From: a virus
Lineage: Duplodnaviria; Caudoviricetes
Direction: 5' to 3' (one strand)
Virus record (IMG/VR): IMGVR_UViG_3300030106_004085
Span: 1 to 57,212 of that record
DNA: 57,212 nucleotides
In this document: piece after piece, positions 1 through 57,212 of the stretch
Layout: every line of letters begins with the position of its first letter
How positions within the stretch are numbered: position 1 is the stretch's first letter
Position numbers and translations under genes: made by a program
The notes under the pieces: model-generated
The model's database searches: none
Told to the model about the DNA's origin: nothing
What the model saw: the letters and a program-made list of their open reading frames with translations, nothing else

Positions 1-99
1 AGTGCCTGTTCGGTTGTTAATCACTACCCCAGCATCTTCGTCCAAAGACCACATAGAGATGTTTGAGTATGGGGCACCGTCGTACATCATTTGTTGAAG
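1..99. repeat. Terminal direct repeat, copy 1 (assembly circularisation overlap)
   Basis: agtgcctgttcgg...catttgttgaag is identical to 57114-57212 and lies inside an ORF that reads through the join. Confidence 0.95.
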
Positions 100-3000
100 C
101 TGGTCGTTCGAGTATTGACCGCTACTTCTAGCAGCCATTACCTCAGTAAATGCGTCAGGCCGCATAAGAACAGCTTCGTGTCCAGCTTCTGATTCTATTG
201 GAGCGCCACCAATAGTTGTACGTAAGCTTCGCTGCCATCCCTGCATGCTTGGATCTGTCATAGCCGATATTTCGTCTCGAAGATGATTGGCCATTAAAGG
301 TATTTCAAGCAGCCGAACAGCACCTTTGAGGCCGAACTTAGCTACCTTTTTAATCAGCCCATCCTTAACAGTTTCCTTGACGTTCTTCATTCCATAACGC
401 TCACCAAGCTCCTGTATAGCTGTGGCGGACATGCCCTTCATTCCATCGGCGATCTTATCTAAGTTTTTAACCTTTCTAGCTTTCAGGTACTTAATAACTT
501 CTTCGCCCAGAACTTCTGCACCTTGGGCACCCAAAGCTTCCATTGGTATTTTACGCAATGCTACGTTAGTCCACTTGCTTAAGGAGTCTTTCATTGAGCC
601 TGTTACATTCATGGTTGCCATGTATGCAATGTTCTGCTTAACCATATCGGACAAATACGAAATACTCTGCCTTTGACCTGTTGCTTCAGACAAACCAACT
701 ACATTGATAAGACCTTCTGGCACCTTATCCCGAATGTCCATGGGCTTATTGATAAGGTCTTCACGCAACGAGCCAAACATCCCTTCTGTCTCTTTACCTC
801 GAACGACTTGATCCTTCCAAGACATGTCGTCGTAACTGATAGGTTGTCTAAATACAGCAGTCCTTCCTTTGTAGGCATCATCATTAAGCGTTGCGTTTCT
901 TAATGATGACATTAAATGATTCCATGCAGGATGGTTTTCTGGTCGGTTATTGAAAGCATCCGGGCTTGCCTTAACATCCTCTCGTATATACGAAGCCAGC
1001 CTGTTTAAGTTGTCTGCATCTTGCTGGCTTATCTGATTCCGAGAAACCATTGTAGATGTCAACTGCTCCATTGAGCCGTACTGCCCTTTACTTAAATCGT
1101 AAGTTCGACTGCTTTCAGCCTCTGCTCTTTCTAGGTCGCTAAGCTTATTCCACTCCGCTGCAGTCTGGAATCCCGACAAGGCTTCACCAATGTCAGTCGC
1201 ACCAGATACCAAGGGAGATTTCTGGATAGCTTGCGCCTTTTGGTAGCTTCGCTTTGCAAAATTAGTGCTTTGGTCAACCTTGTCTTTAGTCCAGTTAGCA
1301 GCCCTTCTTATCTTTCCAGGGGTTTTTGCCTCTCCTTGACTAGCTACGTCATTTAAGGAAGGTTGAGAGCTTTGTGTTGTTTGACTTGCTGCTTGCTGAT
1401 CAGGAACTTGTGCGGTAGTTGGGTTAATCCCTGGAGGAGGATTGACTTGGCTTTTGTGAGTTTGCCCAGTCTCTCCAGCCTTCCGGTCTTGCTCACCATA
1501 AGGAATGGACTGTGTTGTAGGATTGACATTAGGTGTGGCAGCCGGCGGAGGTTTGACAGCAGGTTGCGCGGAACTGCTTACTCCTAATGAGCTTATCCAC
1601 ACCGCGGCCAGTTTCTGTCTCTTGGCTGGATCCATAGTGTTTCTTATGTGGACAGGTACATCTTTCCAGGTTTTTCCTGCAGCATATAACTGATCCGCAA
1701 TTTCCTTGCCGTAACTACCGATTGCATCCTGATACCCTGCCTGCCAGACCTTACTTTCAGGATCTGACACAGGTTCAGCTGTAGGAGTGACATCAGGCTG
1801 ATTGACATTAGGGGGAGGGGCTGACACGGGTTCAGTGGTAGGAGTGACACCAAGGATCTGCCCTGGCCCCGCTTGCCCAGGATCTACCATACCTAAAAGC
1901 TCTCCAGTTATAGGGTCGATTGCAGGGTCAGTCGTAGCGTCAGTGGTAGGACTGACGTCAGGCCTATTAGCTGAATCGCTGTCGCCTATCGGAAGAACAC
2001 TTTCTAAAGTATTTCCTATCTCCTGAGGGGGGCCGCTTAAATCTGAGGTTGCGGCTTCTTGCTTAGCTCTAATTTCTTCCGCTTTTTGATGCAGCTGATC
2101 TTCGGTGGCGAAAGGATCAACCCCTCCTTCAGTTGCTATAATAAGATCCCTATCTATTTCCCGCTGGCTATAAGGTATTTGTTCTGCATCTGGGGCAAAG
2201 GGATCAACCATCTCTTGTTCTGCATCCGGCACAACCTTATTTATCGTATTGCCCTGCTCTCCTGTCAGGTCACGTATAACATCCTCTGGTGATACTTGCT
2301 CAGCCCGCCCAACTAAAGGATTGTCCATGTCAGGCGCAGGTGCTAGTTGAGATGGCCCTGAAACGGTTTCAGTGGTCGGTTGAACTGCCGGTTGAGGCTG
2401 GCTGGAAGGCGGAGGAGCAACAGCCTGAACCTGACTGCCTGTAGTTACAAGTATCTGGGCTGCCATAGACTTCTTGGTTGCCTTAGGCCCTGGCTGTTTA
2501 CCCATACCCAAGAGAAGCGATTTGAGCTGGCTTTTATTCAGGTTATTGGCTAAATAACTTTCATTGCCCGCTGCTATTGCACGCCGAATGGATTCTTTTT
2601 TCTTTGTTTTGAAGCCTTGATTTACTAACCAGTCTTCTATTTCTTGTTCGACCTTATTCATTCCATCATCTTCCATTCCGCCAGCTACAGGTGGTGGATC
2701 TTTAGGTGGTTCTCCATCGCCAGTTTCAACAGCTTCATTTACAATTCTAGATATATCATCGTCGGTTTGTATATCTATCTGATTGTTAGCACCTCCGCCC
2801 ATAAGTTCTTCTTCTGGGATCTCGGTCATTCTGTCTGGGTCATCAAAGGCTGTGAGGATAACTTTAATATACTCTTCGGCTTGAGGGCTAGGCTTGGTGT
2901 CAATAGATAGACCAAGCTGATCTTCTACCATTCGGACAATATCGTCTTTAGTTCTGTTTCCTAGGGTGAGTTCGGCTTCACTGAGGCCGAGTTGAATCCC

Positions 3001-6000
3001 CGCGTTTTTAATCTGGGAGTATGTAACTTTGTCTAAGATGTTATCAATAGGTCTTTGTCCGTCAGGCTGGAACTCCCACTGACTTGGATCTTGCATCATG
3101 CTAGCCAATTGTCCAGTTGTAATGTCTTTTGGCATAATGGAATCTTGCCCGTACCGACTCTCCCCTGGCATTTCTCTTCTTGCATCAGCGTGCAATTGGC
3201 CATACATATTGCCATCGCTTCGATTCGGTCGGTCTTTTTCGTCTGTAGTCTGACCCCAAAACTGATCTGCGTCTGATTCAAGAGGAGTCTTGGCAAACTG
3301 GAATTGGCCTTTACCTGTCCTTAATGTAGTTCTAGCTGCTGAAGCAGAAGCAACTTGAGGTACAGTCATTTGCATACGCACAAGAGTACGCATAACCCGA
3401 CCTCTCACGTTCTTCCAGGTGCTTGCATTAACAAGCTTTTTATCTGATGTTTTAGCGTTCTTGTCATGTTTAGCCAGCCTATCTAAAATAGCAACCTTCT
3501 CTTCGATCGTTGAAGCATTAGCTATCTGAAGTTTGGCATCTAGGTCGAACGTCTGTTGTCCTAAATAAGCTGAGTAGATGTCTCTGTATTGCGGAAGGTT
3601 TGCTTTATCTACCGCTTTACCTTTGTTTCGATGCTTAAGCTCTTCATCCGTAAACGCAGGATTAAATACAAGATCCCTAAAGAAAAAGTCAGGATCTACC
3701 TTAGTCATGTCTGTATCAGGCTGAAGTATAGAAGGCGTGTATCCTATTGGAATGTTATCATAAGACTTGGCTGGGACGCGCCTTGGAGATGGGGGTATAT
3801 ATTCCCTCTGTGCTGTTGCTGCATCATAAGGAGAAGCAAGTCCACCTGGGCCTAACCTGATTGCATTAGGCTGTTGAGCTAAAAGCTCTGCTTCAGCTTG
3901 AGCTTCTGTTATTCCTTTTTGTTTTGCTAAATCTCTAATAGCACGATTGCTAAACGCTTTTGCTGATTCTGTCTTGAGATCAGAGTAAACTTTCCTAAGC
4001 TCTTCGTTTGACATCTGGTCAAACAGTTCCATCTCAGCAACCGTATCGAGTTGCCCTCTGCTTTCGACCCAATCTTGATGGGTTCGAGTTCCACCTTGCT
4101 CCACCTTAGCTCCCGGAGGTAGCCTTAATGAACGAGTAGGAACATTCGTTTCTCCTGCGATCACTGTCCCAGTACGAGTAACTAACCTGGATTCAAAGGT
4201 GGACTTCATAGGGACTAGTTGATAGTTGTTCCCTTTTCTTTTCTCCTGTTTAACAACCATATACCAAGAAGCCAGGCTTCTCTTTTGGCCCGATGGCCCA
4301 GGCTTTCTCGACGTTTCTTGATAATGAAAGCCTTCAACCTGATGCTTCATTATCTGAGAAAGCTCTTTGATGATTGTGTTATATTTACCTTCTCCGCCTA
4401 GCCTTTCAGCGATTTTTGCTGGTGTGTTTGACTTATTCTTTAGTTCTGGAGAATTGACTTCGTAATAAATACTCTGAAGAGCAGACATGACCTCATCATA
4501 CTCTTGTGCAGTTTCTATTTCGTTCAAGACGGTGATCAAATCGTCTGAAAGCATATGTCGTTTATATTTATTTGGCTTTCGTCTTTTAGTTTTAAGATGC
4601 TTCTTTGTAGGCATCTCAACTGAAGTTACTTCAGGGTACTTAGACTTCCCTCTGAATACTTCTACTTCTGCTTGTTTAACAGGTATCTGCTGAAGCTGGT
4701 CTAGTCTTTTAAGTAACCCACGAACGTGTAGCGTTTCTCCTGCTGTCGCAAAATCCTCTGGGCTTGGAGCCATTCTTTCAGGGATGTGTGTTTTCTCAGT
4801 TCTAAGTTGATTGAGAATTTTTGGCTGGCTGCTTGAAAGTATTCCAGACAACAACGACTTATGTATCTGCGCCTGCAGACTGTTCCTGACAATATTGTCT
4901 TTGCCAAATGGATTCCTTTTCAGAACGACAGAACGCCCCTTAATCTTTTTGTCGCTGTCAGAGCTTTGTTCTGTAGTCAATCGGTATATGATCGAATCAA
5001 CTATTCCGGTTTCAAAGAGCTTGTCCAACTGCCTGCCAATTTGCTCGATAGCATCACCAGAAGTCTGAATGTCGTAAGATACTTTTTGCCGTGCTTCCTG
5101 AATAGATATACCTTCCTCTTGCGCCACCCTCTGGGCTAAGTCTTCATCTCTTCCGATTGGTTGATCAGAAAGTTTTATATCATCAAGACTAGATGGTGCT
5201 GGAGAAAATACATCCCTATCATCATATAGATCATCCCCGCCTCCAAGCATATCGCTTTCCAGCTTAGCTTGTGTTGAGTAAGGCAACTGAGAAGCAGGTA
5301 TTTGGGCTGCACTTCTTGCACCGATAGACTCTTGAAATCCTGAAAGCCCGTGAAACATCTCAGCAATAGACTTGAACCTAGCGACATTCTGCTGAATTCC
5401 ACCAAGGTTAACGGTAGGAAGATGGCTATCTATTTGGAATGGCTTTCGGGTTGGAGTCTGACCTCTCCCTTCGACCAACACACCGCCGGAAACAAAGTCC
5501 TCTCCAGAAGTTGTTTCTGTGGTTACGTCGATGTACGGCGTGCGCCCTATCTCTTCTCTTGCTGCATGGAAAGTTAATAGCAATCGAGAAAAATAAAGAC
5601 CATCCTCGGCTATCTTTAGATCTCTATTAATTCTTCGTTGTTCATCTGCGATTGCAGCTCTTTCCCCACTTCCGGCCTTGGTTCTTTCAGCTCTTCGCTT
5701 AAGATCTTCTAGTTCTTTTGTCAGCTCATTTTGCATATCAAAAGACAGCGATCTTAAAGCATGACCTGCATCAGGATCCCAAAACAAAAGGAGAAGCCAA
5801 TCAGATTGCGTACTTGATATAGGGGATTTCGCCATATTTACGAATCCACCTTTGTACTTTGTTATTTTGTTTCTTCTTTCGTTTACCCCATGGTTTGTTT
5901 TGAAGTTATCTCCTAGGTAGATTTTAGGAGTTTCAAGTTCGCCTCTTTGGTTCTTTACCTTAGCGTCATTTAGAAACTCATACAATCTTTTAGCGTACGC

Positions 6001-6510
6001 ATCTTGTTGTTTATTGCTTAAGCTCTTTGGGTTGCCATGGGCATCTGCCTCAGCCTTTAGTTTGTCGATTATTTTTTTGGCTTCGGCGTCTGATTGTTCT
6101 CTGATGTTAGCAGTTGCAGGAAGATACCCAGGAGTTCCTTTAGGGTGCTCCAAGTTCATAAGCCTGCTGTAGTCAAAGGCGTGTGCCTGTGGCGTACTTC
6201 TTTCTACATTAGACCTTCCATTATTTATCTCGCTCTGCGCATAAAGAATTCGCTCATTGACGGTGGTCTTAATCATTCTCTCTAAGACGAATATCTTAGA
6301 GGCATTGATTGCTTTCAGCTTGGCTTTGAGTAATTCAAGCTGCTCTTGCCTACCAACTTGAGACTGGGCTTCTGCTTGGCTTTCAGCTAATTCATAGCGC
6401 TCAGATCGCTTCTGGCTTTCGACGTGCCTTATAGCTTCCTGTAGATACTTATCACTTTCTTCGCTTTTGCCTAACAACTGCTTAATGCGTTGCTCAAACT
6501 TCGTTACCAT
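1..6510 (-). CDS. Giant virion/ejection-type protein, N-terminal part; continues across the join to 56250 (~2457 aa total)
   Basis: ATG at 6510 (MVTKFEQRIKQLLGKSEESDKY...), 12 nt after the stop of the upstream gene. It is in frame with the 56250-57203 ORF (57203 = position 90; 6510-90 is divisible by 3). The track lists no closed minus-strand ORF in this frame, and spot translations at about 2.5, 3.0 and 5.2 kb are open. Confidence 0.85.
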   Translation of the reverse strand, partial: MVTKFEQRIKQLLGKSEESDKYLQEAIRHVESQKRSERYELAESQAEAQSQVGRQEQLELLKAKLKAINASKIFVLERMIKTTVNERILYAQSEINNGRSNVERSTPQAHAFDYSRLMNLEHPKGTPGYLPATANIREQSDAEAKKIIDKLKAEADAHGNPKSLSNKQQDAYAKRLYEFLNDAKVKNQRGELETPKIYLGDNFKTNHGVNERRNKITKYKGGFVNMAKSPISSTQSDWLLLLFWDPDAGHALRSLSFDMQNELTKELEDLKRRAERTKAGSGERAAIADEQRRINRDLKIAEDGLYFSRLLLTFHAAREEIGRTPYIDVTTETTSGEDFVSGGVLVEGRGQTPTRKPFQIDSHLPTVNLGGIQQNVARFKSIAEMFHGLSGFQESIGARSAAQIPASQLPYSTQAKLESDMLGGGDDLYDDRDVFSPAPSSLDDIKLSDQPIGRDEDLAQRVAQEEGISIQEARQKVSYDIQTSGDAIEQIGRQLDKLFETGIVDSIIYRLTTEQSSDSDKKIKGRSVVLKRNPFGKDNIVRNSLQAQIHKSLLSGILSSSQPKILNQLRTEKTHIPERMAPSPEDFATAGETLHVRGLLKRLDQLQQIPVKQAEVEVFRGKSKYPEVTSVEMPTKKHLKTKRRKPNKYKRHMLSDDLITVLNEIETAQEYDEVMSALQSIYYEVNSPELKNKSNTPAKIAERLGGEGKYNTIIKELSQIMKHQVEGFHYQETSRKPGPSGQKRSLASWYMVVKQEKRKGNNYQLVPMKSTFESRLVTRTGTVIAGETNVPTRSLRLPPGAKVEQGGTRTHQDWVESRGQLDTVAEMELFDQMSNEELRKVYSDLKTESAKAFSNRAIRDLAKQKGITEAQAEAELLAQQPNAIRLGPGGLASPYDAATAQREYIPPSPRRVPAKSYDNIPIGYTPSILQPDTDMTKVDPDFFFRDLVFNPAFTDEELKHRNKGKAVDKANLPQYRDIYSAYLGQQTFDLDAKLQIANASTIEEKVAILDRLAKHDKNAKTSDKKLVNASTWKNVRGRVMRTLVRMQMTVPQVASASAARTTLRTGKGQFQFAKTPLESDADQFWGQTTDEKDRPNRSDGNMYGQLHADARREMPGESRYGQDSIMPKDITTGQLASMMQDPSQWEFQPDGQRPIDNILDKVTYSQIKNAGIQLGLSEAELTLGNRTKDDIVRMVEDQLGLSIDTKPSPQAEEYIKVILTAFDDPDRMTEIPEEELMGGGANNQIDIQTDDDISRIVNEAVETGDGEPPKDPPPVAGGMEDDGMNKVEQEIEDWLVNQGFKTKKKESIRRAIAAGNESYLANNLNKSQLKSLLLGMGKQPGPKATKKSMAAQILVTTGSQVQAVAPPPSSQPQPAVQPTTETVSGPSQLAPAPDMDNPLVGRAEQVSPEDVIRDLTGEQGNTINKVVPDAEQEMVDPFAPDAEQIPYSQREIDRDLIIATEGGVDPFATEDQLHQKAEEIRAKQEAATSDLSGPPQEIGNTLESVLPIGDSDSANRPDVSPTTDATTDPAIDPITGELLGMVDPGQAGPGQILGVTPTTEPVSAPPPNVNQPDVTPTAEPVSDPESKVWQAGYQDAIGSYGKEIADQLYAAGKTWKDVPVHIRNTMDPAKRQKLAAVWISSLGVSSSAQPAVKPPPAATPNVNPTTQSIPYGEQDRKAGETGQTHKSQVNPPPGINPTTAQVPDQQAASQTTQSSQPSLNDVASQGEAKTPGKIRRAANWTKDKVDQSTNFAKRSYQKAQAIQKSPLVSGATDIGEALSGFQTAAEWNKLSDLERAEAESSRTYDLSKGQYGSMEQLTSTMVSRNQISQQDADNLNRLASYIREDVKASPDAFNNRPENHPAWNHLMSSLRNATLNDDAYKGRTAVFRQPISYDDMSWKDQVVRGKETEGMFGSLREDLINKPMDIRDKVPEGLINVVGLSEATGQRQSISYLSDMVKQNIAYMATMNVTGSMKDSLSKWTNVALRKIPMEALGAQGAEVLGEEVIKYLKARKVKNLDKIADGMKGMSATAIQELGERYGMKNVKETVKDGLIKKVAKFGLKGAVRLLEIPLMANHLRDEISAMTDPSMQGWQRSLRTTIGGAPIESEAGHEAVLMRPDAFTEVMAARSSGQYSNDQLQQMMYDGAPYSNISMWSLDEDAGVVINNRTGT
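2358..2372. promoter_or_regulatory. Palindrome site 1 CTGAAACGGTTTCAG (in giant gene)
   Basis: Perfect match to CTGAAA-N3-TTTCAG. Confidence 0.8.
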
Positions 6511-6522
6511 TAAACGATTCCC

Positions 6523-7509
6523 TTATCCTAGCAAAGCACTTAGTAGCGGCCCCATCATATCATACTGAAGTCCCATGGCCGCAAGACGTTCTTGCAAGAC
6601 ACGGTACTGTTCATCTAAAGACATACCCTGAAGACCATAAAACAACTTGTCTCGTAAACCTTCTTGCTCTAAAGCTAGGTTTGCAAGACTTCGAAACTCA
6701 TCAAACTGAGCTTCTTGTGCTGTGCGTTTATGTGCCTGATCCTCAAGATCGTATTTGAATCGTGCATCTTCTATTGCATCAAAAGCGTTTGTATCTCGTA
6801 CAGCCATATGGCCTAGGTTTCGATAATCCGTTCCAGCATCAGATGACATACCAGCAGCATTCGTAAGCCCCTTCATAAAAGGATCATACTCTCTTCTAGC
6901 TATAGCAGCTCTTCGGTTAATATCTCTCTGTTGGTACTCCCTTCCATGAGGATTCATATTCCTATGGTAGTTCTTAAATGTAGTTCCAACTGTAACATCA
7001 AATGGCTCGGGGGGTTGCTGTACGGCAGGCTGTTGCTGCTGACCTGTGTCTTGCTGCGGTGTTTCTGAAACTATACTCTGCAGGTTTTGTAGAGGGGTTT
7101 GCTGCACCTGAGATGTCTGTTGCTGCTGACCTAATCCGGAGCTTGTCTGCTGCTGACCAGATAAGGGATTTCCTGAAAGTCCGAGATGACCGAATTCATC
7201 TCTCATTCTGTTATCATTCGGGTTTCCAGTAGAACCCCCATCTTTAGTCCACTGGCGAGTTGCTGGATCCCAAGTCCAAGGCCCAGACTTTGCTGGAGCA
7301 TTAGGATTAAATGGAGGCATGGGCTTTCCCGCCTCCCCAGTAGTCACGGGTAAAGTAGAAGGATTATTTGTAGTCGATGTATTATCCTGCAAATGATCCC
7401 ATTCACCTGGGATCCCTTGAGAAGGATCTCCTGCCCACCACTCAGACATATTATTGTTACTATTAAAGGCATTTCCGCCTAGCGGATTCGAACCACCAAA
7501 TATAGACAT
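6523..7509 (-). CDS. Q/N/G-rich putative internal virion (ejection) protein
   Basis: 328 aa, low complexity N-terminus, helical C-terminus, located in the late operon after the tail genes. Confidence 0.6.
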   Translation of the reverse strand: MSIFGGSNPLGGNAFNSNNNMSEWWAGDPSQGIPGEWDHLQDNTSTTNNPSTLPVTTGEAGKPMPPFNPNAPAKSGPWTWDPATRQWTKDGGSTGNPNDNRMRDEFGHLGLSGNPLSGQQQTSSGLGQQQQTSQVQQTPLQNLQSIVSETPQQDTGQQQQPAVQQPPEPFDVTVGTTFKNYHRNMNPHGREYQQRDINRRAAIARREYDPFMKGLTNAAGMSSDAGTDYRNLGHMAVRDTNAFDAIEDARFKYDLEDQAHKRTAQEAQFDEFRSLANLALEQEGLRDKLFYGLQGMSLDEQYRVLQERLAAMGLQYDMMGPLLSALLG

Positions 7510-7521
7510 TTGTATTCCCTG

Positions 7522-10500
7522 TTAAGTTAGAGTCCCTCTGTACCAACTAGCGTTACCCAAAGCCTGGTTAATTTCTTCTTGGGTGAGTGAAGACGGGTGA
7601 ACAGCTTGATTGAGCCATTCTTGTTTCGTATCAGGGCGTGTCAAGCCAGCTGCTAGCATAGTGACGGTATCAACTGGCTGCAGATCAATACGCACCGTAT
7701 TCTCTTTCGGTGTTTTCCAGTATTGCTGTCCTGTATCTGGATCTGTTACGAGGTATGGCAATGGCTTATCATAAACTCGTTTGAAGAACATTAAAGCACG
7801 CCCTGCTGAATCGACAAAAGCATTAGCTCCTAATATATCAAAGAATGACTTATTGCCATTAAGACCTGTTCCTTCGTTTGCCTTGTCATAGTTTTCTGGA
7901 AGAATTTGTTTTATATCAGATACTTCTTCTCCGGTGGCAGTATTTTCACCAGTCCACGGCTTCCAGTCTATGTCGTTTTGGTTGCCTTGAGTATTAGCAG
8001 TTTCTCTGTAATTAAACTCATCAGCTACTTGCTGTTCTTTTCTTTCGAGTGGTGTTACAGTTGGATCAAATACATATGAACCATCCTCGTTCTTTAAGAT
8101 CCTAAGAATGTCATGACCCATGTGTTTATTTAGACCCATAGTTGACATCTTTAATACATCAGCCCCTGAAGCCATCATCTGACTACCTGTTAATGGATCT
8201 GTGAATAGATACTGCTTGTCAGGATCTAGTTCTATATCGTTCCAGAAGCCAGGCTGCTCAAGTCTTCGTCTGGTTTCTATTTCGACAGCTGTCAGTTTCC
8301 CTGGCTGCGTTCTTGTGTTACGTAGTAAGCTTTCTATATCTAAATTACCCAAGTCCTCATCAGAAAGGCCTGTCAGCATTAAAGATAACTGGCGATTATC
8401 TGGATCTTCTACGTTGTTGTTGTACTTCTGATCATCTACCCAAGACATAAAGTCATCTAGCGATATACTCCCTGACTGGTAAGCTTGCTTATCTAAATCT
8501 CCGTAGTTATACATTGACCACTGCTGATTGCTGTCACTCGATTGCTGCAAGCTATCTCTAATAGATTGCTCTAGTGCAGCAACTTCATTAGGATCGTCAA
8601 ACTCACCAAGGGCTGCCCTGCGACGCTCTTCTGCTTCAGCAGGGTTTGTAGGATTTCCGGCTGTTGGCTGAAATCTCTCTCCGGCTGCTCTCGCCTCGGC
8701 TGCACGGTTAGTTAGACTTTCTTTGAGCTTTGCCTCCTCCTCGCTCATCCCATACATCATCATCGCTTCAGAGGAAGTTATAGTTTTTCCCGACGGTGTA
8801 TGAAGAAATTTAAGGGGATAACCTGGCAATCGCTCTAGCTCTTTTCCCATGGCATTTTGGTACTTTTGTTCAGGAGTGAGCTGACCTGAGAGAACCTGAC
8901 TTAAAGCATCTGTATTCGCTCCCAAGTTAGCTCTCCAGTCTTGTGAACCCAACGCATTCTGTTGCTGTGGCTGTGCATTCATGCCTTGAAGTGCTTGAAC
9001 ATTTGCATTTACTTGAGGGTTAACTTGAGCAGCAGGCTGAGCTTGCTGTTGCTGGTTTCCAGCTAGTGCATTGACAACTGGATTGTCCATCATAGCTTGC
9101 AAAGCTTGTACGTTTGCATTAACACCTGAGCTAACAGCAGGCTGATGTGGCTGGGCACCTATTAAAGCACCCGAGATAGGATCTGTCTGTTGCTGGGCAA
9201 CCCCTGAAACGGTTTCAGCGGGCTGCTGTTGCGTGTTGCCCATTTGATTAAGGGCTTGGACATTCGGATTAACAGCGTTGCTTTGCTGGGCAGCAGGCTG
9301 TTGGGCACCTATAGCTCCCACCAATGGATCAACAGCTCCCTGATCTCCTCCAACTATTTGATTGAGTTGGTCTATTGGATTCTGACCTTGAGATCCCTGC
9401 GTTGCCCCAAAGCTGTTCTGATTACTACCTTGAGCAAAGCCTTCATCGTAGTCTTCACCGCCGCCGAATGTTTCATCTCCACCACCAAATACATCACCGC
9501 CGCCCATTCCCATGCCGCCGGTATCGCCTTGTCCGTATATGTTAGCGAACCACTCACAAAATTGATTTAGCAGTTCCCCTTTTGCTTGTGGAGCCATTAC
9601 GTTAATTGGAATTAGGGGTGCTGGCATATGAACTACATCAGACTTCCACTCTGTCACTTCCCAGTTGGCATCATCATCTCTTGGGTCTGGGCCATAGTTG
9701 TAAGATGGGTCAGCATTTGCTGGATCGCTGGCACTGTTTTTAAGCCAGACTTTTGTTACATTTCCAGTTTCATCTGTAACTTCATAATAGGCTTGCGGCT
9801 GACCTGGAGGGGGAGGGCCAAACGAAAGATGGTCGGCATAGGGTCTTATTATCTCCGGGGCAGATTCTTTATAAAGCATGGCTTTCTGGACAATCGGTGT
9901 AACCAGAGGTATAGCAGTCTTGAAGGCCATACTAAAGTCATTAAACAAATCGTCTGCTTTTTCGGGAGTGTAGTTGCTAAGGAAATCATTAACCTTAACC
10001 ATAAGGCGATCAGCTTCGCCCTTAAGAATAGTTACCCCTGCCTTCACTGGATTAAGACCAGTTAGAGCTGCAATTGCCTGATCGGGATTAGCGAAGAAAG
10101 GTCGCATTTGATCGAAGATAGCACGAGCATCCGCACTTCTGAACTGATCTGCAAGTTGAACAGCGTGATCTCGAATATTGAATTCTGCAAATTTCGCTTG
10201 GAGATTGTTGAAAAGTTCTTCTGGAACTTCAGCATATAACAATCTGTTATCATTCGGATCTTGCCCGGATACATAATTATCTGAATGGGCCGCAGCACCA
10301 AATTCAAACTCTCTGACCTTATTTCCTGCACGACCCCCGAAATATTCCCTCAAGGCCGCACTCGATATCCCAGCACTTGCTAAATCTGGATATACTTCCT
10401 TTACCCAGTCAAAATAAGTGCCTTCGCCAAATTCATCATAAATAGATCTAAGCGTTGTGTCTGAGTTTAACCAATCAACATTATCTCCCCACGCACCTCC

Positions 10501-11358
10501 ATATATATCCCTAGGTGCCTGATGGTAATCCATCCAACTGCCAGAGTATTGAGAAGGATCAAAATCGTCTAAGCCGCCTGGGTAGTTAGGATTGCTTGGA
10601 TCGGCTTGGCCACCGCCATCGCCCTGACCTCCGCCTTGATTTCCACCTTGATTTCCACCTTGATTTCCACCACCTTGATTTCCACCACCTTGGCCGCCTC
10701 CTTGATCTCCTCCGCCAGCTGGATCTAATGGCTGTGGCCAGTCCTGCTTACCTGGAATTCTAGGCCTTTGGTTTGCTGGCATACCTAATATCTGGTTTAG
10801 CCTATCAACAGGATTAAGAGCAAGATTTTGCTGCATTTGCTGGGCATTTTGCTGGCCTAGCTGCTGTTGCCCTTGCTGCTGCTGTTGCTGATCTTGTTGC
10901 TGGTCTTGCTGCTGGTTTCCAGCCACAGCGTCATTTACCGCTTGCTTGTCTGCTTCGTAATTTGTGCCCGCTTGCTGAGATAAAGAACCTTGGGTTCCTT
11001 GGTTAGCTGCATTTGCCAAGCCAGCAAACGAACTTTGAGAACCTATCCCCGACAGCCCTCCAAAGGACTGAGATGCCTGGTTTTGTTCGGAAAAAGTATC
11101 ACGACCTACTCCAGTCTGGCCGGGCTTGCTTGCATATCCCATCTTAAAGGGAGCTGGAGATTCAAACTTTGGGGCAGCTCCTCCTTGATGGGTAGTTTGA
11201 GATTGCAATCCTCCTATCGAGTCGCGAAGCTGAACTGCATTTAACTTGTCTTCAGGCTTAAACTCGTTTGTATCTAATTGATTCTTGTCTATTTGATTGT
11301 ACAAGCGTCCAATTTTTTCAGATTCCCATCCTAAAATAGGATTGCGTTTAAGAGGCAT
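7522..11358 (-). CDS. Large Q/G/N-rich putative internal virion (ejection) protein
   Basis: 1278 aa with poly-Q tracts, GGNQ repeats and NxNVQAL repeats. Position matches podovirus ejection genes. Confidence 0.6.
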   Translation of the reverse strand: MPLKRNPILGWESEKIGRLYNQIDKNQLDTNEFKPEDKLNAVQLRDSIGGLQSQTTHQGGAAPKFESPAPFKMGYASKPGQTGVGRDTFSEQNQASQSFGGLSGIGSQSSFAGLANAANQGTQGSLSQQAGTNYEADKQAVNDAVAGNQQQDQQQDQQQQQQGQQQLGQQNAQQMQQNLALNPVDRLNQILGMPANQRPRIPGKQDWPQPLDPAGGGDQGGGQGGGNQGGGNQGGNQGGNQGGGQGDGGGQADPSNPNYPGGLDDFDPSQYSGSWMDYHQAPRDIYGGAWGDNVDWLNSDTTLRSIYDEFGEGTYFDWVKEVYPDLASAGISSAALREYFGGRAGNKVREFEFGAAAHSDNYVSGQDPNDNRLLYAEVPEELFNNLQAKFAEFNIRDHAVQLADQFRSADARAIFDQMRPFFANPDQAIAALTGLNPVKAGVTILKGEADRLMVKVNDFLSNYTPEKADDLFNDFSMAFKTAIPLVTPIVQKAMLYKESAPEIIRPYADHLSFGPPPPGQPQAYYEVTDETGNVTKVWLKNSASDPANADPSYNYGPDPRDDDANWEVTEWKSDVVHMPAPLIPINVMAPQAKGELLNQFCEWFANIYGQGDTGGMGMGGGDVFGGGDETFGGGEDYDEGFAQGSNQNSFGATQGSQGQNPIDQLNQIVGGDQGAVDPLVGAIGAQQPAAQQSNAVNPNVQALNQMGNTQQQPAETVSGVAQQQTDPISGALIGAQPHQPAVSSGVNANVQALQAMMDNPVVNALAGNQQQQAQPAAQVNPQVNANVQALQGMNAQPQQQNALGSQDWRANLGANTDALSQVLSGQLTPEQKYQNAMGKELERLPGYPLKFLHTPSGKTITSSEAMMMYGMSEEEAKLKESLTNRAAEARAAGERFQPTAGNPTNPAEAEERRRAALGEFDDPNEVAALEQSIRDSLQQSSDSNQQWSMYNYGDLDKQAYQSGSISLDDFMSWVDDQKYNNNVEDPDNRQLSLMLTGLSDEDLGNLDIESLLRNTRTQPGKLTAVEIETRRRLEQPGFWNDIELDPDKQYLFTDPLTGSQMMASGADVLKMSTMGLNKHMGHDILRILKNEDGSYVFDPTVTPLERKEQQVADEFNYRETANTQGNQNDIDWKPWTGENTATGEEVSDIKQILPENYDKANEGTGLNGNKSFFDILGANAFVDSAGRALMFFKRVYDKPLPYLVTDPDTGQQYWKTPKENTVRIDLQPVDTVTMLAAGLTRPDTKQEWLNQAVHPSSLTQEEINQALGNASWYRGTLT
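9204..9218. promoter_or_regulatory. Palindrome site 2 CTGAAACGGTTTCAG (in 1278-aa gene)
   Basis: Perfect match. Confidence 0.8.
10634..10690 (-). repeat. Tandem 12-15 bp coding repeat (GGNQ)n
   Basis: About 4 ccttgatttcca units encode GGGNQGGGNQGGNQGGNQ. Confidence 0.85.
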
Positions 11359-11405
11359 TGCTTCTTCCTTGTTGTATTTAAGAAGTTTTTATAAAAAACT
11401 ACGTC

Positions 11406-12479
11406 TTAGCCTTGTCCAAAAGTACCCATTGCTAATTGTGCAATTCTGTTTTGGAGATCTAGTATACTGCTATTAGCGGCACGGGCGTTTCTTGCAGCTT
11501 TGCCTTGGTTGGCTGCTTGCTGCATAGCAGCATTGCCTTGGTTGCCTTGCATTGCCAGGCCTGTATTGGCAGCGTTTATACCTGCTGAAGCTTGTCCGGC
11601 TAATCCCTGCATTTGCTGTTGGCTAGACTGGGTGTTTCTTTGAGCATTATTTTTGGCTTGGCTAAGCTCAGAGCCGCCGGCCATCATATCGTTGTATGCT
11701 TGTGCATTTCCACCGCCTACATCTGCTCGTGCGGTTCTATCTAGAAGCTGGGGGTTTACTTTTGTAGGTGAGTCTATTCCAGTGTTAAAATTCACCTTAC
11801 CATCCTTGGTATTCACAAACTGATTTCCCGAAGCATTATAAATACCGCCAATAGAAGGTAATGCCCCGACTCCACCTACTACTCCACCTGCTCCTCCACC
11901 GGCTCCACCGCTGCCAGCCCCTCCTATATTTCCACCAATATTGGCCAAAGCCTCCATCAGTTTATCCATTCGCTGCGTTTCGGCTTCGCGATCAAGGTTT
12001 TGTTGCTCCAGATCAGCGAGTTTGAATGCACCTCTTTGGTTGTATTCATCAGTCCACTGCCTTGAATCCCTATTGAACTGATCATAATGATCCCATCGGG
12101 CATACATGTCATCAATCATCTTCTGTAAAGCCCATTGCCCATACTGCGGATCGTAATAGCTGGGCATGTAATTAGGATTGTCTGGTGTCGCTAATTGATT
12201 CATTTGGCCATTTCCTTGATTATTTCCTTGATTATTTCCTCTGTTGTTTCCTTGTTGATGTTGAGGGTTCCATTTTGCAGCGTTTTGAGTTAGCCATTTA
12301 TACAAAATTGGTGAAGCAAATCGACCTGTAGGGCTAACCGGGACAGCAGTTCCTCTCGCGTTAATTACATGCGGAACACCACCTATCAGCCTAAGGCTTC
12401 CGCCGTGATCGCCAACAATTCCCGCTAGTACATTCCTCGGGATTTCTTTCCCGTCCATTAAATCTTTGAATATGCTCAT
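11406..12479 (-). CDS. G/N/Q/A-rich putative ejection (pilot-like) protein
   Basis: 357 aa with a Gly tract and an Ala/Gln/Asn-rich C-terminus typical of DNA-transfer proteins. Confidence 0.55.
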   Translation of the reverse strand: MSIFKDLMDGKEIPRNVLAGIVGDHGGSLRLIGGVPHVINARGTAVPVSPTGRFASPILYKWLTQNAAKWNPQHQQGNNRGNNQGNNQGNGQMNQLATPDNPNYMPSYYDPQYGQWALQKMIDDMYARWDHYDQFNRDSRQWTDEYNQRGAFKLADLEQQNLDREAETQRMDKLMEALANIGGNIGGAGSGGAGGGAGGVVGGVGALPSIGGIYNASGNQFVNTKDGKVNFNTGIDSPTKVNPQLLDRTARADVGGGNAQAYNDMMAGGSELSQAKNNAQRNTQSSQQQMQGLAGQASAGINAANTGLAMQGNQGNAAMQQAANQGKAARNARAANSSILDLQNRIAQLAMGTFGQG

Positions 12480-13339
12480 TACTGTAACCTGTTATTTGAG
12501 TTGTTGAGTCTTTCGTATACTGCAACATATACATAAGGCGGTACACTTGAAGCTGACGGGCTTCCGCTTCCACCGGCACCTGTAAAAGTTACGCTTACAT
12601 TGCTTAGATCAATGCCTGAATCCCCTGTTGGCGTTCCAGTAACAACATCAACCGTACTTTCACTGCCCGTTCCGATGGTGCTTTGGCTAAGTGTATGACT
12701 GTGGTTGCCTATGTCTGTAGCACTAACAGTACCCTCAATGGTTAAGCTACTACTTGTAGCGCCACCAGTAGTTCCCGAACTGCTACTTGCATTCCATTGT
12801 CGCAAAAACCGGTCTTTACCGTCTATACCAGAACCGCCCTTCTCCTTGGAGTTGTTAGTACCATCCATTAAAGCCCAGCCCTTTATTGCTCTTTCTGTTT
12901 GAGTGCTATGAAGAAGGGAACCTATCCGAGCGTCACCATAGCCCACGGCGGTATATGATCCGTCGTTGGATGCAAAGAACATAATAACATCGCCCTCTTC
13001 TACATTAGGATCCTGGGAGGGGGATACAGGGAGATATATCTTTTTAACGTGACCCGTCTTTCTTTTTCCTACAGGGTCTTCGCATTCATCAGCATATACA
13101 TATGCTATTGGCCCCCCTTGGCTTGGAGGATCATCGTCATATTGCCAGTTTGTATTAGCGATAGCCCATCTCGCAGATTTCAAGTCTGGAGAAGCAATGG
13201 CTTTAGTTACTACAATGTTCCCGTGATGCTCTAGATCAGAGTCGGGGTTTGTTAAGATACTTTTTAATATCTCAACTTGGCGTATAGGCATGCCTTCGTG
13301 AACAAGCCGATCGAATTGGACTGCATGCTTACTGAACAT
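12479..13339 (-). CDS. Tail fibre/collar-domain protein
   Basis: The C-half has the tail-collar-like pattern GWALMDGTN...DRFL...TTGG...HSHT...PPYVYVAVYERL. The ATG at 13339 overlaps the upstream stop. Confidence 0.6.
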   Translation of the reverse strand: MFSKHAVQFDRLVHEGMPIRQVEILKSILTNPDSDLEHHGNIVVTKAIASPDLKSARWAIANTNWQYDDDPPSQGGPIAYVYADECEDPVGKRKTGHVKKIYLPVSPSQDPNVEEGDVIMFFASNDGSYTAVGYGDARIGSLLHSTQTERAIKGWALMDGTNNSKEKGGSGIDGKDRFLRQWNASSSSGTTGGATSSSLTIEGTVSATDIGNHSHTLSQSTIGTGSESTVDVVTGTPTGDSGIDLSNVSVTFTGAGGSGSPSASSVPPYVYVAVYERLNNSNNRLQ

Positions 13340-16073
13340 CAGAACTGCCAACCCCTTTAATGTCTACTTCCCTAATCTTTGGCGTTTTATCGGATCCATA
13401 CCCTCTGATTTCAATTGCAACCTTATGATCTGATTGTGCCATCCCCGAAGACATTCCATCGAAACTAAAAGATTCCTTACCAGTTGATTCAGACAAGATA
13501 CTCGCATCCTTATCCATATTGATAACTACATCTTGCTTGTGCTCTTCTTTTATTTCGACACCATCTCCTAGCTTTTGTGCAATTGCAAATTCAACAGGAG
13601 ATTCATCGTTGTTCATATACAGACGTACATCACAAGATTGCTCACCGTCGATTGGGGAGAACTCAATAGAGACCTCTCTGGCTTCACGTTCTTCGGTTTG
13701 TTCAATGGGGAATGAACCTGTCTTCCAGTTCCAGGGTATAGCACCGACAATATACTTGCTTGTTGAATCCGGGTTAGTTGTCCAGTTAGGGCTTACAGTT
13801 AATGCTGTAGAAGTTTGTGAGATTACAGTTCTTTTTTGCCCCTTTCCAGTGCCATCGTATATATAAACAAAAGCATTAACGCAGGCACTGGTAAATGTTG
13901 CTGAACTATCTGTAATAGAACTGGCGTTTGACGAATCTACTACACCCTTAATCTCAGAAGTCACAACATCTGTAGCTCCAGCATCAGCCATATAGACAGC
14001 ACTATTTTCTGAACTAAATAAAATCCTAGGCTGCCCATCTTTTTCTACGGAAGCGGCAGATGTTATTTGAGTTGCGTACTCCATTGGGTCAAAGGTTTCG
14101 CGTTTAATGTTGTAAACCAAAGCCCGTTTAGGATGATTACCCGTATCCCCTACAAAGCATACGAAAAAGTAAACCTTTTCTTTTAGTCGATCTGCTTTGA
14201 CAAAAAAGTTCTGTGATTTAGTGAAGTCTATTTTGTCTCCAGTACCATCTTTCCTAAAGATGTCGTGAATAGATTCCGATATTGATTCTGACTTTGTACC
14301 ATCGAAAACATAGCAGCCCGAATCATCCATTAGGTAAGCAACATTCTCAAAATAGTCCCAGCAATAATGGTTAAATGCACCACGGTCATCTAGGAAGCGA
14401 ATGCTACCGTCTTTGACAGGCTCCTGACTATAAGACAATGCGTACTTGTGCCTCTGTGAAAGAATGTATAAGTACGGGCCATATGGCATAGCGCCGACAA
14501 TCTCGTCATCATCTCCAGAGTTTTCTTGAAGTGTCATTGTATTTGTAGATGGCACACTCTCAGGCTCATCTTGATAGCTGTAGTAAATCTGGCGACGCTT
14601 TTGCTTTGGCGGGTATATAGTGTAGTTAGTTAAGCTGGCAACCTGGATGTATTCAGATACATACAACTTAGTCGCACTTGCGTACCCAGTTATCTTTATA
14701 GGTTTATCTACACCGTCTATCTCCATATACCGACCAACCATGGATTCAGTCCATTCAGTACCAGAACCTTCCACTGCCCTGTCGAGGCCACCAGATAAAC
14801 TTCTTGCAGTACCCTTGTTGTACTTAACAATCCCAAAATAAAAGTACCTATCCTGGAACATAACTACATAAGCCATGTCATTTGGTGGTGGTGCAAATCG
14901 CCTTGCTACAAGGGTATTGTCTGTTGGTGGGTTTAGTAAAACCAGTAAGACATCTTCATTTACAGAGAGATTTAATGTCGGGTCATCAAATGTATCTTCG
15001 TATGACACATGCGTGAATGTAATTCCGGTACCGCCACCAGTGCCATCTTCACCACCAGGGATCGTAACATCAGTAAGTACCATCTGGCCACCATTTGTAG
15101 ACACTTCCTCTGTGATGTTACAACTGACATTCATATAAGATTTAGATGAATTAGCGATAGTTATTTTTTGGCCTACTGCCCAGGTTTCTGAATCTCCAAT
15201 TAAAGCCAGCTTACCTCCGCTGGCAAGTGTCATTCGTATATTCCCCGATATTGCAAACTTAGCAATTTTGTAATAAACATTGCTAACTCCAGAGGTAGTC
15301 CTCCAAAGCTCATACCTATCGACCCTGGACTCAGAAGAAGCTTTTGCACCACTCCAATTCCAGACAAACTTGTCGGCTGTGAAAGCCTTAACTGTATTTT
15401 CAGTGCTTAAACTACTTACTGTTGGCTTAGAAGAGTTATCGACAAACCTATAGGCGAACTTATAAGTACCCTTGGTCGCACCAGTCCCAGAAGCAGAGCA
15501 TGCGCCACCGCCCACCCTTGCCCCATCGAACGATGTGCCATCTACATCAAACTGAGTTGCCGACACTTGAGTGACTTCAAAAGTTCCCCCATTAAGATCA
15601 CCTGCCATGGCTCCTGTCGAAACGATACCCCCTATTAAAACTTCATCGCCAGTTGAAAATCCATGATCTGTCGATGTGGTAATTCGATACGGGCCATTAG
15701 AACCCGTGGAGTCAGCTACAGCACTTATAGTTAAAATAGAGCTTCTTGTAATGCTAAGTACCTGACTAGGTTCATTAATACCAAGATCAACGGCGGAATT
15801 AGATACGCCGTCCCATATTAGACCCCGATCTATACCATTAACACCTATTACTTCCCCTGTCCTAGTTTTACAAAAACACATCTTTTGGAATGTGTGATAC
15901 CCAGTACCAATAGTTTTTTCAGACGAAAAGGTTGCTGGCTGTATTCCTTCGCGAGGAGATATTTCACCATACTTAGTTGTTATTAAGTTGGTTTGATCTG
16001 ACGCAGCACCGCCAGGTAAATCTCCCGCATCAGCATCTGTTACAAGACCCTTGAATACTTTGATCTTTGGCAT
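13329..16073 (-). CDS. Tail nozzle / packaged-DNA stabilisation protein (P22 gp10 / T7 gp12-like)
   Basis: 914 aa, beta-rich, N-terminal FKGLVTD motif and a propeller-like IYYSYQDEPES segment. Follows the adaptor gene. Confidence 0.65.
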   Translation of the reverse strand: MPKIKVFKGLVTDADAGDLPGGAASDQTNLITTKYGEISPREGIQPATFSSEKTIGTGYHTFQKMCFCKTRTGEVIGVNGIDRGLIWDGVSNSAVDLGINEPSQVLSITRSSILTISAVADSTGSNGPYRITTSTDHGFSTGDEVLIGGIVSTGAMAGDLNGGTFEVTQVSATQFDVDGTSFDGARVGGGACSASGTGATKGTYKFAYRFVDNSSKPTVSSLSTENTVKAFTADKFVWNWSGAKASSESRVDRYELWRTTSGVSNVYYKIAKFAISGNIRMTLASGGKLALIGDSETWAVGQKITIANSSKSYMNVSCNITEEVSTNGGQMVLTDVTIPGGEDGTGGGTGITFTHVSYEDTFDDPTLNLSVNEDVLLVLLNPPTDNTLVARRFAPPPNDMAYVVMFQDRYFYFGIVKYNKGTARSLSGGLDRAVEGSGTEWTESMVGRYMEIDGVDKPIKITGYASATKLYVSEYIQVASLTNYTIYPPKQKRRQIYYSYQDEPESVPSTNTMTLQENSGDDDEIVGAMPYGPYLYILSQRHKYALSYSQEPVKDGSIRFLDDRGAFNHYCWDYFENVAYLMDDSGCYVFDGTKSESISESIHDIFRKDGTGDKIDFTKSQNFFVKADRLKEKVYFFVCFVGDTGNHPKRALVYNIKRETFDPMEYATQITSAASVEKDGQPRILFSSENSAVYMADAGATDVVTSEIKGVVDSSNASSITDSSATFTSACVNAFVYIYDGTGKGQKRTVISQTSTALTVSPNWTTNPDSTSKYIVGAIPWNWKTGSFPIEQTEEREAREVSIEFSPIDGEQSCDVRLYMNNDESPVEFAIAQKLGDGVEIKEEHKQDVVINMDKDASILSESTGKESFSFDGMSSGMAQSDHKVAIEIRGYGSDKTPKIREVDIKGVGSSDVQ

Positions 16074-16075
16074 AA

Positions 16076-17254
16076 TTAGCTACTCGTAGTAATGACATTG
16101 GATAAATGAGTAAATAGGTAATCGTAGCGGGTCATTCTACCTGAGCTATTCATAGCGACTCTGGATTCAGCCTCTAAAGCCCGTCTCAATTCAAAGTCAG
16201 CAACTTTTTGTGCAGTTACTGTACCTCGCTGGTCATTAGAAAATCTAGCGAGCCTGTATTCCATTTGTGCCTTAAAAGCTTCTAGCATATTATCTGACAT
16301 GTCTATGGGATCAGATATTAAAAGCTTTGCGCCCGAATAAGCTTGGGAAAGGGTTCCTAAAATGCTAATAGTTCCTGAACCTACGGCTGTAATTTCATGC
16401 TGCTCATTAAACGGGTTTGATCCAGAGAAGCCGGTAGGCAATGCGGAATCAGCAGCAAGGCGAACAATAGATCCAACCATAGAGCTAGGCATGGTAACAG
16501 CACCACTTGAATCGGCAACCGATGTGATAGCGGGATCGGCTGAAGTTGAACCATTGGCTGTACAGGTTCTGGCCTTTGCTTCTGTACCAGACCATCGCAA
16601 TACACGGGGTTTTCTTCGGTACATAAACATTAACGGTTCAGCTGTACTAGGATTTGGATCAACATAAAGCGCCCACACACCCTTGTCGTGAGGATCTTTC
16701 ATGATAGTCCAAGCCCAAGTTTGCCCTGTTCCCGAGAAATAGCGTTCCCTTTTTTGCCACTCTGTAGGCGAAATGTAATAAGTCACCCAGTTATTCTTCT
16801 CTATCCCGACCTCGTAAATCCGCTGCATGTCTGATGGCAAGGGGTAGATGCTTCTATGGATAGTATATTTAGTACCCCCTGAAATCGTTTCAGTGGGCTT
16901 TAATGTACCAAGATTGAGAACAGTGGTACTAACTCTCTTTGAGACATCGTACAAGTCATCGCCAATTTCAATCCGGCCATACTTAGCCCATGTAGGCCAA
17001 GTGCCTCCAGTTAAAGTTAGCTCATTGGTAGATGTGTTATACGCGACTGTCCCTGTAGAGTAAGAGGCATCTAAATTTACACGACCTTCGGTCATGTAGT
17101 ATTGCCATTCATTGCCCATGGCTATATCTCGATATGCGCCCTGAATAACTTCTTTGTGCATTCGCAAGTCTTTAGTTCTTGCGCCACCATCAAGCAAACT
17201 TGTAAGGTAGGATAGCATGTCGTCATAAGTAACGTATCGTTCTGATATTGACAT
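16076..17254 (-). CDS. Head-tail adaptor-like protein with inserted beta domains
   Basis: 392 aa with helical ends and YPLPSD and W-LYVDPNP motifs. Lies immediately upstream of the nozzle gene. Confidence 0.55.
   Translation of the reverse strand: MSISERYVTYDDMLSYLTSLLDGGARTKDLRMHKEVIQGAYRDIAMGNEWQYYMTEGRVNLDASYSTGTVAYNTSTNELTLTGGTWPTWAKYGRIEIGDDLYDVSKRVSTTVLNLGTLKPTETISGGTKYTIHRSIYPLPSDMQRIYEVGIEKNNWVTYYISPTEWQKRERYFSGTGQTWAWTIMKDPHDKGVWALYVDPNPSTAEPLMFMYRRKPRVLRWSGTEAKARTCTANGSTSADPAITSVADSSGAVTMPSSMVGSIVRLAADSALPTGFSGSNPFNEQHEITAVGSGTISILGTLSQAYSGAKLLISDPIDMSDNMLEAFKAQMEYRLARFSNDQRGTVTAQKVADFELRRALEAESRVAMNSSGRMTRYDYLFTHLSNVITTSS
16879..16893. promoter_or_regulatory. Palindrome site 3 CTGAAATCGTTTCAG (in adaptor gene)
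   Basis: Perfect match. Confidence 0.8.
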
Positions 17255-19152
17255 TAAAAGCCTCCGGTTCTGTCAGGCCTATAATTGGTACTAAAGTTTT
17301 CCAATACCTTCAAAGGATCGGCAACACCCTGTTCCAATAACCTCTTAATCATTTCCTTTACCTCTGGAGAAGCGTTTGACTCTAGTACCCTTTGAATGAC
17401 GCTGCTCGTTGATAACGGATTCGCCACTTCAGAAGGGATAGGCCTTGTTGACTCAAAAGTAGACGGGCCAGGCATGGGCGCCGCTTGCGGACTAGAGCCT
17501 CTCTGGATAGCCGCATTAGCGAGAATCTCTAAAGGCGTTGGTGGACTCACACGCTCTGGACTAGCCCCTTCCGCTTGTGCAACTGGCCCTCTATAACTTG
17601 GACTTTCAAAGTGCGTCTGGGGGTAAATAGGATTAACATCACGTTGCATTCCTGGGTCTTGGCTTGGCATATACGCACCTGTTCCAGTTGCATCGCCAAC
17701 ATTAATATAAGGCCAAGTGCTCTTAAAGAGACCCTCTTGGGGTGGCTCCCTTTCTGGAACCGGAGTAACGCCAGGCAAATAAGATCCTTCTGGAGAACCA
17801 ATATAGGGCCATGTTGGTTTTAACGGACTGCGAGCGCCAGGGTTTAATAAATCCATAGCGTCAGATTCTTTAACAGAGTCGTAAAGATTTTCTGCGGCCT
17901 CAACAGTACCTTCAACACCACGTTTACCCATATCCCACAGATTCTTACCGGCTTGTGCAGCGTCACTTGCTCCCTTCCAGTCTTCATAGACTCCTCTCAT
18001 TTCAGCTCCAGCACCTCTGCCCTGAAGAGCTGGATCTGTAGAAGGAAGGCCAGCCGGAGTTACTGTTGGGTCGCCTAGGGCATGCGCCATCTTCAACTCT
18101 TCTTGCGATCGAGTATCTCCTGGAGTGCTACTGCTGTAACCCCAGTCGAAATCCTCCATCATCTCAGCTTCGTAGTTATCGCCAGGTTGAAGAGGAAGGT
18201 TCTGACCAGCAGTTGCACCACTGACACCAGCATCACCCCAGTCGAAATCTTCTTCGTACTCATCTTTGATGCTATAAGGAGATCTTAAATTTTGAGCTGT
18301 ACTATTTGTCGTATATGGAGATGTCCCAGGTATGCTTGGAAAATATCCTGTACCAATAGATCCGCTTGGGCTTTTTGTGTCACCTCGAGGATCTCCAGAC
18401 GCATAGTTAAACTTTGCGTCTGCTAAATCCCATTCTTCAGGCGATGTTCCTTGCATATTTTCATGGGCATCAACAGCTCCTTTCAATTCTTCCGGTGTTC
18501 GCATTCCATGAAGTCTACTCGGCTTAGTTTTCTGGCTGTGTTGCAGATCACTACGAGACCGAATCTTCACTCCATCGTAATATGCTGCGTCAGCACTAGC
18601 AGTCAAGTTGTGATACTCTGATCCTGGATCTTTGACAACAAACTGCATCTTTCCTGAGTTGGGATCCCTGTAATATTGAACCTTACCAGAGCTTTTCCCT
18701 GCATAGTTTCTAATGTCGTCTTCTACTAGAGAATTTCCGCCATTGTCCCCAAAATCTCTTCTAATAGGCTGGCCGTCTTCACCAACTAATCCTGGGGGTT
18801 CATAGACTCCATAATTAGAAAGCATGTTATTTGCGTAGTCTTCATTTCGCTGATCATATTCACCTTTACGGGATCGCTCTCTTTCCTCTTTAGCTTTTCT
18901 TTTAGCTTCTTCTCTAGCGTCATGTTCCGCTTGCTGTTGTGCAATCCTGTCTTTAGTTCGCTGGCCAGGGGTTCGGAAGTTACCGGCGTTTCGAACGCTT
19001 TTAGGAACAGACGGGTGATAACCGCCTGTGCTTGCACCACCATAAGTTACTTCGCCAACAGGATTGTACGTTGTACCACCAGAAGAATATGAAACAGGAT
19101 TCCCCTCTTCATCGAGTCGATTCCCATACCGATCGTATCTTAATTTTGCCAT
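17254..19152 (-). CDS. Pro/Gly/Ser-rich hypothetical virion-module protein
   Basis: 632 aa with duplicated EDFDWG and TWPYI motifs. Translationally coupled to the adaptor gene (TAATG). Confidence 0.65.
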   Translation of the reverse strand: MAKLRYDRYGNRLDEEGNPVSYSSGGTTYNPVGEVTYGGASTGGYHPSVPKSVRNAGNFRTPGQRTKDRIAQQQAEHDAREEAKRKAKEERERSRKGEYDQRNEDYANNMLSNYGVYEPPGLVGEDGQPIRRDFGDNGGNSLVEDDIRNYAGKSSGKVQYYRDPNSGKMQFVVKDPGSEYHNLTASADAAYYDGVKIRSRSDLQHSQKTKPSRLHGMRTPEELKGAVDAHENMQGTSPEEWDLADAKFNYASGDPRGDTKSPSGSIGTGYFPSIPGTSPYTTNSTAQNLRSPYSIKDEYEEDFDWGDAGVSGATAGQNLPLQPGDNYEAEMMEDFDWGYSSSTPGDTRSQEELKMAHALGDPTVTPAGLPSTDPALQGRGAGAEMRGVYEDWKGASDAAQAGKNLWDMGKRGVEGTVEAAENLYDSVKESDAMDLLNPGARSPLKPTWPYIGSPEGSYLPGVTPVPEREPPQEGLFKSTWPYINVGDATGTGAYMPSQDPGMQRDVNPIYPQTHFESPSYRGPVAQAEGASPERVSPPTPLEILANAAIQRGSSPQAAPMPGPSTFESTRPIPSEVANPLSTSSVIQRVLESNASPEVKEMIKRLLEQGVADPLKVLENFSTNYRPDRTGGF

Positions 19153-19154
19153 GG

Positions 19155-19727
19155 TTAAGTTCTCTTTTTCTTAGAATGTTTCTCGATTACTTTATTCTTA
19201 AGGGCTTTTAACTTCTTGGGGCTTTTGGATACTTCTTCTCTAAGCGATGGATTCTTTTGTAATTCCTCAGACATGAACCGATTAACTACATCATCACCCA
19301 TTCGCTTCTTTTTCTTAAACTCCTGAGGTGGTGCTTCATAATTAACGCCACCTGTAGCGCTAAAGCCTTTAGCTTTTAACGCTGCTTTCACATCGTCTTG
19401 GGTAGAAATCCAGGCCATTGGATCATTGGGTCTACCGAGTCCGCTAATATACTTCTTCCCTTGCGTACTTATACCGGCCTTTTTCGCTTGCCGATGTAGC
19501 TCTTGTGCGCCTTTGGGATGTATCTTGTCAGCCCAGTGCTGCTGTCCTTCAAGGAATGCCCTTTCAGTACCTTTAGCACCAGCGGGACTTTGCATTGCCA
19601 ACATAGCTGCAAAACCTGGGTTATTACCTTCATCAATTAAATGCTCGTAAAAATCTAGGCGACCACTATCTTCACACTGCTTGCGGTAGCGGTCGTAGTC
19701 TTTATTCTTGCGGAGATCCTTGGGCAC
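19155..19727 (-). CDS. Basic hypothetical protein downstream of portal
   Basis: 190-aa Lys-rich ORF overlapping the end of the portal gene. Confidence 0.7.
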   Translation of the reverse strand: MPKDLRKNKDYDRYRKQCEDSGRLDFYEHLIDEGNNPGFAAMLAMQSPAGAKGTERAFLEGQQHWADKIHPKGAQELHRQAKKAGISTQGKKYISGLGRPNDPMAWISTQDDVKAALKAKGFSATGGVNYEAPPQEFKKKKRMGDDVVNRFMSEELQKNPSLREEVSKSPKKLKALKNKVIEKHSKKKRT

Positions 19728-22035
19728 GGCTCTTTGCTCTCATAAAATCAAGTTCTTGTTGATGCTTCTCACGACTTTGGTTCAGCTCTTGTTCGTGCTT
19801 CTCTTGGTCATGCTTAAGCTTTTGGTTATTCATTTGGATTGCAAGCTGCGATTTCTGCTGCTCAATCTTAAATCTTTCTTGCTCAACCCTCTGATTTGCT
19901 GACTCTTTTTGCGATTGGCTTTGAGAATCTTTTTGTTTTTGAGCGAGTTCTGCTTGAGCTATCTGAGCTTCCTGCTGTTTCATCTGTATATCAAGCTGCT
20001 TGACTTGAAGATCAGCTTGCATCTTTTGCATTTCCATCTCAGCCTTTTGCTGCTCAACCTGAGCCTGCTGCTGCTGGGCTTGCTGCTGTTGCTGCATCTG
20101 AGGGTCTTGCTGTTGCTGTTGAGCTTGCTGCTCCTGTTGTTTCTGTTGCTCTTCGGCGATATTAACAAGGTAAGGAGCAACATCTAGTTCATTTGCTTTT
20201 GCCCAGTCACTCATAAACGCATTGTATGGATCACCAATACCCATCTGTGCAAATTGCTGCATCATTGGCATTGCTATCTGGCCAAACTCATTTAACTGCC
20301 TAATTCGGTTTACTTTGTTCGGCTTTCTTGCTGAACCAGCTTCAATTCGGTAGTTGTAATCTCTTACGGTTTTTTCAAACTCTTGAGCTTGTATTTGCTG
20401 TTCCCATATCATTGACCCGACTTCACCCAAGACAGGCTTAACGTCTTCCTGGGTAAGCCCCCACTCAGCGGCTTCCATCTCTTTCATTGCACAATGACTT
20501 AGCCAATCTTCGACGCGACTCGCCATGTCGTCAGGACGCACTGAGACGTTCTGATTGCGTACATCAGCTTCCGTAGCAGAACGTATCTGAGTACCGCCCG
20601 AAAGCCCGTACAGAAGCTCTGTGAGGCCTGTACGCTTATCTATCATGTCTAGCACTTCAGACACCATTCTCCATATGTCTGAATTAAAAGATGGAGCATC
20701 TAAGAATGAAACGACATCCGATACTCGCTGACCGAATATTTCACTTAACTCAATGACACCATATGGCCCCATTTTGTTTTTAATTTGATCTTGAATCTCT
20801 GCCCCTGCTGCCTTAGCTACGGCAACATAAGTCGTCGAGCTTGCTGCCACTTTATCGGCAAGAAAAGACATACACCAGTTAACAAATCGAAGCTCTCCAA
20901 TAGCTGGCTTAATCAATGAGATTGGCCAGACTTCTTTTGGCTTCTCGTAGAAATGTAGCTTGCTAAATGGCCAGCCACCATCCGTCCAGAAAGGTATGGG
21001 CCACTGCGACCTGACAAACATCTCTTCTTGAGGAAGATCGAGAACCTCTGGAGGCATGTTCATGGGGAATGGAATGTCTTCACAAACGGCCAAGAAACAG
21101 AAATCTCCGAACTGCTCGTAGTCAAAGTTTTCCTTAACGTCCTTTTTGATTCCGCCTTTCTTTAGGCGAGAACCAAAACCCCCTTTAGAGTACACTTGCC
21201 AGTATTCTACTAGATCGTATGACTCTCCCTTTCGTTTCGATTCAGAGCTTTCTTTTCTGCCCTTTGCCTTTACCTCTGCTTGCTTAGCAGCCGAAGACAT
21301 ATTGCCGCGTATCTTCCCTTCAATGCCATACTCCCTCTCCACCTTCCAGACGGGGTGAACGCACTTACGGGCAATCCATTGAACGTCTTCCCAATACTGA
21401 GCATCAGGGTCAATCACAATGTCATCAACAGAAACATAAACACTTCTAGGGTGAGATACAGTAGAGCCGTGAGGCTGGTGCATTTCAGTCCATAGAAAGC
21501 TCATGCCTTTAATGATGGCCTCGTTAATGGCCATTCGAGCATGCTCTTTCTTTTGGTTCTCCTGCTGAAGCCAATTCAGATAATGTTCCTTCAGCCTGGC
21601 TATGTTTCGCTTTTTGTCATTCTCCTCGTCTTGCTGGTAGACAAGTTGTTGAGCCTGTTGGACTTGAGCTTCATCCTGAGGATTAATTCCCAGCATTATA
21701 GGCTCAATCTTGGGTGCTACTTTTGGTGATACCTGTATTACAGGATTTCGGTGATAGAGTACGGGGCCGAACAAAGCGACGGCCTCAAATACTCTATTCA
21801 CCGTCATCCTGAAGGTTGGTAAGTTGCCAGTGGTACTCTTATCAAGGAACCCTTCGTTTCCTTTCGAGTATGCACCCTTCCACATAAAATCATGTGAACC
21901 GTCAAAGAACTGCATGGCTTCTTTAGCGTACCTGCCAAATCGCTCTTCTTTTTGTTTCTTAGCGCGTTTAATCTTTTCCATCCACTGACTAACAATGGGT
22001 GAAAAAGGATGGTCGTAATCGCTATATTGATCCAT
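19702..22035 (-). CDS. Portal protein (P22-like, with C-terminal Gln-rich coiled-coil barrel)
   Basis: 777 aa after TerL. Contains VSVDDIVIDPDA and TGLTELLYG...SATEA motifs and a long Q-rich helical tail. Confidence 0.85.
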   Translation of the reverse strand: MDQYSDYDHPFSPIVSQWMEKIKRAKKQKEERFGRYAKEAMQFFDGSHDFMWKGAYSKGNEGFLDKSTTGNLPTFRMTVNRVFEAVALFGPVLYHRNPVIQVSPKVAPKIEPIMLGINPQDEAQVQQAQQLVYQQDEENDKKRNIARLKEHYLNWLQQENQKKEHARMAINEAIIKGMSFLWTEMHQPHGSTVSHPRSVYVSVDDIVIDPDAQYWEDVQWIARKCVHPVWKVEREYGIEGKIRGNMSSAAKQAEVKAKGRKESSESKRKGESYDLVEYWQVYSKGGFGSRLKKGGIKKDVKENFDYEQFGDFCFLAVCEDIPFPMNMPPEVLDLPQEEMFVRSQWPIPFWTDGGWPFSKLHFYEKPKEVWPISLIKPAIGELRFVNWCMSFLADKVAASSTTYVAVAKAAGAEIQDQIKNKMGPYGVIELSEIFGQRVSDVVSFLDAPSFNSDIWRMVSEVLDMIDKRTGLTELLYGLSGGTQIRSATEADVRNQNVSVRPDDMASRVEDWLSHCAMKEMEAAEWGLTQEDVKPVLGEVGSMIWEQQIQAQEFEKTVRDYNYRIEAGSARKPNKVNRIRQLNEFGQIAMPMMQQFAQMGIGDPYNAFMSDWAKANELDVAPYLVNIAEEQQKQQEQQAQQQQQDPQMQQQQQAQQQQAQVEQQKAEMEMQKMQADLQVKQLDIQMKQQEAQIAQAELAQKQKDSQSQSQKESANQRVEQERFKIEQQKSQLAIQMNNQKLKHDQEKHEQELNQSREKHQQELDFMRAKSRAQGSPQE

Positions 22036-22058
22036 GGTTTATTCCTTGACGATAAGCC

Positions 22059-22445
22059 TTAAGAGTCTTTGGTTTTTTTCTTGCTTGCTGTGCTTTTGGT
22101 AGCCGTGTACTCAAGAGCATCTAACCGAGCAAGAATGTCCTGCCGTTCTTTCTCAAGTGCTTTATTTTCATCTGTATAATCCCAAGAGCCGTTTTCTCGA
22201 TGATCGGCATTCCAGGTAAGCTTAGGATCTGTTACGTGTCGGGCACCATCATGAACATGGCCGTTGGTTGTTCGGATGCTAACATTTCGTCTTGAGCTAG
22301 TTACGCTTAAAACAAATCCTAAGAAAGGGTGTTTTAGGTTGTGGTACGGGTAAAAGAGTACGGGTGCCCCGATTCTTATTTCGGGCATCTTGTACTCATT
22401 AGACTCTTTTGTTTGCTCTTCAGTTATCTGGGGTGCCATAGACAT
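22059..22445 (-). CDS. Hypothetical protein
   Basis: 128-aa ORF tightly packed between TerL and portal. Confidence 0.7.
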   Translation of the reverse strand: MSMAPQITEEQTKESNEYKMPEIRIGAPVLFYPYHNLKHPFLGFVLSVTSSRRNVSIRTTNGHVHDGARHVTDPKLTWNADHRENGSWDYTDENKALEKERQDILARLDALEYTATKSTASKKKTKDS

Positions 22446-22446
22446 T

Positions 22447-24153
22447 TTAGGATCCTTGTGGGCCTAGGTTAATATGCTGCTGTGCTCCGCCACGTTGCTT
22501 TGCATTTCTAGCAGCACTTCGTTTTTTACGTTCTTGGATTATTCTACCAATAGCGGTAGATCGTTTTGCTTTCTTTCGGGGCTTTACATATTTTAACCCA
22601 TGAGCCGCCGCATACTCTAGGGTTTCTATTGCGTGACAATTTCCTCGACGATTTCCTTCGTCGGTAATGTACCCATTTATCCGCTTTTTCTTGAACCTAT
22701 TAAACTCCCTGCATAGGTTTGGGCAACGTGCAGTTACGACAAGAAGTTTAGTTGTACCTTTTTCATTTACATTAATCCAGCTACGGAGCTTCATTTCACG
22801 ACCGGGAACATCATCTGACCCGCTAAGGAAACCATGCCCAGTTAAATTGCTTTTAACCTTATTAGCCTCAAGCTCTCTCGTGTACTGAACTCTTGGCAAT
22901 ATACCGCTACCGATTTCGCGAATTCTACCACCGTGAGCATCTATGATAAAAGCTTCAAACTGATCCACGCCTACCTTTTGCCTTACCATAGCTGCAAATT
23001 TCGCTGCCGTACAGTTGTGTATATAAAGCTCGTCGTAACAAACAACATGGTCGCCCATAGAAGCAGGGGGCACGGCATAGAAAGTAACAGCGCAAACACT
23101 GTGACCTGGGTCAACGACCATGTACCTGCACCAGTCTTTGCCAGGTTTCCCGTCGTTATTCGTAAGGTACTCTTGGACTTTATTTCTTGGATGATCGAAC
23201 TTGATCGCATTATGTACATCCTTTGAGAAGTTTGGGTACATTAACACGCTATCAGTGACCAGCTCACCTAAAGCACGTTTCCTAAACTCATCCTCACCTT
23301 TAGCTTTCCACCTCTTAATGTTCTCTTGCTTGACCTGTTCTGGCATAAAAGGGTTATCAAAGATTGTTGCTTTGAATACCCTAGTAGACGCATTCTCTTT
23401 CCCTGCTTCGTCTTCGGCACGTTCACACAAATTGACTAATGCGTCGTTCTTTGCATGAGGCAAAGCAGACCACCTTAACTTGCCATCACGCATGGATAAA
23501 CGAGCAATCATTTCGTCGTACCATTCGGGGCGTTCTAGGTCTTCGTCTATATGCACTAGGTCAGCCTGAAAACCTTGAGAAGGATCCCCTTTAGAACCCA
23601 TTGCATAAATCGTCCAGCCATTGTGCAATTCACATATCTCAAACACATGTTGTGCACGCTTCTTCCATGCCCACTCCTTGATGAAGCGTTCGGGTATTAA
23701 AGGCGGGGCATCCTTTGCTTCCGACTTCCTTTGCCAGTCACTTCCAAGCCAAGGCTTCCATGCTCTCCACTTATCCGTTTCTTCGTCTTGGATGATCTTA
23801 AAAGCGCCTGGACGAAATAGGTACTTGTGTATGGTTCTTCCTATATGGCCTTCATCCATCCCTAGGCAAACCATGATGCCATTTTCTTTAGGGTATTTCC
23901 CGTAGGGATCTTGGCCTGTAGCTGCCCTGGCATCTTCCACGAAAGCAGCTAAAGATTTTCCTACTTGGTTTCCTGCTTGAAGAAGAACTTCCTTTGCCGT
24001 GCATGCGTGGTAAGAATCCTGAAACGGCAATGGTTCATATAGCCTAAGAGCTTCGCTATCCCTCTTTGCCTTCTCAGCATGAAGTTGACGAAGCTCTGCT
24101 TTCTGATGCTCGGTAATAGAGCTTAATATATCATTTACGTTTTCTTGGGGCAT
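22447..24153 (-). CDS. terL: Terminase large subunit
   Basis: Walker A AGNQVGKS, Walker B VHIDED, ATIFDNP motif and RNase-H-like nuclease motif MVVDPG. Confidence 0.92.
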   Translation of the reverse strand: MPQENVNDILSSITEHQKAELRQLHAEKAKRDSEALRLYEPLPFQDSYHACTAKEVLLQAGNQVGKSLAAFVEDARAATGQDPYGKYPKENGIMVCLGMDEGHIGRTIHKYLFRPGAFKIIQDEETDKWRAWKPWLGSDWQRKSEAKDAPPLIPERFIKEWAWKKRAQHVFEICELHNGWTIYAMGSKGDPSQGFQADLVHIDEDLERPEWYDEMIARLSMRDGKLRWSALPHAKNDALVNLCERAEDEAGKENASTRVFKATIFDNPFMPEQVKQENIKRWKAKGEDEFRKRALGELVTDSVLMYPNFSKDVHNAIKFDHPRNKVQEYLTNNDGKPGKDWCRYMVVDPGHSVCAVTFYAVPPASMGDHVVCYDELYIHNCTAAKFAAMVRQKVGVDQFEAFIIDAHGGRIREIGSGILPRVQYTRELEANKVKSNLTGHGFLSGSDDVPGREMKLRSWINVNEKGTTKLLVVTARCPNLCREFNRFKKKRINGYITDEGNRRGNCHAIETLEYAAAHGLKYVKPRKKAKRSTAIGRIIQERKKRSAARNAKQRGGAQQHINLGPQGS

Positions 24154-24667
24154 TGGCTGGTTTTAGCTCATGTAGCATACTTATTTCTGGATCTATTATA
24201 TTCTGAACTGACTTCTCAATCTCTTTGTCAAGTTCCTCATTTGTTAATTCATCCAGGGATTTTTGAGCTGCACCCGACTCAGATACCTTAATATTAAGTC
24301 GGAGTACAGCTTCAAGAATCCGCTGTCTTTGGAGGCTTCCAGGGGCTGACCGGTAAAAGGTAGACATTACCTGCTGGGAGAAACCTCCCGGCCCCCCAAA
24401 AGCCTCCATGATGCGTTGGAATGTTTCTGCCATATGCGGAACACTAGAGCCACCCTTGCTCATATCATCAAGAAGGTCGATGCCTGCATCTTCTATTTTC
24501 GACACACGTTCATCTAGTTTCTTCTTGCGAGTGGCCTCCACTTCTTCAGCCCTACACATTTTACATGTAGACCGGAACCCATCTGCCGCAGAATTATCTC
24601 TGTGCCAGAATTCCTTGTTAAGTGGATATTCGACGCTACAGTTCTTGCATTCCTTCGCTTTAGCCAT
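24131..24667 (-). CDS. Probable terminase small subunit with N-terminal Cys4 zinc finger
   Basis: Overlaps the TerL start. N-terminal CKNC...CKMC, and a TerS-like C-terminal LDELTNEELD. Confidence 0.55.
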   Translation of the reverse strand: MAKAKECKNCSVEYPLNKEFWHRDNSAADGFRSTCKMCRAEEVEATRKKKLDERVSKIEDAGIDLLDDMSKGGSSVPHMAETFQRIMEAFGGPGGFSQQVMSTFYRSAPGSLQRQRILEAVLRLNIKVSESGAAQKSLDELTNEELDKEIEKSVQNIIDPEISMLHELKPANAPRKRK

Positions 24668-24673
24668 TTATTC

Positions 24674-25078
24674 CTACCTCTGCATAGATGGGCCTTGTGG
24701 CCCCATTCTAACATCCCTTAAGTCGGGGTTAGATGGGTGCATTGCACCAGTGGCGTTTGTATTTGCTCCACTAAGCAATGACTGGACAATTGGATCAATA
24801 GCACCAGGAGCTTGCTGCTGAGGTGCGCCTCCGCCTTGGCCTAAAGGTATTGCTGTCCCTTCAGCTTGGCGACGCTGCAATTCTTGCATCTGTCCAACTG
24901 CATCTTCAGGTACACTCTGCTGCTGTTGCTGACCACCACCAACAGGCTGCCCTGTAGCTAGGTCTATAACAGTCAATCCCTGCTGTAATGCGCTCATAAC
25001 TTTATCTTGCATATTAGGGTCATTTGGCTGAATCATAGATCCAGTTTCTTCGACCATATAGCCTGCTTGCATATTCAT
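24674..25078 (-). CDS. Gln/Gly-rich hypothetical protein
   Basis: 134-aa ORF in the late operon. Confidence 0.65.
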   Translation of the reverse strand: MNMQAGYMVEETGSMIQPNDPNMQDKVMSALQQGLTVIDLATGQPVGGGQQQQQSVPEDAVGQMQELQRRQAEGTAIPLGQGGGAPQQQAPGAIDPIVQSLLSGANTNATGAMHPSNPDLRDVRMGPQGPSMQR

Positions 25079-25104
25079 AATTTTTTCTTTCTATATAAAG
25101 CAAA

Positions 25105-25133
25105 TGCCGGGTTCCCACAGGAGGAACCCGGCA
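25105..25133 (-). terminator. Probable intrinsic terminator after capsid/cement genes
   Basis: 11-bp perfect stem tgccgggttcc/ggaacccggca, followed on the minus strand by tttgcttt. Confidence 0.6.
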
Positions 25134-25200
25134 CCGCACCCAAGACCCTACACTTCCGTGAGGAGGTGTTCTTGTTGGCTTTGCAGCCGGGTATTAGGGA

Positions 25201-25788
25201 TTAATAGTTAACACAAAGGTGAACTAGACCTGCAGCATTATCGGCAATGTCATCAAGGGCAATACCCAAGATTTGACCAACGACGTTAGCAGCGTCGGCA
25301 GCAATGACATGGCCATCAGTACCTGCGTCTGCAACAACTGCACTACCTACTCCAATGGGACTACCTTCGCCTTCAGCGTAAACTGGAACAGCTCCGCCGA
25401 TAATCAACCAGAATAGGTCGTCATCTGCGACAGTAGTGGTTCCAAGTTCAGGGTCGCCAACTCCGGCCCAATCGCCTTCAGTTAGACTTGCACCTGCAAC
25501 TTGACCAGCTGCTTTTCGTCCAGTGCCTGAAGCTGTAGTACCGAAACCAAGAACCAGTCCATGAGTAGCGGTTGCTACTGTCAGGGCTGAGCCTTTAATG
25601 TTTCGCACACAAACAGCCCGAAGAGTTCCGCCGCTTCGTCGAGACTTACCTCCACGAAGAGCTGGGGTTCGGTCAACATCGGGGAACTCAAAAACAGCTC
25701 CCTCCCATTGGCTATTAATCTGTTCTCCGGCATCGTTAGTCCCTTTAAGGGTTTCACCGAGATCAAATGGTGGATCTACATGAATCAT
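25201..25788 (-). CDS. Capsid cement/decoration protein
   Basis: 195 aa, Gly/Ala-rich, directly after the MCP, with a cement-like C-terminus (IGVGSAVVAD...LGIALDD). Confidence 0.65.
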   Translation of the reverse strand: MIHVDPPFDLGETLKGTNDAGEQINSQWEGAVFEFPDVDRTPALRGGKSRRSGGTLRAVCVRNIKGSALTVATATHGLVLGFGTTASGTGRKAAGQVAGASLTEGDWAGVGDPELGTTTVADDDLFWLIIGGAVPVYAEGEGSPIGVGSAVVADAGTDGHVIAADAANVVGQILGIALDDIADNAAGLVHLCVNY

Positions 25789-25815
25789 AGTATTGATTCC
25801 TTTCCTAAAAAGGGG

Positions 25816-26967
25816 TTAAGCAATTGCTTCCAATTTGAAGAAGTTCCGTGGGGAACTGAACTTCAAGTTAGACAAGGTTGAAACAACAGCATTGAAGCTT
25901 TGGCTATGAATATCATACTCAGGGCCTTCAGAGCGAAGGAGAGAATCATCCATAGATTTCAGTTCAATGTTATCGTAGTTAAGACCATAACCAACACCCT
26001 GCTTGATGGCAGCTTCCCAGCTGACTTCAATGCCGTCAAAGTTGACAACATTCTTGAAACCGAGTGCTCGAAGTTGGTGTTCGCTAGAAACCTGAATACG
26101 TTCTTTGTCATCTAACAAGTTGAGAAGATCCATGTAAAGATCTCGTGCCAACATGATGTTAGTGATCTGACCGTTCTGGCTACTATTACGCTGAGCGTGA
26201 ATGATAGCGAAACGCATAGCTTCATCACCTTGTGTAGCAAATGTATTTCCACTTCCACCAAAAGATGTTGAAGTATAGTTAACGATCAGCGGTGACCAGA
26301 AGTCATACTCTGGATCAGCAATACCTTCTGGCCAAGGAAGATTAGCTTCCTGCTCACCAGCGATACCGCCCATTGCACAGTTCAAGCCAGCATAAGTTGC
26401 AGTTGGTACACCAACCTGGTCAACAGCGACTTTACTGCGATGGTCATTAATTGCAGCGCCACCAGAAGTATCCACAGCAACAGTTTGACTGACTGTTCCA
26501 AACATACTTTCGACACCGTGCCATCCCTGCTCATTTCCAGAGTCTGCACCATTAACGTAGTATTCTCCACCGAGAGCTTGCTCGATAGATGTTTCCAGTC
26601 GCTGAGTGAAGTTGTCAAATACTTTGACGATACCTTCTTCTCCGCTATTGGATTTGAATTCGCGGTAATACATGGAGTCTGTAGCTTGGTAGCCACGGAA
26701 TTCCAAGTTTGCGGTTTTCCACAAGTTCTTACGTGCGAAGTTACGGGCTGTTTCTCCAGTGTTACCTTCTACTTTGTGTAGACGATATTGAACTGGCCAG
26801 TCGAAACCTTCCCCAGTGTTGTTGTAGTTTACCCGTCCTGCGGCTTCCAGCAATGCACCTAGCTGGTAGTTGCGGAGCATATTCTCCTCAACGTCGCGGA
26901 TGTGCTTTGCGAGCGTGGTTGCTGCGGTACGAGCAAAAGCTACGGGATTAAAACCTTTATAGGCCAT
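25816..26967 (-). CDS. Major capsid protein
   Basis: 383 aa between scaffold and cement genes. GFKNVVNFDGIEV and SNLKFSSPRN are HK97-fold MCP-type motifs. Strong RBS. Confidence 0.85.
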   Translation of the reverse strand: MAYKGFNPVAFARTAATTLAKHIRDVEENMLRNYQLGALLEAAGRVNYNNTGEGFDWPVQYRLHKVEGNTGETARNFARKNLWKTANLEFRGYQATDSMYYREFKSNSGEEGIVKVFDNFTQRLETSIEQALGGEYYVNGADSGNEQGWHGVESMFGTVSQTVAVDTSGGAAINDHRSKVAVDQVGVPTATYAGLNCAMGGIAGEQEANLPWPEGIADPEYDFWSPLIVNYTSTSFGGSGNTFATQGDEAMRFAIIHAQRNSSQNGQITNIMLARDLYMDLLNLLDDKERIQVSSEHQLRALGFKNVVNFDGIEVSWEAAIKQGVGYGLNYDNIELKSMDDSLLRSEGPEYDIHSQSFNAVVSTLSNLKFSSPRNFFKLEAIA

Positions 26968-26993
26968 GATCCTAACCTTTCTCTAAAAGGAAA

Positions 26994-28196
26994 CTAAAAT
27001 AAACCATCCGTCAACGCTTGTTGACGCAACTTTTCACCAGCGGACATATTCTGGTTCTGTGAGGTCGGGCTTGGATTTTCTGGCGGGGCACTACTACCTC
27101 CTCGATTAGGAATGTAGCCAGCACCTCGTTGCAAGTGACGCATATTACGCTCTTGGGCAGCGCGAGAGTATTGCAAGTCTTGGGTTGTTTGGTCAAGCTT
27201 TCTTTGTGCTAGTTTCCCAGCCAAAAGTTGCGAAGCAAGATCCCATAGCCTCTTAGGTTCAGTGATGCCGTTCTGTCTCAATTGATTAATATATTGGACG
27301 GCCTCTTCCCCTTCGTTGGTAAGGATCATTTGACCATTGTAGTCTCTCGCAAAATCCCCTGTCCTGGGATCTCTTTGATAGACCCAATCAGCATTTCGCT
27401 TGCTGATTTCAGCTGCTTCGTTTATCGTTTGTTGCTCTCGTTGCTGTTCTTGATAAACATCAATCATAGAGCCGTAGCGATCTGCAAACAGCTTATCGAA
27501 TTCTTCTTCAATAATCTTAGGAAGAACTTCCTTTGGTTTCTGAAGAATATCTTCTTTCCATTTATTGTGGTACTCGACATAATCCTCTGCACGAGTAACT
27601 AATTCTCTTGGAGCATTTGGCTTCCAATCCCAGTACCACTCTCCCGTATTTCGGTTTTGTTTTTGTATACGGTATTTCTGTATTTCTTCCTGATCTAGAT
27701 TAGGAGGTGCCCACCACCCCTGATCTACAGGTTCCGGCTCAGGCTCAGGCTGAGCTTGCTGGTTGTATTGCTGTTGTTGCATTTGCTGCTGCTGATACAT
27801 CTGTTGTTGATACATCTGCTGCTGCTGCATTTGTTGGAGTTCTTGAGAATATCTCTCACGCTCCTGCTGCCTTTGGCGTTGGTCGTTTTCATACCATTCT
27901 TGCCATTGGCGATTGTAGTTATAGGCCTGCTCGTAAGAATCTAAGATTGCTTGTTGAGCAGACGAATTATCTTCCACCTCAAAGCCGAGCTGAGAGACTC
28001 GTTCATGAAACCGAGGTTCGTCTGATTCGACTACACCTCCATCAAAAACACCAGTTAGATCAAGCTCTGCTTTTCCAGAATCTTCTGGCACTGAATCGAC
28101 TTCAGGGGTACTATCAACATAGTCATCTGCTGGCTGTGTATCTTCCACAACTTGTGATTCTTCTGGTGCCATTTCTTCCATTTGTTCTTCGCTCAT
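26994..28196 (-). CDS. Probable capsid scaffolding protein
   Basis: 400 aa, acidic N-terminus, coiled/Q-rich middle, directly upstream of the MCP, SD caggag. Confidence 0.65.
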   Translation of the reverse strand: MSEEQMEEMAPEESQVVEDTQPADDYVDSTPEVDSVPEDSGKAELDLTGVFDGGVVESDEPRFHERVSQLGFEVEDNSSAQQAILDSYEQAYNYNRQWQEWYENDQRQRQQERERYSQELQQMQQQQMYQQQMYQQQQMQQQQYNQQAQPEPEPEPVDQGWWAPPNLDQEEIQKYRIQKQNRNTGEWYWDWKPNAPRELVTRAEDYVEYHNKWKEDILQKPKEVLPKIIEEEFDKLFADRYGSMIDVYQEQQREQQTINEAAEISKRNADWVYQRDPRTGDFARDYNGQMILTNEGEEAVQYINQLRQNGITEPKRLWDLASQLLAGKLAQRKLDQTTQDLQYSRAAQERNMRHLQRGAGYIPNRGGSSAPPENPSPTSQNQNMSAGEKLRQQALTDGLF

Positions 28197-28234
28197 AACG
28201 GCTACTCCTGTAAGGTCATTGGGTTAGTAACTGT

Positions 28235-28264
28235 ATCTTATAACGCTTTATTGTTCCGATGCAA
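28235..28264 (-). promoter_or_regulatory. Putative sigma70-type promoter for scaffold/capsid genes
   Basis: Minus strand TTGCAT-N18-TAAGAT in the 85-bp intergenic gap. Confidence 0.4.
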
Positions 28265-28281
28265 CCCCGATAAATTCAAAA

Positions 28282-29538
28282 TCATCCCCAGCCATCCCTT
28301 AAAACCCTCAAAGAGTTCTTTCCCATGATAGCCTCTAGCTGCTTGTTGCTATATCTAGGTATTCTCGGAGAGGACATCTCGCTTGCTATTCGATGAAATA
28401 CTCGCTGTATCTCACTCATATCCTCACAGTCGTCTGGTGGGTCTGTAAAGCCATCAAAGTCTGTTCCTAGCGCGGCAACTCCTATGCCTCCCACATCTAC
28501 CAAATGCCTGATAGTTTTTGCGACGTGATCTAATCCTAAGGATGTATGATGCGGAACGAGCCAGTAATTCATAAGAATAACGCCTACAACTCCGCCATTG
28601 TCTGCTATCCACTCTATCTCCCAGTCTTCCAGGTTGTACATGTTATTGTTTATCTCATATGCGCCTACATGAGATGCAATAACTCGCGATGTTGTTTTCG
28701 TTCTCTCTGCTATCTCATAAACCTCAGACCTTGCCATTGGTGTGCAATGAGCTACATCTACAATAATGCCGAGTTCAAAACACTTCTCAACAACCATTCT
28801 CCCTATAAGAGTTAGCCCTTCAGTAGTATCCCACCTGCCCAGCATTGATTTCCATCTGGCAAACTTCGACGTGTATTCAGGATACGGGAAAACCGGGCTG
28901 CTCAATATGTTTGGGTAGAAATGAGCCAGAGTAAGATAGGCTACGCCTCGCTGCTTGAAGTCAAGAAGATTAGCCATTACCTCTTGAAGTGCTTCTTCAT
29001 GAGGGGCGTTCTCAAAGTCATCCTTTTCTTTTCCGCAGAATTCGCCCTGAAGCGAATGCCCTCCTTCTACTGCGTGAACAATAGCCAGTGCATTATCTCT
29101 TTGAGCGTGTTTTATATCCTGGAAAGAACGGCAGATAGCGACAGGTCGATACCAATCCTCGTTTTTGTTCTCTAGGTTATGCTTAGCGGCCTGCTCCTCT
29201 ACATCTTCGATTGCGTTAATGGTTGCATCGTAATACGATTTAGCACCAAAGATGCGCTTCCATGCACGAGGGGCAAGCCACTTAAGCCAACGGATAGGCG
29301 GGATGTCGTCCTGCCACTCCACCTCGGGGACATATGCGACAGAAAGCGATACGTCAACACCGCCTTCTATCATCTTAGGAAAGTCGGCTCTGCTCGTCAG
29401 AGGAGAGAATCCACGACTAAAGATTCTCCTTTTATGGCGTTTAGATAAGTCTCTGTGAAACAGAGCCGACTTAAGCGAATAATGAGTATGCCAATCGACT
29501 AAGGCATACTTCTCTAGTTTATCTAGATCTCTTCTCAT
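28282..29538 (-). CDS. Membrane (renal-type) dipeptidase, peptidase family M19, amidohydrolase fold
   Basis: Motifs VDWHTH, HAVEGGH, YLTLAH, GIIVDVAH, IASH, GGVVGV and ALGTDFDG occur in the canonical order. Confidence 0.9.
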   Translation of the reverse strand: MRRDLDKLEKYALVDWHTHYSLKSALFHRDLSKRHKRRIFSRGFSPLTSRADFPKMIEGGVDVSLSVAYVPEVEWQDDIPPIRWLKWLAPRAWKRIFGAKSYYDATINAIEDVEEQAAKHNLENKNEDWYRPVAICRSFQDIKHAQRDNALAIVHAVEGGHSLQGEFCGKEKDDFENAPHEEALQEVMANLLDFKQRGVAYLTLAHFYPNILSSPVFPYPEYTSKFARWKSMLGRWDTTEGLTLIGRMVVEKCFELGIIVDVAHCTPMARSEVYEIAERTKTTSRVIASHVGAYEINNNMYNLEDWEIEWIADNGGVVGVILMNYWLVPHHTSLGLDHVAKTIRHLVDVGGIGVAALGTDFDGFTDPPDDCEDMSEIQRVFHRIASEMSSPRIPRYSNKQLEAIMGKNSLRVLRDGWG

Positions 29539-29723
29539 ATTAAGGGGCCGCCACCGCCCGTGCTTCTGTTTAAGCTGTCTTGTAATTGGTGAAGCCAGTT
29601 ATACCATACATAGCTCTTCCAAAGCAAAACACCCATATAAATAGTTACCGCAGAAAAACAAATCGACCCAGTTGTCCAGAACAGATTCTGCATTCTGTTC
29701 TCACTCCTCTTCCTCTTACTCAT
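29535..29723 (-). CDS. Small single-pass membrane protein
   Basis: MSKRKRS... start with SD gagggag, then a hydrophobic segment FWTTGSICFSAVTIYMGVLLW. Confidence 0.6.
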   Translation of the reverse strand: MSKRKRSENRMQNLFWTTGSICFSAVTIYMGVLLWKSYVWYNWLHQLQDSLNRSTGGGGPLI

Positions 29724-29733
29724 AACTCCCTCT

Positions 29734-30408
29734 CTATAATTGCATTGGCTCAAAAAAAGCATACTTGCCATCAATGACCACGCCGCAGCCAACTATCGGC
29801 TTTTGATTGAACTTCTTTCCATAGTTCATGGCCATGTTATCAACATCCAGTCCGCAACCTACGGACATACCAAAGATGATGAAATCGTTGTTCGCGAAAT
29901 AGGTGACGTTTGCTTGCCCGTGGAGATGTCCCTGTACCCATGACTTAAAATGCTCCTTAGCATTTTTAAGCGCGGCTCCTATGCCGCCCTTCCCTCTATC
30001 TCCATGAGCATACAGAACGCCATCTATTTCGTGTATCGCATACCTGGGCTTCCATTCCCACTTAGGTGTTTCCCATATATCTGAGTATTGCCTTATTAAT
30101 TCAGAAGGAATACCTATTGTAGTTGCCTTTCGCTTGGGCAAGCTATCGTGATTCCCCGTCATGACAACTGCTTTAGGAAACATCTTATACAGTTGGGCAA
30201 CCTGCTTCTTGGATTGTTCGTATTCATCGCGCGGCCCCATAGCATTGGGATCCTTTTCGTGATACGAAATTGCGCCCCAATCCACCACATCGCCAATGTG
30301 AACCACCGTGTCGCACTTCCAGGTCTTATATATATCCCTTAAGAAGTCAGGATAGTCGTCCCTCATCGCAGGAGCATGTGTGTCCCCTATTATCAGAACC
30401 CTCGCCAT
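29734..30408 (-). CDS. Calcineurin-like metallophosphoesterase
   Basis: IGDTH, HIGDVVD, GNHD, YAHGD and GHLH motifs. Confidence 0.9.
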   Translation of the reverse strand: MARVLIIGDTHAPAMRDDYPDFLRDIYKTWKCDTVVHIGDVVDWGAISYHEKDPNAMGPRDEYEQSKKQVAQLYKMFPKAVVMTGNHDSLPKRKATTIGIPSELIRQYSDIWETPKWEWKPRYAIHEIDGVLYAHGDRGKGGIGAALKNAKEHFKSWVQGHLHGQANVTYFANNDFIIFGMSVGCGLDVDNMAMNYGKKFNQKPIVGCGVVIDGKYAFFEPMQL

Positions 30409-30682
30409 CAACCCCTCCCTTTCTCCAGCCTAAAGCATAAAGAGCTTTAGACAAATCTATCGCACTGTCGTATACCCACTCTTCATCAAACATCTTGAAT
30501 GCAAGAGCATGGAGCATTTCGTGAATAGAAACCTCTAATTCCTCAACGCCCTTTAGTCGTTTGTCTATTAAGATCTCAGGGTTTTCTTTTTTCGGGTGGT
30601 CGCAGCTGCCTCTATTCTTTCGCATACGGGTATATCTAATAGAATAATCACACCCGTTGATAGAAACATTAATCTTTTTCAT
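30347..30682 (-). CDS. Small HExxH zinc metallopeptidase-like protein
   Basis: RGSCD...ILIDKRL...SIHEMLH...DEEWV, a pattern common in phage minimal metalloproteases. Confidence 0.7.
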   Translation of the reverse strand: MKKINVSINGCDYSIRYTRMRKNRGSCDHPKKENPEILIDKRLKGVEELEVSIHEMLHALAFKMFDEEWVYDSAIDLSKALYALGWRKGGVDGEGSDNRGHTCSCDEGRLS

Positions 30683-30688
30683 TTTTTT

Positions 30689-30730
30689 ATTATACAAAAA
30701 GCTTGATTAAACCAAAGAATGATTTATTCT
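30689..30730. promoter_or_regulatory. Divergent promoter pair at the late/middle boundary
   Basis: Minus: TATAAT at 30694-30689, 6 nt before ATG 30682. Plus: TTGATT(30703)-N16-TATTCT(30725). Confidence 0.5.
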
Positions 30731-30746
30731 AAAGATCTCCTCACTT

Positions 30747-30990
30747 GGGGGTGGCTCGTAAATCTCCGAATAGCGAGTCGCCCCCTCCCCTCGTAACTCC
30801 GCCAGCGCAATACACGACTAAAGAACTGCTGGGAGTGAGCCTGTTTCGCAAACGGGAGTGTTCCCCAGTCTCACCTGTAATACAATATAGGTGGGAGCCT
30901 GAGTTACCTACGGACTTACCCCTGAAATCGTTTCAGTGGTAGCCCCCGTAGCCCTTATCTCTGAGTCGGGGTGCGCGCTTGAGAGGACAC
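30747..30990 (+). ncRNA. Candidate structured 5' leader / ncRNA (unclassified)
   Basis: Several nested stems: 30747-30785, gtaactc/gagttac, tctcacctgta/tataggtggga and ctacgg/ccgtag. G-U pairs favour the plus strand. Confidence 0.45.
30922..30936. promoter_or_regulatory. Palindrome site 4 CTGAAATCGTTTCAG (intergenic)
   Basis: Perfect match. Confidence 0.8.
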
Positions 30991-30995
30991 CATTC

Positions 30996-31274
30996 ATGAA
31001 AAAGTATTACGTACTTGAAGAAGAATATGGACGTGGGCCTATTAAAGGTGATGTGTTTGTCTGGGAGGGTGAGTATTGGAACAATACCGCTAATTCAACC
31101 AAACCTGAACTGCTAGTACGCTATTTGTATGACTTCGATGGCTTTTTCTTTATTGTCCCAAGAAGTGATCTGGTAGAATTTGTTTCTGAAAGAGAGCTTG
31201 AAGACCCTGATAAATACCACGATCACCCAGCAGACGGTAGAAAAATCTGGAACGTGTTCATTGAGAGGATGTAA
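30996..31274 (+). CDS. Hypothetical protein
   Basis: ATG at 30996 with SD gagagg; 92 aa. Confidence 0.7.
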   Translation: MKKYYVLEEEYGRGPIKGDVFVWEGEYWNNTANSTKPELLVRYLYDFDGFFFIVPRSDLVEFVSERELEDPDKYHDHPADGRKIWNVFIERM

Positions 31275-31522
31275 TGAGCAAAGTAAACTGTGAAGGATGC
31301 CTGTATTGGGACTCGAAAGAGGATGAAAGCGGTTGGGGAGTGTGTATGTTAACCTCTCCTGAAGCTCATGAAACGCTAAACAAGCAAGTCTTGTATATCG
31401 CTAAAGTAGAAAACGGAGAAGATCTCTGGATTCCTTTAGAAGAAACCGAAAAGTTCACAGCTTTCCTCCACACAAGAAAGGATTATGGTTGTGTACAATA
31501 CGAACACAGCGACTTGCAATAG
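31274..31522 (+). CDS. Cys-containing hypothetical protein (CxxC...C...C)
   Basis: TAATG coupling; CEGCLYW...GVC...YGC pattern. Confidence 0.7.
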   Translation: MSKVNCEGCLYWDSKEDESGWGVCMLTSPEAHETLNKQVLYIAKVENGEDLWIPLEETEKFTAFLHTRKDYGCVQYEHSDLQ

Positions 31523-31826
31523 TTGCGGAAGCAAAAACCTTAGGCGATACAAAGTCGCATTTGGAAATAATCCATTAAAACGATACCTTCAATGCTTAGA
31601 GTGTGCCTGGAGCAAACAATTGACAAGACCTGAACCACCAAAGCACTACGATCAAGGCATACAGCCATGGGATGTAATCGACGCATGGAACCTAGACTTC
31701 TGGGAAGGCAACGCAATCAAGTACATTTGCCGAGCAGGTAAGAAAGATGGTAATACAGCAGTCGAAGATTACAAAAAAGCAATCACATATCTTGAAGAAT
31801 GTGTAAGGAGAGCTTCCATTGATTGA
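31485..31826 (+). CDS. DUF3310-family protein (T7 gp1.7-like) with N-terminal zinc ribbon
   Basis: PKHY...IQPWDVI...FWEGNAIKYICRAGKK...EDYKKAITYL, preceded by CxxC...CxxC. Confidence 0.85.
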   Translation: MVVYNTNTATCNSCGSKNLRRYKVAFGNNPLKRYLQCLECAWSKQLTRPEPPKHYDQGIQPWDVIDAWNLDFWEGNAIKYICRAGKKDGNTAVEDYKKAITYLEECVRRASID

Positions 31827-31935
31827 CTTCCTAATCAAAACACCAGCAGTATTCCTACTTTTCGCAGCGTCAATGGTCTTCTTCATGATCCAATTAAGGG
31901 CATACAACGAACTGCAGCAGAAGTTCAAAGAGTAA
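31819..31935 (+). CDS. 38-aa membrane microprotein (not in ORF track)
   Basis: TTG start 8 nt after aaggag; MIDFLIKTPAVFLLFAASMVFFMIQLRAYNELQQKFKE. Confidence 0.55.
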   Translation: MIDFLIKTPAVFLLFAASMVFFMIQLRAYNELQQKFKE

Positions 31936-31956
31936 TTAAGCAGAGAGAGAAAGCAA

Positions 31957-32190
31957 ATGAGCAAAGTAGAGAAGTTACCACGAAGAGCAAAGGTAAGAAT
32001 AGCCTATAACCTCCTAGAATCATCCAAGGTTATATGTCAAACACTTGAAGCAGTAAGCACTGTATACCTGGGAACAGAAGATGACGACTCCCTGTTCGTA
32101 ACTGAAGCACTGTTATACGCAAGATCACTACAAAAGACCCTACAGGACATGAGCGATAAGAATGGCAGACCCAAGACTATTTCTGAGTAA
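31957..32190 (+). CDS. Hypothetical protein
   Basis: 77-aa ORF in the operon. Confidence 0.65.
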   Translation: MSKVEKLPRRAKVRIAYNLLESSKVICQTLEAVSTVYLGTEDDDSLFVTEALLYARSLQKTLQDMSDKNGRPKTISE

Positions 32191-32365
32191 CATGCGATAT
32201 GCCAAAAGCGCACTAGAAGCAGCCGCAAATATACTTCAACAAGACCCCGAAAGAGCAGAAAACCAAGAATTATCTGCTATCTGCATAAGCATCGGGGAGA
32301 AAGCTCGCGTCCTATCTAATATGCTGGGCGAAGAAGAGAAGCTGATTATAGAGAAATATAGCTAA
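32162..32365 (+). CDS. Hypothetical protein
   Basis: 67-aa helical ORF overlapping the previous gene. Confidence 0.6.
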   Translation: MADPRLFLSNMRYAKSALEAAANILQQDPERAENQELSAICISIGEKARVLSNMLGEEEKLIIEKYS

Positions 32366-32366
32366 A

Positions 32367-32822
32367 TTAGCCCGCATACGGAGGAATGCTCCGCCTTTCT
32401 CTCTCAAGGCCTTCCTGGAGACCCCTGATCTCTGCTTGCCTCATTTGTTGATTGTGCAGCCTCTGCTGTTCCCTGAGGTCTCTATCGGCCTGCTCAGCCT
32501 GTTCTCGTTGAATTCCGGTTAAATCCATTGCGTCTTGGTTCATCATTTGCTGGTCGTAACTGCCACTCCACTCATCCTTGGGCCAGCCAGGGTTAGGCCA
32601 AGATGTGGTTGGCTTCATTGGGGGTGTATCAACGCGATTTGAACCAGGAACCGGTGGCATTACCTGTGGATTAAGAGCTTCTTCTAGCGGGCCTCTCATA
32701 TCGCTAGTATCAAAAGGATTGCTAGGGGCTCTCTGTTTCAGCGGCGGAAGCCTCGGCGACTTAAACGGACTGTTATCTTGTCCAACTCCAGAGTTCCATT
32801 TTCGATCTTGATAGTTCTTCAC
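32367..32822 (-). CDS. Pro/Gln-rich hypothetical protein
   Basis: GTG start with SD aaggag; 151 aa; composition resembles the late low-complexity proteins. Confidence 0.6.
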   Translation of the reverse strand: MKNYQDRKWNSGVGQDNSPFKSPRLPPLKQRAPSNPFDTSDMRGPLEEALNPQVMPPVPGSNRVDTPPMKPTTSWPNPGWPKDEWSGSYDQQMMNQDAMDLTGIQREQAEQADRDLREQQRLHNQQMRQAEIRGLQEGLERERRSIPPYAG

Positions 32823-32858
32823 CGTATTCTCCTTGGTTTTGCATTGCTTTACCTCCTG

Positions 32859-32887
32859 ATTATACACGACCACTGAAATCATTTCAG
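32859..32887 (-). promoter_or_regulatory. Putative promoter whose -35 position coincides with a palindrome half-site
   Basis: Minus strand CTGAAA-N17-TATAAT followed by AGGAGG. Confidence 0.5.
32873..32887. promoter_or_regulatory. Palindrome site 5 CTGAAATCATTTCAG (intergenic, promoter-overlapping)
   Basis: Perfect match. Confidence 0.8.
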
Positions 32888-33193
32888 GGGCTGCCGAATC
32901 AAACTCTACCAAAAAACAATTCCACGTTGATTTCGAGCGGTATCAGGCGGCCTTTTTACGCCTTTTGGCCTATAGGGGTGAAAAAATCTGTGAGTGGGAC
33001 GTAATATAGTGTGTTCGCAGTTGGGGGGCAAGGCGGGGGCTATTGCCGAGTCAAACAAATTCCCTAGCACGAGGGTACGCCCTGCACGTTCTTTTCTCAC
33101 CATCTCGGTCAATGAGACGGGCACACCTACCCGACTGAAGTCGGGCGAGGAGATGCCCGCACATTAACCTTTTAACGACATAGGAGATACATT

Positions 33194-33838
33194 ATGTCAA
33201 CCCAAAGTAAACCCCAGATGAAACTATCCGCACAGCCTAAGCTAAGCTACACACAGCTAGAGCAACGTAAGGCAAAGGCCACCCGCATACCGAAAGGGCA
33301 TAGTCACGAGGCTGTGCTATCCGGCAGTGCTGAGGTCGTTGATGTCCCGCTGACTGATGGCGAGGGCAGGCTTCAGCTCCAGTACGTTGTCGATGGGGAG
33401 GTTCAGTTCAAGAAGCCCGTGCAGGTGCGTGGTGGCAAGACCTACCTGTATCCGCATACCCCATTCGCTACTGACGACCAGCTGAAGGCTCAGTTCGTAC
33501 CCACCGTGTTCCTCTCCGTTAGCGGTACAAAGCCGGAGACTACGAGGATAACGCTTGAGTATGTCGAGGGCGAGCACCTAGCAACTGGCGACGTATTTGA
33601 AGTGGCGTGTGAGATGGGCACATTCGTGGACACTGCGGGGACTATGGAGTTCATCGGAGTGGACGATTGTGCTGGCAACCAGTACCTAGACCACATCAAA
33701 GATATGCTTGTGTTCATGGGTATCACATCGCACACTCTTGGTGTCGAAGATACCATGGAGTGGATGGTTGCTAACAAGCGAATCGTAATGGTAACTGATG
33801 GAGGCATGGCTGGTAACACGCTGAAATCTGTACTGTAA
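33194..33838 (+). CDS. Early hypothetical protein
   Basis: 214 aa, strong SD taggag, first gene of the plus-strand arm, followed by a terminator. Confidence 0.8.
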   Translation: MSTQSKPQMKLSAQPKLSYTQLEQRKAKATRIPKGHSHEAVLSGSAEVVDVPLTDGEGRLQLQYVVDGEVQFKKPVQVRGGKTYLYPHTPFATDDQLKAQFVPTVFLSVSGTKPETTRITLEYVEGEHLATGDVFEVACEMGTFVDTAGTMEFIGVDDCAGNQYLDHIKDMLVFMGITSHTLGVEDTMEWMVANKRIVMVTDGGMAGNTLKSVL

Positions 33839-33848
33839 ACAGGTTCAA

Positions 33849-33883
33849 GGCACAGGCATCTAACGGTGTCTGTGTCTTTTTTT
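33849..33883 (+). terminator. Intrinsic terminator
   Basis: 12-bp stem ggcacaggcatc/ggtgtctgtgtc with G-U pairs, followed by T7. Confidence 0.8.
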
Positions 33884-33991
33884 ATCTTCACCAGAGAGCT
33901 ATCAACTGGGGGGAATTCTTAACGTGTTCTTCACATTGGTAGCTACTTTTATTTTCTAGGAGGGGTCAATGTATATACCATCCGTTAGCAG

Positions 33992-34047
33992 AGTCTGACA
34001 AAAACCCCTACTCCCTCGTTCCTCGGGATTAGAAATTTTTGCAGACT
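33992..34047 (+). repeat. Hairpin element copy 1 (ctgacaaaaaccc...ctccctcgttcctcg...tttttgcag)
   Basis: Shares its core with 34184-34240. Outer stem agtctg/cagact. Confidence 0.8.
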
Positions 34048-34059
34048 TAGGAGACAGAA

Positions 34060-34167
34060 ATGAGTGCAGAGCAAGAACACTTTATCATGTTCGTATTAGT
34101 ACCAGCTATCATCGGAGTGGCTGCGTTAATCAGCTTGATATACAAGAAACTACAGGGAGATCGGTGA
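34060..34167 (+). CDS. 35-aa membrane microprotein (not in ORF track)
   Basis: SD aggag; MSAEQEHFIMFVLVPAIIGVAALISLIYKKLQGDR. Confidence 0.65.
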   Translation: MSAEQEHFIMFVLVPAIIGVAALISLIYKKLQGDR

Positions 34168-34183
34168 TGTCTAGTGTGTACAG

Positions 34184-34240
34184 CACCCTGACAAAAACCC
34201 TTTCTCCCTCGTTCCTCGCTCGTCAGTTTTTTGCAGGGTG
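34184..34240 (+). repeat. Hairpin element copy 2
   Basis: Same core as copy 1. Outer stem caccctg/cagggtg. Confidence 0.8.
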
Positions 34241-34323
34241 AGAGGACTAACAGAATCAGATTGATGGCATGTCGTCATCAGTCACTTTCATTAACGCCAT
34301 TTATAATCATAAGGAGATTCAAC

Positions 34324-35079
34324 ATGGCTACTATTAATAACCTTAAGCAAGTCAAAGAAACCACCGAGAGCCACATCGAAGGCTTGCAAGACATCATGGT
34401 CTACGGTGACACGGAATGGCAGTTCGTTGACGACAATCAACGAATTGATTGGCTCGTAAGAGATGACGAAGGCAACGTGGTAACAACAGCACCAAACGAG
34501 GGCAGTAAATACCACCGCATTGAGCGTATCAACAACGCAACCGGGTTCGATGATAACGGTCAGCCTATCATCGAGCGTATGGCAAATGCGTTTGCACCAT
34601 ACGACATCAGTTACGAGGCCTTTATGAATGAGCATGACAAGGACGAACAGGGTCGTGCTAGATTGCACATCCGAATCAACCACTGTCTCCTCACTGCCAA
34701 AGATGAGCACGGTGGGGTCATGATATTCCCATCCGCTATCGGACTGGCTGAAGAGGTGACACTCGAAGACGGTACCCACACACTGAAAGAAGTACAGTCA
34801 GTACCAATTCAGAAGTGGCGTAGCAGTACCATCAAAGGCTTTAACCTTGCAGGATACGGTCAACGCACCGACATCCACATGCTTGAAGCTGACGGTGTTA
34901 GCACAGTAGTAGTAACAGGAATCGAAGAAGCTCTGTTCGATGACAGATTCGATTGCTTGCATGTTAAGCGTACTCAACCCACCAAGCAAGCGGGGCCGAG
35001 TGTTAGCGTAGCATCTGTCATTAGTGGCAATGCGACAGCTAAACAAGAGCAGCAAGTTGACGAAGACATCTTTGTATAA
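34324..35079 (+). CDS. Early hypothetical protein with acidic-hydrophobic C-terminal tail
   Basis: ATG at 34324 with SD aaggag and TATAAT at 34302; 251 aa ending VDEDIFV. Confidence 0.8.
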   Translation: MATINNLKQVKETTESHIEGLQDIMVYGDTEWQFVDDNQRIDWLVRDDEGNVVTTAPNEGSKYHRIERINNATGFDDNGQPIIERMANAFAPYDISYEAFMNEHDKDEQGRARLHIRINHCLLTAKDEHGGVMIFPSAIGLAEEVTLEDGTHTLKEVQSVPIQKWRSSTIKGFNLAGYGQRTDIHMLEADGVSTVVVTGIEEALFDDRFDCLHVKRTQPTKQAGPSVSVASVISGNATAKQEQQVDEDIFV

Positions 35080-35121
35080 GCTGAATGTGACCTGTTAAGT
35101 ACATCTTAAAGACATTAATAT

Positions 35122-35181
35122 ACCCTCGCGGTTCATACGATATACATCCAAGTGCATTGTGTGGACTGCGGGGGTTTTTTT
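35122..35181 (+). terminator. Long G-U-rich intrinsic terminator
   Basis: About 24-bp stem accctcgcggttcatacgat.../...attgtgtggactgcgggggt followed by a T-run. Confidence 0.8.
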
Positions 35182-35233
35182 ATTGACATTGCATTAGCGT
35201 ACCACATACATCCGTTAGCAAAGGGAAGGATAG

Positions 35234-35599
35234 ATGAATACAAGACGAGAACGTCAGCGAATATTTATAGGAGGAGGAGATAGGCGACATCAAATAATGT
35301 ACCACTCACATACATGTTGCTTGAAACCGTCAGAGATATATGAATTAGCGGACATGATAGCAGTAAAACAGTATGGAAAACAGAGATGGTTTAACGTAGT
35401 TAAGCCCAGGTTTGCCGGTGAAGGTAAGCTTGATTGTTGTATCGAGGTAGTTGAGAAGTTTATATCCGATAAAGGTTCCGACCCAAAGGATACCAACTAC
35501 CGAAAAGTTTTTGATTATGTAAAGGAAATGGATCAATGCAAACTACCAATTGCGAAACCAGTTATTACTTCAACACTGCAACCAACACATTTCAAATGA
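35234..35599 (+). CDS. Hypothetical protein
   Basis: 121 aa, SD aagga. Confidence 0.65.
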   Translation: MNTRRERQRIFIGGGDRRHQIMYHSHTCCLKPSEIYELADMIAVKQYGKQRWFNVVKPRFAGEGKLDCCIEVVEKFISDKGSDPKDTNYRKVFDYVKEMDQCKLPIAKPVITSTLQPTHFK

Positions 35600-36006
35600 A
35601 CCTATCCAATGGATGGTCTATTGAATACGAGATGAAGGACAAGGAGATACTACGTAATAAGTATGGCGAACGAGAAGAAGTGCTAATGAAATACGGCAGT
35701 ATGAATATCAAAGTATATGACCCAACTAATAGTGAGTACGCACCACTATGCCAAGAGGATGTGAACCCTCAGGAAATTAGTGAGTACATAAACATAGTAA
35801 ATAAATACGACGAAGAAGATATACCACATGCAAACCTAGTAGATTACGTACAAGCACATGACCTGGATAGTCTGGTAGTATCCAACCAAGACAGCAAGAC
35901 ATTGCTATCTGTAATTAAATCCAATGAAGAACTAGAACAGATCAGAAAAAACCACGAGCCTCAGCTAACACAAGCTGACCTGCAAGGAGGGAGTGACAAT
36001 GCCTAA
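35596..36006 (+). CDS. Hypothetical acidic protein
   Basis: ATGA overlap start at 35596 (MNLSNG...). Confidence 0.65.
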   Translation: MNLSNGWSIEYEMKDKEILRNKYGEREEVLMKYGSMNIKVYDPTNSEYAPLCQEDVNPQEISEYINIVNKYDEEDIPHANLVDYVQAHDLDSLVVSNQDSKTLLSVIKSNEELEQIRKNHEPQLTQADLQGGSDNA

Positions 36007-36133
36007 AGTATTAATTGAATTAGAGTTTGACCATGATGTTGTCTCTGCTGAAGATGTATACAACTATCTGTATGAGATTCTAGAAAACGAGTGCTTGAGT
36101 TGGGAGATAGAAACTAATGGTAACTCTAACTGA
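35999..36133 (+). CDS. 44-aa acidic microprotein (not in ORF track)
   Basis: SD ggaggg; MPKVLIELEFDHDVVSAEDVYNYLYEILENECLSWEIETNGNSN; fills the gap between neighbours. Confidence 0.6.
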   Translation: MPKVLIELEFDHDVVSAEDVYNYLYEILENECLSWEIETNGNSN

Positions 36134-36329
36134 GAAAGAGGAAACAGTAGTAGATGAAGCATATAGATACTTCGTTGAGCAAGAACATGAGCCAACGCGA
36201 GCCGAGATGTATATGTGGACAGCAAGAAGAATGCAGAAGTACATGATGGCTGACTCACCTATGAATCGTCAGCAACTAGGTGTGCTTGAAGCAATCGTAT
36301 CATCATTACCTTGGGAGAAAGATAAATGA
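36117..36329 (+). CDS. Hypothetical protein
   Basis: 70 aa, SD ggag. Confidence 0.65.
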   Translation: MVTLTEKEETVVDEAYRYFVEQEHEPTRAEMYMWTARRMQKYMMADSPMNRQQLGVLEAIVSSLPWEKDK

Positions 36330-36433
36330 AAAAGATATTAATAGTATTGTTATGCCTATGCCTGGTATCCATGGCTGGGTGTAGGACATTGGTAGTAAGC
36401 AGCGACGCTCAAGTAGAAGTGTTCCGCTGGTAA
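36326..36433 (+). CDS. 35-aa lipoprotein precursor (not in ORF track)
   Basis: MKKILIVLLCLCLVSMAG-CRTLVVSSDAQVEVFRW: basic n-region, hydrophobic h-region and lipobox. ATGA overlap and SD ggag. Confidence 0.7.
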   Translation: MKKILIVLLCLCLVSMAGCRTLVVSSDAQVEVFRW

Positions 36434-36436
36434 GTA

Positions 36437-36522
36437 ACTGGGTAGGGCTGGCGAGTCTATGCACAAACTCTCTCGTGCATACTAGGTGGGGATCTAGATG
36501 TACTCGTCAGCCCTCTACCAGT
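36437..36522 (+). ncRNA. Candidate three-way-junction RNA element
   Basis: P1 actgggtagggctggcgagt/actcgtcagccctctaccagt encloses hairpins tatgcac/gtgcata and ctaggt/atctag. It fills the whole intergenic gap. Confidence 0.5.
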
Positions 36523-36533
36523 AGGAGATATAC

Positions 36534-36734
36534 ATGAGCGAAGAGTATATAGACTGTGATCAATGTCAAGGCACAGGAATAGGTAAGTATGGGCCACCGG
36601 ATGAAAGCAAATGCTGGGTATGCGGTGGACGAGGTTACTTTACTGAGGAGACAGCATGCAATACGAACACTTATCAAAAGAAGAACGTGAAGAGTACCAC
36701 GCCTGGTTGGACAAGAAAGAACAGGAGGATATAG
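36534..36734 (+). CDS. DnaJ-type zinc-finger microprotein
   Basis: CDQCQGTG...CWVCGGRG; SD aggag. Confidence 0.7.
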   Translation: MSEEYIDCDQCQGTGIGKYGPPDESKCWVCGGRGYFTEETACNTNTYQKKNVKSTTPGWTRKNRRI

Positions 36735-36826
36735 ACTACCGGGAACGTATGTTAATTGGACTAACAGATATTAAACCTTTAGAAGGATACAAAGGATGGA
36801 AGAAACTAAAGCAGGACTGCAACTGA
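36656..36826 (+). CDS. 56-aa hypothetical protein (not in ORF track)
   Basis: SD gaggag; MQYEHLSKEEREEYHAWLDKKEQED... Confidence 0.5.
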   Translation: MQYEHLSKEEREEYHAWLDKKEQEDIDYRERMLIGLTDIKPLEGYKGWKKLKQDCN

Positions 36827-37128
36827 CACTTGACTGCGATGGTGCAGTGAACACGGTGTTCCTTGAGTTCAAGGATATAAGCAAGGGGAACCTTGCAACA
36901 CCTACACTATGCTCAATGCTAGGCGGTTCGATAAAGAACTTAATAGGAATCAGGCAGGTGCAGAAAATAAACGGTGTGATCAGCAGCTTTGAAGTTGATC
37001 TAGTTAAATTAACCCAAGCGTTTGAAAAGATAGAGGAGAGTTATAGAGATGAGCGAGAAGATAAACAAACTGATGGGAACGATAGCGATAACCAAGCCAC
37101 ACGTAATGAAGATGAGGGATGCGAGTAA
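36796..37128 (+). CDS. Hypothetical protein
   Basis: 110-aa ORF. Confidence 0.6.
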   Translation: MEETKAGLQLTLDCDGAVNTVFLEFKDISKGNLATPTLCSMLGGSIKNLIGIRQVQKINGVISSFEVDLVKLTQAFEKIEESYRDEREDKQTDGNDSDNQATRNEDEGCE

Positions 37129-38053
37129 AGCTATTGATGAAATAGAAGGATACTTTAACCACATACCCCTAACGATAACAAGACCAGACATACCCATACA
37201 AACAAACGTAGAGATGGCATTAAGGGCATCGTTCAAGATCGTAGCTGGATACAAAGAAAGGTTTCAGATTGAAAGGCTATGGGAACCCAGAGCAAAGGTA
37301 AGAGACAAGTGGAAGTTCGGGTACTTAAAACCTATATCAAGGACAAGCCCGGACGATACGGATACAGCTGAGTATCACCACATAGGATACGCATTGCTAG
37401 TTAAAGACAGTGGAACGACAAGCGGATACAACATAGAGATCAGCTACAACCACGGGAATCAATGGCATTCACTAGAGTATGCGACCATACAATCAGGTAC
37501 TGTACCACTACCTGATAACTACTATCACGTATGCGTTTCGAAACTAGAAGCAATGCTTCTTGAATTACGTGGCAACGCATGGCCTGAGTTTAACGACAGA
37601 CTTGGTACAACTCAGACACACAGTATAGTTGACCAGATATTGAAGATGATATGGGAAGACGCTGTTGAAGTGCAGAAGAATGTGTATTGGATACCAGAAA
37701 CTGTGTATACATGGGAGACATTCAGGCAAGACATCAAGCATTTCTGTACAGTATTAGATTTCCCACCAGAAAGAAACCCTGAATCCGTTTCAGCGTTGTT
37801 TGAATCCCTAAAGAAAGACATCAAAGATAACATACATACTGCAAAGAGAGAAGCAAAGGATGAATTCAAGGGGTGGAAAGGACAGCATGCCCTAGAAAAC
37901 ATGAGTAAAGCAGATAAGTATCGAGAAATGTTTGGAGGATTAAAAGAATTCCAGGAACTTGTAGAAGAATTAAAAGACGAAGCAAAGCCATTAGCTTACG
38001 AGCATGTTGTTCGTGAGGAAGAAGATGTTTTCAGTGATATAACAATTGACTAG
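37049..38053 (+). CDS. Hypothetical protein upstream of the AAA+/VWA pair
   Basis: 334 aa, SD gaggag, with VYWIP motif and helical C-terminus as often seen in genes preceding phage MoxR/VWA modules. Confidence 0.75.
   Translation: MSEKINKLMGTIAITKPHVMKMRDASKAIDEIEGYFNHIPLTITRPDIPIQTNVEMALRASFKIVAGYKERFQIERLWEPRAKVRDKWKFGYLKPISRTSPDDTDTAEYHHIGYALLVKDSGTTSGYNIEISYNHGNQWHSLEYATIQSGTVPLPDNYYHVCVSKLEAMLLELRGNAWPEFNDRLGTTQTHSIVDQILKMIWEDAVEVQKNVYWIPETVYTWETFRQDIKHFCTVLDFPPERNPESVSALFESLKKDIKDNIHTAKREAKDEFKGWKGQHALENMSKADKYREMFGGLKEFQELVEELKDEAKPLAYEHVVREEEDVFSDITID
37779..37793. promoter_or_regulatory. Near-palindrome site CTGAATCCGTTTCAG (1 mismatch)
   Basis: One mismatch; same reading frame (PESVS) and a cc 5' flank like the perfect sites. 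Confidence 0.5.
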
Positions 38054-38069
38054 TAGAAAGGTTAGACCT

Positions 38070-39173
38070 ATGAAGAAAGAAAACAAACAGCTTAATTGGG
38101 CATACATGATTGCACCTCAAGCAGGTGTGGCTGCCATGGCATACGGAGATCCAGGTACTGGTAAGACAGAGACAATCAAAGCATTAGCTGGTGCAACCAG
38201 CAGGCTATGGATACTCAACTCACTAGACCAGAAGGAACCGGAGGCCATGGGTGGATTCCCTAAGCCATCTGAAATCACACATCGAGGCAGGACATATCCA
38301 GTAGTAAAGAGAATACCTGAAGAAGACTTCGTGCGTGCCAAGCTTGAGCCATCCGTCATGCTGATTGATGAGTTCACCTGTGTATCAGAGGAGATCCAGG
38401 CAGCAGCCCTAGGATGGATGGCATCACCGCCTGAAAACTGTTGGGTATTTGCAGCAGGTAACAGGATTGAGCAGGCAGCTAATGGTAACGAGCTGACCGA
38501 ACCTATGATTAACAGGATGTTGATCGTAGATTGGGAGGTTGATGTTGATTCATGGAGTGAGGGTATGAACAACGGCGGTGAGTTTAGTCCGCCCGAAGTA
38601 CCTATCCTGCCTGCTGGATGGCAAGAGTTCGGGAAGATATATGCTGTACAGATCGCTGAGTTTGTGACTGGAGACACCACTCACTCACGGCCTGACTATC
38701 TCAATAAGGTCAACGACCCTGAGCGTATGGGTTTACCATTCCCTTCGCAGCGTAGCTGGACTAACCTCGCTAAGGTTCTAGGTGCAGCTGATTCTGTAGG
38801 TGCCAACATGGATACCAAGAATAAGATCGCTGCCGGTATGGTAGGTGAACACATAGCTTTAGAGTTCATGGCATTCCTTGAGCTGAGTGAATACAAAAGC
38901 CCAGAGGAAATACTTGCCAACCCTACTGAGACAGAAATACCTAAGCAAGCTCACGTAGCACTGTCGTATATACGATCTGTACTAAGAGCTGTGCATAGGC
39001 ACACAACTGCTGACAGATGGGAAGCAGCCAGGGTATTCCTTGCATATGTACACAAGAAACTGCCCGATGTTGCCAAGAGTCTTGAAGCTAAGCTGTACCA
39101 GATTAAACCTGAAGGGCACAAGCCTAATCAAGATGAGTTATTCAGTGAGCTAGAAAAAGAAAGGCTAGGATAA
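38070..39173 (+). CDS. MoxR-family AAA+ ATPase
   Basis: Walker A GDPGTGKT, Walker B MLIDEF, sensor AAGN, PMINR arginine finger and FPSQRSW. Confidence 0.9.
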   Translation: MKKENKQLNWAYMIAPQAGVAAMAYGDPGTGKTETIKALAGATSRLWILNSLDQKEPEAMGGFPKPSEITHRGRTYPVVKRIPEEDFVRAKLEPSVMLIDEFTCVSEEIQAAALGWMASPPENCWVFAAGNRIEQAANGNELTEPMINRMLIVDWEVDVDSWSEGMNNGGEFSPPEVPILPAGWQEFGKIYAVQIAEFVTGDTTHSRPDYLNKVNDPERMGLPFPSQRSWTNLAKVLGAADSVGANMDTKNKIAAGMVGEHIALEFMAFLELSEYKSPEEILANPTETEIPKQAHVALSYIRSVLRAVHRHTTADRWEAARVFLAYVHKKLPDVAKSLEAKLYQIKPEGHKPNQDELFSELEKERLG

Positions 39174-39184
39174 TAGGGAATAAC

Positions 39185-40789
39185 ATGAGTGATTCATTGA
39201 AAACAAATGACTTACAAAGTAAAATAATCTACCGAGAAAGCAATAGTTTAAGGAAGGGTCGCCTTGCAGCAGCGAGGCTATGGCCCTTCGCCAGGAATGC
39301 TATCTTCTCTATGCGTCCTATACCTGTGAAGGGATTCGGTACGCTAGGAGTTGATAAGCACTGGCGACTAGCTTATGACCCGGACTTTATTGAGACACTA
39401 TCTGTCGGTGAACTGGGTGGGGTTATCCTACATGAGCTATTGCACTTGCTTAATAAACATCACGATAGATTTGAGTTAACTAACGACAGCTCAAAGGAAG
39501 ACATATCAGATTGGAATATTGCTACAGATATAGCAATCAACGAGATGTTATCCCAAGAGTTCGATGATCAAAGACCCAGTAAGCATGACAGATTAACCTT
39601 ACCGTTAGATGTTCTGTACTACTGGAACTTAAGTTACTCAGTACCTGGGCTAGAAGAGATAAAGATAGACGATCACTATAGCTCCGAAGAAAACTATAAA
39701 ATTATCAAGAGTTATAGAGAGGAAAGAAAGAAAGATGCCAAGAAAAGCAACCATAAACGCACCGACGAAGGAGAAGTTCCTGGAAGTGGACTCCAAGCTG
39801 GAGCAACTACAACAGACATCGAGGGCACTAGAGGAGTTGATGACAACAGTGTCGAAGATGGACGAGATAGTTCTGACACAGAGCCAGAACAAGGGAGCAA
39901 TACAGACACTAGCACAGCAAATAATGCACCTGAATCACACAACGATCCAGTCGATAGTGGAACTGCAGAACAACCTAGTGGAGCTCAAGATAACAGTGGA
40001 TGCCTTGATGTCTCCGCAGATGGAGAACTATCCTGGACAGGGGATGCACAGACCAGACCCTGTTCAGGAGGCCTTCCGCCCGACCTAAGCAGTGTACTTG
40101 GTGACCCCAACGACGATGAGCATGGCATTGGTTTATCTAAAGATGAGATAGCCAGCGTCATGAAGGACGTTGCGTATCGCACTCAATGCAATGAAGGGTA
40201 CACACCTGCAAGCATGAAGCGATGGGCAAAGGGAGTGTCAAAGCTAACGAACGATCCTTGGCGAAGAGTGCTTAACATAGTTAAGTCCGTAACCAAGAGA
40301 TCAAGAGGGTCAGGTCGCAGGAGATACAACAGGTTTAATTATCGCAGCAATTACAGCAATGTGATATTGCCAACGAGATCTCACAACGAACCCAGGATTA
40401 TGATTTGCTTAGACACATCTGGATCTATGATGGATCTAGACTTTAGCAAGGCACGTGGCCTAGTAAAGAACTTATTCAAGAACCTTAAGCAGACAAACAA
40501 AATAGACATATACACAGGCGACATGGCACTAGAGAATGTAGTGTCTATCAGTAAAGACCTAGCCGAGATGGAGTTAACTGGAGGTGGCGGCACTGATGTC
40601 GGTGTTCTTATTGAGGAATCTCTCAAGGAAATAGAGCACAAGCCAGACATCATTGTAGCTATCACTGATGGTTACACACCTTGGCCAAGTAAAGACATCG
40701 GTATCCCCTTGGTTATAGCCTACACCAGGGACTCGCGGATGCACAACACACCCAAGTGGGCAACCAGTATCCTATTGGAGGAGATTTAA
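39185..40789 (+). CDS. DUF2201-type metallopeptidase-VWA protein
   Basis: N-terminal HELLH and WNIATDIAIN, acidic linker, MIDAS DTSGSM...GGGGTD...ITDGY. Confidence 0.9.
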   Translation: MSDSLKTNDLQSKIIYRESNSLRKGRLAAARLWPFARNAIFSMRPIPVKGFGTLGVDKHWRLAYDPDFIETLSVGELGGVILHELLHLLNKHHDRFELTNDSSKEDISDWNIATDIAINEMLSQEFDDQRPSKHDRLTLPLDVLYYWNLSYSVPGLEEIKIDDHYSSEENYKIIKSYREERKKDAKKSNHKRTDEGEVPGSGLQAGATTTDIEGTRGVDDNSVEDGRDSSDTEPEQGSNTDTSTANNAPESHNDPVDSGTAEQPSGAQDNSGCLDVSADGELSWTGDAQTRPCSGGLPPDLSSVLGDPNDDEHGIGLSKDEIASVMKDVAYRTQCNEGYTPASMKRWAKGVSKLTNDPWRRVLNIVKSVTKRSRGSGRRRYNRFNYRSNYSNVILPTRSHNEPRIMICLDTSGSMMDLDFSKARGLVKNLFKNLKQTNKIDIYTGDMALENVVSISKDLAEMELTGGGGTDVGVLIEESLKEIEHKPDIIVAITDGYTPWPSKDIGIPLVIAYTRDSRMHNTPKWATSILLEEI

Positions 40790-40790
40790 G

Positions 40791-41195
40791 ATGGCTAGTT
40801 TTAGCAATGTAGTAATAGTTGGTAACCTAACAAGAGATGTTGACTTGCGTACTGTTGCAACCAGGAATGGCGACAAGGAAGTAGCAGATATAACAGTAGC
40901 AGTTAACGATGGTTACGGAGAAAACCAGGCAGTTAGCTTTATTGATGTTACTCTATGGGGTCAGCCAGCTAAATTCGCAAGCGACTTCATGGGTAAGGGG
41001 TGGCCTGTCTTAGTGCAGGGTACACTGAAACAAGAAACCTGGGAGAAGGATGGGCAGAAGCGAAGCAAGATCAAGATCGTCGGTAGTACGATTAAGAACT
41101 TGAGATCCAAGAGGGAAGCTGAAGAGATGGGGCTAGGTACTGAAACGGTTTCAGCATCTCAACCATCCTTCGATACAAGTGCACCACCATTCTAG
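40791..41195 (+). CDS. ssb: Single-stranded DNA-binding protein
   Basis: NVVIVGNLTRD, FIDVTLWG, KGWPVLVQGTLKQETWEKDGQKRSK and a C-terminal PF. Confidence 0.95.
   Translation: MASFSNVVIVGNLTRDVDLRTVATRNGDKEVADITVAVNDGYGENQAVSFIDVTLWGQPAKFASDFMGKGWPVLVQGTLKQETWEKDGQKRSKIKIVGSTIKNLRSKREAEEMGLGTETVSASQPSFDTSAPPF
41140..41154. promoter_or_regulatory. Palindrome site 6 CTGAAACGGTTTCAG (in ssb)
   Basis: Perfect match. Confidence 0.8.
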
Positions 41196-41201
41196 TAGAT
41201 T

Positions 41202-41242
41202 AGCTAGGCCTGCAAGGGTATTGTCTCTCGCAGGCCTTAGCT
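41202..41242 (+). terminator. Stem-loop after ssb (terminator or processing site)
   Basis: agctaggcctgc/gcaggccttagct stem with only a short T tail. Confidence 0.5.
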
Positions 41243-41260
41243 TTAAGTGAGGAGATAAAA

Positions 41261-41452
41261 ATGAGAGATAGCTATATCGTAGTGCAAGGAAACCCAATAG
41301 AAGGGTACCGGTTTATAGGGCCGATGCCAAACAAAGGAGCAAGGCTTTTGGCAGAACATCTAATGCCGCAGGAAGATACATACGTAGCACACCTGGAAGA
41401 ACCGCAGGCTATACCTGCTCCACAAGATGATGACGGGGAGTATCCATTCTAA
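41261..41452 (+). CDS. Hypothetical protein
   Basis: 63 aa, SD gaggag, ends DDDGEYPF. Confidence 0.7.
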   Translation: MRDSYIVVQGNPIEGYRFIGPMPNKGARLLAEHLMPQEDTYVAHLEEPQAIPAPQDDDGEYPF

Positions 41453-41640
41453 TGAAACTAGCAATCAACGCCAAAGGATTGGCACGAGAAGTATATAGAA
41501 AGAAAGATCCAGGAATGGGTAAGGTACTACGTAAGCACTACAAAGATGTGTTTGCTTATGATGATGATAGAATAATCAAGCGGTGCATGAAGCACGTGCC
41601 TGGTTCTACATACGAAGAGTGGCTGCCACTGATTGGATAA
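41452..41640 (+). CDS. Hypothetical basic protein
   Basis: 62 aa, TAATG coupling. Confidence 0.65.
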   Translation: MKLAINAKGLAREVYRKKDPGMGKVLRKHYKDVFAYDDDRIIKRCMKHVPGSTYEEWLPLIG

Positions 41641-41643
41641 CCT

Positions 41644-42420
41644 TTGAAGATTTACGGTTACATCAGAGACTCAATAGATCCCGACTATTCTGTAGACGTA
41701 CAGCGTATAGGGATCGAGTCCTGGTGTAGGCGTAACTACGAACAAGAACCATACGAACACTACACAGATGAAACCCCCTGGGGTGGAGTCAATATCTTTG
41801 ACCGGCCAGCTGGGTCGGAGCTGTTCGAGATGCTGCAAGCTGGAGACATGATAGTTGGATACACACTAGCTAGATGTTTCACCAGTATACAACAAGCAGC
41901 CAGGACAATAGACGAGCTACGAGAACGTAGCATTATCTTTAACGTCGTCGAGTTAGGCTATGATCTGAACACAGATTACGGTGAACTCATGCACGACTCT
42001 GTTAAAACCTGGATAACATTCGATAGTACAATCAAGACCGAACGTATTAAAGAAAGAATTTCAGATCCAGACAAGCCCAGAAATAGACACTCACCTATAG
42101 GATACAAGCAAGTAAAGTCTGAAGGTAAATCTTATTTTGTTCCCGATGAAAAGGAACGTCAGATAGTACGTCAGCTAATAGAATGGAAGGACATCGACGG
42201 CATTACATGGTCAGAAGCTTTGCGCAGGATGATAGATAAGCCTCGTGCGTCAGGAACTAAATGGAACCAACAGAACATCCGTGTCGCATACAAGGCAGGG
42301 CTAGATGGATTCCCAGGCTGGAAGGGACAAGTCGATCCAGCTGAAATTATCCAAGAGAAGAAAAGGGAAAGCGCAAGGAAGAGGAAGATAGCATCCGAGA
42401 AAGAAAAGAAACGGGATTAA
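41644..42420 (+). CDS. Serine recombinase (resolvase family)
   Basis: IYGYIRDS (catalytic Ser motif), DRPAGSELFEMLQAGD and ERIKE, followed by PIGY...PDEKERQIV. Confidence 0.85.
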   Translation: MKIYGYIRDSIDPDYSVDVQRIGIESWCRRNYEQEPYEHYTDETPWGGVNIFDRPAGSELFEMLQAGDMIVGYTLARCFTSIQQAARTIDELRERSIIFNVVELGYDLNTDYGELMHDSVKTWITFDSTIKTERIKERISDPDKPRNRHSPIGYKQVKSEGKSYFVPDEKERQIVRQLIEWKDIDGITWSEALRRMIDKPRASGTKWNQQNIRVAYKAGLDGFPGWKGQVDPAEIIQEKKRESARKRKIASEKEKKRD

Positions 42421-42423
42421 GCT

Positions 42424-42675
42424 TCACTCTATTTTAGTTTCTATCGTAGTTATACGCCTATCATGCTCATCTAATCTGCTATCAATGCCATCAATAGCAC
42501 CCCAGACACGAACGTTCTTTGCCTTTTGATCAGCCATGTAATCAGCAAGCGTATTGTTTATTCTCTTTACTTCAGAGTACAACGCACTCATCCACCATAC
42601 AGCACCGGCAAACGCACCGAGTCCTGAACCTACTAAGGATATGACCCCTAGTGCATTGTCAGTAAACCAACTCAC
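42424..42675 (-). CDS. Membrane protein with C-terminal coiled coil (holin/XhlA-like)
   Basis: N-terminal TM segment then ...IDSRLDEHDRRITTIE. Confidence 0.65.
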   Translation of the reverse strand: MSWFTDNALGVISLVGSGLGAFAGAVWWMSALYSEVKRINNTLADYMADQKAKNVRVWGAIDGIDSRLDEHDRRITTIETKIE

Positions 42676-42861
42676 CTACTCAATTCCTTCTTCCGTGATC
42701 TTACGCAGGTACACATTAACTATAGCAATAGCACACGTAACAACAGCTGCAATCACTGGTTGTTCTGCAATCCATTCGCTTCCAGCAATAGCCGTGAGTG
42801 CAGATACAGCCATAGTCCCTACATTAAACCAGATTGTTTTACTTTGATACCACTTTTTCAT
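42676..42861 (-). CDS. Putative holin (2 TM)
   Basis: MKKWYQSKTIWFNV...NVYLRKIT matches a common small phage holin-like pattern. Confidence 0.65.
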   Translation of the reverse strand: MKKWYQSKTIWFNVGTMAVSALTAIAGSEWIAEQPVIAAVVTCAIAIVNVYLRKITEEGIE

Positions 42862-43049
42862 TAGAAGATTCCCTTCGATTTGATGAATACAAATACTGCT
42901 ATACCAACGATTAATAATATCACTAACCACTTACGTTTAGAAGCAACTGCCTTTGCTTTTTCTGTGATTGCGTTGATCTTGTCAATTTTATAGTCACGAC
43001 GAGAACTTTTTTTGTCTTGTTTGTCGTCTCGCTTATTGCGTCCAACCAT
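42861..43049 (-). CDS. Basic protein with C-terminal membrane anchor
   Basis: 62 aa; K/R-rich N-terminus then WLVILLIVGIAVFVFI. Confidence 0.65.
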   Translation of the reverse strand: MVGRNKRDDKQDKKSSRRDYKIDKINAITEKAKAVASKRKWLVILLIVGIAVFVFIKSKGIF

Positions 43050-43072
43050 GTTTTATTTTAACCTATAAAGTG

Positions 43073-43101
43073 TTGAAGAAATATTCCGCATACGATACCA
43101 T
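43073..43101 (+). promoter_or_regulatory. Sigma70-type promoter for the HTH-csrA-replication operon (probably leaderless)
   Basis: TTGAAG-N17-TACCAT, with the ATG 6 nt downstream and no SD. Confidence 0.6.
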
Positions 43102-43107
43102 TATACC

Positions 43108-43317
43108 ATGTCAAAACCAGTAGACGAAATCCTAACGACCAAAGAAGCAGCTGGAATACTAGGTGTTACACAAAGCAGAGTGCGTCAGCTGATACGCGAA
43201 GAAAGAATAGAAGCCATTAATAAGAATGGGGGGGGCTGGCTGATAGAAAGAGATCACCTCCTGGAATTTGCATCGCACCCAAGACAAGCCGGAAGGCCGA
43301 GGAGAAAGGAGGAGTAA
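43108..43317 (+). CDS. Excisionase-like helix-turn-helix (HTH_17) DNA-binding protein
   Basis: LTTKEAAGILGVTQSRVRQLIREERIEA...WLI, with a GRPR tail. Confidence 0.9.
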   Translation: MSKPVDEILTTKEAAGILGVTQSRVRQLIREERIEAINKNGGGWLIERDHLLEFASHPRQAGRPRRKEE

Positions 43318-43502
43318 TGCTAATACTAACCAGAACTAAAGAACAATCCATACAAATTGGTGATAACGTATCAATTAAAGTGCTCGACATCTATTCAGAC
43401 AATAGAGTACGGATAGGTATAACAGCACCAAAGGATGTTCTTATATTGCGTAGTGAACATGTCAACGAAACGCCCGAAGAAAACAGAGCTGAGCTTAAGT
43501 AA
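43317..43502 (+). CDS. csrA: Carbon storage regulator CsrA/RsmA homologue
   Basis: MLILTR...IQIGDNVSIKVL...RVRIGITAPKDVLILRSE aligns end to end with CsrA, including the RNA-binding Arg. Confidence 0.93.
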   Translation: MLILTRTKEQSIQIGDNVSIKVLDIYSDNRVRIGITAPKDVLILRSEHVNETPEENRAELK

Positions 43503-43827
43503 GCCTGAAGCCAGGCATTACGCAGAGAGGATATACATTCTTCTGCTTAATGGTAGGTTCCCAAGCTGTCACAAAGCCATCAATGAAGCTGAGCTAACAG
43601 TACAAGGCAGCGAAAAATCTGCGTTGAACAGCATAGCTATAGCACAGCTAGATCTAAGTGATAGAGTTATCAATCTATTAGACAAGGCTGGGTACAGTTT
43701 TATTGGTGATCTAATTGGTGTCGGAGAAGAACATTTACTAGCAAGTATCCCCATGTGCGGGGATAAAACAATTGATCTAATCAAGGGTGCTTTGATGAAG
43801 GAGATGATCAAACACCAACAACAATAA
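43459..43827 (+). CDS. Protein with RNA polymerase alpha-subunit C-terminal domain (alphaCTD)
   Basis: IAQLDLSDRVINLLDKAGYSFIGDL...EEHLLASIPMCGDKTIDLIKGAL matches the alphaCTD pattern (compare E. coli [26 protein letters not shown]...LLKTPNLGKKSLTEIK). Confidence 0.8.
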   Translation: MSTKRPKKTELSLSKPEARHYAERIYILLLNGRFPSCHKAINEAELTVQGSEKSALNSIAIAQLDLSDRVINLLDKAGYSFIGDLIGVGEEHLLASIPMCGDKTIDLIKGALMKEMIKHQQQ

Positions 43828-43837
43828 GGAGATTGTT

Positions 43838-44668
43838 ATGAAACAAATCTTAGAAATCTCAGCAGACGAATACTTTTCTTTACCGTATCTCTCTCAGTCT
43901 GCAATAAAAGACTTTAGAAACGAAGGGTCTTGGACTTACTACCACAAGTATGTCAAAGGCGACATAAAATCTAAGCCCCCGACTGATGCAATGAAGATAG
44001 GCTCAGCATTGCATGCCATCATATGCCCTGACATCGACATCGCTGAAACCATTTCAGTGGTGCCTGAATGGATAGACTTTGGCGGGATGCAACCTGAGAA
44101 AATTAACCGCCGATTAAAGAAGCATCGAGAATACCTTGCTGACTTTGAGGCAAAAAACAAGGGGAAGATAACACTAACAGCTAAAGACATGGATACAGTT
44201 ATGGGGATGAGGGAGTCAGTCCTGAACAACCCAGCAATATCTAAATACATAGACAGGCTCACAGCCAAGAGGAGTGAAGTAGTAGCGTTAAACAAGGTTA
44301 ACGACTACGATTGTAAAGCAATGTGCGACGCTGACTTTTCCGACGAAGGGCTAATCATAGACTTCAAGACAACTCGCCAGCACCTAGGTAAAGAGTTTGT
44401 TAAAGACGCTATATGGAAGTACGGTTATCAATACCAAGCAGCTCACTACTGCGATGTATTCAACGCAGAAAGATTCCTTATCGTAGCAATAAGAAACTTT
44501 CCGCCTTATGAATCCATGGTATTTGAAATGCCAGAAGAGTTTATTGGACAGGCCAGGATGCTTAACTATCAGGTGATAGATAGGATCAAATACTGCGAGT
44601 CACTATCGGAGTGGCACTCAGATGGCTGGGGAGAAATTATTAATATCGAGGAGATCATCGATGCCTAA
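43838..44668 (+). CDS. RecE/ExoVIII-like PD-(D/E)xK exonuclease
   Basis: LSQSAIK, AMKIGSALH, CKAMCD, IIDFKTT and YGYQYQAAHY motifs. Confidence 0.88.
   Translation: MKQILEISADEYFSLPYLSQSAIKDFRNEGSWTYYHKYVKGDIKSKPPTDAMKIGSALHAIICPDIDIAETISVVPEWIDFGGMQPEKINRRLKKHREYLADFEAKNKGKITLTAKDMDTVMGMRESVLNNPAISKYIDRLTAKRSEVVALNKVNDYDCKAMCDADFSDEGLIIDFKTTRQHLGKEFVKDAIWKYGYQYQAAHYCDVFNAERFLIVAIRNFPPYESMVFEMPEEFIGQARMLNYQVIDRIKYCESLSEWHSDGWGEIINIEEIIDA
44043..44057. promoter_or_regulatory. Palindrome site 7 CTGAAACCATTTCAG (in RecE-like gene)
   Basis: Perfect match. Confidence 0.8.
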
Positions 44669-45287
44669 GCATGAATCACTAAGAGCTGCACAAGTAGCGG
44701 TAATGAAAGACGTTGGATATGTCCAGAAGAAAGGACGTGTCGGATCAGGTAACTATGGGTACACATATGCTGGAGAAAAAGAACTTATCGCCCAGCTCAG
44801 GCCATCAATGATTAAGCATGGCATTGTTATGTATCCAGACATTTGTGAGGTAGTTAAGACAGAGGACTACACCACAAGCAAAGGACATCGAATGTCTCTG
44901 TTCTTAGGTAAGAGGAGGTTTTGTTTTGAGCATGTTGAATCTGGTGAGCAGGCTTTTGTTGAGGTCTTTGCTGAGGCTTCTGACCAAGGGGACAAGCGTG
45001 CATCAAAGGCTATGACCCTAGCCAAGAAGTATGCACTGCGTGAGTTCTTCTTGATTGAAACGGGAGACGACCCTGATGCACAGGTGTCTAAGCGTGCAGT
45101 TGGCAACGAAGACTTTCTTAAGAAAGCAATCAGTGCCATCAAGCAGACACCTTTAGAAGGACTCGATGAAAAGAATGAAGCAATCGTCACAGCAAAAGAA
45201 ATAAAGTGGACTGACGATGAGCTGATAAAGATTAACGATGCACTCATCAAGAGAAGAGAGGAGTTGATGAATGAAGGAGACACTTAA
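44661..45287 (+). CDS. ERF-family single-strand annealing protein
   Basis: VQKKG...YTY...DQGDKRASKAMTLAKKYALREFFLIETGDDPDA. Confidence 0.88.
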   Translation: MPKHESLRAAQVAVMKDVGYVQKKGRVGSGNYGYTYAGEKELIAQLRPSMIKHGIVMYPDICEVVKTEDYTTSKGHRMSLFLGKRRFCFEHVESGEQAFVEVFAEASDQGDKRASKAMTLAKKYALREFFLIETGDDPDAQVSKRAVGNEDFLKKAISAIKQTPLEGLDEKNEAIVTAKEIKWTDDELIKINDALIKRREELMNEGDT

Positions 45288-45471
45288 TCTCCAGCATATC
45301 CATGTCTTATGCTCTATGCTTCTAGATTCAGGCAGCCCACAAGAGCTAGCTGAGTATGGCAAGAGCATAAAGACTTGGAATATGAATGAGCGAACTAAAG
45401 AAGTAGCGAGGGAACTATACACCTCGCGAATGGATACCATCCTAAGTAAAGGAAACGATATAAATGTCTGA
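45271..45471 (+). CDS. Hypothetical protein
   Basis: 66 aa, overlapping both neighbours. Confidence 0.6.
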   Translation: MKETLNLQHIHVLCSMLLDSGSPQELAEYGKSIKTWNMNERTKEVARELYTSRMDTILSKGNDINV

Positions 45472-46261
45472 ACTAATAATCAACAGAGAGATTCAAGAGC
45501 TTTTGCCTGAGCTAAGTGAGGCAGAGTACAAGCAGCTAGAAGAGAATATCATCAGTGCCGGAGGAGCAAGAGATCCTATTGTTGTGTGGAAGGAAGAGAA
45601 CATCATCATAGACGGTCATCACAGGTACCATATATGTGATATGAATGGCCTATCGTTTAGCACGAAGATGCTGTCGTTCCCTGACAAGGCTTCTGTTTTT
45701 GGGTGGATGGTAAAGAACCAGGAAGGTCGAAGAAACATGACACCCAATGCCATCTCTTACCTGCGAGGAAAGCACCTTAGTGAACTACCAGAAGGTGAAA
45801 GAACGCAAGCTGCTAAGGCGTTAGCTGAGTCAGCCGGCGTTACTGACAGAACGGTGTGGTCTGACAAGGCGTTCGCCGAAGAGGTAGATGAGCTACCAGC
45901 AGACGAAAAGAAAGAAGTGCTTCAGCGTAAGAAGCGTACCAGAGCTGTTGGTGAAAAGAAACCAAAGGCAGAAGAGCTTTGGTATGTACTTGAAGGAAAG
46001 CCATACCGAGCAGCGAAGAGAGAACTTCATAGGATACTCGCTGAGATGGAGACTATCTCCGAGGATCCTGTACGAGGCAAGATAATTGCAACTAAGTTTA
46101 CTCGTATTAAACACAACCTTGATGAAGCGATTGATGCTATTAGCCAGTGTGAACCTGTAGAGGAGTGTAACGGATGCACAATAGAAACAGCAGCGGGATG
46201 CAACAAATGTTTTGGGACAGGGTTTCTAAGCCGCGCAGCCAAGGAAAGCAGGGATCGTTAA
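45464..46261 (+). CDS. ParB/Srx-domain protein with HTH and C-terminal zinc finger
   Basis: LPELSEAEYKQLEENI...DPIVVW...IIDGHHRY...NQEGRRN, HTH AKALAESAGVTDRTV, and CNGC...CNKCFGTG. Confidence 0.88.
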   Translation: MSELIINREIQELLPELSEAEYKQLEENIISAGGARDPIVVWKEENIIIDGHHRYHICDMNGLSFSTKMLSFPDKASVFGWMVKNQEGRRNMTPNAISYLRGKHLSELPEGERTQAAKALAESAGVTDRTVWSDKAFAEEVDELPADEKKEVLQRKKRTRAVGEKKPKAEELWYVLEGKPYRAAKRELHRILAEMETISEDPVRGKIIATKFTRIKHNLDEAIDAISQCEPVEECNGCTIETAAGCNKCFGTGFLSRAAKESRDR

Positions 46262-47826
46262 GTTATTTTAAGGAGAGAAATTACCAAGCTCAGGCAAGAG
46301 AGGCTGTCGAAGAAGCATTCAAATCATACGACTCTGTTGTCATAGAGCTTGCAACTGGACTGGGTAAGACTGAAGTCTTTACACAGATAATGAAGACCTG
46401 GACAGCGGGGCGATGCTTAGTCATCGCCCCGTACATTGAACTAATATCTCAAGCAGCGAAGAAGATCTATGCAAGAACAGGTGTACAACCTGGCATTGAG
46501 CAAGGCCCCAACTGGTCTGTCGAAACTCCATGGGGTAGAAGCAAGTATGTCGTGGCTTCTAAGGATACACTTATTTCTAGAGATCCACCTCGTTACGAAC
46601 GGCTGCGAGATATTGGGCTGGTTGTGGTGGATGAGGCCCACTTATCTATTACAAGCAGATGGAAAGACTTACTTGATTACTATCGAAAAGATGGAGCCAA
46701 AGTTCTTGGCGTTACAGCCACAGCAAAGCGACATGATAGAAGAGCAATGCTTAACAACTATGAGTATTGTGCATTCCAATACGGTATTAACCAAGCCATT
46801 GATGAAGGCTGGCTAGTACCAGCAAAGAGCTGTTGTGTACAGCTTAAGTCCCTGGACTTAAAGGATGTATCCACTACGAACACAGTGTTTGGTGCAGACT
46901 TCAATCAAAAAGAACTAAACAAACTATTAGAAGACTACGAAACAGTAGCGGAGATAGCAGATGTTACCGCAAGAGAAACACGAGGAGAGAAGACCGTTGT
47001 TTACTGCTCCTCAGTCGAAGAGGCAAAGCTCGTCGGACAGCGACTCAATGACAACTACGGAATCAAAGCCGACTGGATTGCTTCAGACCCCAAACGATGC
47101 ACCCCACAGCATAGACGAGAGGTTATGCGATCTTTTCAAGAAGACACTGAGGGTATTACTCATGTCTGCAATGTGGGTATCCTTACTACTGGGTGGGATT
47201 TTCCTGACCTTCGAAACATTGTCATGGCTAGACCCACCAAAAGCCGTGCCTTATACACTCAAATTTTTGGGCGTGGTACTAGGCCTCTCAGTGGCGTGGT
47301 TGATTTCGATAATAGCAATGCTGACACTCGGAAGGAATCTATAGAGTTTAGCGACAAGCCTCACTTCAGAATGATAGACCTGGTTGATGCCAGCCTTGCA
47401 CACAAGATAGTTACGTCAGTAGATGTAATGGGAGGTGAGCTGGGATTTGATGTACTTGCCCGAGCAAAGGACAAGATGATCGAAAAGGAAAAGGCTATGG
47501 ATCTTGATGATGTGCTGCTTGATGCACAGAAAGAAGTCCGTGAGCAAAGAGAAGCTGAAGAGCGAGAGAGAAGAAGGAACATTAAAGCACGAGCTGACTA
47601 CAACAAGTTCGATGTTGATCCTACAAAAGGTGGAGGCAGTGGAGTACGCACGAAGAAGAAGGAGAGAGGTGCGAGAATGCCATTCGGTAGATTTAAAGGA
47701 AAATTAGTACGGGACTTAGAAACGTGGTACATAAAGGGAGCCATCTGGCAGGACAGACCTAAGATAAGCAAAGGCTGGTTAAGGGATTCAATGATACGTG
47801 AGCTAAACAAGAGGCTTGGATTATGA
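46174..47826 (+). CDS. Superfamily 2 DEAH helicase with C-terminal MPFGK-type (DUF3820-like) domain; start uncertain (46174/46198/46207)
   Basis: RNYQ, LATGLGKT, VVDEAH, TAT, TGWDFP and QIFGRGTR motifs; C-terminal RMPFGRFKGKLVRDL. Confidence 0.92.
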   Translation: MHNRNSSGMQQMFWDRVSKPRSQGKQGSLSYFKERNYQAQAREAVEEAFKSYDSVVIELATGLGKTEVFTQIMKTWTAGRCLVIAPYIELISQAAKKIYARTGVQPGIEQGPNWSVETPWGRSKYVVASKDTLISRDPPRYERLRDIGLVVVDEAHLSITSRWKDLLDYYRKDGAKVLGVTATAKRHDRRAMLNNYEYCAFQYGINQAIDEGWLVPAKSCCVQLKSLDLKDVSTTNTVFGADFNQKELNKLLEDYETVAEIADVTARETRGEKTVVYCSSVEEAKLVGQRLNDNYGIKADWIASDPKRCTPQHRREVMRSFQEDTEGITHVCNVGILTTGWDFPDLRNIVMARPTKSRALYTQIFGRGTRPLSGVVDFDNSNADTRKESIEFSDKPHFRMIDLVDASLAHKIVTSVDVMGGELGFDVLARAKDKMIEKEKAMDLDDVLLDAQKEVREQREAEERERRRNIKARADYNKFDVDPTKGGGSGVRTKKKERGARMPFGRFKGKLVRDLETWYIKGAIWQDRPKISKGWLRDSMIRELNKRLGL

Positions 47827-48212
47827 AGCTGACACGCAAAGAGATACTAGAACTAATGGATGAAAGAAGGGAATGGGCAGAGAAGCACCATCACTGCTGG
47901 ATATGTAATGCCACCAGTCACGCAGGGTTCCCCCTGGAAACACACGAGATAGAGAAGAGAAGCCAAGCACCACACCACAAGTGGGCATCCCTGGTAAACT
48001 ACTTCCGTGTGTGCAAGAAGTGTCATATGGATGACGTTGAAGACATGACTCATGCTGAACAGTTAGCATACAAGAGAGTTTATGATCCGGAAAACTACGA
48101 TAGAATAGAGTGGATGAAACTAAAAGACCCTGAACTCAAAGCACCAAAGAGAGTAGAAGCATGGGAAGTCAAAGAAGCTCACGAAAAGTTCCAAAAAAGA
48201 GGGTGGAAATAA
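47823..48212 (+). CDS. HNH-like zinc-binding nuclease
   Basis: CWIC...ETHEI...NYFRVCKKCH. Confidence 0.65.
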   Translation: MKLTRKEILELMDERREWAEKHHHCWICNATSHAGFPLETHEIEKRSQAPHHKWASLVNYFRVCKKCHMDDVEDMTHAEQLAYKRVYDPENYDRIEWMKLKDPELKAPKRVEAWEVKEAHEKFQKRGWK

Positions 48213-48574
48213 CCATCCCTTACCCGCCAAGCGTAAACACATACTGGAGAATGGCCAGGGGAAGGATGATTATATCCAAGAGAGGGCGAGAGTACCGAGA
48301 TGCAGTAGATGTTGCAGTAAAGAATCACTTCGATTCAGAAGAAGTAGAAGACCCAAGGCCACTACTAGGTAGGCTCAAGGTAAAGATCAAAGCAATCATG
48401 CCAGACAGGAGGAGAAGGGACATAGATAACATAGCCAAGGCAACACTAGATGCACTAGGATACGCTGGAATATACGGGGATGACGAACAGATAGATGACC
48501 TTCGGATAGTGAGAGGAGAAGTGCTAAAGCCAGGCTGCCTTGATATAGAAATAACAGAGAAGAAGGAGGTATAA
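48161..48574 (+). CDS. rusA: RusA-family Holliday junction resolvase
   Basis: PYPPSVNTYWR and PDRRRRDIDNIAKATLDAL...DDEQIDDL. Confidence 0.93.
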   Translation: MGSQRSSRKVPKKRVEITIPYPPSVNTYWRMARGRMIISKRGREYRDAVDVAVKNHFDSEEVEDPRPLLGRLKVKIKAIMPDRRRRDIDNIAKATLDALGYAGIYGDDEQIDDLRIVRGEVLKPGCLDIEITEKKEV

Positions 48575-48600
48575 TAGGAAAGTACCTTTAGGATTTTTCA

Positions 48601-49260
48601 ATGACAACTACAGTAAATGAAATAATTGTTACCGGAAACGACGATGGCTACATGGACGAAGAGTATTACTACGGCATGTACGATTCTTCTTCGTCCGCCC
48701 TTAATAGAACTCATGCTCGTGTTCGGTTTGGTCAGTCGTCTACTATGGGCGACATCAATATGCACCATAAGATTTTGACGGGCTACTTTAGATTTCAAAC
48801 AGTAGACATACCTCAGGGAGCGAGCATTGTTTCTGCTAAACTGCAGCTTGCTTTCCATAGCACCGGCACTGGAGTTGGGAACACCTTAGACATATATGGG
48901 AATGACGTAGATGATGCCTCAGCCCCGACCACTCTTAGCGATTTCCGAAGCAAAGTTAAGACAACTGAAAAGGTGACTTGGACTCTACCATCAGGAAGTG
49001 CAGGCACTTATTATGACACGCCAGATATTTCAGATGTTGTTCAAGAAATTGTTGACAGGTCAGGCTGGGCTGCGAATAACGACATAATGTTTATTCTTCC
49101 TGCTACCTCGTGGAATAGCTCTACAAACTGGCTTTATCAGTTTAGAAGCTATAACTACGGAGGTTCTTACAAACCTAAATTAGTAATAGAATATTCGACA
49201 GCAACCGCAAGTGCTGTCCCAATGGCACTTAATACATATCAACAAATGAGGAACAACTAG
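48601..49260 (+). CDS. Beta-sandwich (DNRLRE/CBM96-like) accessory virion protein
   Basis: RFQTVDIPQGASIVSAKLQL...PDISDVVQEIVDRSGW...PKLVIEY. Confidence 0.65.
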   Translation: MTTTVNEIIVTGNDDGYMDEEYYYGMYDSSSSALNRTHARVRFGQSSTMGDINMHHKILTGYFRFQTVDIPQGASIVSAKLQLAFHSTGTGVGNTLDIYGNDVDDASAPTTLSDFRSKVKTTEKVTWTLPSGSAGTYYDTPDISDVVQEIVDRSGWAANNDIMFILPATSWNSSTNWLYQFRSYNYGGSYKPKLVIEYSTATASAVPMALNTYQQMRNN

Positions 49261-49261
49261 A

Positions 49262-50737
49262 ATGTTTCTAAAACAATCCACAGCTTACACTTTTCGTTTC
49301 GGCCCATTCTTAGATGACACTGACGGAAAGACTGCGGAGACCGGGCTTAGTATTAGTCAGGCGGATATACGGCTATCAAAGGGTGGTGGCAACTTCGCCC
49401 AGAAAAGTGAAAGTTCTACATCTACACATGATGAGATTGGCTTTTACATTGTTGCGTTAGATGCCACAGACACAAACACATGTGGCGAGTTGCTGATTGC
49501 GTGTCATGAATCAGGAGCATTGCCAGTATTCAAAACATTTTACGTACTAGAAGAAGCTATATACGATGCCATGTTTGCTGCTAGTGCTAGTGCTTTCGAT
49601 GCTAATGCTAGGGTTGATGTGGCTAGCATCGAAGGTTCTGATGCCACCGACCAGATAAACGCTGCATGCGACACTGCTTTGTCAGACTACGATGCTCCTA
49701 CAAAAGCAGAGTTAGATAGTGCGTTCACTGAAATTAAGGGCGGAAGCTGGTCAGCATCTACGGATACGCTTGAAGCTATCCGAGACAGAGGCGATGCTTC
49801 ATGGGTAACAGCAACAGGCTTTAATACAACTACGCCACCAACAGCAGCAGCTATACGCTCAGAAATAGATAGCAATAGCACTCAGCTTGCAGCCATCGTA
49901 GCAGATACGAACGAGCTTCAGGGAGACTGGGCCAATGGCGGTCGCCTTGACTTGCTTTTAGATTCAGCCATATCAAAGATTGATGTCGTCGATGGCATTG
50001 TAGATAACATATTAGTTGATACTGCAGAGATCGGTGCAGCAGGGGCTGGCCTAACAGCGGTACCGTGGAACAGTGCTTGGGATGCGGAAGTTCAAAGCGA
50101 ATGCAATGATGCCTTAGTTGCAATTGGGCTTGATCATATAGTCTCAGCTTCCGTAGCAGGGTCAGATATAGCAGATGATTCTATTGTCGCTAAGCTAGTC
50201 AGCAAAGAATCCACTGCCGACTGGGATGATTTCGATAACACAACAGACAGCTTACAAGCTATACGAGATAGAGGTGATGCTTCATGGACTACCGGTAGCG
50301 GTGGTGGCGGTGGAGGTGGCGGTGCTAGTGCTGCTGATATTGCAGATGCAGTATGGGATGAAGCCGTTAGTGCACATTCCAGTGCAGGTACATTTGGCAA
50401 GTACATAGCAGACATACTTACTGACACTGGAGAGATTGGAGCAGCGGGTGCAGGGCTTACTGCCGTGCCATGGAACTCTGCCTGGGACGCAGAGGTGCAA
50501 AGCGAATGTGCTGACGCATTAACAGCCCACTGGGGAGCCACATTAACAGAGTCTTACGCATCTGATAATGCAGCAGCAACACCTGCTCAGTTACTGCACA
50601 TGATCTATTGTGCCGTAAGTCAATTCAGTATTAGTGGTACTACAATTACTGGCTACAAAATAGATGGAAGTACCACGGCCATGACATGGACTCTTGATGA
50701 CGCAAGCAATCCAGTAGAGAGAAAGAGAGCTACGTAA
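49262..50737 (+). CDS. Ala/Asp-rich fibrous virion protein with internal duplications
   Basis: 491 aa with repeated EIGAAGAGLTAVPWNSAWDAEVQSEC and AIRDRGDASW, and an IADAVWDE motif. Confidence 0.65.
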   Translation: MFLKQSTAYTFRFGPFLDDTDGKTAETGLSISQADIRLSKGGGNFAQKSESSTSTHDEIGFYIVALDATDTNTCGELLIACHESGALPVFKTFYVLEEAIYDAMFAASASAFDANARVDVASIEGSDATDQINAACDTALSDYDAPTKAELDSAFTEIKGGSWSASTDTLEAIRDRGDASWVTATGFNTTTPPTAAAIRSEIDSNSTQLAAIVADTNELQGDWANGGRLDLLLDSAISKIDVVDGIVDNILVDTAEIGAAGAGLTAVPWNSAWDAEVQSECNDALVAIGLDHIVSASVAGSDIADDSIVAKLVSKESTADWDDFDNTTDSLQAIRDRGDASWTTGSGGGGGGGGASAADIADAVWDEAVSAHSSAGTFGKYIADILTDTGEIGAAGAGLTAVPWNSAWDAEVQSECADALTAHWGATLTESYASDNAAATPAQLLHMIYCAVSQFSISGTTITGYKIDGSTTAMTWTLDDASNPVERKRAT

Positions 50738-51054
50738 TGGCAGCAAAGGATTTCATAGGCCCTGGTTTTGTTGGCGATAATAACATTAAGTTTATTGTCA
50801 CTAGAGGGATGGCTGTACTAACGCCAGATCCTTTGTATATCTCTATGACTCATTACTTAAGAGGCATTGAGGGTAATATAATTACTCAAGACGACGAGGG
50901 TGCCATCAAAGTTCAGTTCGGGTACGGTGTACCTGATCCATTTACAAATACAAGCGATACCTTTGTAGCAATGGAAGGCTACGAAAAAATTGGTGGCGAT
51001 TCATTTGTCGTACTAGAAGATCACGCAGGTAATATAAAGATAAAGATTATCTAG
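50737..51054 (+). CDS. Hypothetical protein
   Basis: 105 aa, TAATG coupling. Confidence 0.7.
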   Translation: MAAKDFIGPGFVGDNNIKFIVTRGMAVLTPDPLYISMTHYLRGIEGNIITQDDEGAIKVQFGYGVPDPFTNTSDTFVAMEGYEKIGGDSFVVLEDHAGNIKIKII

Positions 51055-54000
51055 TGCGAGCGTCGCTTCTGATCTTGTTGTTATACTTTAGCATCTCAAG
51101 AAGATTGTATTGGTCGCTTCCAGGGGTAAGGCTATCTAGCGTAACGCCTGCTTCTGGCTGCGGTATATTGAACTGGTAGAACCCAGGTGTAATGTCTACC
51201 ATGTCCAATACTTTCCTATTCATTGTCTGTCGCTTTTGTTTATCAGCGTCATAAATAGTTCTCTGGCCCATGGGCAGTAGCATCATCAAGTTATCGACTG
51301 TCTTGTTGTCAATTATCTTTGGATACCATCCTCCCCATTTCTTTCTGCCAGCTTCGTCCATCTCTTGGTCGAACACATCCTCCTTCTTCAGTGCACGGGC
51401 GTGCCCAGGAACCAATCCAAACACAGGGTGGTTTAGCCAGTGGTTCTTATCTCTTACTTGAAGGTCTGCGTCTTTCCCGATTACAGTTTTACCTCTAGAT
51501 AACTGACGGGGATCTCTGCCGTAGAACAAGTCCTGCCCAAACGCCATCTCTGCTCCAACTTGAGCCACAGGGTTAGCTCTGACTGCTAGGTTTCTAGCTA
51601 AATCTCCAGGGCTAAAGCTTGTAGGTATTAAGTTCATAACATCTTCAAAGGGAGTACCTACGCTGTGTATGTATTTCATCTCCCTGGTGCCATCCTCTTT
51701 GACTTCATCATATAAAGGTACACCTGCACCCTCTCTGATATAATCTGGTGCCCAAGGTTGGAACTCATCATCTCTCTTAAGGCGACCGATGCCACGCATA
51801 GTGTGCATCATTCTACCGCCTGGTTCTGTTACCATTTTCTCAAGAACAAATGGCACCATGTGCCTAGTAAATGTATAGAAGCTAAAGCTCCTACGCATTA
51901 CATTCTTTTCAAAGTCACTGAGATTTGAGTAATCTACTTGTGACTTCTTAACTAAGTCTACCGCTGCCTTTGGGCTATAGCCTTCTTTAACCAGCTTCCA
52001 GAATGGTGCGATTCGGTTATATCCTTCAATCTTACTAGCAGCTTTGTGTCCTGCTGCGTGCAATGCTGAACGGTGACTATCTCCAAATGCCCCCTTACCT
52101 ACCATTGAACCAGGCGAAAACGGGAATACTGGATTGACCATACCCACAATATCCCACAGCGTCATGTCGTATTGACCGTTCGCACTTTTGGAGAATAGTC
52201 CTTTGATGTATTCCATAGATGCTTCAGTGCCTTTAACAGGCTTGTCGGACATCTTAACAAGTTCACCAACCACGTCAGCGTGCTTTTGGTTCAGGATAAC
52301 TTCCATCTGTGGGGATTGCATATCAGGAACCCACAGTCTATTGCTGAATATATGGGCTAGTCCGATGCGAGTCCCTATCTCATCCGTCATACCACCGGCC
52401 TTGGCAATATCCGCTTCGATAGTTCTCCTTAAAGAATCCGGGAATATGGACAAGTCCCAGTTCACCCTTCCTGCACCGGCTACAGCATTGCCCAGCATCG
52501 TATTGTGTGCATCCGCTAAAGAGCGAGCACTCCAAGATTTTGTGATCCAGTTGTTGAACTGACCGCCAAGGAAGTTTCTAGTATGGAAACTAGGGAAGAG
52601 TATAGTAACACCAGCACGCCAAGCATTCTGGAACTTGTCCAATACGGAAATAAACTCAGAGAAGCCATTCACTTTCCCTGGATTTTGCTGTGCCTCAAGA
52701 AGCATACCTGCACTTGAAACCATTTCTTCGGGGACATAGATCATATGTTTAGATCCATGGTCATTAAGGTAACGGATTATCTGCTCATCCGTTAATCTCC
52801 CTCCCCCACTGACATGCCTTAGAGTTTCTGGATTGGCCTCTATAATTTTGCGGGCCATTGCCACTCCTGGCACTTTCCTTGTAAACGTCGTGGCACCGAA
52901 CTGTTCCTCTAGTTCCCTTCTTGTTCCTGAAGGTAGTAAGACAGATTCCTCTCTCGTCATGCCAAGCTGTTCGAGCGCTGCTTTTAAGCTTATATGTTTC
53001 TGCTGCACAGACCTTGGGTCTAACTTAGATACGGCGCTCTCAGCTAAAGACATACCTATCTGTTCGTGTGTAGCAACAACCCGGTGCATCTTCTCAGCAT
53101 AGGCCATGTACGATTCAACTGGGTTAGCAACAAACGCTGGCATCCCTTCTCTTGCATGCCTTGAATCAAGCTTGCCCATGAACTCGATGACTTGATCTAA
53201 GTGACGATCCTTTTCTGCTTGTGTTGTAGGTCTAGTTACCCTTCTGCCATTTTTGTCTATGTCTACGGCTTTCCTCAGCTCTATGTCAGCGATACCATTA
53301 ATCTGTAACGCGAGTGGTTCTTTACCTCCGTAGCTTAACTTGACTCCTTCTTTCCTACCTGACCCTATCTGTATTGCTTTTCGTATGTACTTCCTCAGGA
53401 AGCTCTTTGATTCCCAGGGTCTGCTTCCTCCGTATGCAGTATCTTCCCATACATTTGTTAGCTGATCTAATGTTTCTCGCCCTGTGCCCTGAAGGTTATA
53501 GCCTCCGTGCTTGTGTGCTATCCCACTAAGGAATGGATCCATAGATAATTCCTGGATACCAGCTATACCGTGTGGTATATCCCTGAATAACACACGAGCT
53601 TCCTGGGATTGATGCTCTGTTAAGGCTGTTGCTTTAGGCTTGAACTGTGTAGGTGATCCATCGCCGAATCCCTGGAATAGCATACGGTGTACATAGTTAT
53701 CTCCGATCTCAAGATCGTCAAGCATCTGTACTTCCACACCGGCTTCGCGTGCACGAAGGTACATCTGCTTCATGTCTTTCTTTAGATCAAGAAGGCTGTC
53801 ACCCACGGCCTTTAAGTCCGTTGGCAAGTTGTATGTCTCGTCCTCCATGAACCTGGTTAAGGCGATGTGGTTTCTGGATACTTCTTCCTGAGTTAGTTTT
53901 CGCCCACCACCTAGGTCATGGCCTACTGCAAACCTTTCAGGAATAGCCTCCATATTACGCAGGACATTTTCAGATCGAAGCCTAACCAAACGGTCAGCCT

Positions 54001-54958
54001 CCCTCGCTCCTCGCCATGAATTCCTAGCAAAGGCTTGCGCTTTAGGGTCGAGCATGCCCTGCAGCTCTGGGTTAAACAGGACTCTTAGGTGATTAATCCC
54101 AGGAGTCATCGCTACTGTGTGTTTAAGCTGCCCGGCTGTCTTGGCTATACCTTTGGTCATTTCATTAGTACCAAAGCTACCTATGCTATCACCCCACATA
54201 GACCGGCCAAATAATTTAGGTACAGGATTGGCTGACTGCCTACCAAAAGCATCGCCTATATTCTGATCCAGTAAAGCCTGCAGCTGTGACTGTTTCTTAT
54301 TACCCTGGATAAGACCTGTGTCTATAAGACCTTCAGCTTGAGCTGTATTAATGAAGTTGTCGTTAAAAGATTTAATGAGTGGGTCAGCATCTGCACCCAT
54401 CTTTTTTCGAAGGCTATCTGTGTATGCCTCAATACCTTCACCAACGGTGCTGTCCATCTTTGTGAACTTAGGGAGTAGACCAGTCTCATATGATCGGCCA
54501 GCTTTTATTGCTGCTGCCTCAACCACATCATCAAGTGCCCCCATCTTGTTTAAGACTTTACCGCCTTTTGTAAGTGCACCGACCCCGCCAAAGGTTATTA
54601 AGTTAAGAGGGTCTAATGCCATTTCAGCAGCAAATCCAGCCGCACCTTGAAACATATTGTCTTTGTCGTGAAGACCAAGTACATCTCTACCGGTGGCAAT
54701 GTTCTCGGGATTCGTTAAGCCAAGTTTATCCGAATAAGGAAGCGGGGCAAGAAGCTCCGAAGCTTTGAAGTCATGCTCCGGCCCACCAAACCACGATCTA
54801 ACCTCTGATCCAATCTGACGCAAAGGTCTAGCCGGTTTGTCGAGTATTCCTCCAAGCCATTCTAGCCAACCTTCTTCACCACCAAACTTTTCTTCCTCCT
54901 GTTGCGGAGTGTAGTATGGAGAACTAGAGGCCTTTGGTGTGGTAGGCGATCTGTACAT
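51047..54958 (-). CDS. Large putative internal virion (ejection) protein
   Basis: 1303 aa, last late gene. Segments EMALDPLN, PSFHTRNF and DYSNLSDFEKNVMRRSFSFYTF resemble gp16-type ejection proteins. Confidence 0.7.
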   Translation of the reverse strand: MYRSPTTPKASSSPYYTPQQEEEKFGGEEGWLEWLGGILDKPARPLRQIGSEVRSWFGGPEHDFKASELLAPLPYSDKLGLTNPENIATGRDVLGLHDKDNMFQGAAGFAAEMALDPLNLITFGGVGALTKGGKVLNKMGALDDVVEAAAIKAGRSYETGLLPKFTKMDSTVGEGIEAYTDSLRKKMGADADPLIKSFNDNFINTAQAEGLIDTGLIQGNKKQSQLQALLDQNIGDAFGRQSANPVPKLFGRSMWGDSIGSFGTNEMTKGIAKTAGQLKHTVAMTPGINHLRVLFNPELQGMLDPKAQAFARNSWRGAREADRLVRLRSENVLRNMEAIPERFAVGHDLGGGRKLTQEEVSRNHIALTRFMEDETYNLPTDLKAVGDSLLDLKKDMKQMYLRAREAGVEVQMLDDLEIGDNYVHRMLFQGFGDGSPTQFKPKATALTEHQSQEARVLFRDIPHGIAGIQELSMDPFLSGIAHKHGGYNLQGTGRETLDQLTNVWEDTAYGGSRPWESKSFLRKYIRKAIQIGSGRKEGVKLSYGGKEPLALQINGIADIELRKAVDIDKNGRRVTRPTTQAEKDRHLDQVIEFMGKLDSRHAREGMPAFVANPVESYMAYAEKMHRVVATHEQIGMSLAESAVSKLDPRSVQQKHISLKAALEQLGMTREESVLLPSGTRRELEEQFGATTFTRKVPGVAMARKIIEANPETLRHVSGGGRLTDEQIIRYLNDHGSKHMIYVPEEMVSSAGMLLEAQQNPGKVNGFSEFISVLDKFQNAWRAGVTILFPSFHTRNFLGGQFNNWITKSWSARSLADAHNTMLGNAVAGAGRVNWDLSIFPDSLRRTIEADIAKAGGMTDEIGTRIGLAHIFSNRLWVPDMQSPQMEVILNQKHADVVGELVKMSDKPVKGTEASMEYIKGLFSKSANGQYDMTLWDIVGMVNPVFPFSPGSMVGKGAFGDSHRSALHAAGHKAASKIEGYNRIAPFWKLVKEGYSPKAAVDLVKKSQVDYSNLSDFEKNVMRRSFSFYTFTRHMVPFVLEKMVTEPGGRMMHTMRGIGRLKRDDEFQPWAPDYIREGAGVPLYDEVKEDGTREMKYIHSVGTPFEDVMNLIPTSFSPGDLARNLAVRANPVAQVGAEMAFGQDLFYGRDPRQLSRGKTVIGKDADLQVRDKNHWLNHPVFGLVPGHARALKKEDVFDQEMDEAGRKKWGGWYPKIIDNKTVDNLMMLLPMGQRTIYDADKQKRQTMNRKVLDMVDITPGFYQFNIPQPEAGVTLDSLTPGSDQYNLLEMLKYNNKIRSDARTR

Positions 54959-54978
54959 GCTATTGCCTCAATTAATCG

Positions 54979-56247
54979 TTAACGATATTTCCATACGTCT
55001 TCTGGCTTCCTGTCTTTCGATTCCGAGCCACCAAACATGCCCTTTATACTATCGAACCAGCCTTTTTCTTCTTTAGGCTTTTCTGTTTCAAAGTCTCTTG
55101 GGTCGCTAGGTGCAGAAAGAAGGCCGTTTGGCATTGCATTTAGGTACATCTTAACTAGCCGACCGTACTGCGGGTGACTCTGGTACTCTAAAAGAAGAGG
55201 CGTGTTCTTTATGAACAGCTCATACTCTTTTCTGTGATGCTGGCGGAACCGGGCAATTCTTTGTTTGCGTTCTTCCGGTGTTAGGTTTTCATCGTCGGCA
55301 GGCATGGTTATACCTCTTGCTGCCAGATCATCTTGCATTTGGTCATTATGCTGTGTAATAACCGAATCTATTATACTGCGTACTCCTGCCGGTATCTCCA
55401 TAACTTTTTCGGCCTGCTTAGGTGTGAGAGCTTTAGCCTGGATAAGCTCATTCAGCATAGTAGTTGGCGTGAATCCTTCATCCTCAAGCAGTCGGCCTTC
55501 GGCGAGTATTCGTGCTTGGTTGCCACTATCAAGAGCTTTGGTGTACTGCTTCATTCTTTGGGTAGCAGCTTTTCTTATCTTGTTTTCGTAGTCTTGCCTG
55601 AACCATGGCAAGGTAAATCTGTGGCGGTTTATATCTGCCATATCCCTTGAACTGTACCCAGTCATGGTAACGGGGCCGTACTTAGAGTTTAGTTGCATGC
55701 GTGGATCTATACGAACCCGATGTGTTTTAATCATGTTCTTAGACCACTGATCTAACTGGCTCTTGCTATAGCCTACCGGCCCGTCCCTACGGCTAAACCT
55801 TTCCATGAACATATTCTTATTTACTCTAGGGTTGCCTTTAATGCCTTCCATTATTCTTTGAGCAGAGTGTTTAGCTACTCCGTTTGACATCAAAGACTTT
55901 TCCATCACCTTGTAAACATCTCGTTCATCTGTTTTTTGCTCAGGCTTAAGTTCCGTGTAGCTCTGCTCTAGATTCGGCTGAGGCTGTGGCTCTCCTCCCA
56001 TTACCAAACCACCCATATCACTAGCACCTCGCTCTGAAACGGTTTCAGGGGGTGCAGCCTGCGGCGATACACTGGCTCTAATCATCTCTTCGGGAGGCAG
56101 CCTCTGTTCACTCCAGCCTGAAACAGGCGAAGGCCCATGAACATCAGATTCCATGCTGCCTGTGTAATACTTATGCTTTAGACCGGGCACAAAAGGCCTG
56201 CGAGGATCTACTTCATCTGCATAGTCATTTGGATACATTGGATTCAT
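54979..56247 (-). CDS. Putative internal virion protein
   Basis: 422 aa between the two largest late genes. Confidence 0.65.
   Translation of the reverse strand: MNPMYPNDYADEVDPRRPFVPGLKHKYYTGSMESDVHGPSPVSGWSEQRLPPEEMIRASVSPQAAPPETVSERGASDMGGLVMGGEPQPQPNLEQSYTELKPEQKTDERDVYKVMEKSLMSNGVAKHSAQRIMEGIKGNPRVNKNMFMERFSRRDGPVGYSKSQLDQWSKNMIKTHRVRIDPRMQLNSKYGPVTMTGYSSRDMADINRHRFTLPWFRQDYENKIRKAATQRMKQYTKALDSGNQARILAEGRLLEDEGFTPTTMLNELIQAKALTPKQAEKVMEIPAGVRSIIDSVITQHNDQMQDDLAARGITMPADDENLTPEERKQRIARFRQHHRKEYELFIKNTPLLLEYQSHPQYGRLVKMYLNAMPNGLLSAPSDPRDFETEKPKEEKGWFDSIKGMFGGSESKDRKPEDVWKYR
56034..56048. promoter_or_regulatory. Palindrome site 8 CTGAAACGGTTTCAG (in 422-aa gene)
   Basis: Perfect match. 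Confidence 0.8.
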
Positions 56248-56249
56248 AA

Positions 56250-57212
56250 TTATCTTAATCCCTGCCAGTGTGGTTGTGGTATTAATGCTCCGGCTGGAGG
56301 AGGTGCTAAACCACCAAACTCCTGCGCCCTTCTCTTGCTTTGCTCTTCGGATTCAATATGCCCTACGTCAGTAGGATCAATGTAGTATTGGCCATATCTT
56401 TGCGCGTCTGACTTTGTGAAGGGACTTGCAATATCTTCTGCATGCTGGCCTATATCCATTATATGGCCTGACTCGTATGGTTGCATCTTCGATGGTAGAA
56501 CATTCCCCTCGGCTGTTGTTGTCTCTGGATAGAACACCATAGTCCTGTTTTTCCAGAGCCTTTCTCCCCTATCTCCTGTCTTTCTAGTAATGGCTTGTTC
56601 AGCTGCACTTAGTGCACTCATTGGATTTATGTTCCAGTCCCAGTCTGGGATTAGATAATCCAGTGGCGTAGCGAATAAACTCCTTGGTCTCTCGGGGTCG
56701 CCTGTGTGCCCTGAGACCGCATCGCTGGCATCTTTAAGGGTAAATCTATCACCTAATCCTTCTAGGCCTCCGCCTTTCTTAAATGAATAGCTCCACCCAG
56801 CATCGCGTTGACTTATTCTATTCTCGTTTGGATTAAGAAGATCGTAACCTTGCATTTCATCATCACTGAATCCAGCGGTGTACCCCTTACCTCTAGTCGT
56901 AAACTCTTTCTCTAATTCACTAACTTCCGATTGAGTTAAGTCGCTAAACTCTGTACGCATCATCCTTCCTCGGATCTGCTCAGCTTCTTCGTCGTCCAAT
57001 GCAGATCGTCCTAAGAATTTCAGGGCGGTCATGTTAAGCATTCTTAGCTTTTCGTCATTGTACTTCTTAACATATCCAGGAATTCTTCCATTTACTTCTT
57101 TGAGAGATACTTCAGTGCCTGTTCGGTTGTTAATCACTACCCCAGCATCTTCGTCCAAAGACCACATAGAGATGTTTGAGTATGGGGCACCGTCGTACAT
57201 CATTTGTTGAAG
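56250..57212 (-). CDS. C-terminal part of the giant ~2457-aa protein starting at 6510
   Basis: The track's 317-aa ORF is the in-frame continuation across the join. Confidence 0.85.
   Translation of the reverse strand, partial: LQQMMYDGAPYSNISMWSLDEDAGVVINNRTGTEVSLKEVNGRIPGYVKKYNDEKLRMLNMTALKFLGRSALDDEEAEQIRGRMMRTEFSDLTQSEVSELEKEFTTRGKGYTAGFSDDEMQGYDLLNPNENRISQRDAGWSYSFKKGGGLEGLGDRFTLKDASDAVSGHTGDPERPRSLFATPLDYLIPDWDWNINPMSALSAAEQAITRKTGDRGERLWKNRTMVFYPETTTAEGNVLPSKMQPYESGHIMDIGQHAEDIASPFTKSDAQRYGQYYIDPTDVGHIESEEQSKRRAQEFGGLAPPPAGALIPQPHWQGLR
57114..57212. repeat. Terminal direct repeat, copy 2
   Basis: Identical to 1-99. Confidence 0.95.

Follow-up and report, generated by a model that had tools for sequence, protein, structure and literature searches.

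Genome-wide palindromes of a marine tailed phage as candidate operators of an orphan ParB-like protein

Proteins of the ParB family can work from several dispersed palindromes of one replicon, as do SopB at its N15 sites and Noc at its NBS, and ParB-fold clamp regulators such as KorB, VirB, BisD or Noc have so far been met on plasmids, integrative elements and chromosomes. Plasmid RK2 reportedly carries about a dozen OB sites on a replicon of ~60 kb, some of them far from promoters or within genes. Stoperators, known from temperate phages with an identified repressor, are dispersed repressor sites, asymmetric and orientation-dependent, and are thought to silence the prophage genome. KorB is described as silencing genes at long range, sliding as a CTP-dependent clamp (PMC11790492). 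Dyad repeats have also been recorded in Cluster O mycobacteriophages, where they are 17 bp long (in Corndog, TGTTCGG-N3-CCGAACA in 34 copies) and lie between and within genes, mostly not at promoters; the sections of that paper that we draw on (PMC4351075) predict a dimeric DNA-binding protein, record the function as unknown, mention the stoperators of Cluster A in discussion, and describe phages in which integrase and parAB are missing and a ParB-like domain protein, gp90, is encoded.

The window analysed here, the whole 57,212-nt stretch of marine phage DNA, carries eight perfect palindromes CTGAAA-N3-TTTCAG (Table 1), every one at the position given in the initial annotation, whose one-mismatch copy at 37779 we also found, together with a second at 53926. 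The core CTGAA-N5-TTCAG is present in 12 copies, the relaxed pattern adding those at 4620, 21565, 28091 and 37779. No other palindrome with 6-nt arms and a gap of 0-7 has more than two copies in the window, bar the nested form of the same site (TGAAAC-N1), and in 100 dinucleotide shuffles copies with at most one mismatch averaged 0.29 (maximum 3), with 0 of 100 reaching 10. Codon shuffles, a control proposed in the initial annotation, gave a mean of 0.008 expected copies in coding DNA when codon order was permuted, and a mean of 0.16, with at most 2 in any of 2000 shuffles, when synonymous codons were exchanged and the proteins held fixed, against 7 observed. The spacing of the sites is over-dispersed (CV 0.57, P = 0.037; minimum gap 1951 bp, P = 0.003), and 10 of the 12 copies lie deep within long genes, on both strands. 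Two copies had been placed outside genes, which fits, with the refinement that one (30922) belongs to a noncoding leader and the other (32873) is probably at a gene start, because the first in-frame ATG of ORF 32367-32912 falls inside its spacer. A natural variant lacks 505 nt of that ORF yet retains the dyad, the deletion ending 2 nt from it.

Table 1. Palindrome copies, candidate binder and early-operon features of the window
Feature	Position	Strand	Context
Exact palindrome CTGAAACGGTTTCAG	2358..2372		within giant minus-strand ORF; conserved in G001
Variant CTGAAG-TTA-CTTCAG	4620..4634		within giant ORF; conserved in G001
Exact palindrome	9204..9218		within ORF 7522-11358 (-)
Exact palindrome	16879..16893		within ORF 16076-17254 (-)
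Degenerate copy CTGAAGCCAATTCAG	21565..21579		portal gene, other reading frame; weakest member
Degenerate copy CTGAATCGACTTCAG	28091..28105		ORF 26994-28196 (-); conserved in G001
Conserved structured 5' leader RNA of plus-strand early operon	30793..30981	+	five helices, covariation
Exact palindrome	30922..30936		tip of variable hairpin P5, early-operon leader RNA
First early gene, 93 aa from conserved ATG	30996..31274	+	directly downstream of leader
Exact palindrome	32873..32887		spacer holds first in-frame ATG of ORF 32367-32912 (-)
One-mismatch copy CTGAATCCGTTTCAG	37779..37793		ORF 37049-38053 (+); conserved in G002
Exact palindrome	41140..41154		3' end of SSB gene 40791-41195 (+)
Exact palindrome	44043..44057		PDDEXK (DUF3799) gene 43838-44668 (+)
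Candidate binder, 265 aa	45464..46261	+	ParB/Srx-like N-domain, predicted HTH, Cys knuckle
Doubtful one-mismatch copy CTGCAAACCTTTCAG	53926..53940		mismatch disrupts invariant CTGAA core
Exact palindrome	56034..56048		ORF 54979-56247 (-)

As an array, the sites recall the Cluster O repeats in having inverted arms that do not vary and a 3-bp centre that does, and in their genome-wide spread within and between genes, whereas the repeats of the published description are unrelated in sequence and host and number more than 30, against 8-12 here. They share with the Cluster A stoperators the many scattered copies of one site in transcribed regions, but their dyad symmetry sets them apart, as does the absence from this phage of any recognised repressor or lysogeny module.

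The initial annotation had most copies extending into their flanks; they do, but the extension is itself palindromic, and with it the dyad measures 21 bp, CCnCTGAAAY-N-RTTTCAGnGG. All 24 half-sites have a pyrimidine adjoining the centre, giving a Y-N-R spacer whose Y and R positions would be unable to pair in a 3-nt loop. Arm position 6 departs from A in four sites, with complementarity kept in only one of the four; at 4620, A is changed to G in both arms together and dyad symmetry is retained. G-T wobbles are absent from the arms. The symmetric spacer, the arm-6 mismatches and the lack of wobbles point to double-stranded DNA over a hairpin.

On the coding strand, seven of the eight exact copies and both one-mismatch copies are read as nCT GAA Ann nTT TCA G, giving peptides of the form x-E-T/M/S/R-V/I/F-S/A. 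This constant reading had been taken as a signal, which our analysis does not bear out: E-T-V-S is a by-product of frame constraints, because TGA closes one of the alternative frames and the codon usage of this genome disfavours the remaining open one (L-K-x-F-Q) by a factor of 3.5 (0.78^7 = 0.18). The accompanying proposal that selection acts on the DNA and not on the peptide is upheld by the synonymous shuffles and by the orthologues, which carry other residues at the same aligned positions (the 16879 copy encodes T-E-T-I-S where orthologues have TGAIA, TGDLS, GEAIS or AANIS); the sites therefore arose by substitution, not insertion. We take these sequence comparisons to show that the 21-bp dyad is selected at the DNA level.

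Close relatives keep the sites. In comparison with G001 and G002 (91-97% identical), 0 of 110 arm positions and 1 of 55 spacer positions had changed, against 16 of 220 in the ±10-nt flanks and 142 of 2895 in the ±150-nt flanks (5-7% for flanks), so that within these alignments the dyad is conserved against local drift. In more distant phages it is replaced. The CTGAAA motif was absent, at up to one mismatch, from all four complete relatives (67-75% portal identity), which have palindromes of their own (CGGAAA, TGGAAA, CTGCA, CGGCAA and ATGACA, as N3 or N5 dyads) in 3-5 copies. These occupy short gaps between co-directional genes, 12 of the 17 copies falling between ORF calls as against the 10 of 12 window copies deep in genes, and in both G008 and G011 the 3' end of the SSB gene, the place of the 41140 copy in the window, holds the palindrome particular to that genome. 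By this comparison each related lineage has replaced the dyad with a different one of the same architecture. The likeness of the half-site to that of parS, which had been pointed out for the window, did not hold up: in its place close relatives have GGAAA, TGCAA, GGCAA or TGACA, which makes a chance resemblance probable.

Three proteins had been named for binding assays, and only the product of 45464-46261 tracks the motif. The helix of the HTH_17 protein (43108-43317) is near-constant, and in the recombinase-like protein (41644-42420) class-specific columns are only scattered. The favoured protein has a ParB/Srx-like N-terminal domain (D50-G-H-H-R54, R89-R-N91), a predicted HTH, its recognition helix being D128-R-T-V-W-S-D-K135, and a Cys knuckle at the C-terminus (C229, C235, C238, C246, C249), and it is present wherever that genome region lies on the contig. 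Canonical ParB proteins have a GERRxRA-type CTP-binding motif and an ENLQR-type motif. Here GERRxRA is replaced by DGHHR, and the motifs invariant in the family alignment, D50-G51-H52-x-R54 (IIDGHHR) and R89-R90-N91 (NQxGRRNLTP), are variants of the DGQHR/Srx type. PHROG ParB-like families match its residues 18-63 at E = 9.3e-5 and 2.5e-4, 16 of the 30 matches in an Atlas search were in the ParB_N (PF02195) set (best score 0.95), and tblastn reached proteins annotated as ParB N-like or partition at E down to 4e-20. Pfam recognised neither ParB_N nor ParB HTH in the 12 family members scanned, with the threshold relaxed to E = 1; sequences in NCBIfam, PADLOC and PDB gave no matches; and hhalign aligned only residues 117-137 with 168-188 of P1 ParB at a probability of 0.3%. 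We regard the protein as a putative orphan ParB-like protein and as the best candidate binder of the dyads.

Covariation speaks for this choice. Of the 22 orthologue families compared, all of them represented in each of the six genomes, the binder family alone has three consecutive class-specific columns, and these fall in the predicted recognition helix. Residues 131-133 pair with dyads as VWS with CTGAAA, IRN with xGGAAA, MYN with CTGCAA, VRN with CGGCAA and LQR with ATGACA. GGAAA-N3-TTTCC is present in 8 of the 10 records whose helix is RTIRND and in none of the 12 with a different one; the dyad was absent from two IRN records (L101, 8.0 kb, and L174, 9.6 kb). The covariation rests on about six lineage classes, and many of the 22 records are closely related. 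L183 (RTVRND) has two copies of CGGCAA-N3, and L098 (RTMYNS) has CTGCA dyads, one of them matching the tip of the L081 leader hairpin letter for letter. The sister of G007 (IRN, CGGAAA), with the helix masked, is G000 (VWS, CTGAAA), and IRN with GGAAA is found in another clade too; helix state is therefore a better predictor of the motif than phylogeny. Whether the motif changes with the ParB HTH was one of the checks suggested in the initial annotation. We put at about one in two the probability that the palindromes are double-stranded DNA sites of a phage-encoded, dimeric, sequence-specific protein, most likely the 45464-46261 product.

It is unlikely that some other dimeric protein of the phage, specific to the lineage or not recognisable as a DNA binder, binds the sites and that the correlation with the ParB-like helix is a coincidence of phylogeny. 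The window does have a block of genes without orthologues in relatives (32367-37128, 49262-50737) or family matches, the motif is lineage-specific just as that block is, and the lineages behind the covariation are few. Yet each relative with another dyad would then need an unrelated binder of its own, only the ParB-like protein has its class-specific columns clustered and in the predicted recognition helix, and the pairing of IRN with GGAAA recurs in two separate clades.

An RNA hairpin bound by an RNA-binding protein or nuclease, serving in antitermination, processing or mRNA stability, we consider quite unlikely. Lambda N/boxB and the T7 RNase III sites are analogues, the palindromic stem would be the same from either strand, 27-mers spanning the sites have folding energies of -4 to -12.5 kcal/mol, the gene set of the phage includes a CsrA homologue, and the short intercistronic gaps that hold the dyads of relatives would suit an RNA-level element too. 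The copy at 30922, which lies 59 nt ahead of the true start codon (ATG at 30996), belongs moreover to a leader RNA with strong covariation support: 30 pairs in the alignment, 96.9% of cells paired against 28-48% with partners slid, and 13 pairs altered on both sides. The variable hairpin P5 of this RNA caps with the lineage's palindrome in most lineages; in G008 and G011 the dispersed dyad differs from the leader-hairpin palindrome, and the leader site is therefore not universal. This conserved leader, for which Rfam gave no match, is a second, independent lead. As an explanation of the whole array, a hairpin is opposed by the symmetrically conserved yet unpairable spacer, by the breaking of pairing in three of the four arm-6 deviants and by the absence of G-U substitution from the arms. 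Loops vary (CGG, CCG, TCG, TCA, CCA and complements) and are complementary on opposite transcripts, copies within a genome share sequence and not structure alone, and CsrA is confined to G000 and G007, with loops lacking GGA. The lambda nut/boxB arrangement has a conserved loop in operon leaders only; here loops vary with symmetric conservation, and 10 of the 12 copies are deep in genes, with one in the leader hairpin. N4-type hairpin promoters have a 5-7 bp stem and a 3-nt loop upstream of early genes, in phages with a virion RNAP gene. Their geometry fits, but our sites occur within early as well as late genes and follow no rule of orientation. A virion RNAP may or may not be among the giant ORFs, which have no PHROG match.

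The half-site loosely resembles those of the LacI/Cra type as well as that of parS, and the relatives could infect different hosts, each with its own transcription factor, nucleoid protein or self-marking sequence. That the dyads are sites of such a host factor is nonetheless very unlikely: dyad class tracks the helix of a phage protein, the otherwise close pair G007 and G000 are set apart by a single base in each half-site and, along with it, by residues 131-133 of the helix, and the odd spacing of 15 bp is at variance with LacI-family operators, which are even and have a central CG.

A true ParABS-like centromere array segregating a plasmid prophage, one of the readings offered in the initial annotation, is highly improbable on our analysis, even though a ParB-like protein does occur together with dispersed palindromes and phage-plasmid N15 reportedly has dispersed centromere sites. 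In scans with Pfam, PHROGs or NCBIfam that took in some but not all of the small ORFs, no ParA/SopA-like ATPase was found, the sole AAA protein being paired, MoxR style, with a VWA/DUF2201 protein, and nothing in the phage was recognised as a plasmid replication initiator, an integrase or a repressor. The C-terminal domain is a Cys knuckle, not a ParB dimerisation domain, and neither a prophage copy nor a full-length homologue turned up in 185,579 species genomes. N15 differs in having SopA and a plasmid life, and Noc in being chromosomal and membrane-binding, features not seen in this phage.

It is likewise highly improbable that the dyads are cleavage, nicking or recombination sites or module-exchange hot spots, for a ParB-like 'nuclease' domain, an HNH protein or a serine-recombinase-like protein: the phage encodes HNH, RusA and resolvase-domain proteins, the variant deletion ends beside the 32873 dyad and the over-dispersion recalls the nick sites of T5-like phages, but the 2-bp staggered cut of serine recombinases is at odds with the one base pair at the centre, nicks in the two strands of a dyad would sever the genome, class-specific columns are not clustered in the recombinase-like protein, and the data (contigs only) show no read-end pile-up at sites and only one rearrangement end near a site.

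We thus return to the ParB-like protein, and read the array as an orphan ParB-like operator system resembling KorB and not as a ParABS centromere. The likeness to KorB and OB lies in a ParB-like protein with a predicted HTH and about a dozen dispersed copies of one short palindrome. The phage differs in showing no ParA/IncC or recognised KorA-like partner, in its DGHHR, its Cys-knuckle C-terminus and its lack of plasmid-maintenance signs, and its candidate binder shows no sequence homology to canonical ParB by Pfam or hhalign. Corndog gp90 does match Pfam ParB_N (E = 2.7e-6), and hhalign did not align it with the binder family (probability 0.05%). The consulted sections of the Cluster O paper propose no link between gp90 and the repeats, whereas the present phages add helix-motif covariation and a leader-RNA copy.

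Under the operator reading, residue 132 would read half-site position 2, with Arg or Lys for G and Trp, Tyr or Gln for T. The transcribed copy in the early leader, upstream of the operon containing the binder gene, could serve feedback control or a shut-off of early transcription, and the remaining copies would be evenly spaced loading or roadblock sites from which the protein might regulate or organise the whole phage chromosome, possibly by sliding or spreading in an NTP-dependent way, like KorB, Noc or VirB. More tentatively, and with more doubt than belief, we suggest that a marine tailed-phage family of orphan proteins with ParB fold, HTH and Cys knuckle co-evolves with evenly spaced, genome-wide palindromes, one of which sits at the tip of the structured early leader RNA. 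Chromosome-wide loading and silencing of the KorB kind would then operate in a phage without recognised plasmid or lysogeny genes, and would follow a simple code at residue 132, Arg or Lys for G and Trp or Tyr for T. The present phages contribute natural variation pointing to a specific binder, in which the dyads of several lineages map to three residues of one ParB-like protein. If true, this would extend the ParB-fold clamp regulators to ParA-less tailed phages, offer a compact model for the evolution of ParB-type HTH specificity, and suggest how dyad repeats that have long lacked an explanation, such as those of Cluster O, might be accounted for.

The initial annotation had listed eight exact copies of the dyad CTGAAA-N3-TTTCAG and one copy with a single mismatch; all of these were recovered, along with a second single-mismatch copy. 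Dinucleotide shuffles of the window averaged 0.29 copies when up to one mismatch was allowed (maximum 3), and no other palindrome with arms of 6 nt and a gap of 0–7 exceeded two copies, except the nested TGAAAC-N1 form. The invariant core CTGAA-N5-TTCAG occurred 12 times. As a virus record the window is complete: it spans 57,212 bp, and its 99-bp terminal direct repeat indicates a circular assembly (unit length 57,113 bp). On this circle the 12 sites were spaced more evenly than random points (gap CV 0.57, P = 0.037; smallest inter-site gap 1951 bp, P = 0.003). Marine metagenome runs of 10 studies contained the sequence, in 20 contigs, all of them DNA and none from RNA; a megablast search with 20 kb of the window found no near-identical phage among 50,697 GenBank phage records. 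We found no tRNA genes in the window, and a PHROGs search of the giant ORFs and their neighbours gave zero matches.

Coordinates of the dyads and other features of the window
Feature	Coordinates	Strand	Observation
Exact dyads	2358, 9204, 16879, 30922, 32873, 41140, 44043, 56034		
Single-mismatch dyads	37779, 53926		
Structural genes	51047-57212, running on through 1-30697	-	
Early, replication and recombination module	~30996-51054	+	
Giant ORF	56250-57113 joined to 1-6510	-	~2457 aa, spans assembly junction; no PHROG match
Two further giant ORFs			1303 aa and 1278 aa; likewise no PHROG match
Leader	30793-30981	+	noncoding, ~190 nt, includes site 30922; upstream of conserved ATG 30996, first early gene
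ORF with dyad	32367-32912		first in-frame ATG is the ATG within the dyad
MoxR/VWA-style pair	38046-40789	+	AAA ATPase adjoining DUF2201 metallopeptidase-like and VWA protein; kept in all lineages with the region covered
Serine-recombinase-like protein	41644-42420	+	258 aa (Pfam Resolvase, E = 1.2e-13)
Three small ORFs	42424-43049	-	within plus-strand module; membrane-like on weak Pfam matches
HTH_17 protein	43108-43317		
CsrA homologue	43317-43502	+	phage-encoded (Pfam CsrA, E = 3.9e-19)
Alpha-CTD-like protein	43435-43827	+	130 aa; C-terminal half matches RNA polymerase alpha-subunit CTD (Pfam RNA_pol_A_CTD, E = 1.8e-9); kept in every lineage compared
Candidate dyad binder	45464-46261	+	265 aa
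ORF with direct repeat	49262-50737		no orthologue among relatives compared
Direct repeat in that ORF	50007-50116 and 50412-50521		110 nt, 74% identity, 405 nt apart

Most copies lie in genes, and the proposal that selection acts on the DNA rather than on the encoded peptide was upheld by two lines of evidence. Codon-order shuffles within genes predicted 0.008 copies in coding DNA, and synonymous-codon shuffles that kept the proteins predicted 0.16 (maximum 2 in 2000 shuffles), against the 7 observed. Orthologues hold other residues where the motif peptide aligns (T-E-T-I-S in the window vs. TGAIA, TGDLS, GEAIS or AANIS), with no insertion; thus the sites were made in place through substitutions, at the expense of amino-acid changes in variable loops. 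The same alignment led us to reject insertion of a mobile mini-element, and together with the synonymous shuffles it removed the E-T-V-S peptide as the selected object. Nor could the constant E-T-V-S frame be retained as a signal: a TGA interrupts one frame; under the window's codon usage nCT-GAA-Ann-nTT-TCA-G is 3.5 times likelier than CTG-AAA-nnn-TTT-CAG; and by our own arithmetic 7 of 7 copies would fall in the favored frame with a probability of ~0.18.

Two contigs 91–97% identical to the window jointly cover most of the genome, and 11 of the 11 sites on them were kept. No arm position was changed (0 of 110, 0%) and only one in the spacers (1 of 55, 1.8%), whereas flanks changed at 16 of 220 positions within 10 nt (7.3%) and at 142 of 2895 within 150 nt (4.9%); at the flank rate, the absence of arm changes has P ~0.004 (our own arithmetic). 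A contig from one sequencing run joins 32365 to 32871, deleting 505 nt of ORF 32367-32912 and keeping the dyad at the junction.

The CTGAAA dyad, at up to one mismatch, was absent from four complete genomes and several fragments of more distant relatives (67–75% portal identity), yet these each carry a dyad of their own with the same build: (GTG)CGGAAA-N3-TTTCCG(CAC) in G007 (3 copies), TTTGGAAA-N3-TTTCCAAA in G010 (5 copies), ATGGAAA-N3 in G016 (3 copies), TTACTGCA-N5-TGCAGTAA in G017 (4 copies), and a form like ATGACA-WWW-TGTCAT in G008 and G011 (4 copies each). In G007, G008, G010 and G011, 12 of the 17 copies lie in short gaps between crude ORF calls and the other 5 within ORFs of 50–104 aa or at the very start of an ORF, unlike in the window, where 10 of the 12 copies are deep within long genes.

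For a protein that might follow these changes, 22 orthologue families were compared, each with a member in the window and in G007, G010, G016, G008 and G011, seeking alignment columns that are uniform across the GGAAA class (G007, G010, G016) and different both in the window and in G008/G011. Three consecutive such columns occurred in only one family, that of ORF 45464-46261, where columns 131–133 read VWS, IRN or LQR and lie in a G-V-T-x-R-T-x-x-x-D segment patterned like an HTH recognition helix. The N-domain of the protein contains two invariant motifs, D-G-H-x-R and R-R-N, and a five-Cys knuckle that ends in CxxCxGTGFLSR lies at its C-terminus. After enlargement with family members from viral and metagenome contigs, the set remained small and partly redundant, many records being closely related and making up about six independent classes; within it, GGAAA-N3-TTTCC dyads were found in 8 of 10 records with helix RTIRND and in 0 of 12 with another helix. 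Helix RTVRND accompanied CGGCAA-N3 (L183, 2 copies, 6 kb apart), RTMYNS a CTGCA type (L098, one dyad being identical to the leader tip of L081), and STIKRD AGGTCA-N3 (L110 and L111, one copy each). When the helix was masked for tree building, G007 (IRN, CGGAAA) came out as sister to the window (VWS, CTGAAA), and the pairing of IRN with GGAAA appeared again in a separate clade; helix state is therefore a better guide to the dyad than general relatedness. At half-site position 2, contact of G by Arg or Lys, and of T by Trp, Tyr or Gln, would make chemical sense. We somewhat favor the 45464-46261 protein as the dimer that binds the dyads. Some other, unrecognized binder is an unlikely alternative. 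The HTH_17 protein, proposed in the initial annotation, was rejected on account of its almost invariant helix, and CsrA because the window and G007 alone encode it among the relatives compared.

The structure of the sites bears on whether they are read as DNA or RNA. We pooled 24 half-sites from the 12 sites, reading towards the center: C predominates at position 1 (14 of 24) and position 2 (19), position 3 is C in 9 and A in 8, positions 4–8 are invariant C-T-G-A-A, position 9 is A in 17, and position 10 is a pyrimidine in all 24 (C in 15, T in 9), around a single free central base. This profile describes a 21-bp dyad, CCnCTGAAAY-N-RTTTCAGnGG, in which the apparent spacer is Y-N-R. The Y and R cannot pair within a 3-nt loop; arm position 6 departs from A in four sites, with complementarity kept at 4620 only; and no arm has a wobble-type change. 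Since the half-sites degenerate independently and unpairable positions are symmetrically conserved, the pattern indicates that a dimer recognizes the sites as double-stranded DNA, not as a stem, and we consider it probable that this dimer is encoded by the phage and that the dyads are where it binds. The same features make it improbable that they are RNA hairpin elements, even with one copy lying in a structured leader.

That leader has five helices in an alignment of 12 viral-contig sequences, with 30 base pairs supported: pairing held in 96.9% of cells, vs. 28–48% when partners were slid by 1–3 columns, 13 pairs were altered on both sides (compensatory), and G-U pairs fixed the plus strand. 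The structured leader occurs in the window and in L076–L087, L336 and L337. Rfam gave no match for the whole window at gathering scores, and only two chance-level rows for 30600–31100 at E up to 10; the leader could act as a riboswitch or bind a protein. Its variable hairpin tip is the lineage's own dispersed dyad in the window, G007, G010, G016 and G017, and dyads of the same kind are at the hairpin in L081, G006, L076 and L336, while G008, G011, L079 and L083 have a different, unique sequence there; the early-leader copy is thus common but not universal. A promoter consensus scan of 30300–31300 returned 2 promoter-like sites vs. 1.6 expected and did not select a TTGAxx/TAxxxT pair spotted by eye upstream of the leader, which leaves that pair a putative promoter.

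Several observations favor a ParB/Srx-type N-domain in the candidate binder: two weak PHROG matches, an Atlas neighborhood in which 16 of 30 matches carry PF02195, and tblastn matches to proteins annotated ParB N-like. Against these stand blank Pfam searches of the protein (E cut-off 0.01) and of 12 family members (E up to 1), blank NCBIfam, PADLOC and PDB sequence profile searches, and a non-significant hhalign comparison of the family alignment with P1 ParB, whose sole aligned stretch was HTH against HTH; moreover, another sequence stands in for the canonical CTP motif, the C-terminal domain differs and no ParA was found in the ORFs scanned. We thus file the protein as one that may work like a ParB-family regulator but is not a canonical member. 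The same N-domain and HTH are found in gp52 of Methanoculleus virus L4768 (NC_074642.1, 29546-30763; tblastn E = 6e–17), fused to an N6_N4 DNA methyltransferase, and the dispersed dyad is absent from that genome; having the domain pair is thus not enough to predict such sites.

Scanning genome contigs with the family alignment returned only N-domain/HTH relatives from diverse phyla, with no full-length homologue and no clue to the host. We regard it as quite improbable that the dyads are sites for a host factor. The centromere array suggested by the initial annotation is very improbable, no ParA having been found in the ORFs scanned, and we give equally little credence to cleavage or recombination sites.

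Among neighboring genes, the recombinase-like protein may be catalytically altered in the window, where its N-terminal motif is YGYIRDSIDPDYSVDVQ vs. YGYARVSTDDQ in the aligned G010 and G016 proteins. The three small minus-strand ORFs are 78–92% identical to those of G007, G008 and G011 while neighboring genes are at ~50%, which suggests recent exchange or strong constraint.

Of the published descriptions found, that of the 7-N3-7 repeat in Cluster O mycobacteriophages comes closest: PMC4351075 records 34 copies, between and within genes, with function unknown, in phages without integrase and parAB but with a ParB-like domain protein. That protein, Corndog gp90, could not be aligned to the 45464-46261 family (hhalign, not significant). 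A 2025 survey describes ParB-CTPase folds as frequent in phages, where they are often joined to further domains (PMC12704722); the literature searched contained nothing closer linking a phage ParB-like protein to dispersed inverted repeats.

Overall, we assign a probability of about 0.5 to the reading in which the dyads are operator-like sites of the 45464-46261 dimer, serving genome-wide regulation or organization. Because the gene for this protein belongs to the plus-strand operon that begins after the leader, occupancy of the leader copy would exert feedback on early transcription. The other evenly spaced copies may be used for loading, or as roadblocks, in regulating or organizing the whole genome, by analogy with KorB on RK2 as outlined in PMC11790492.
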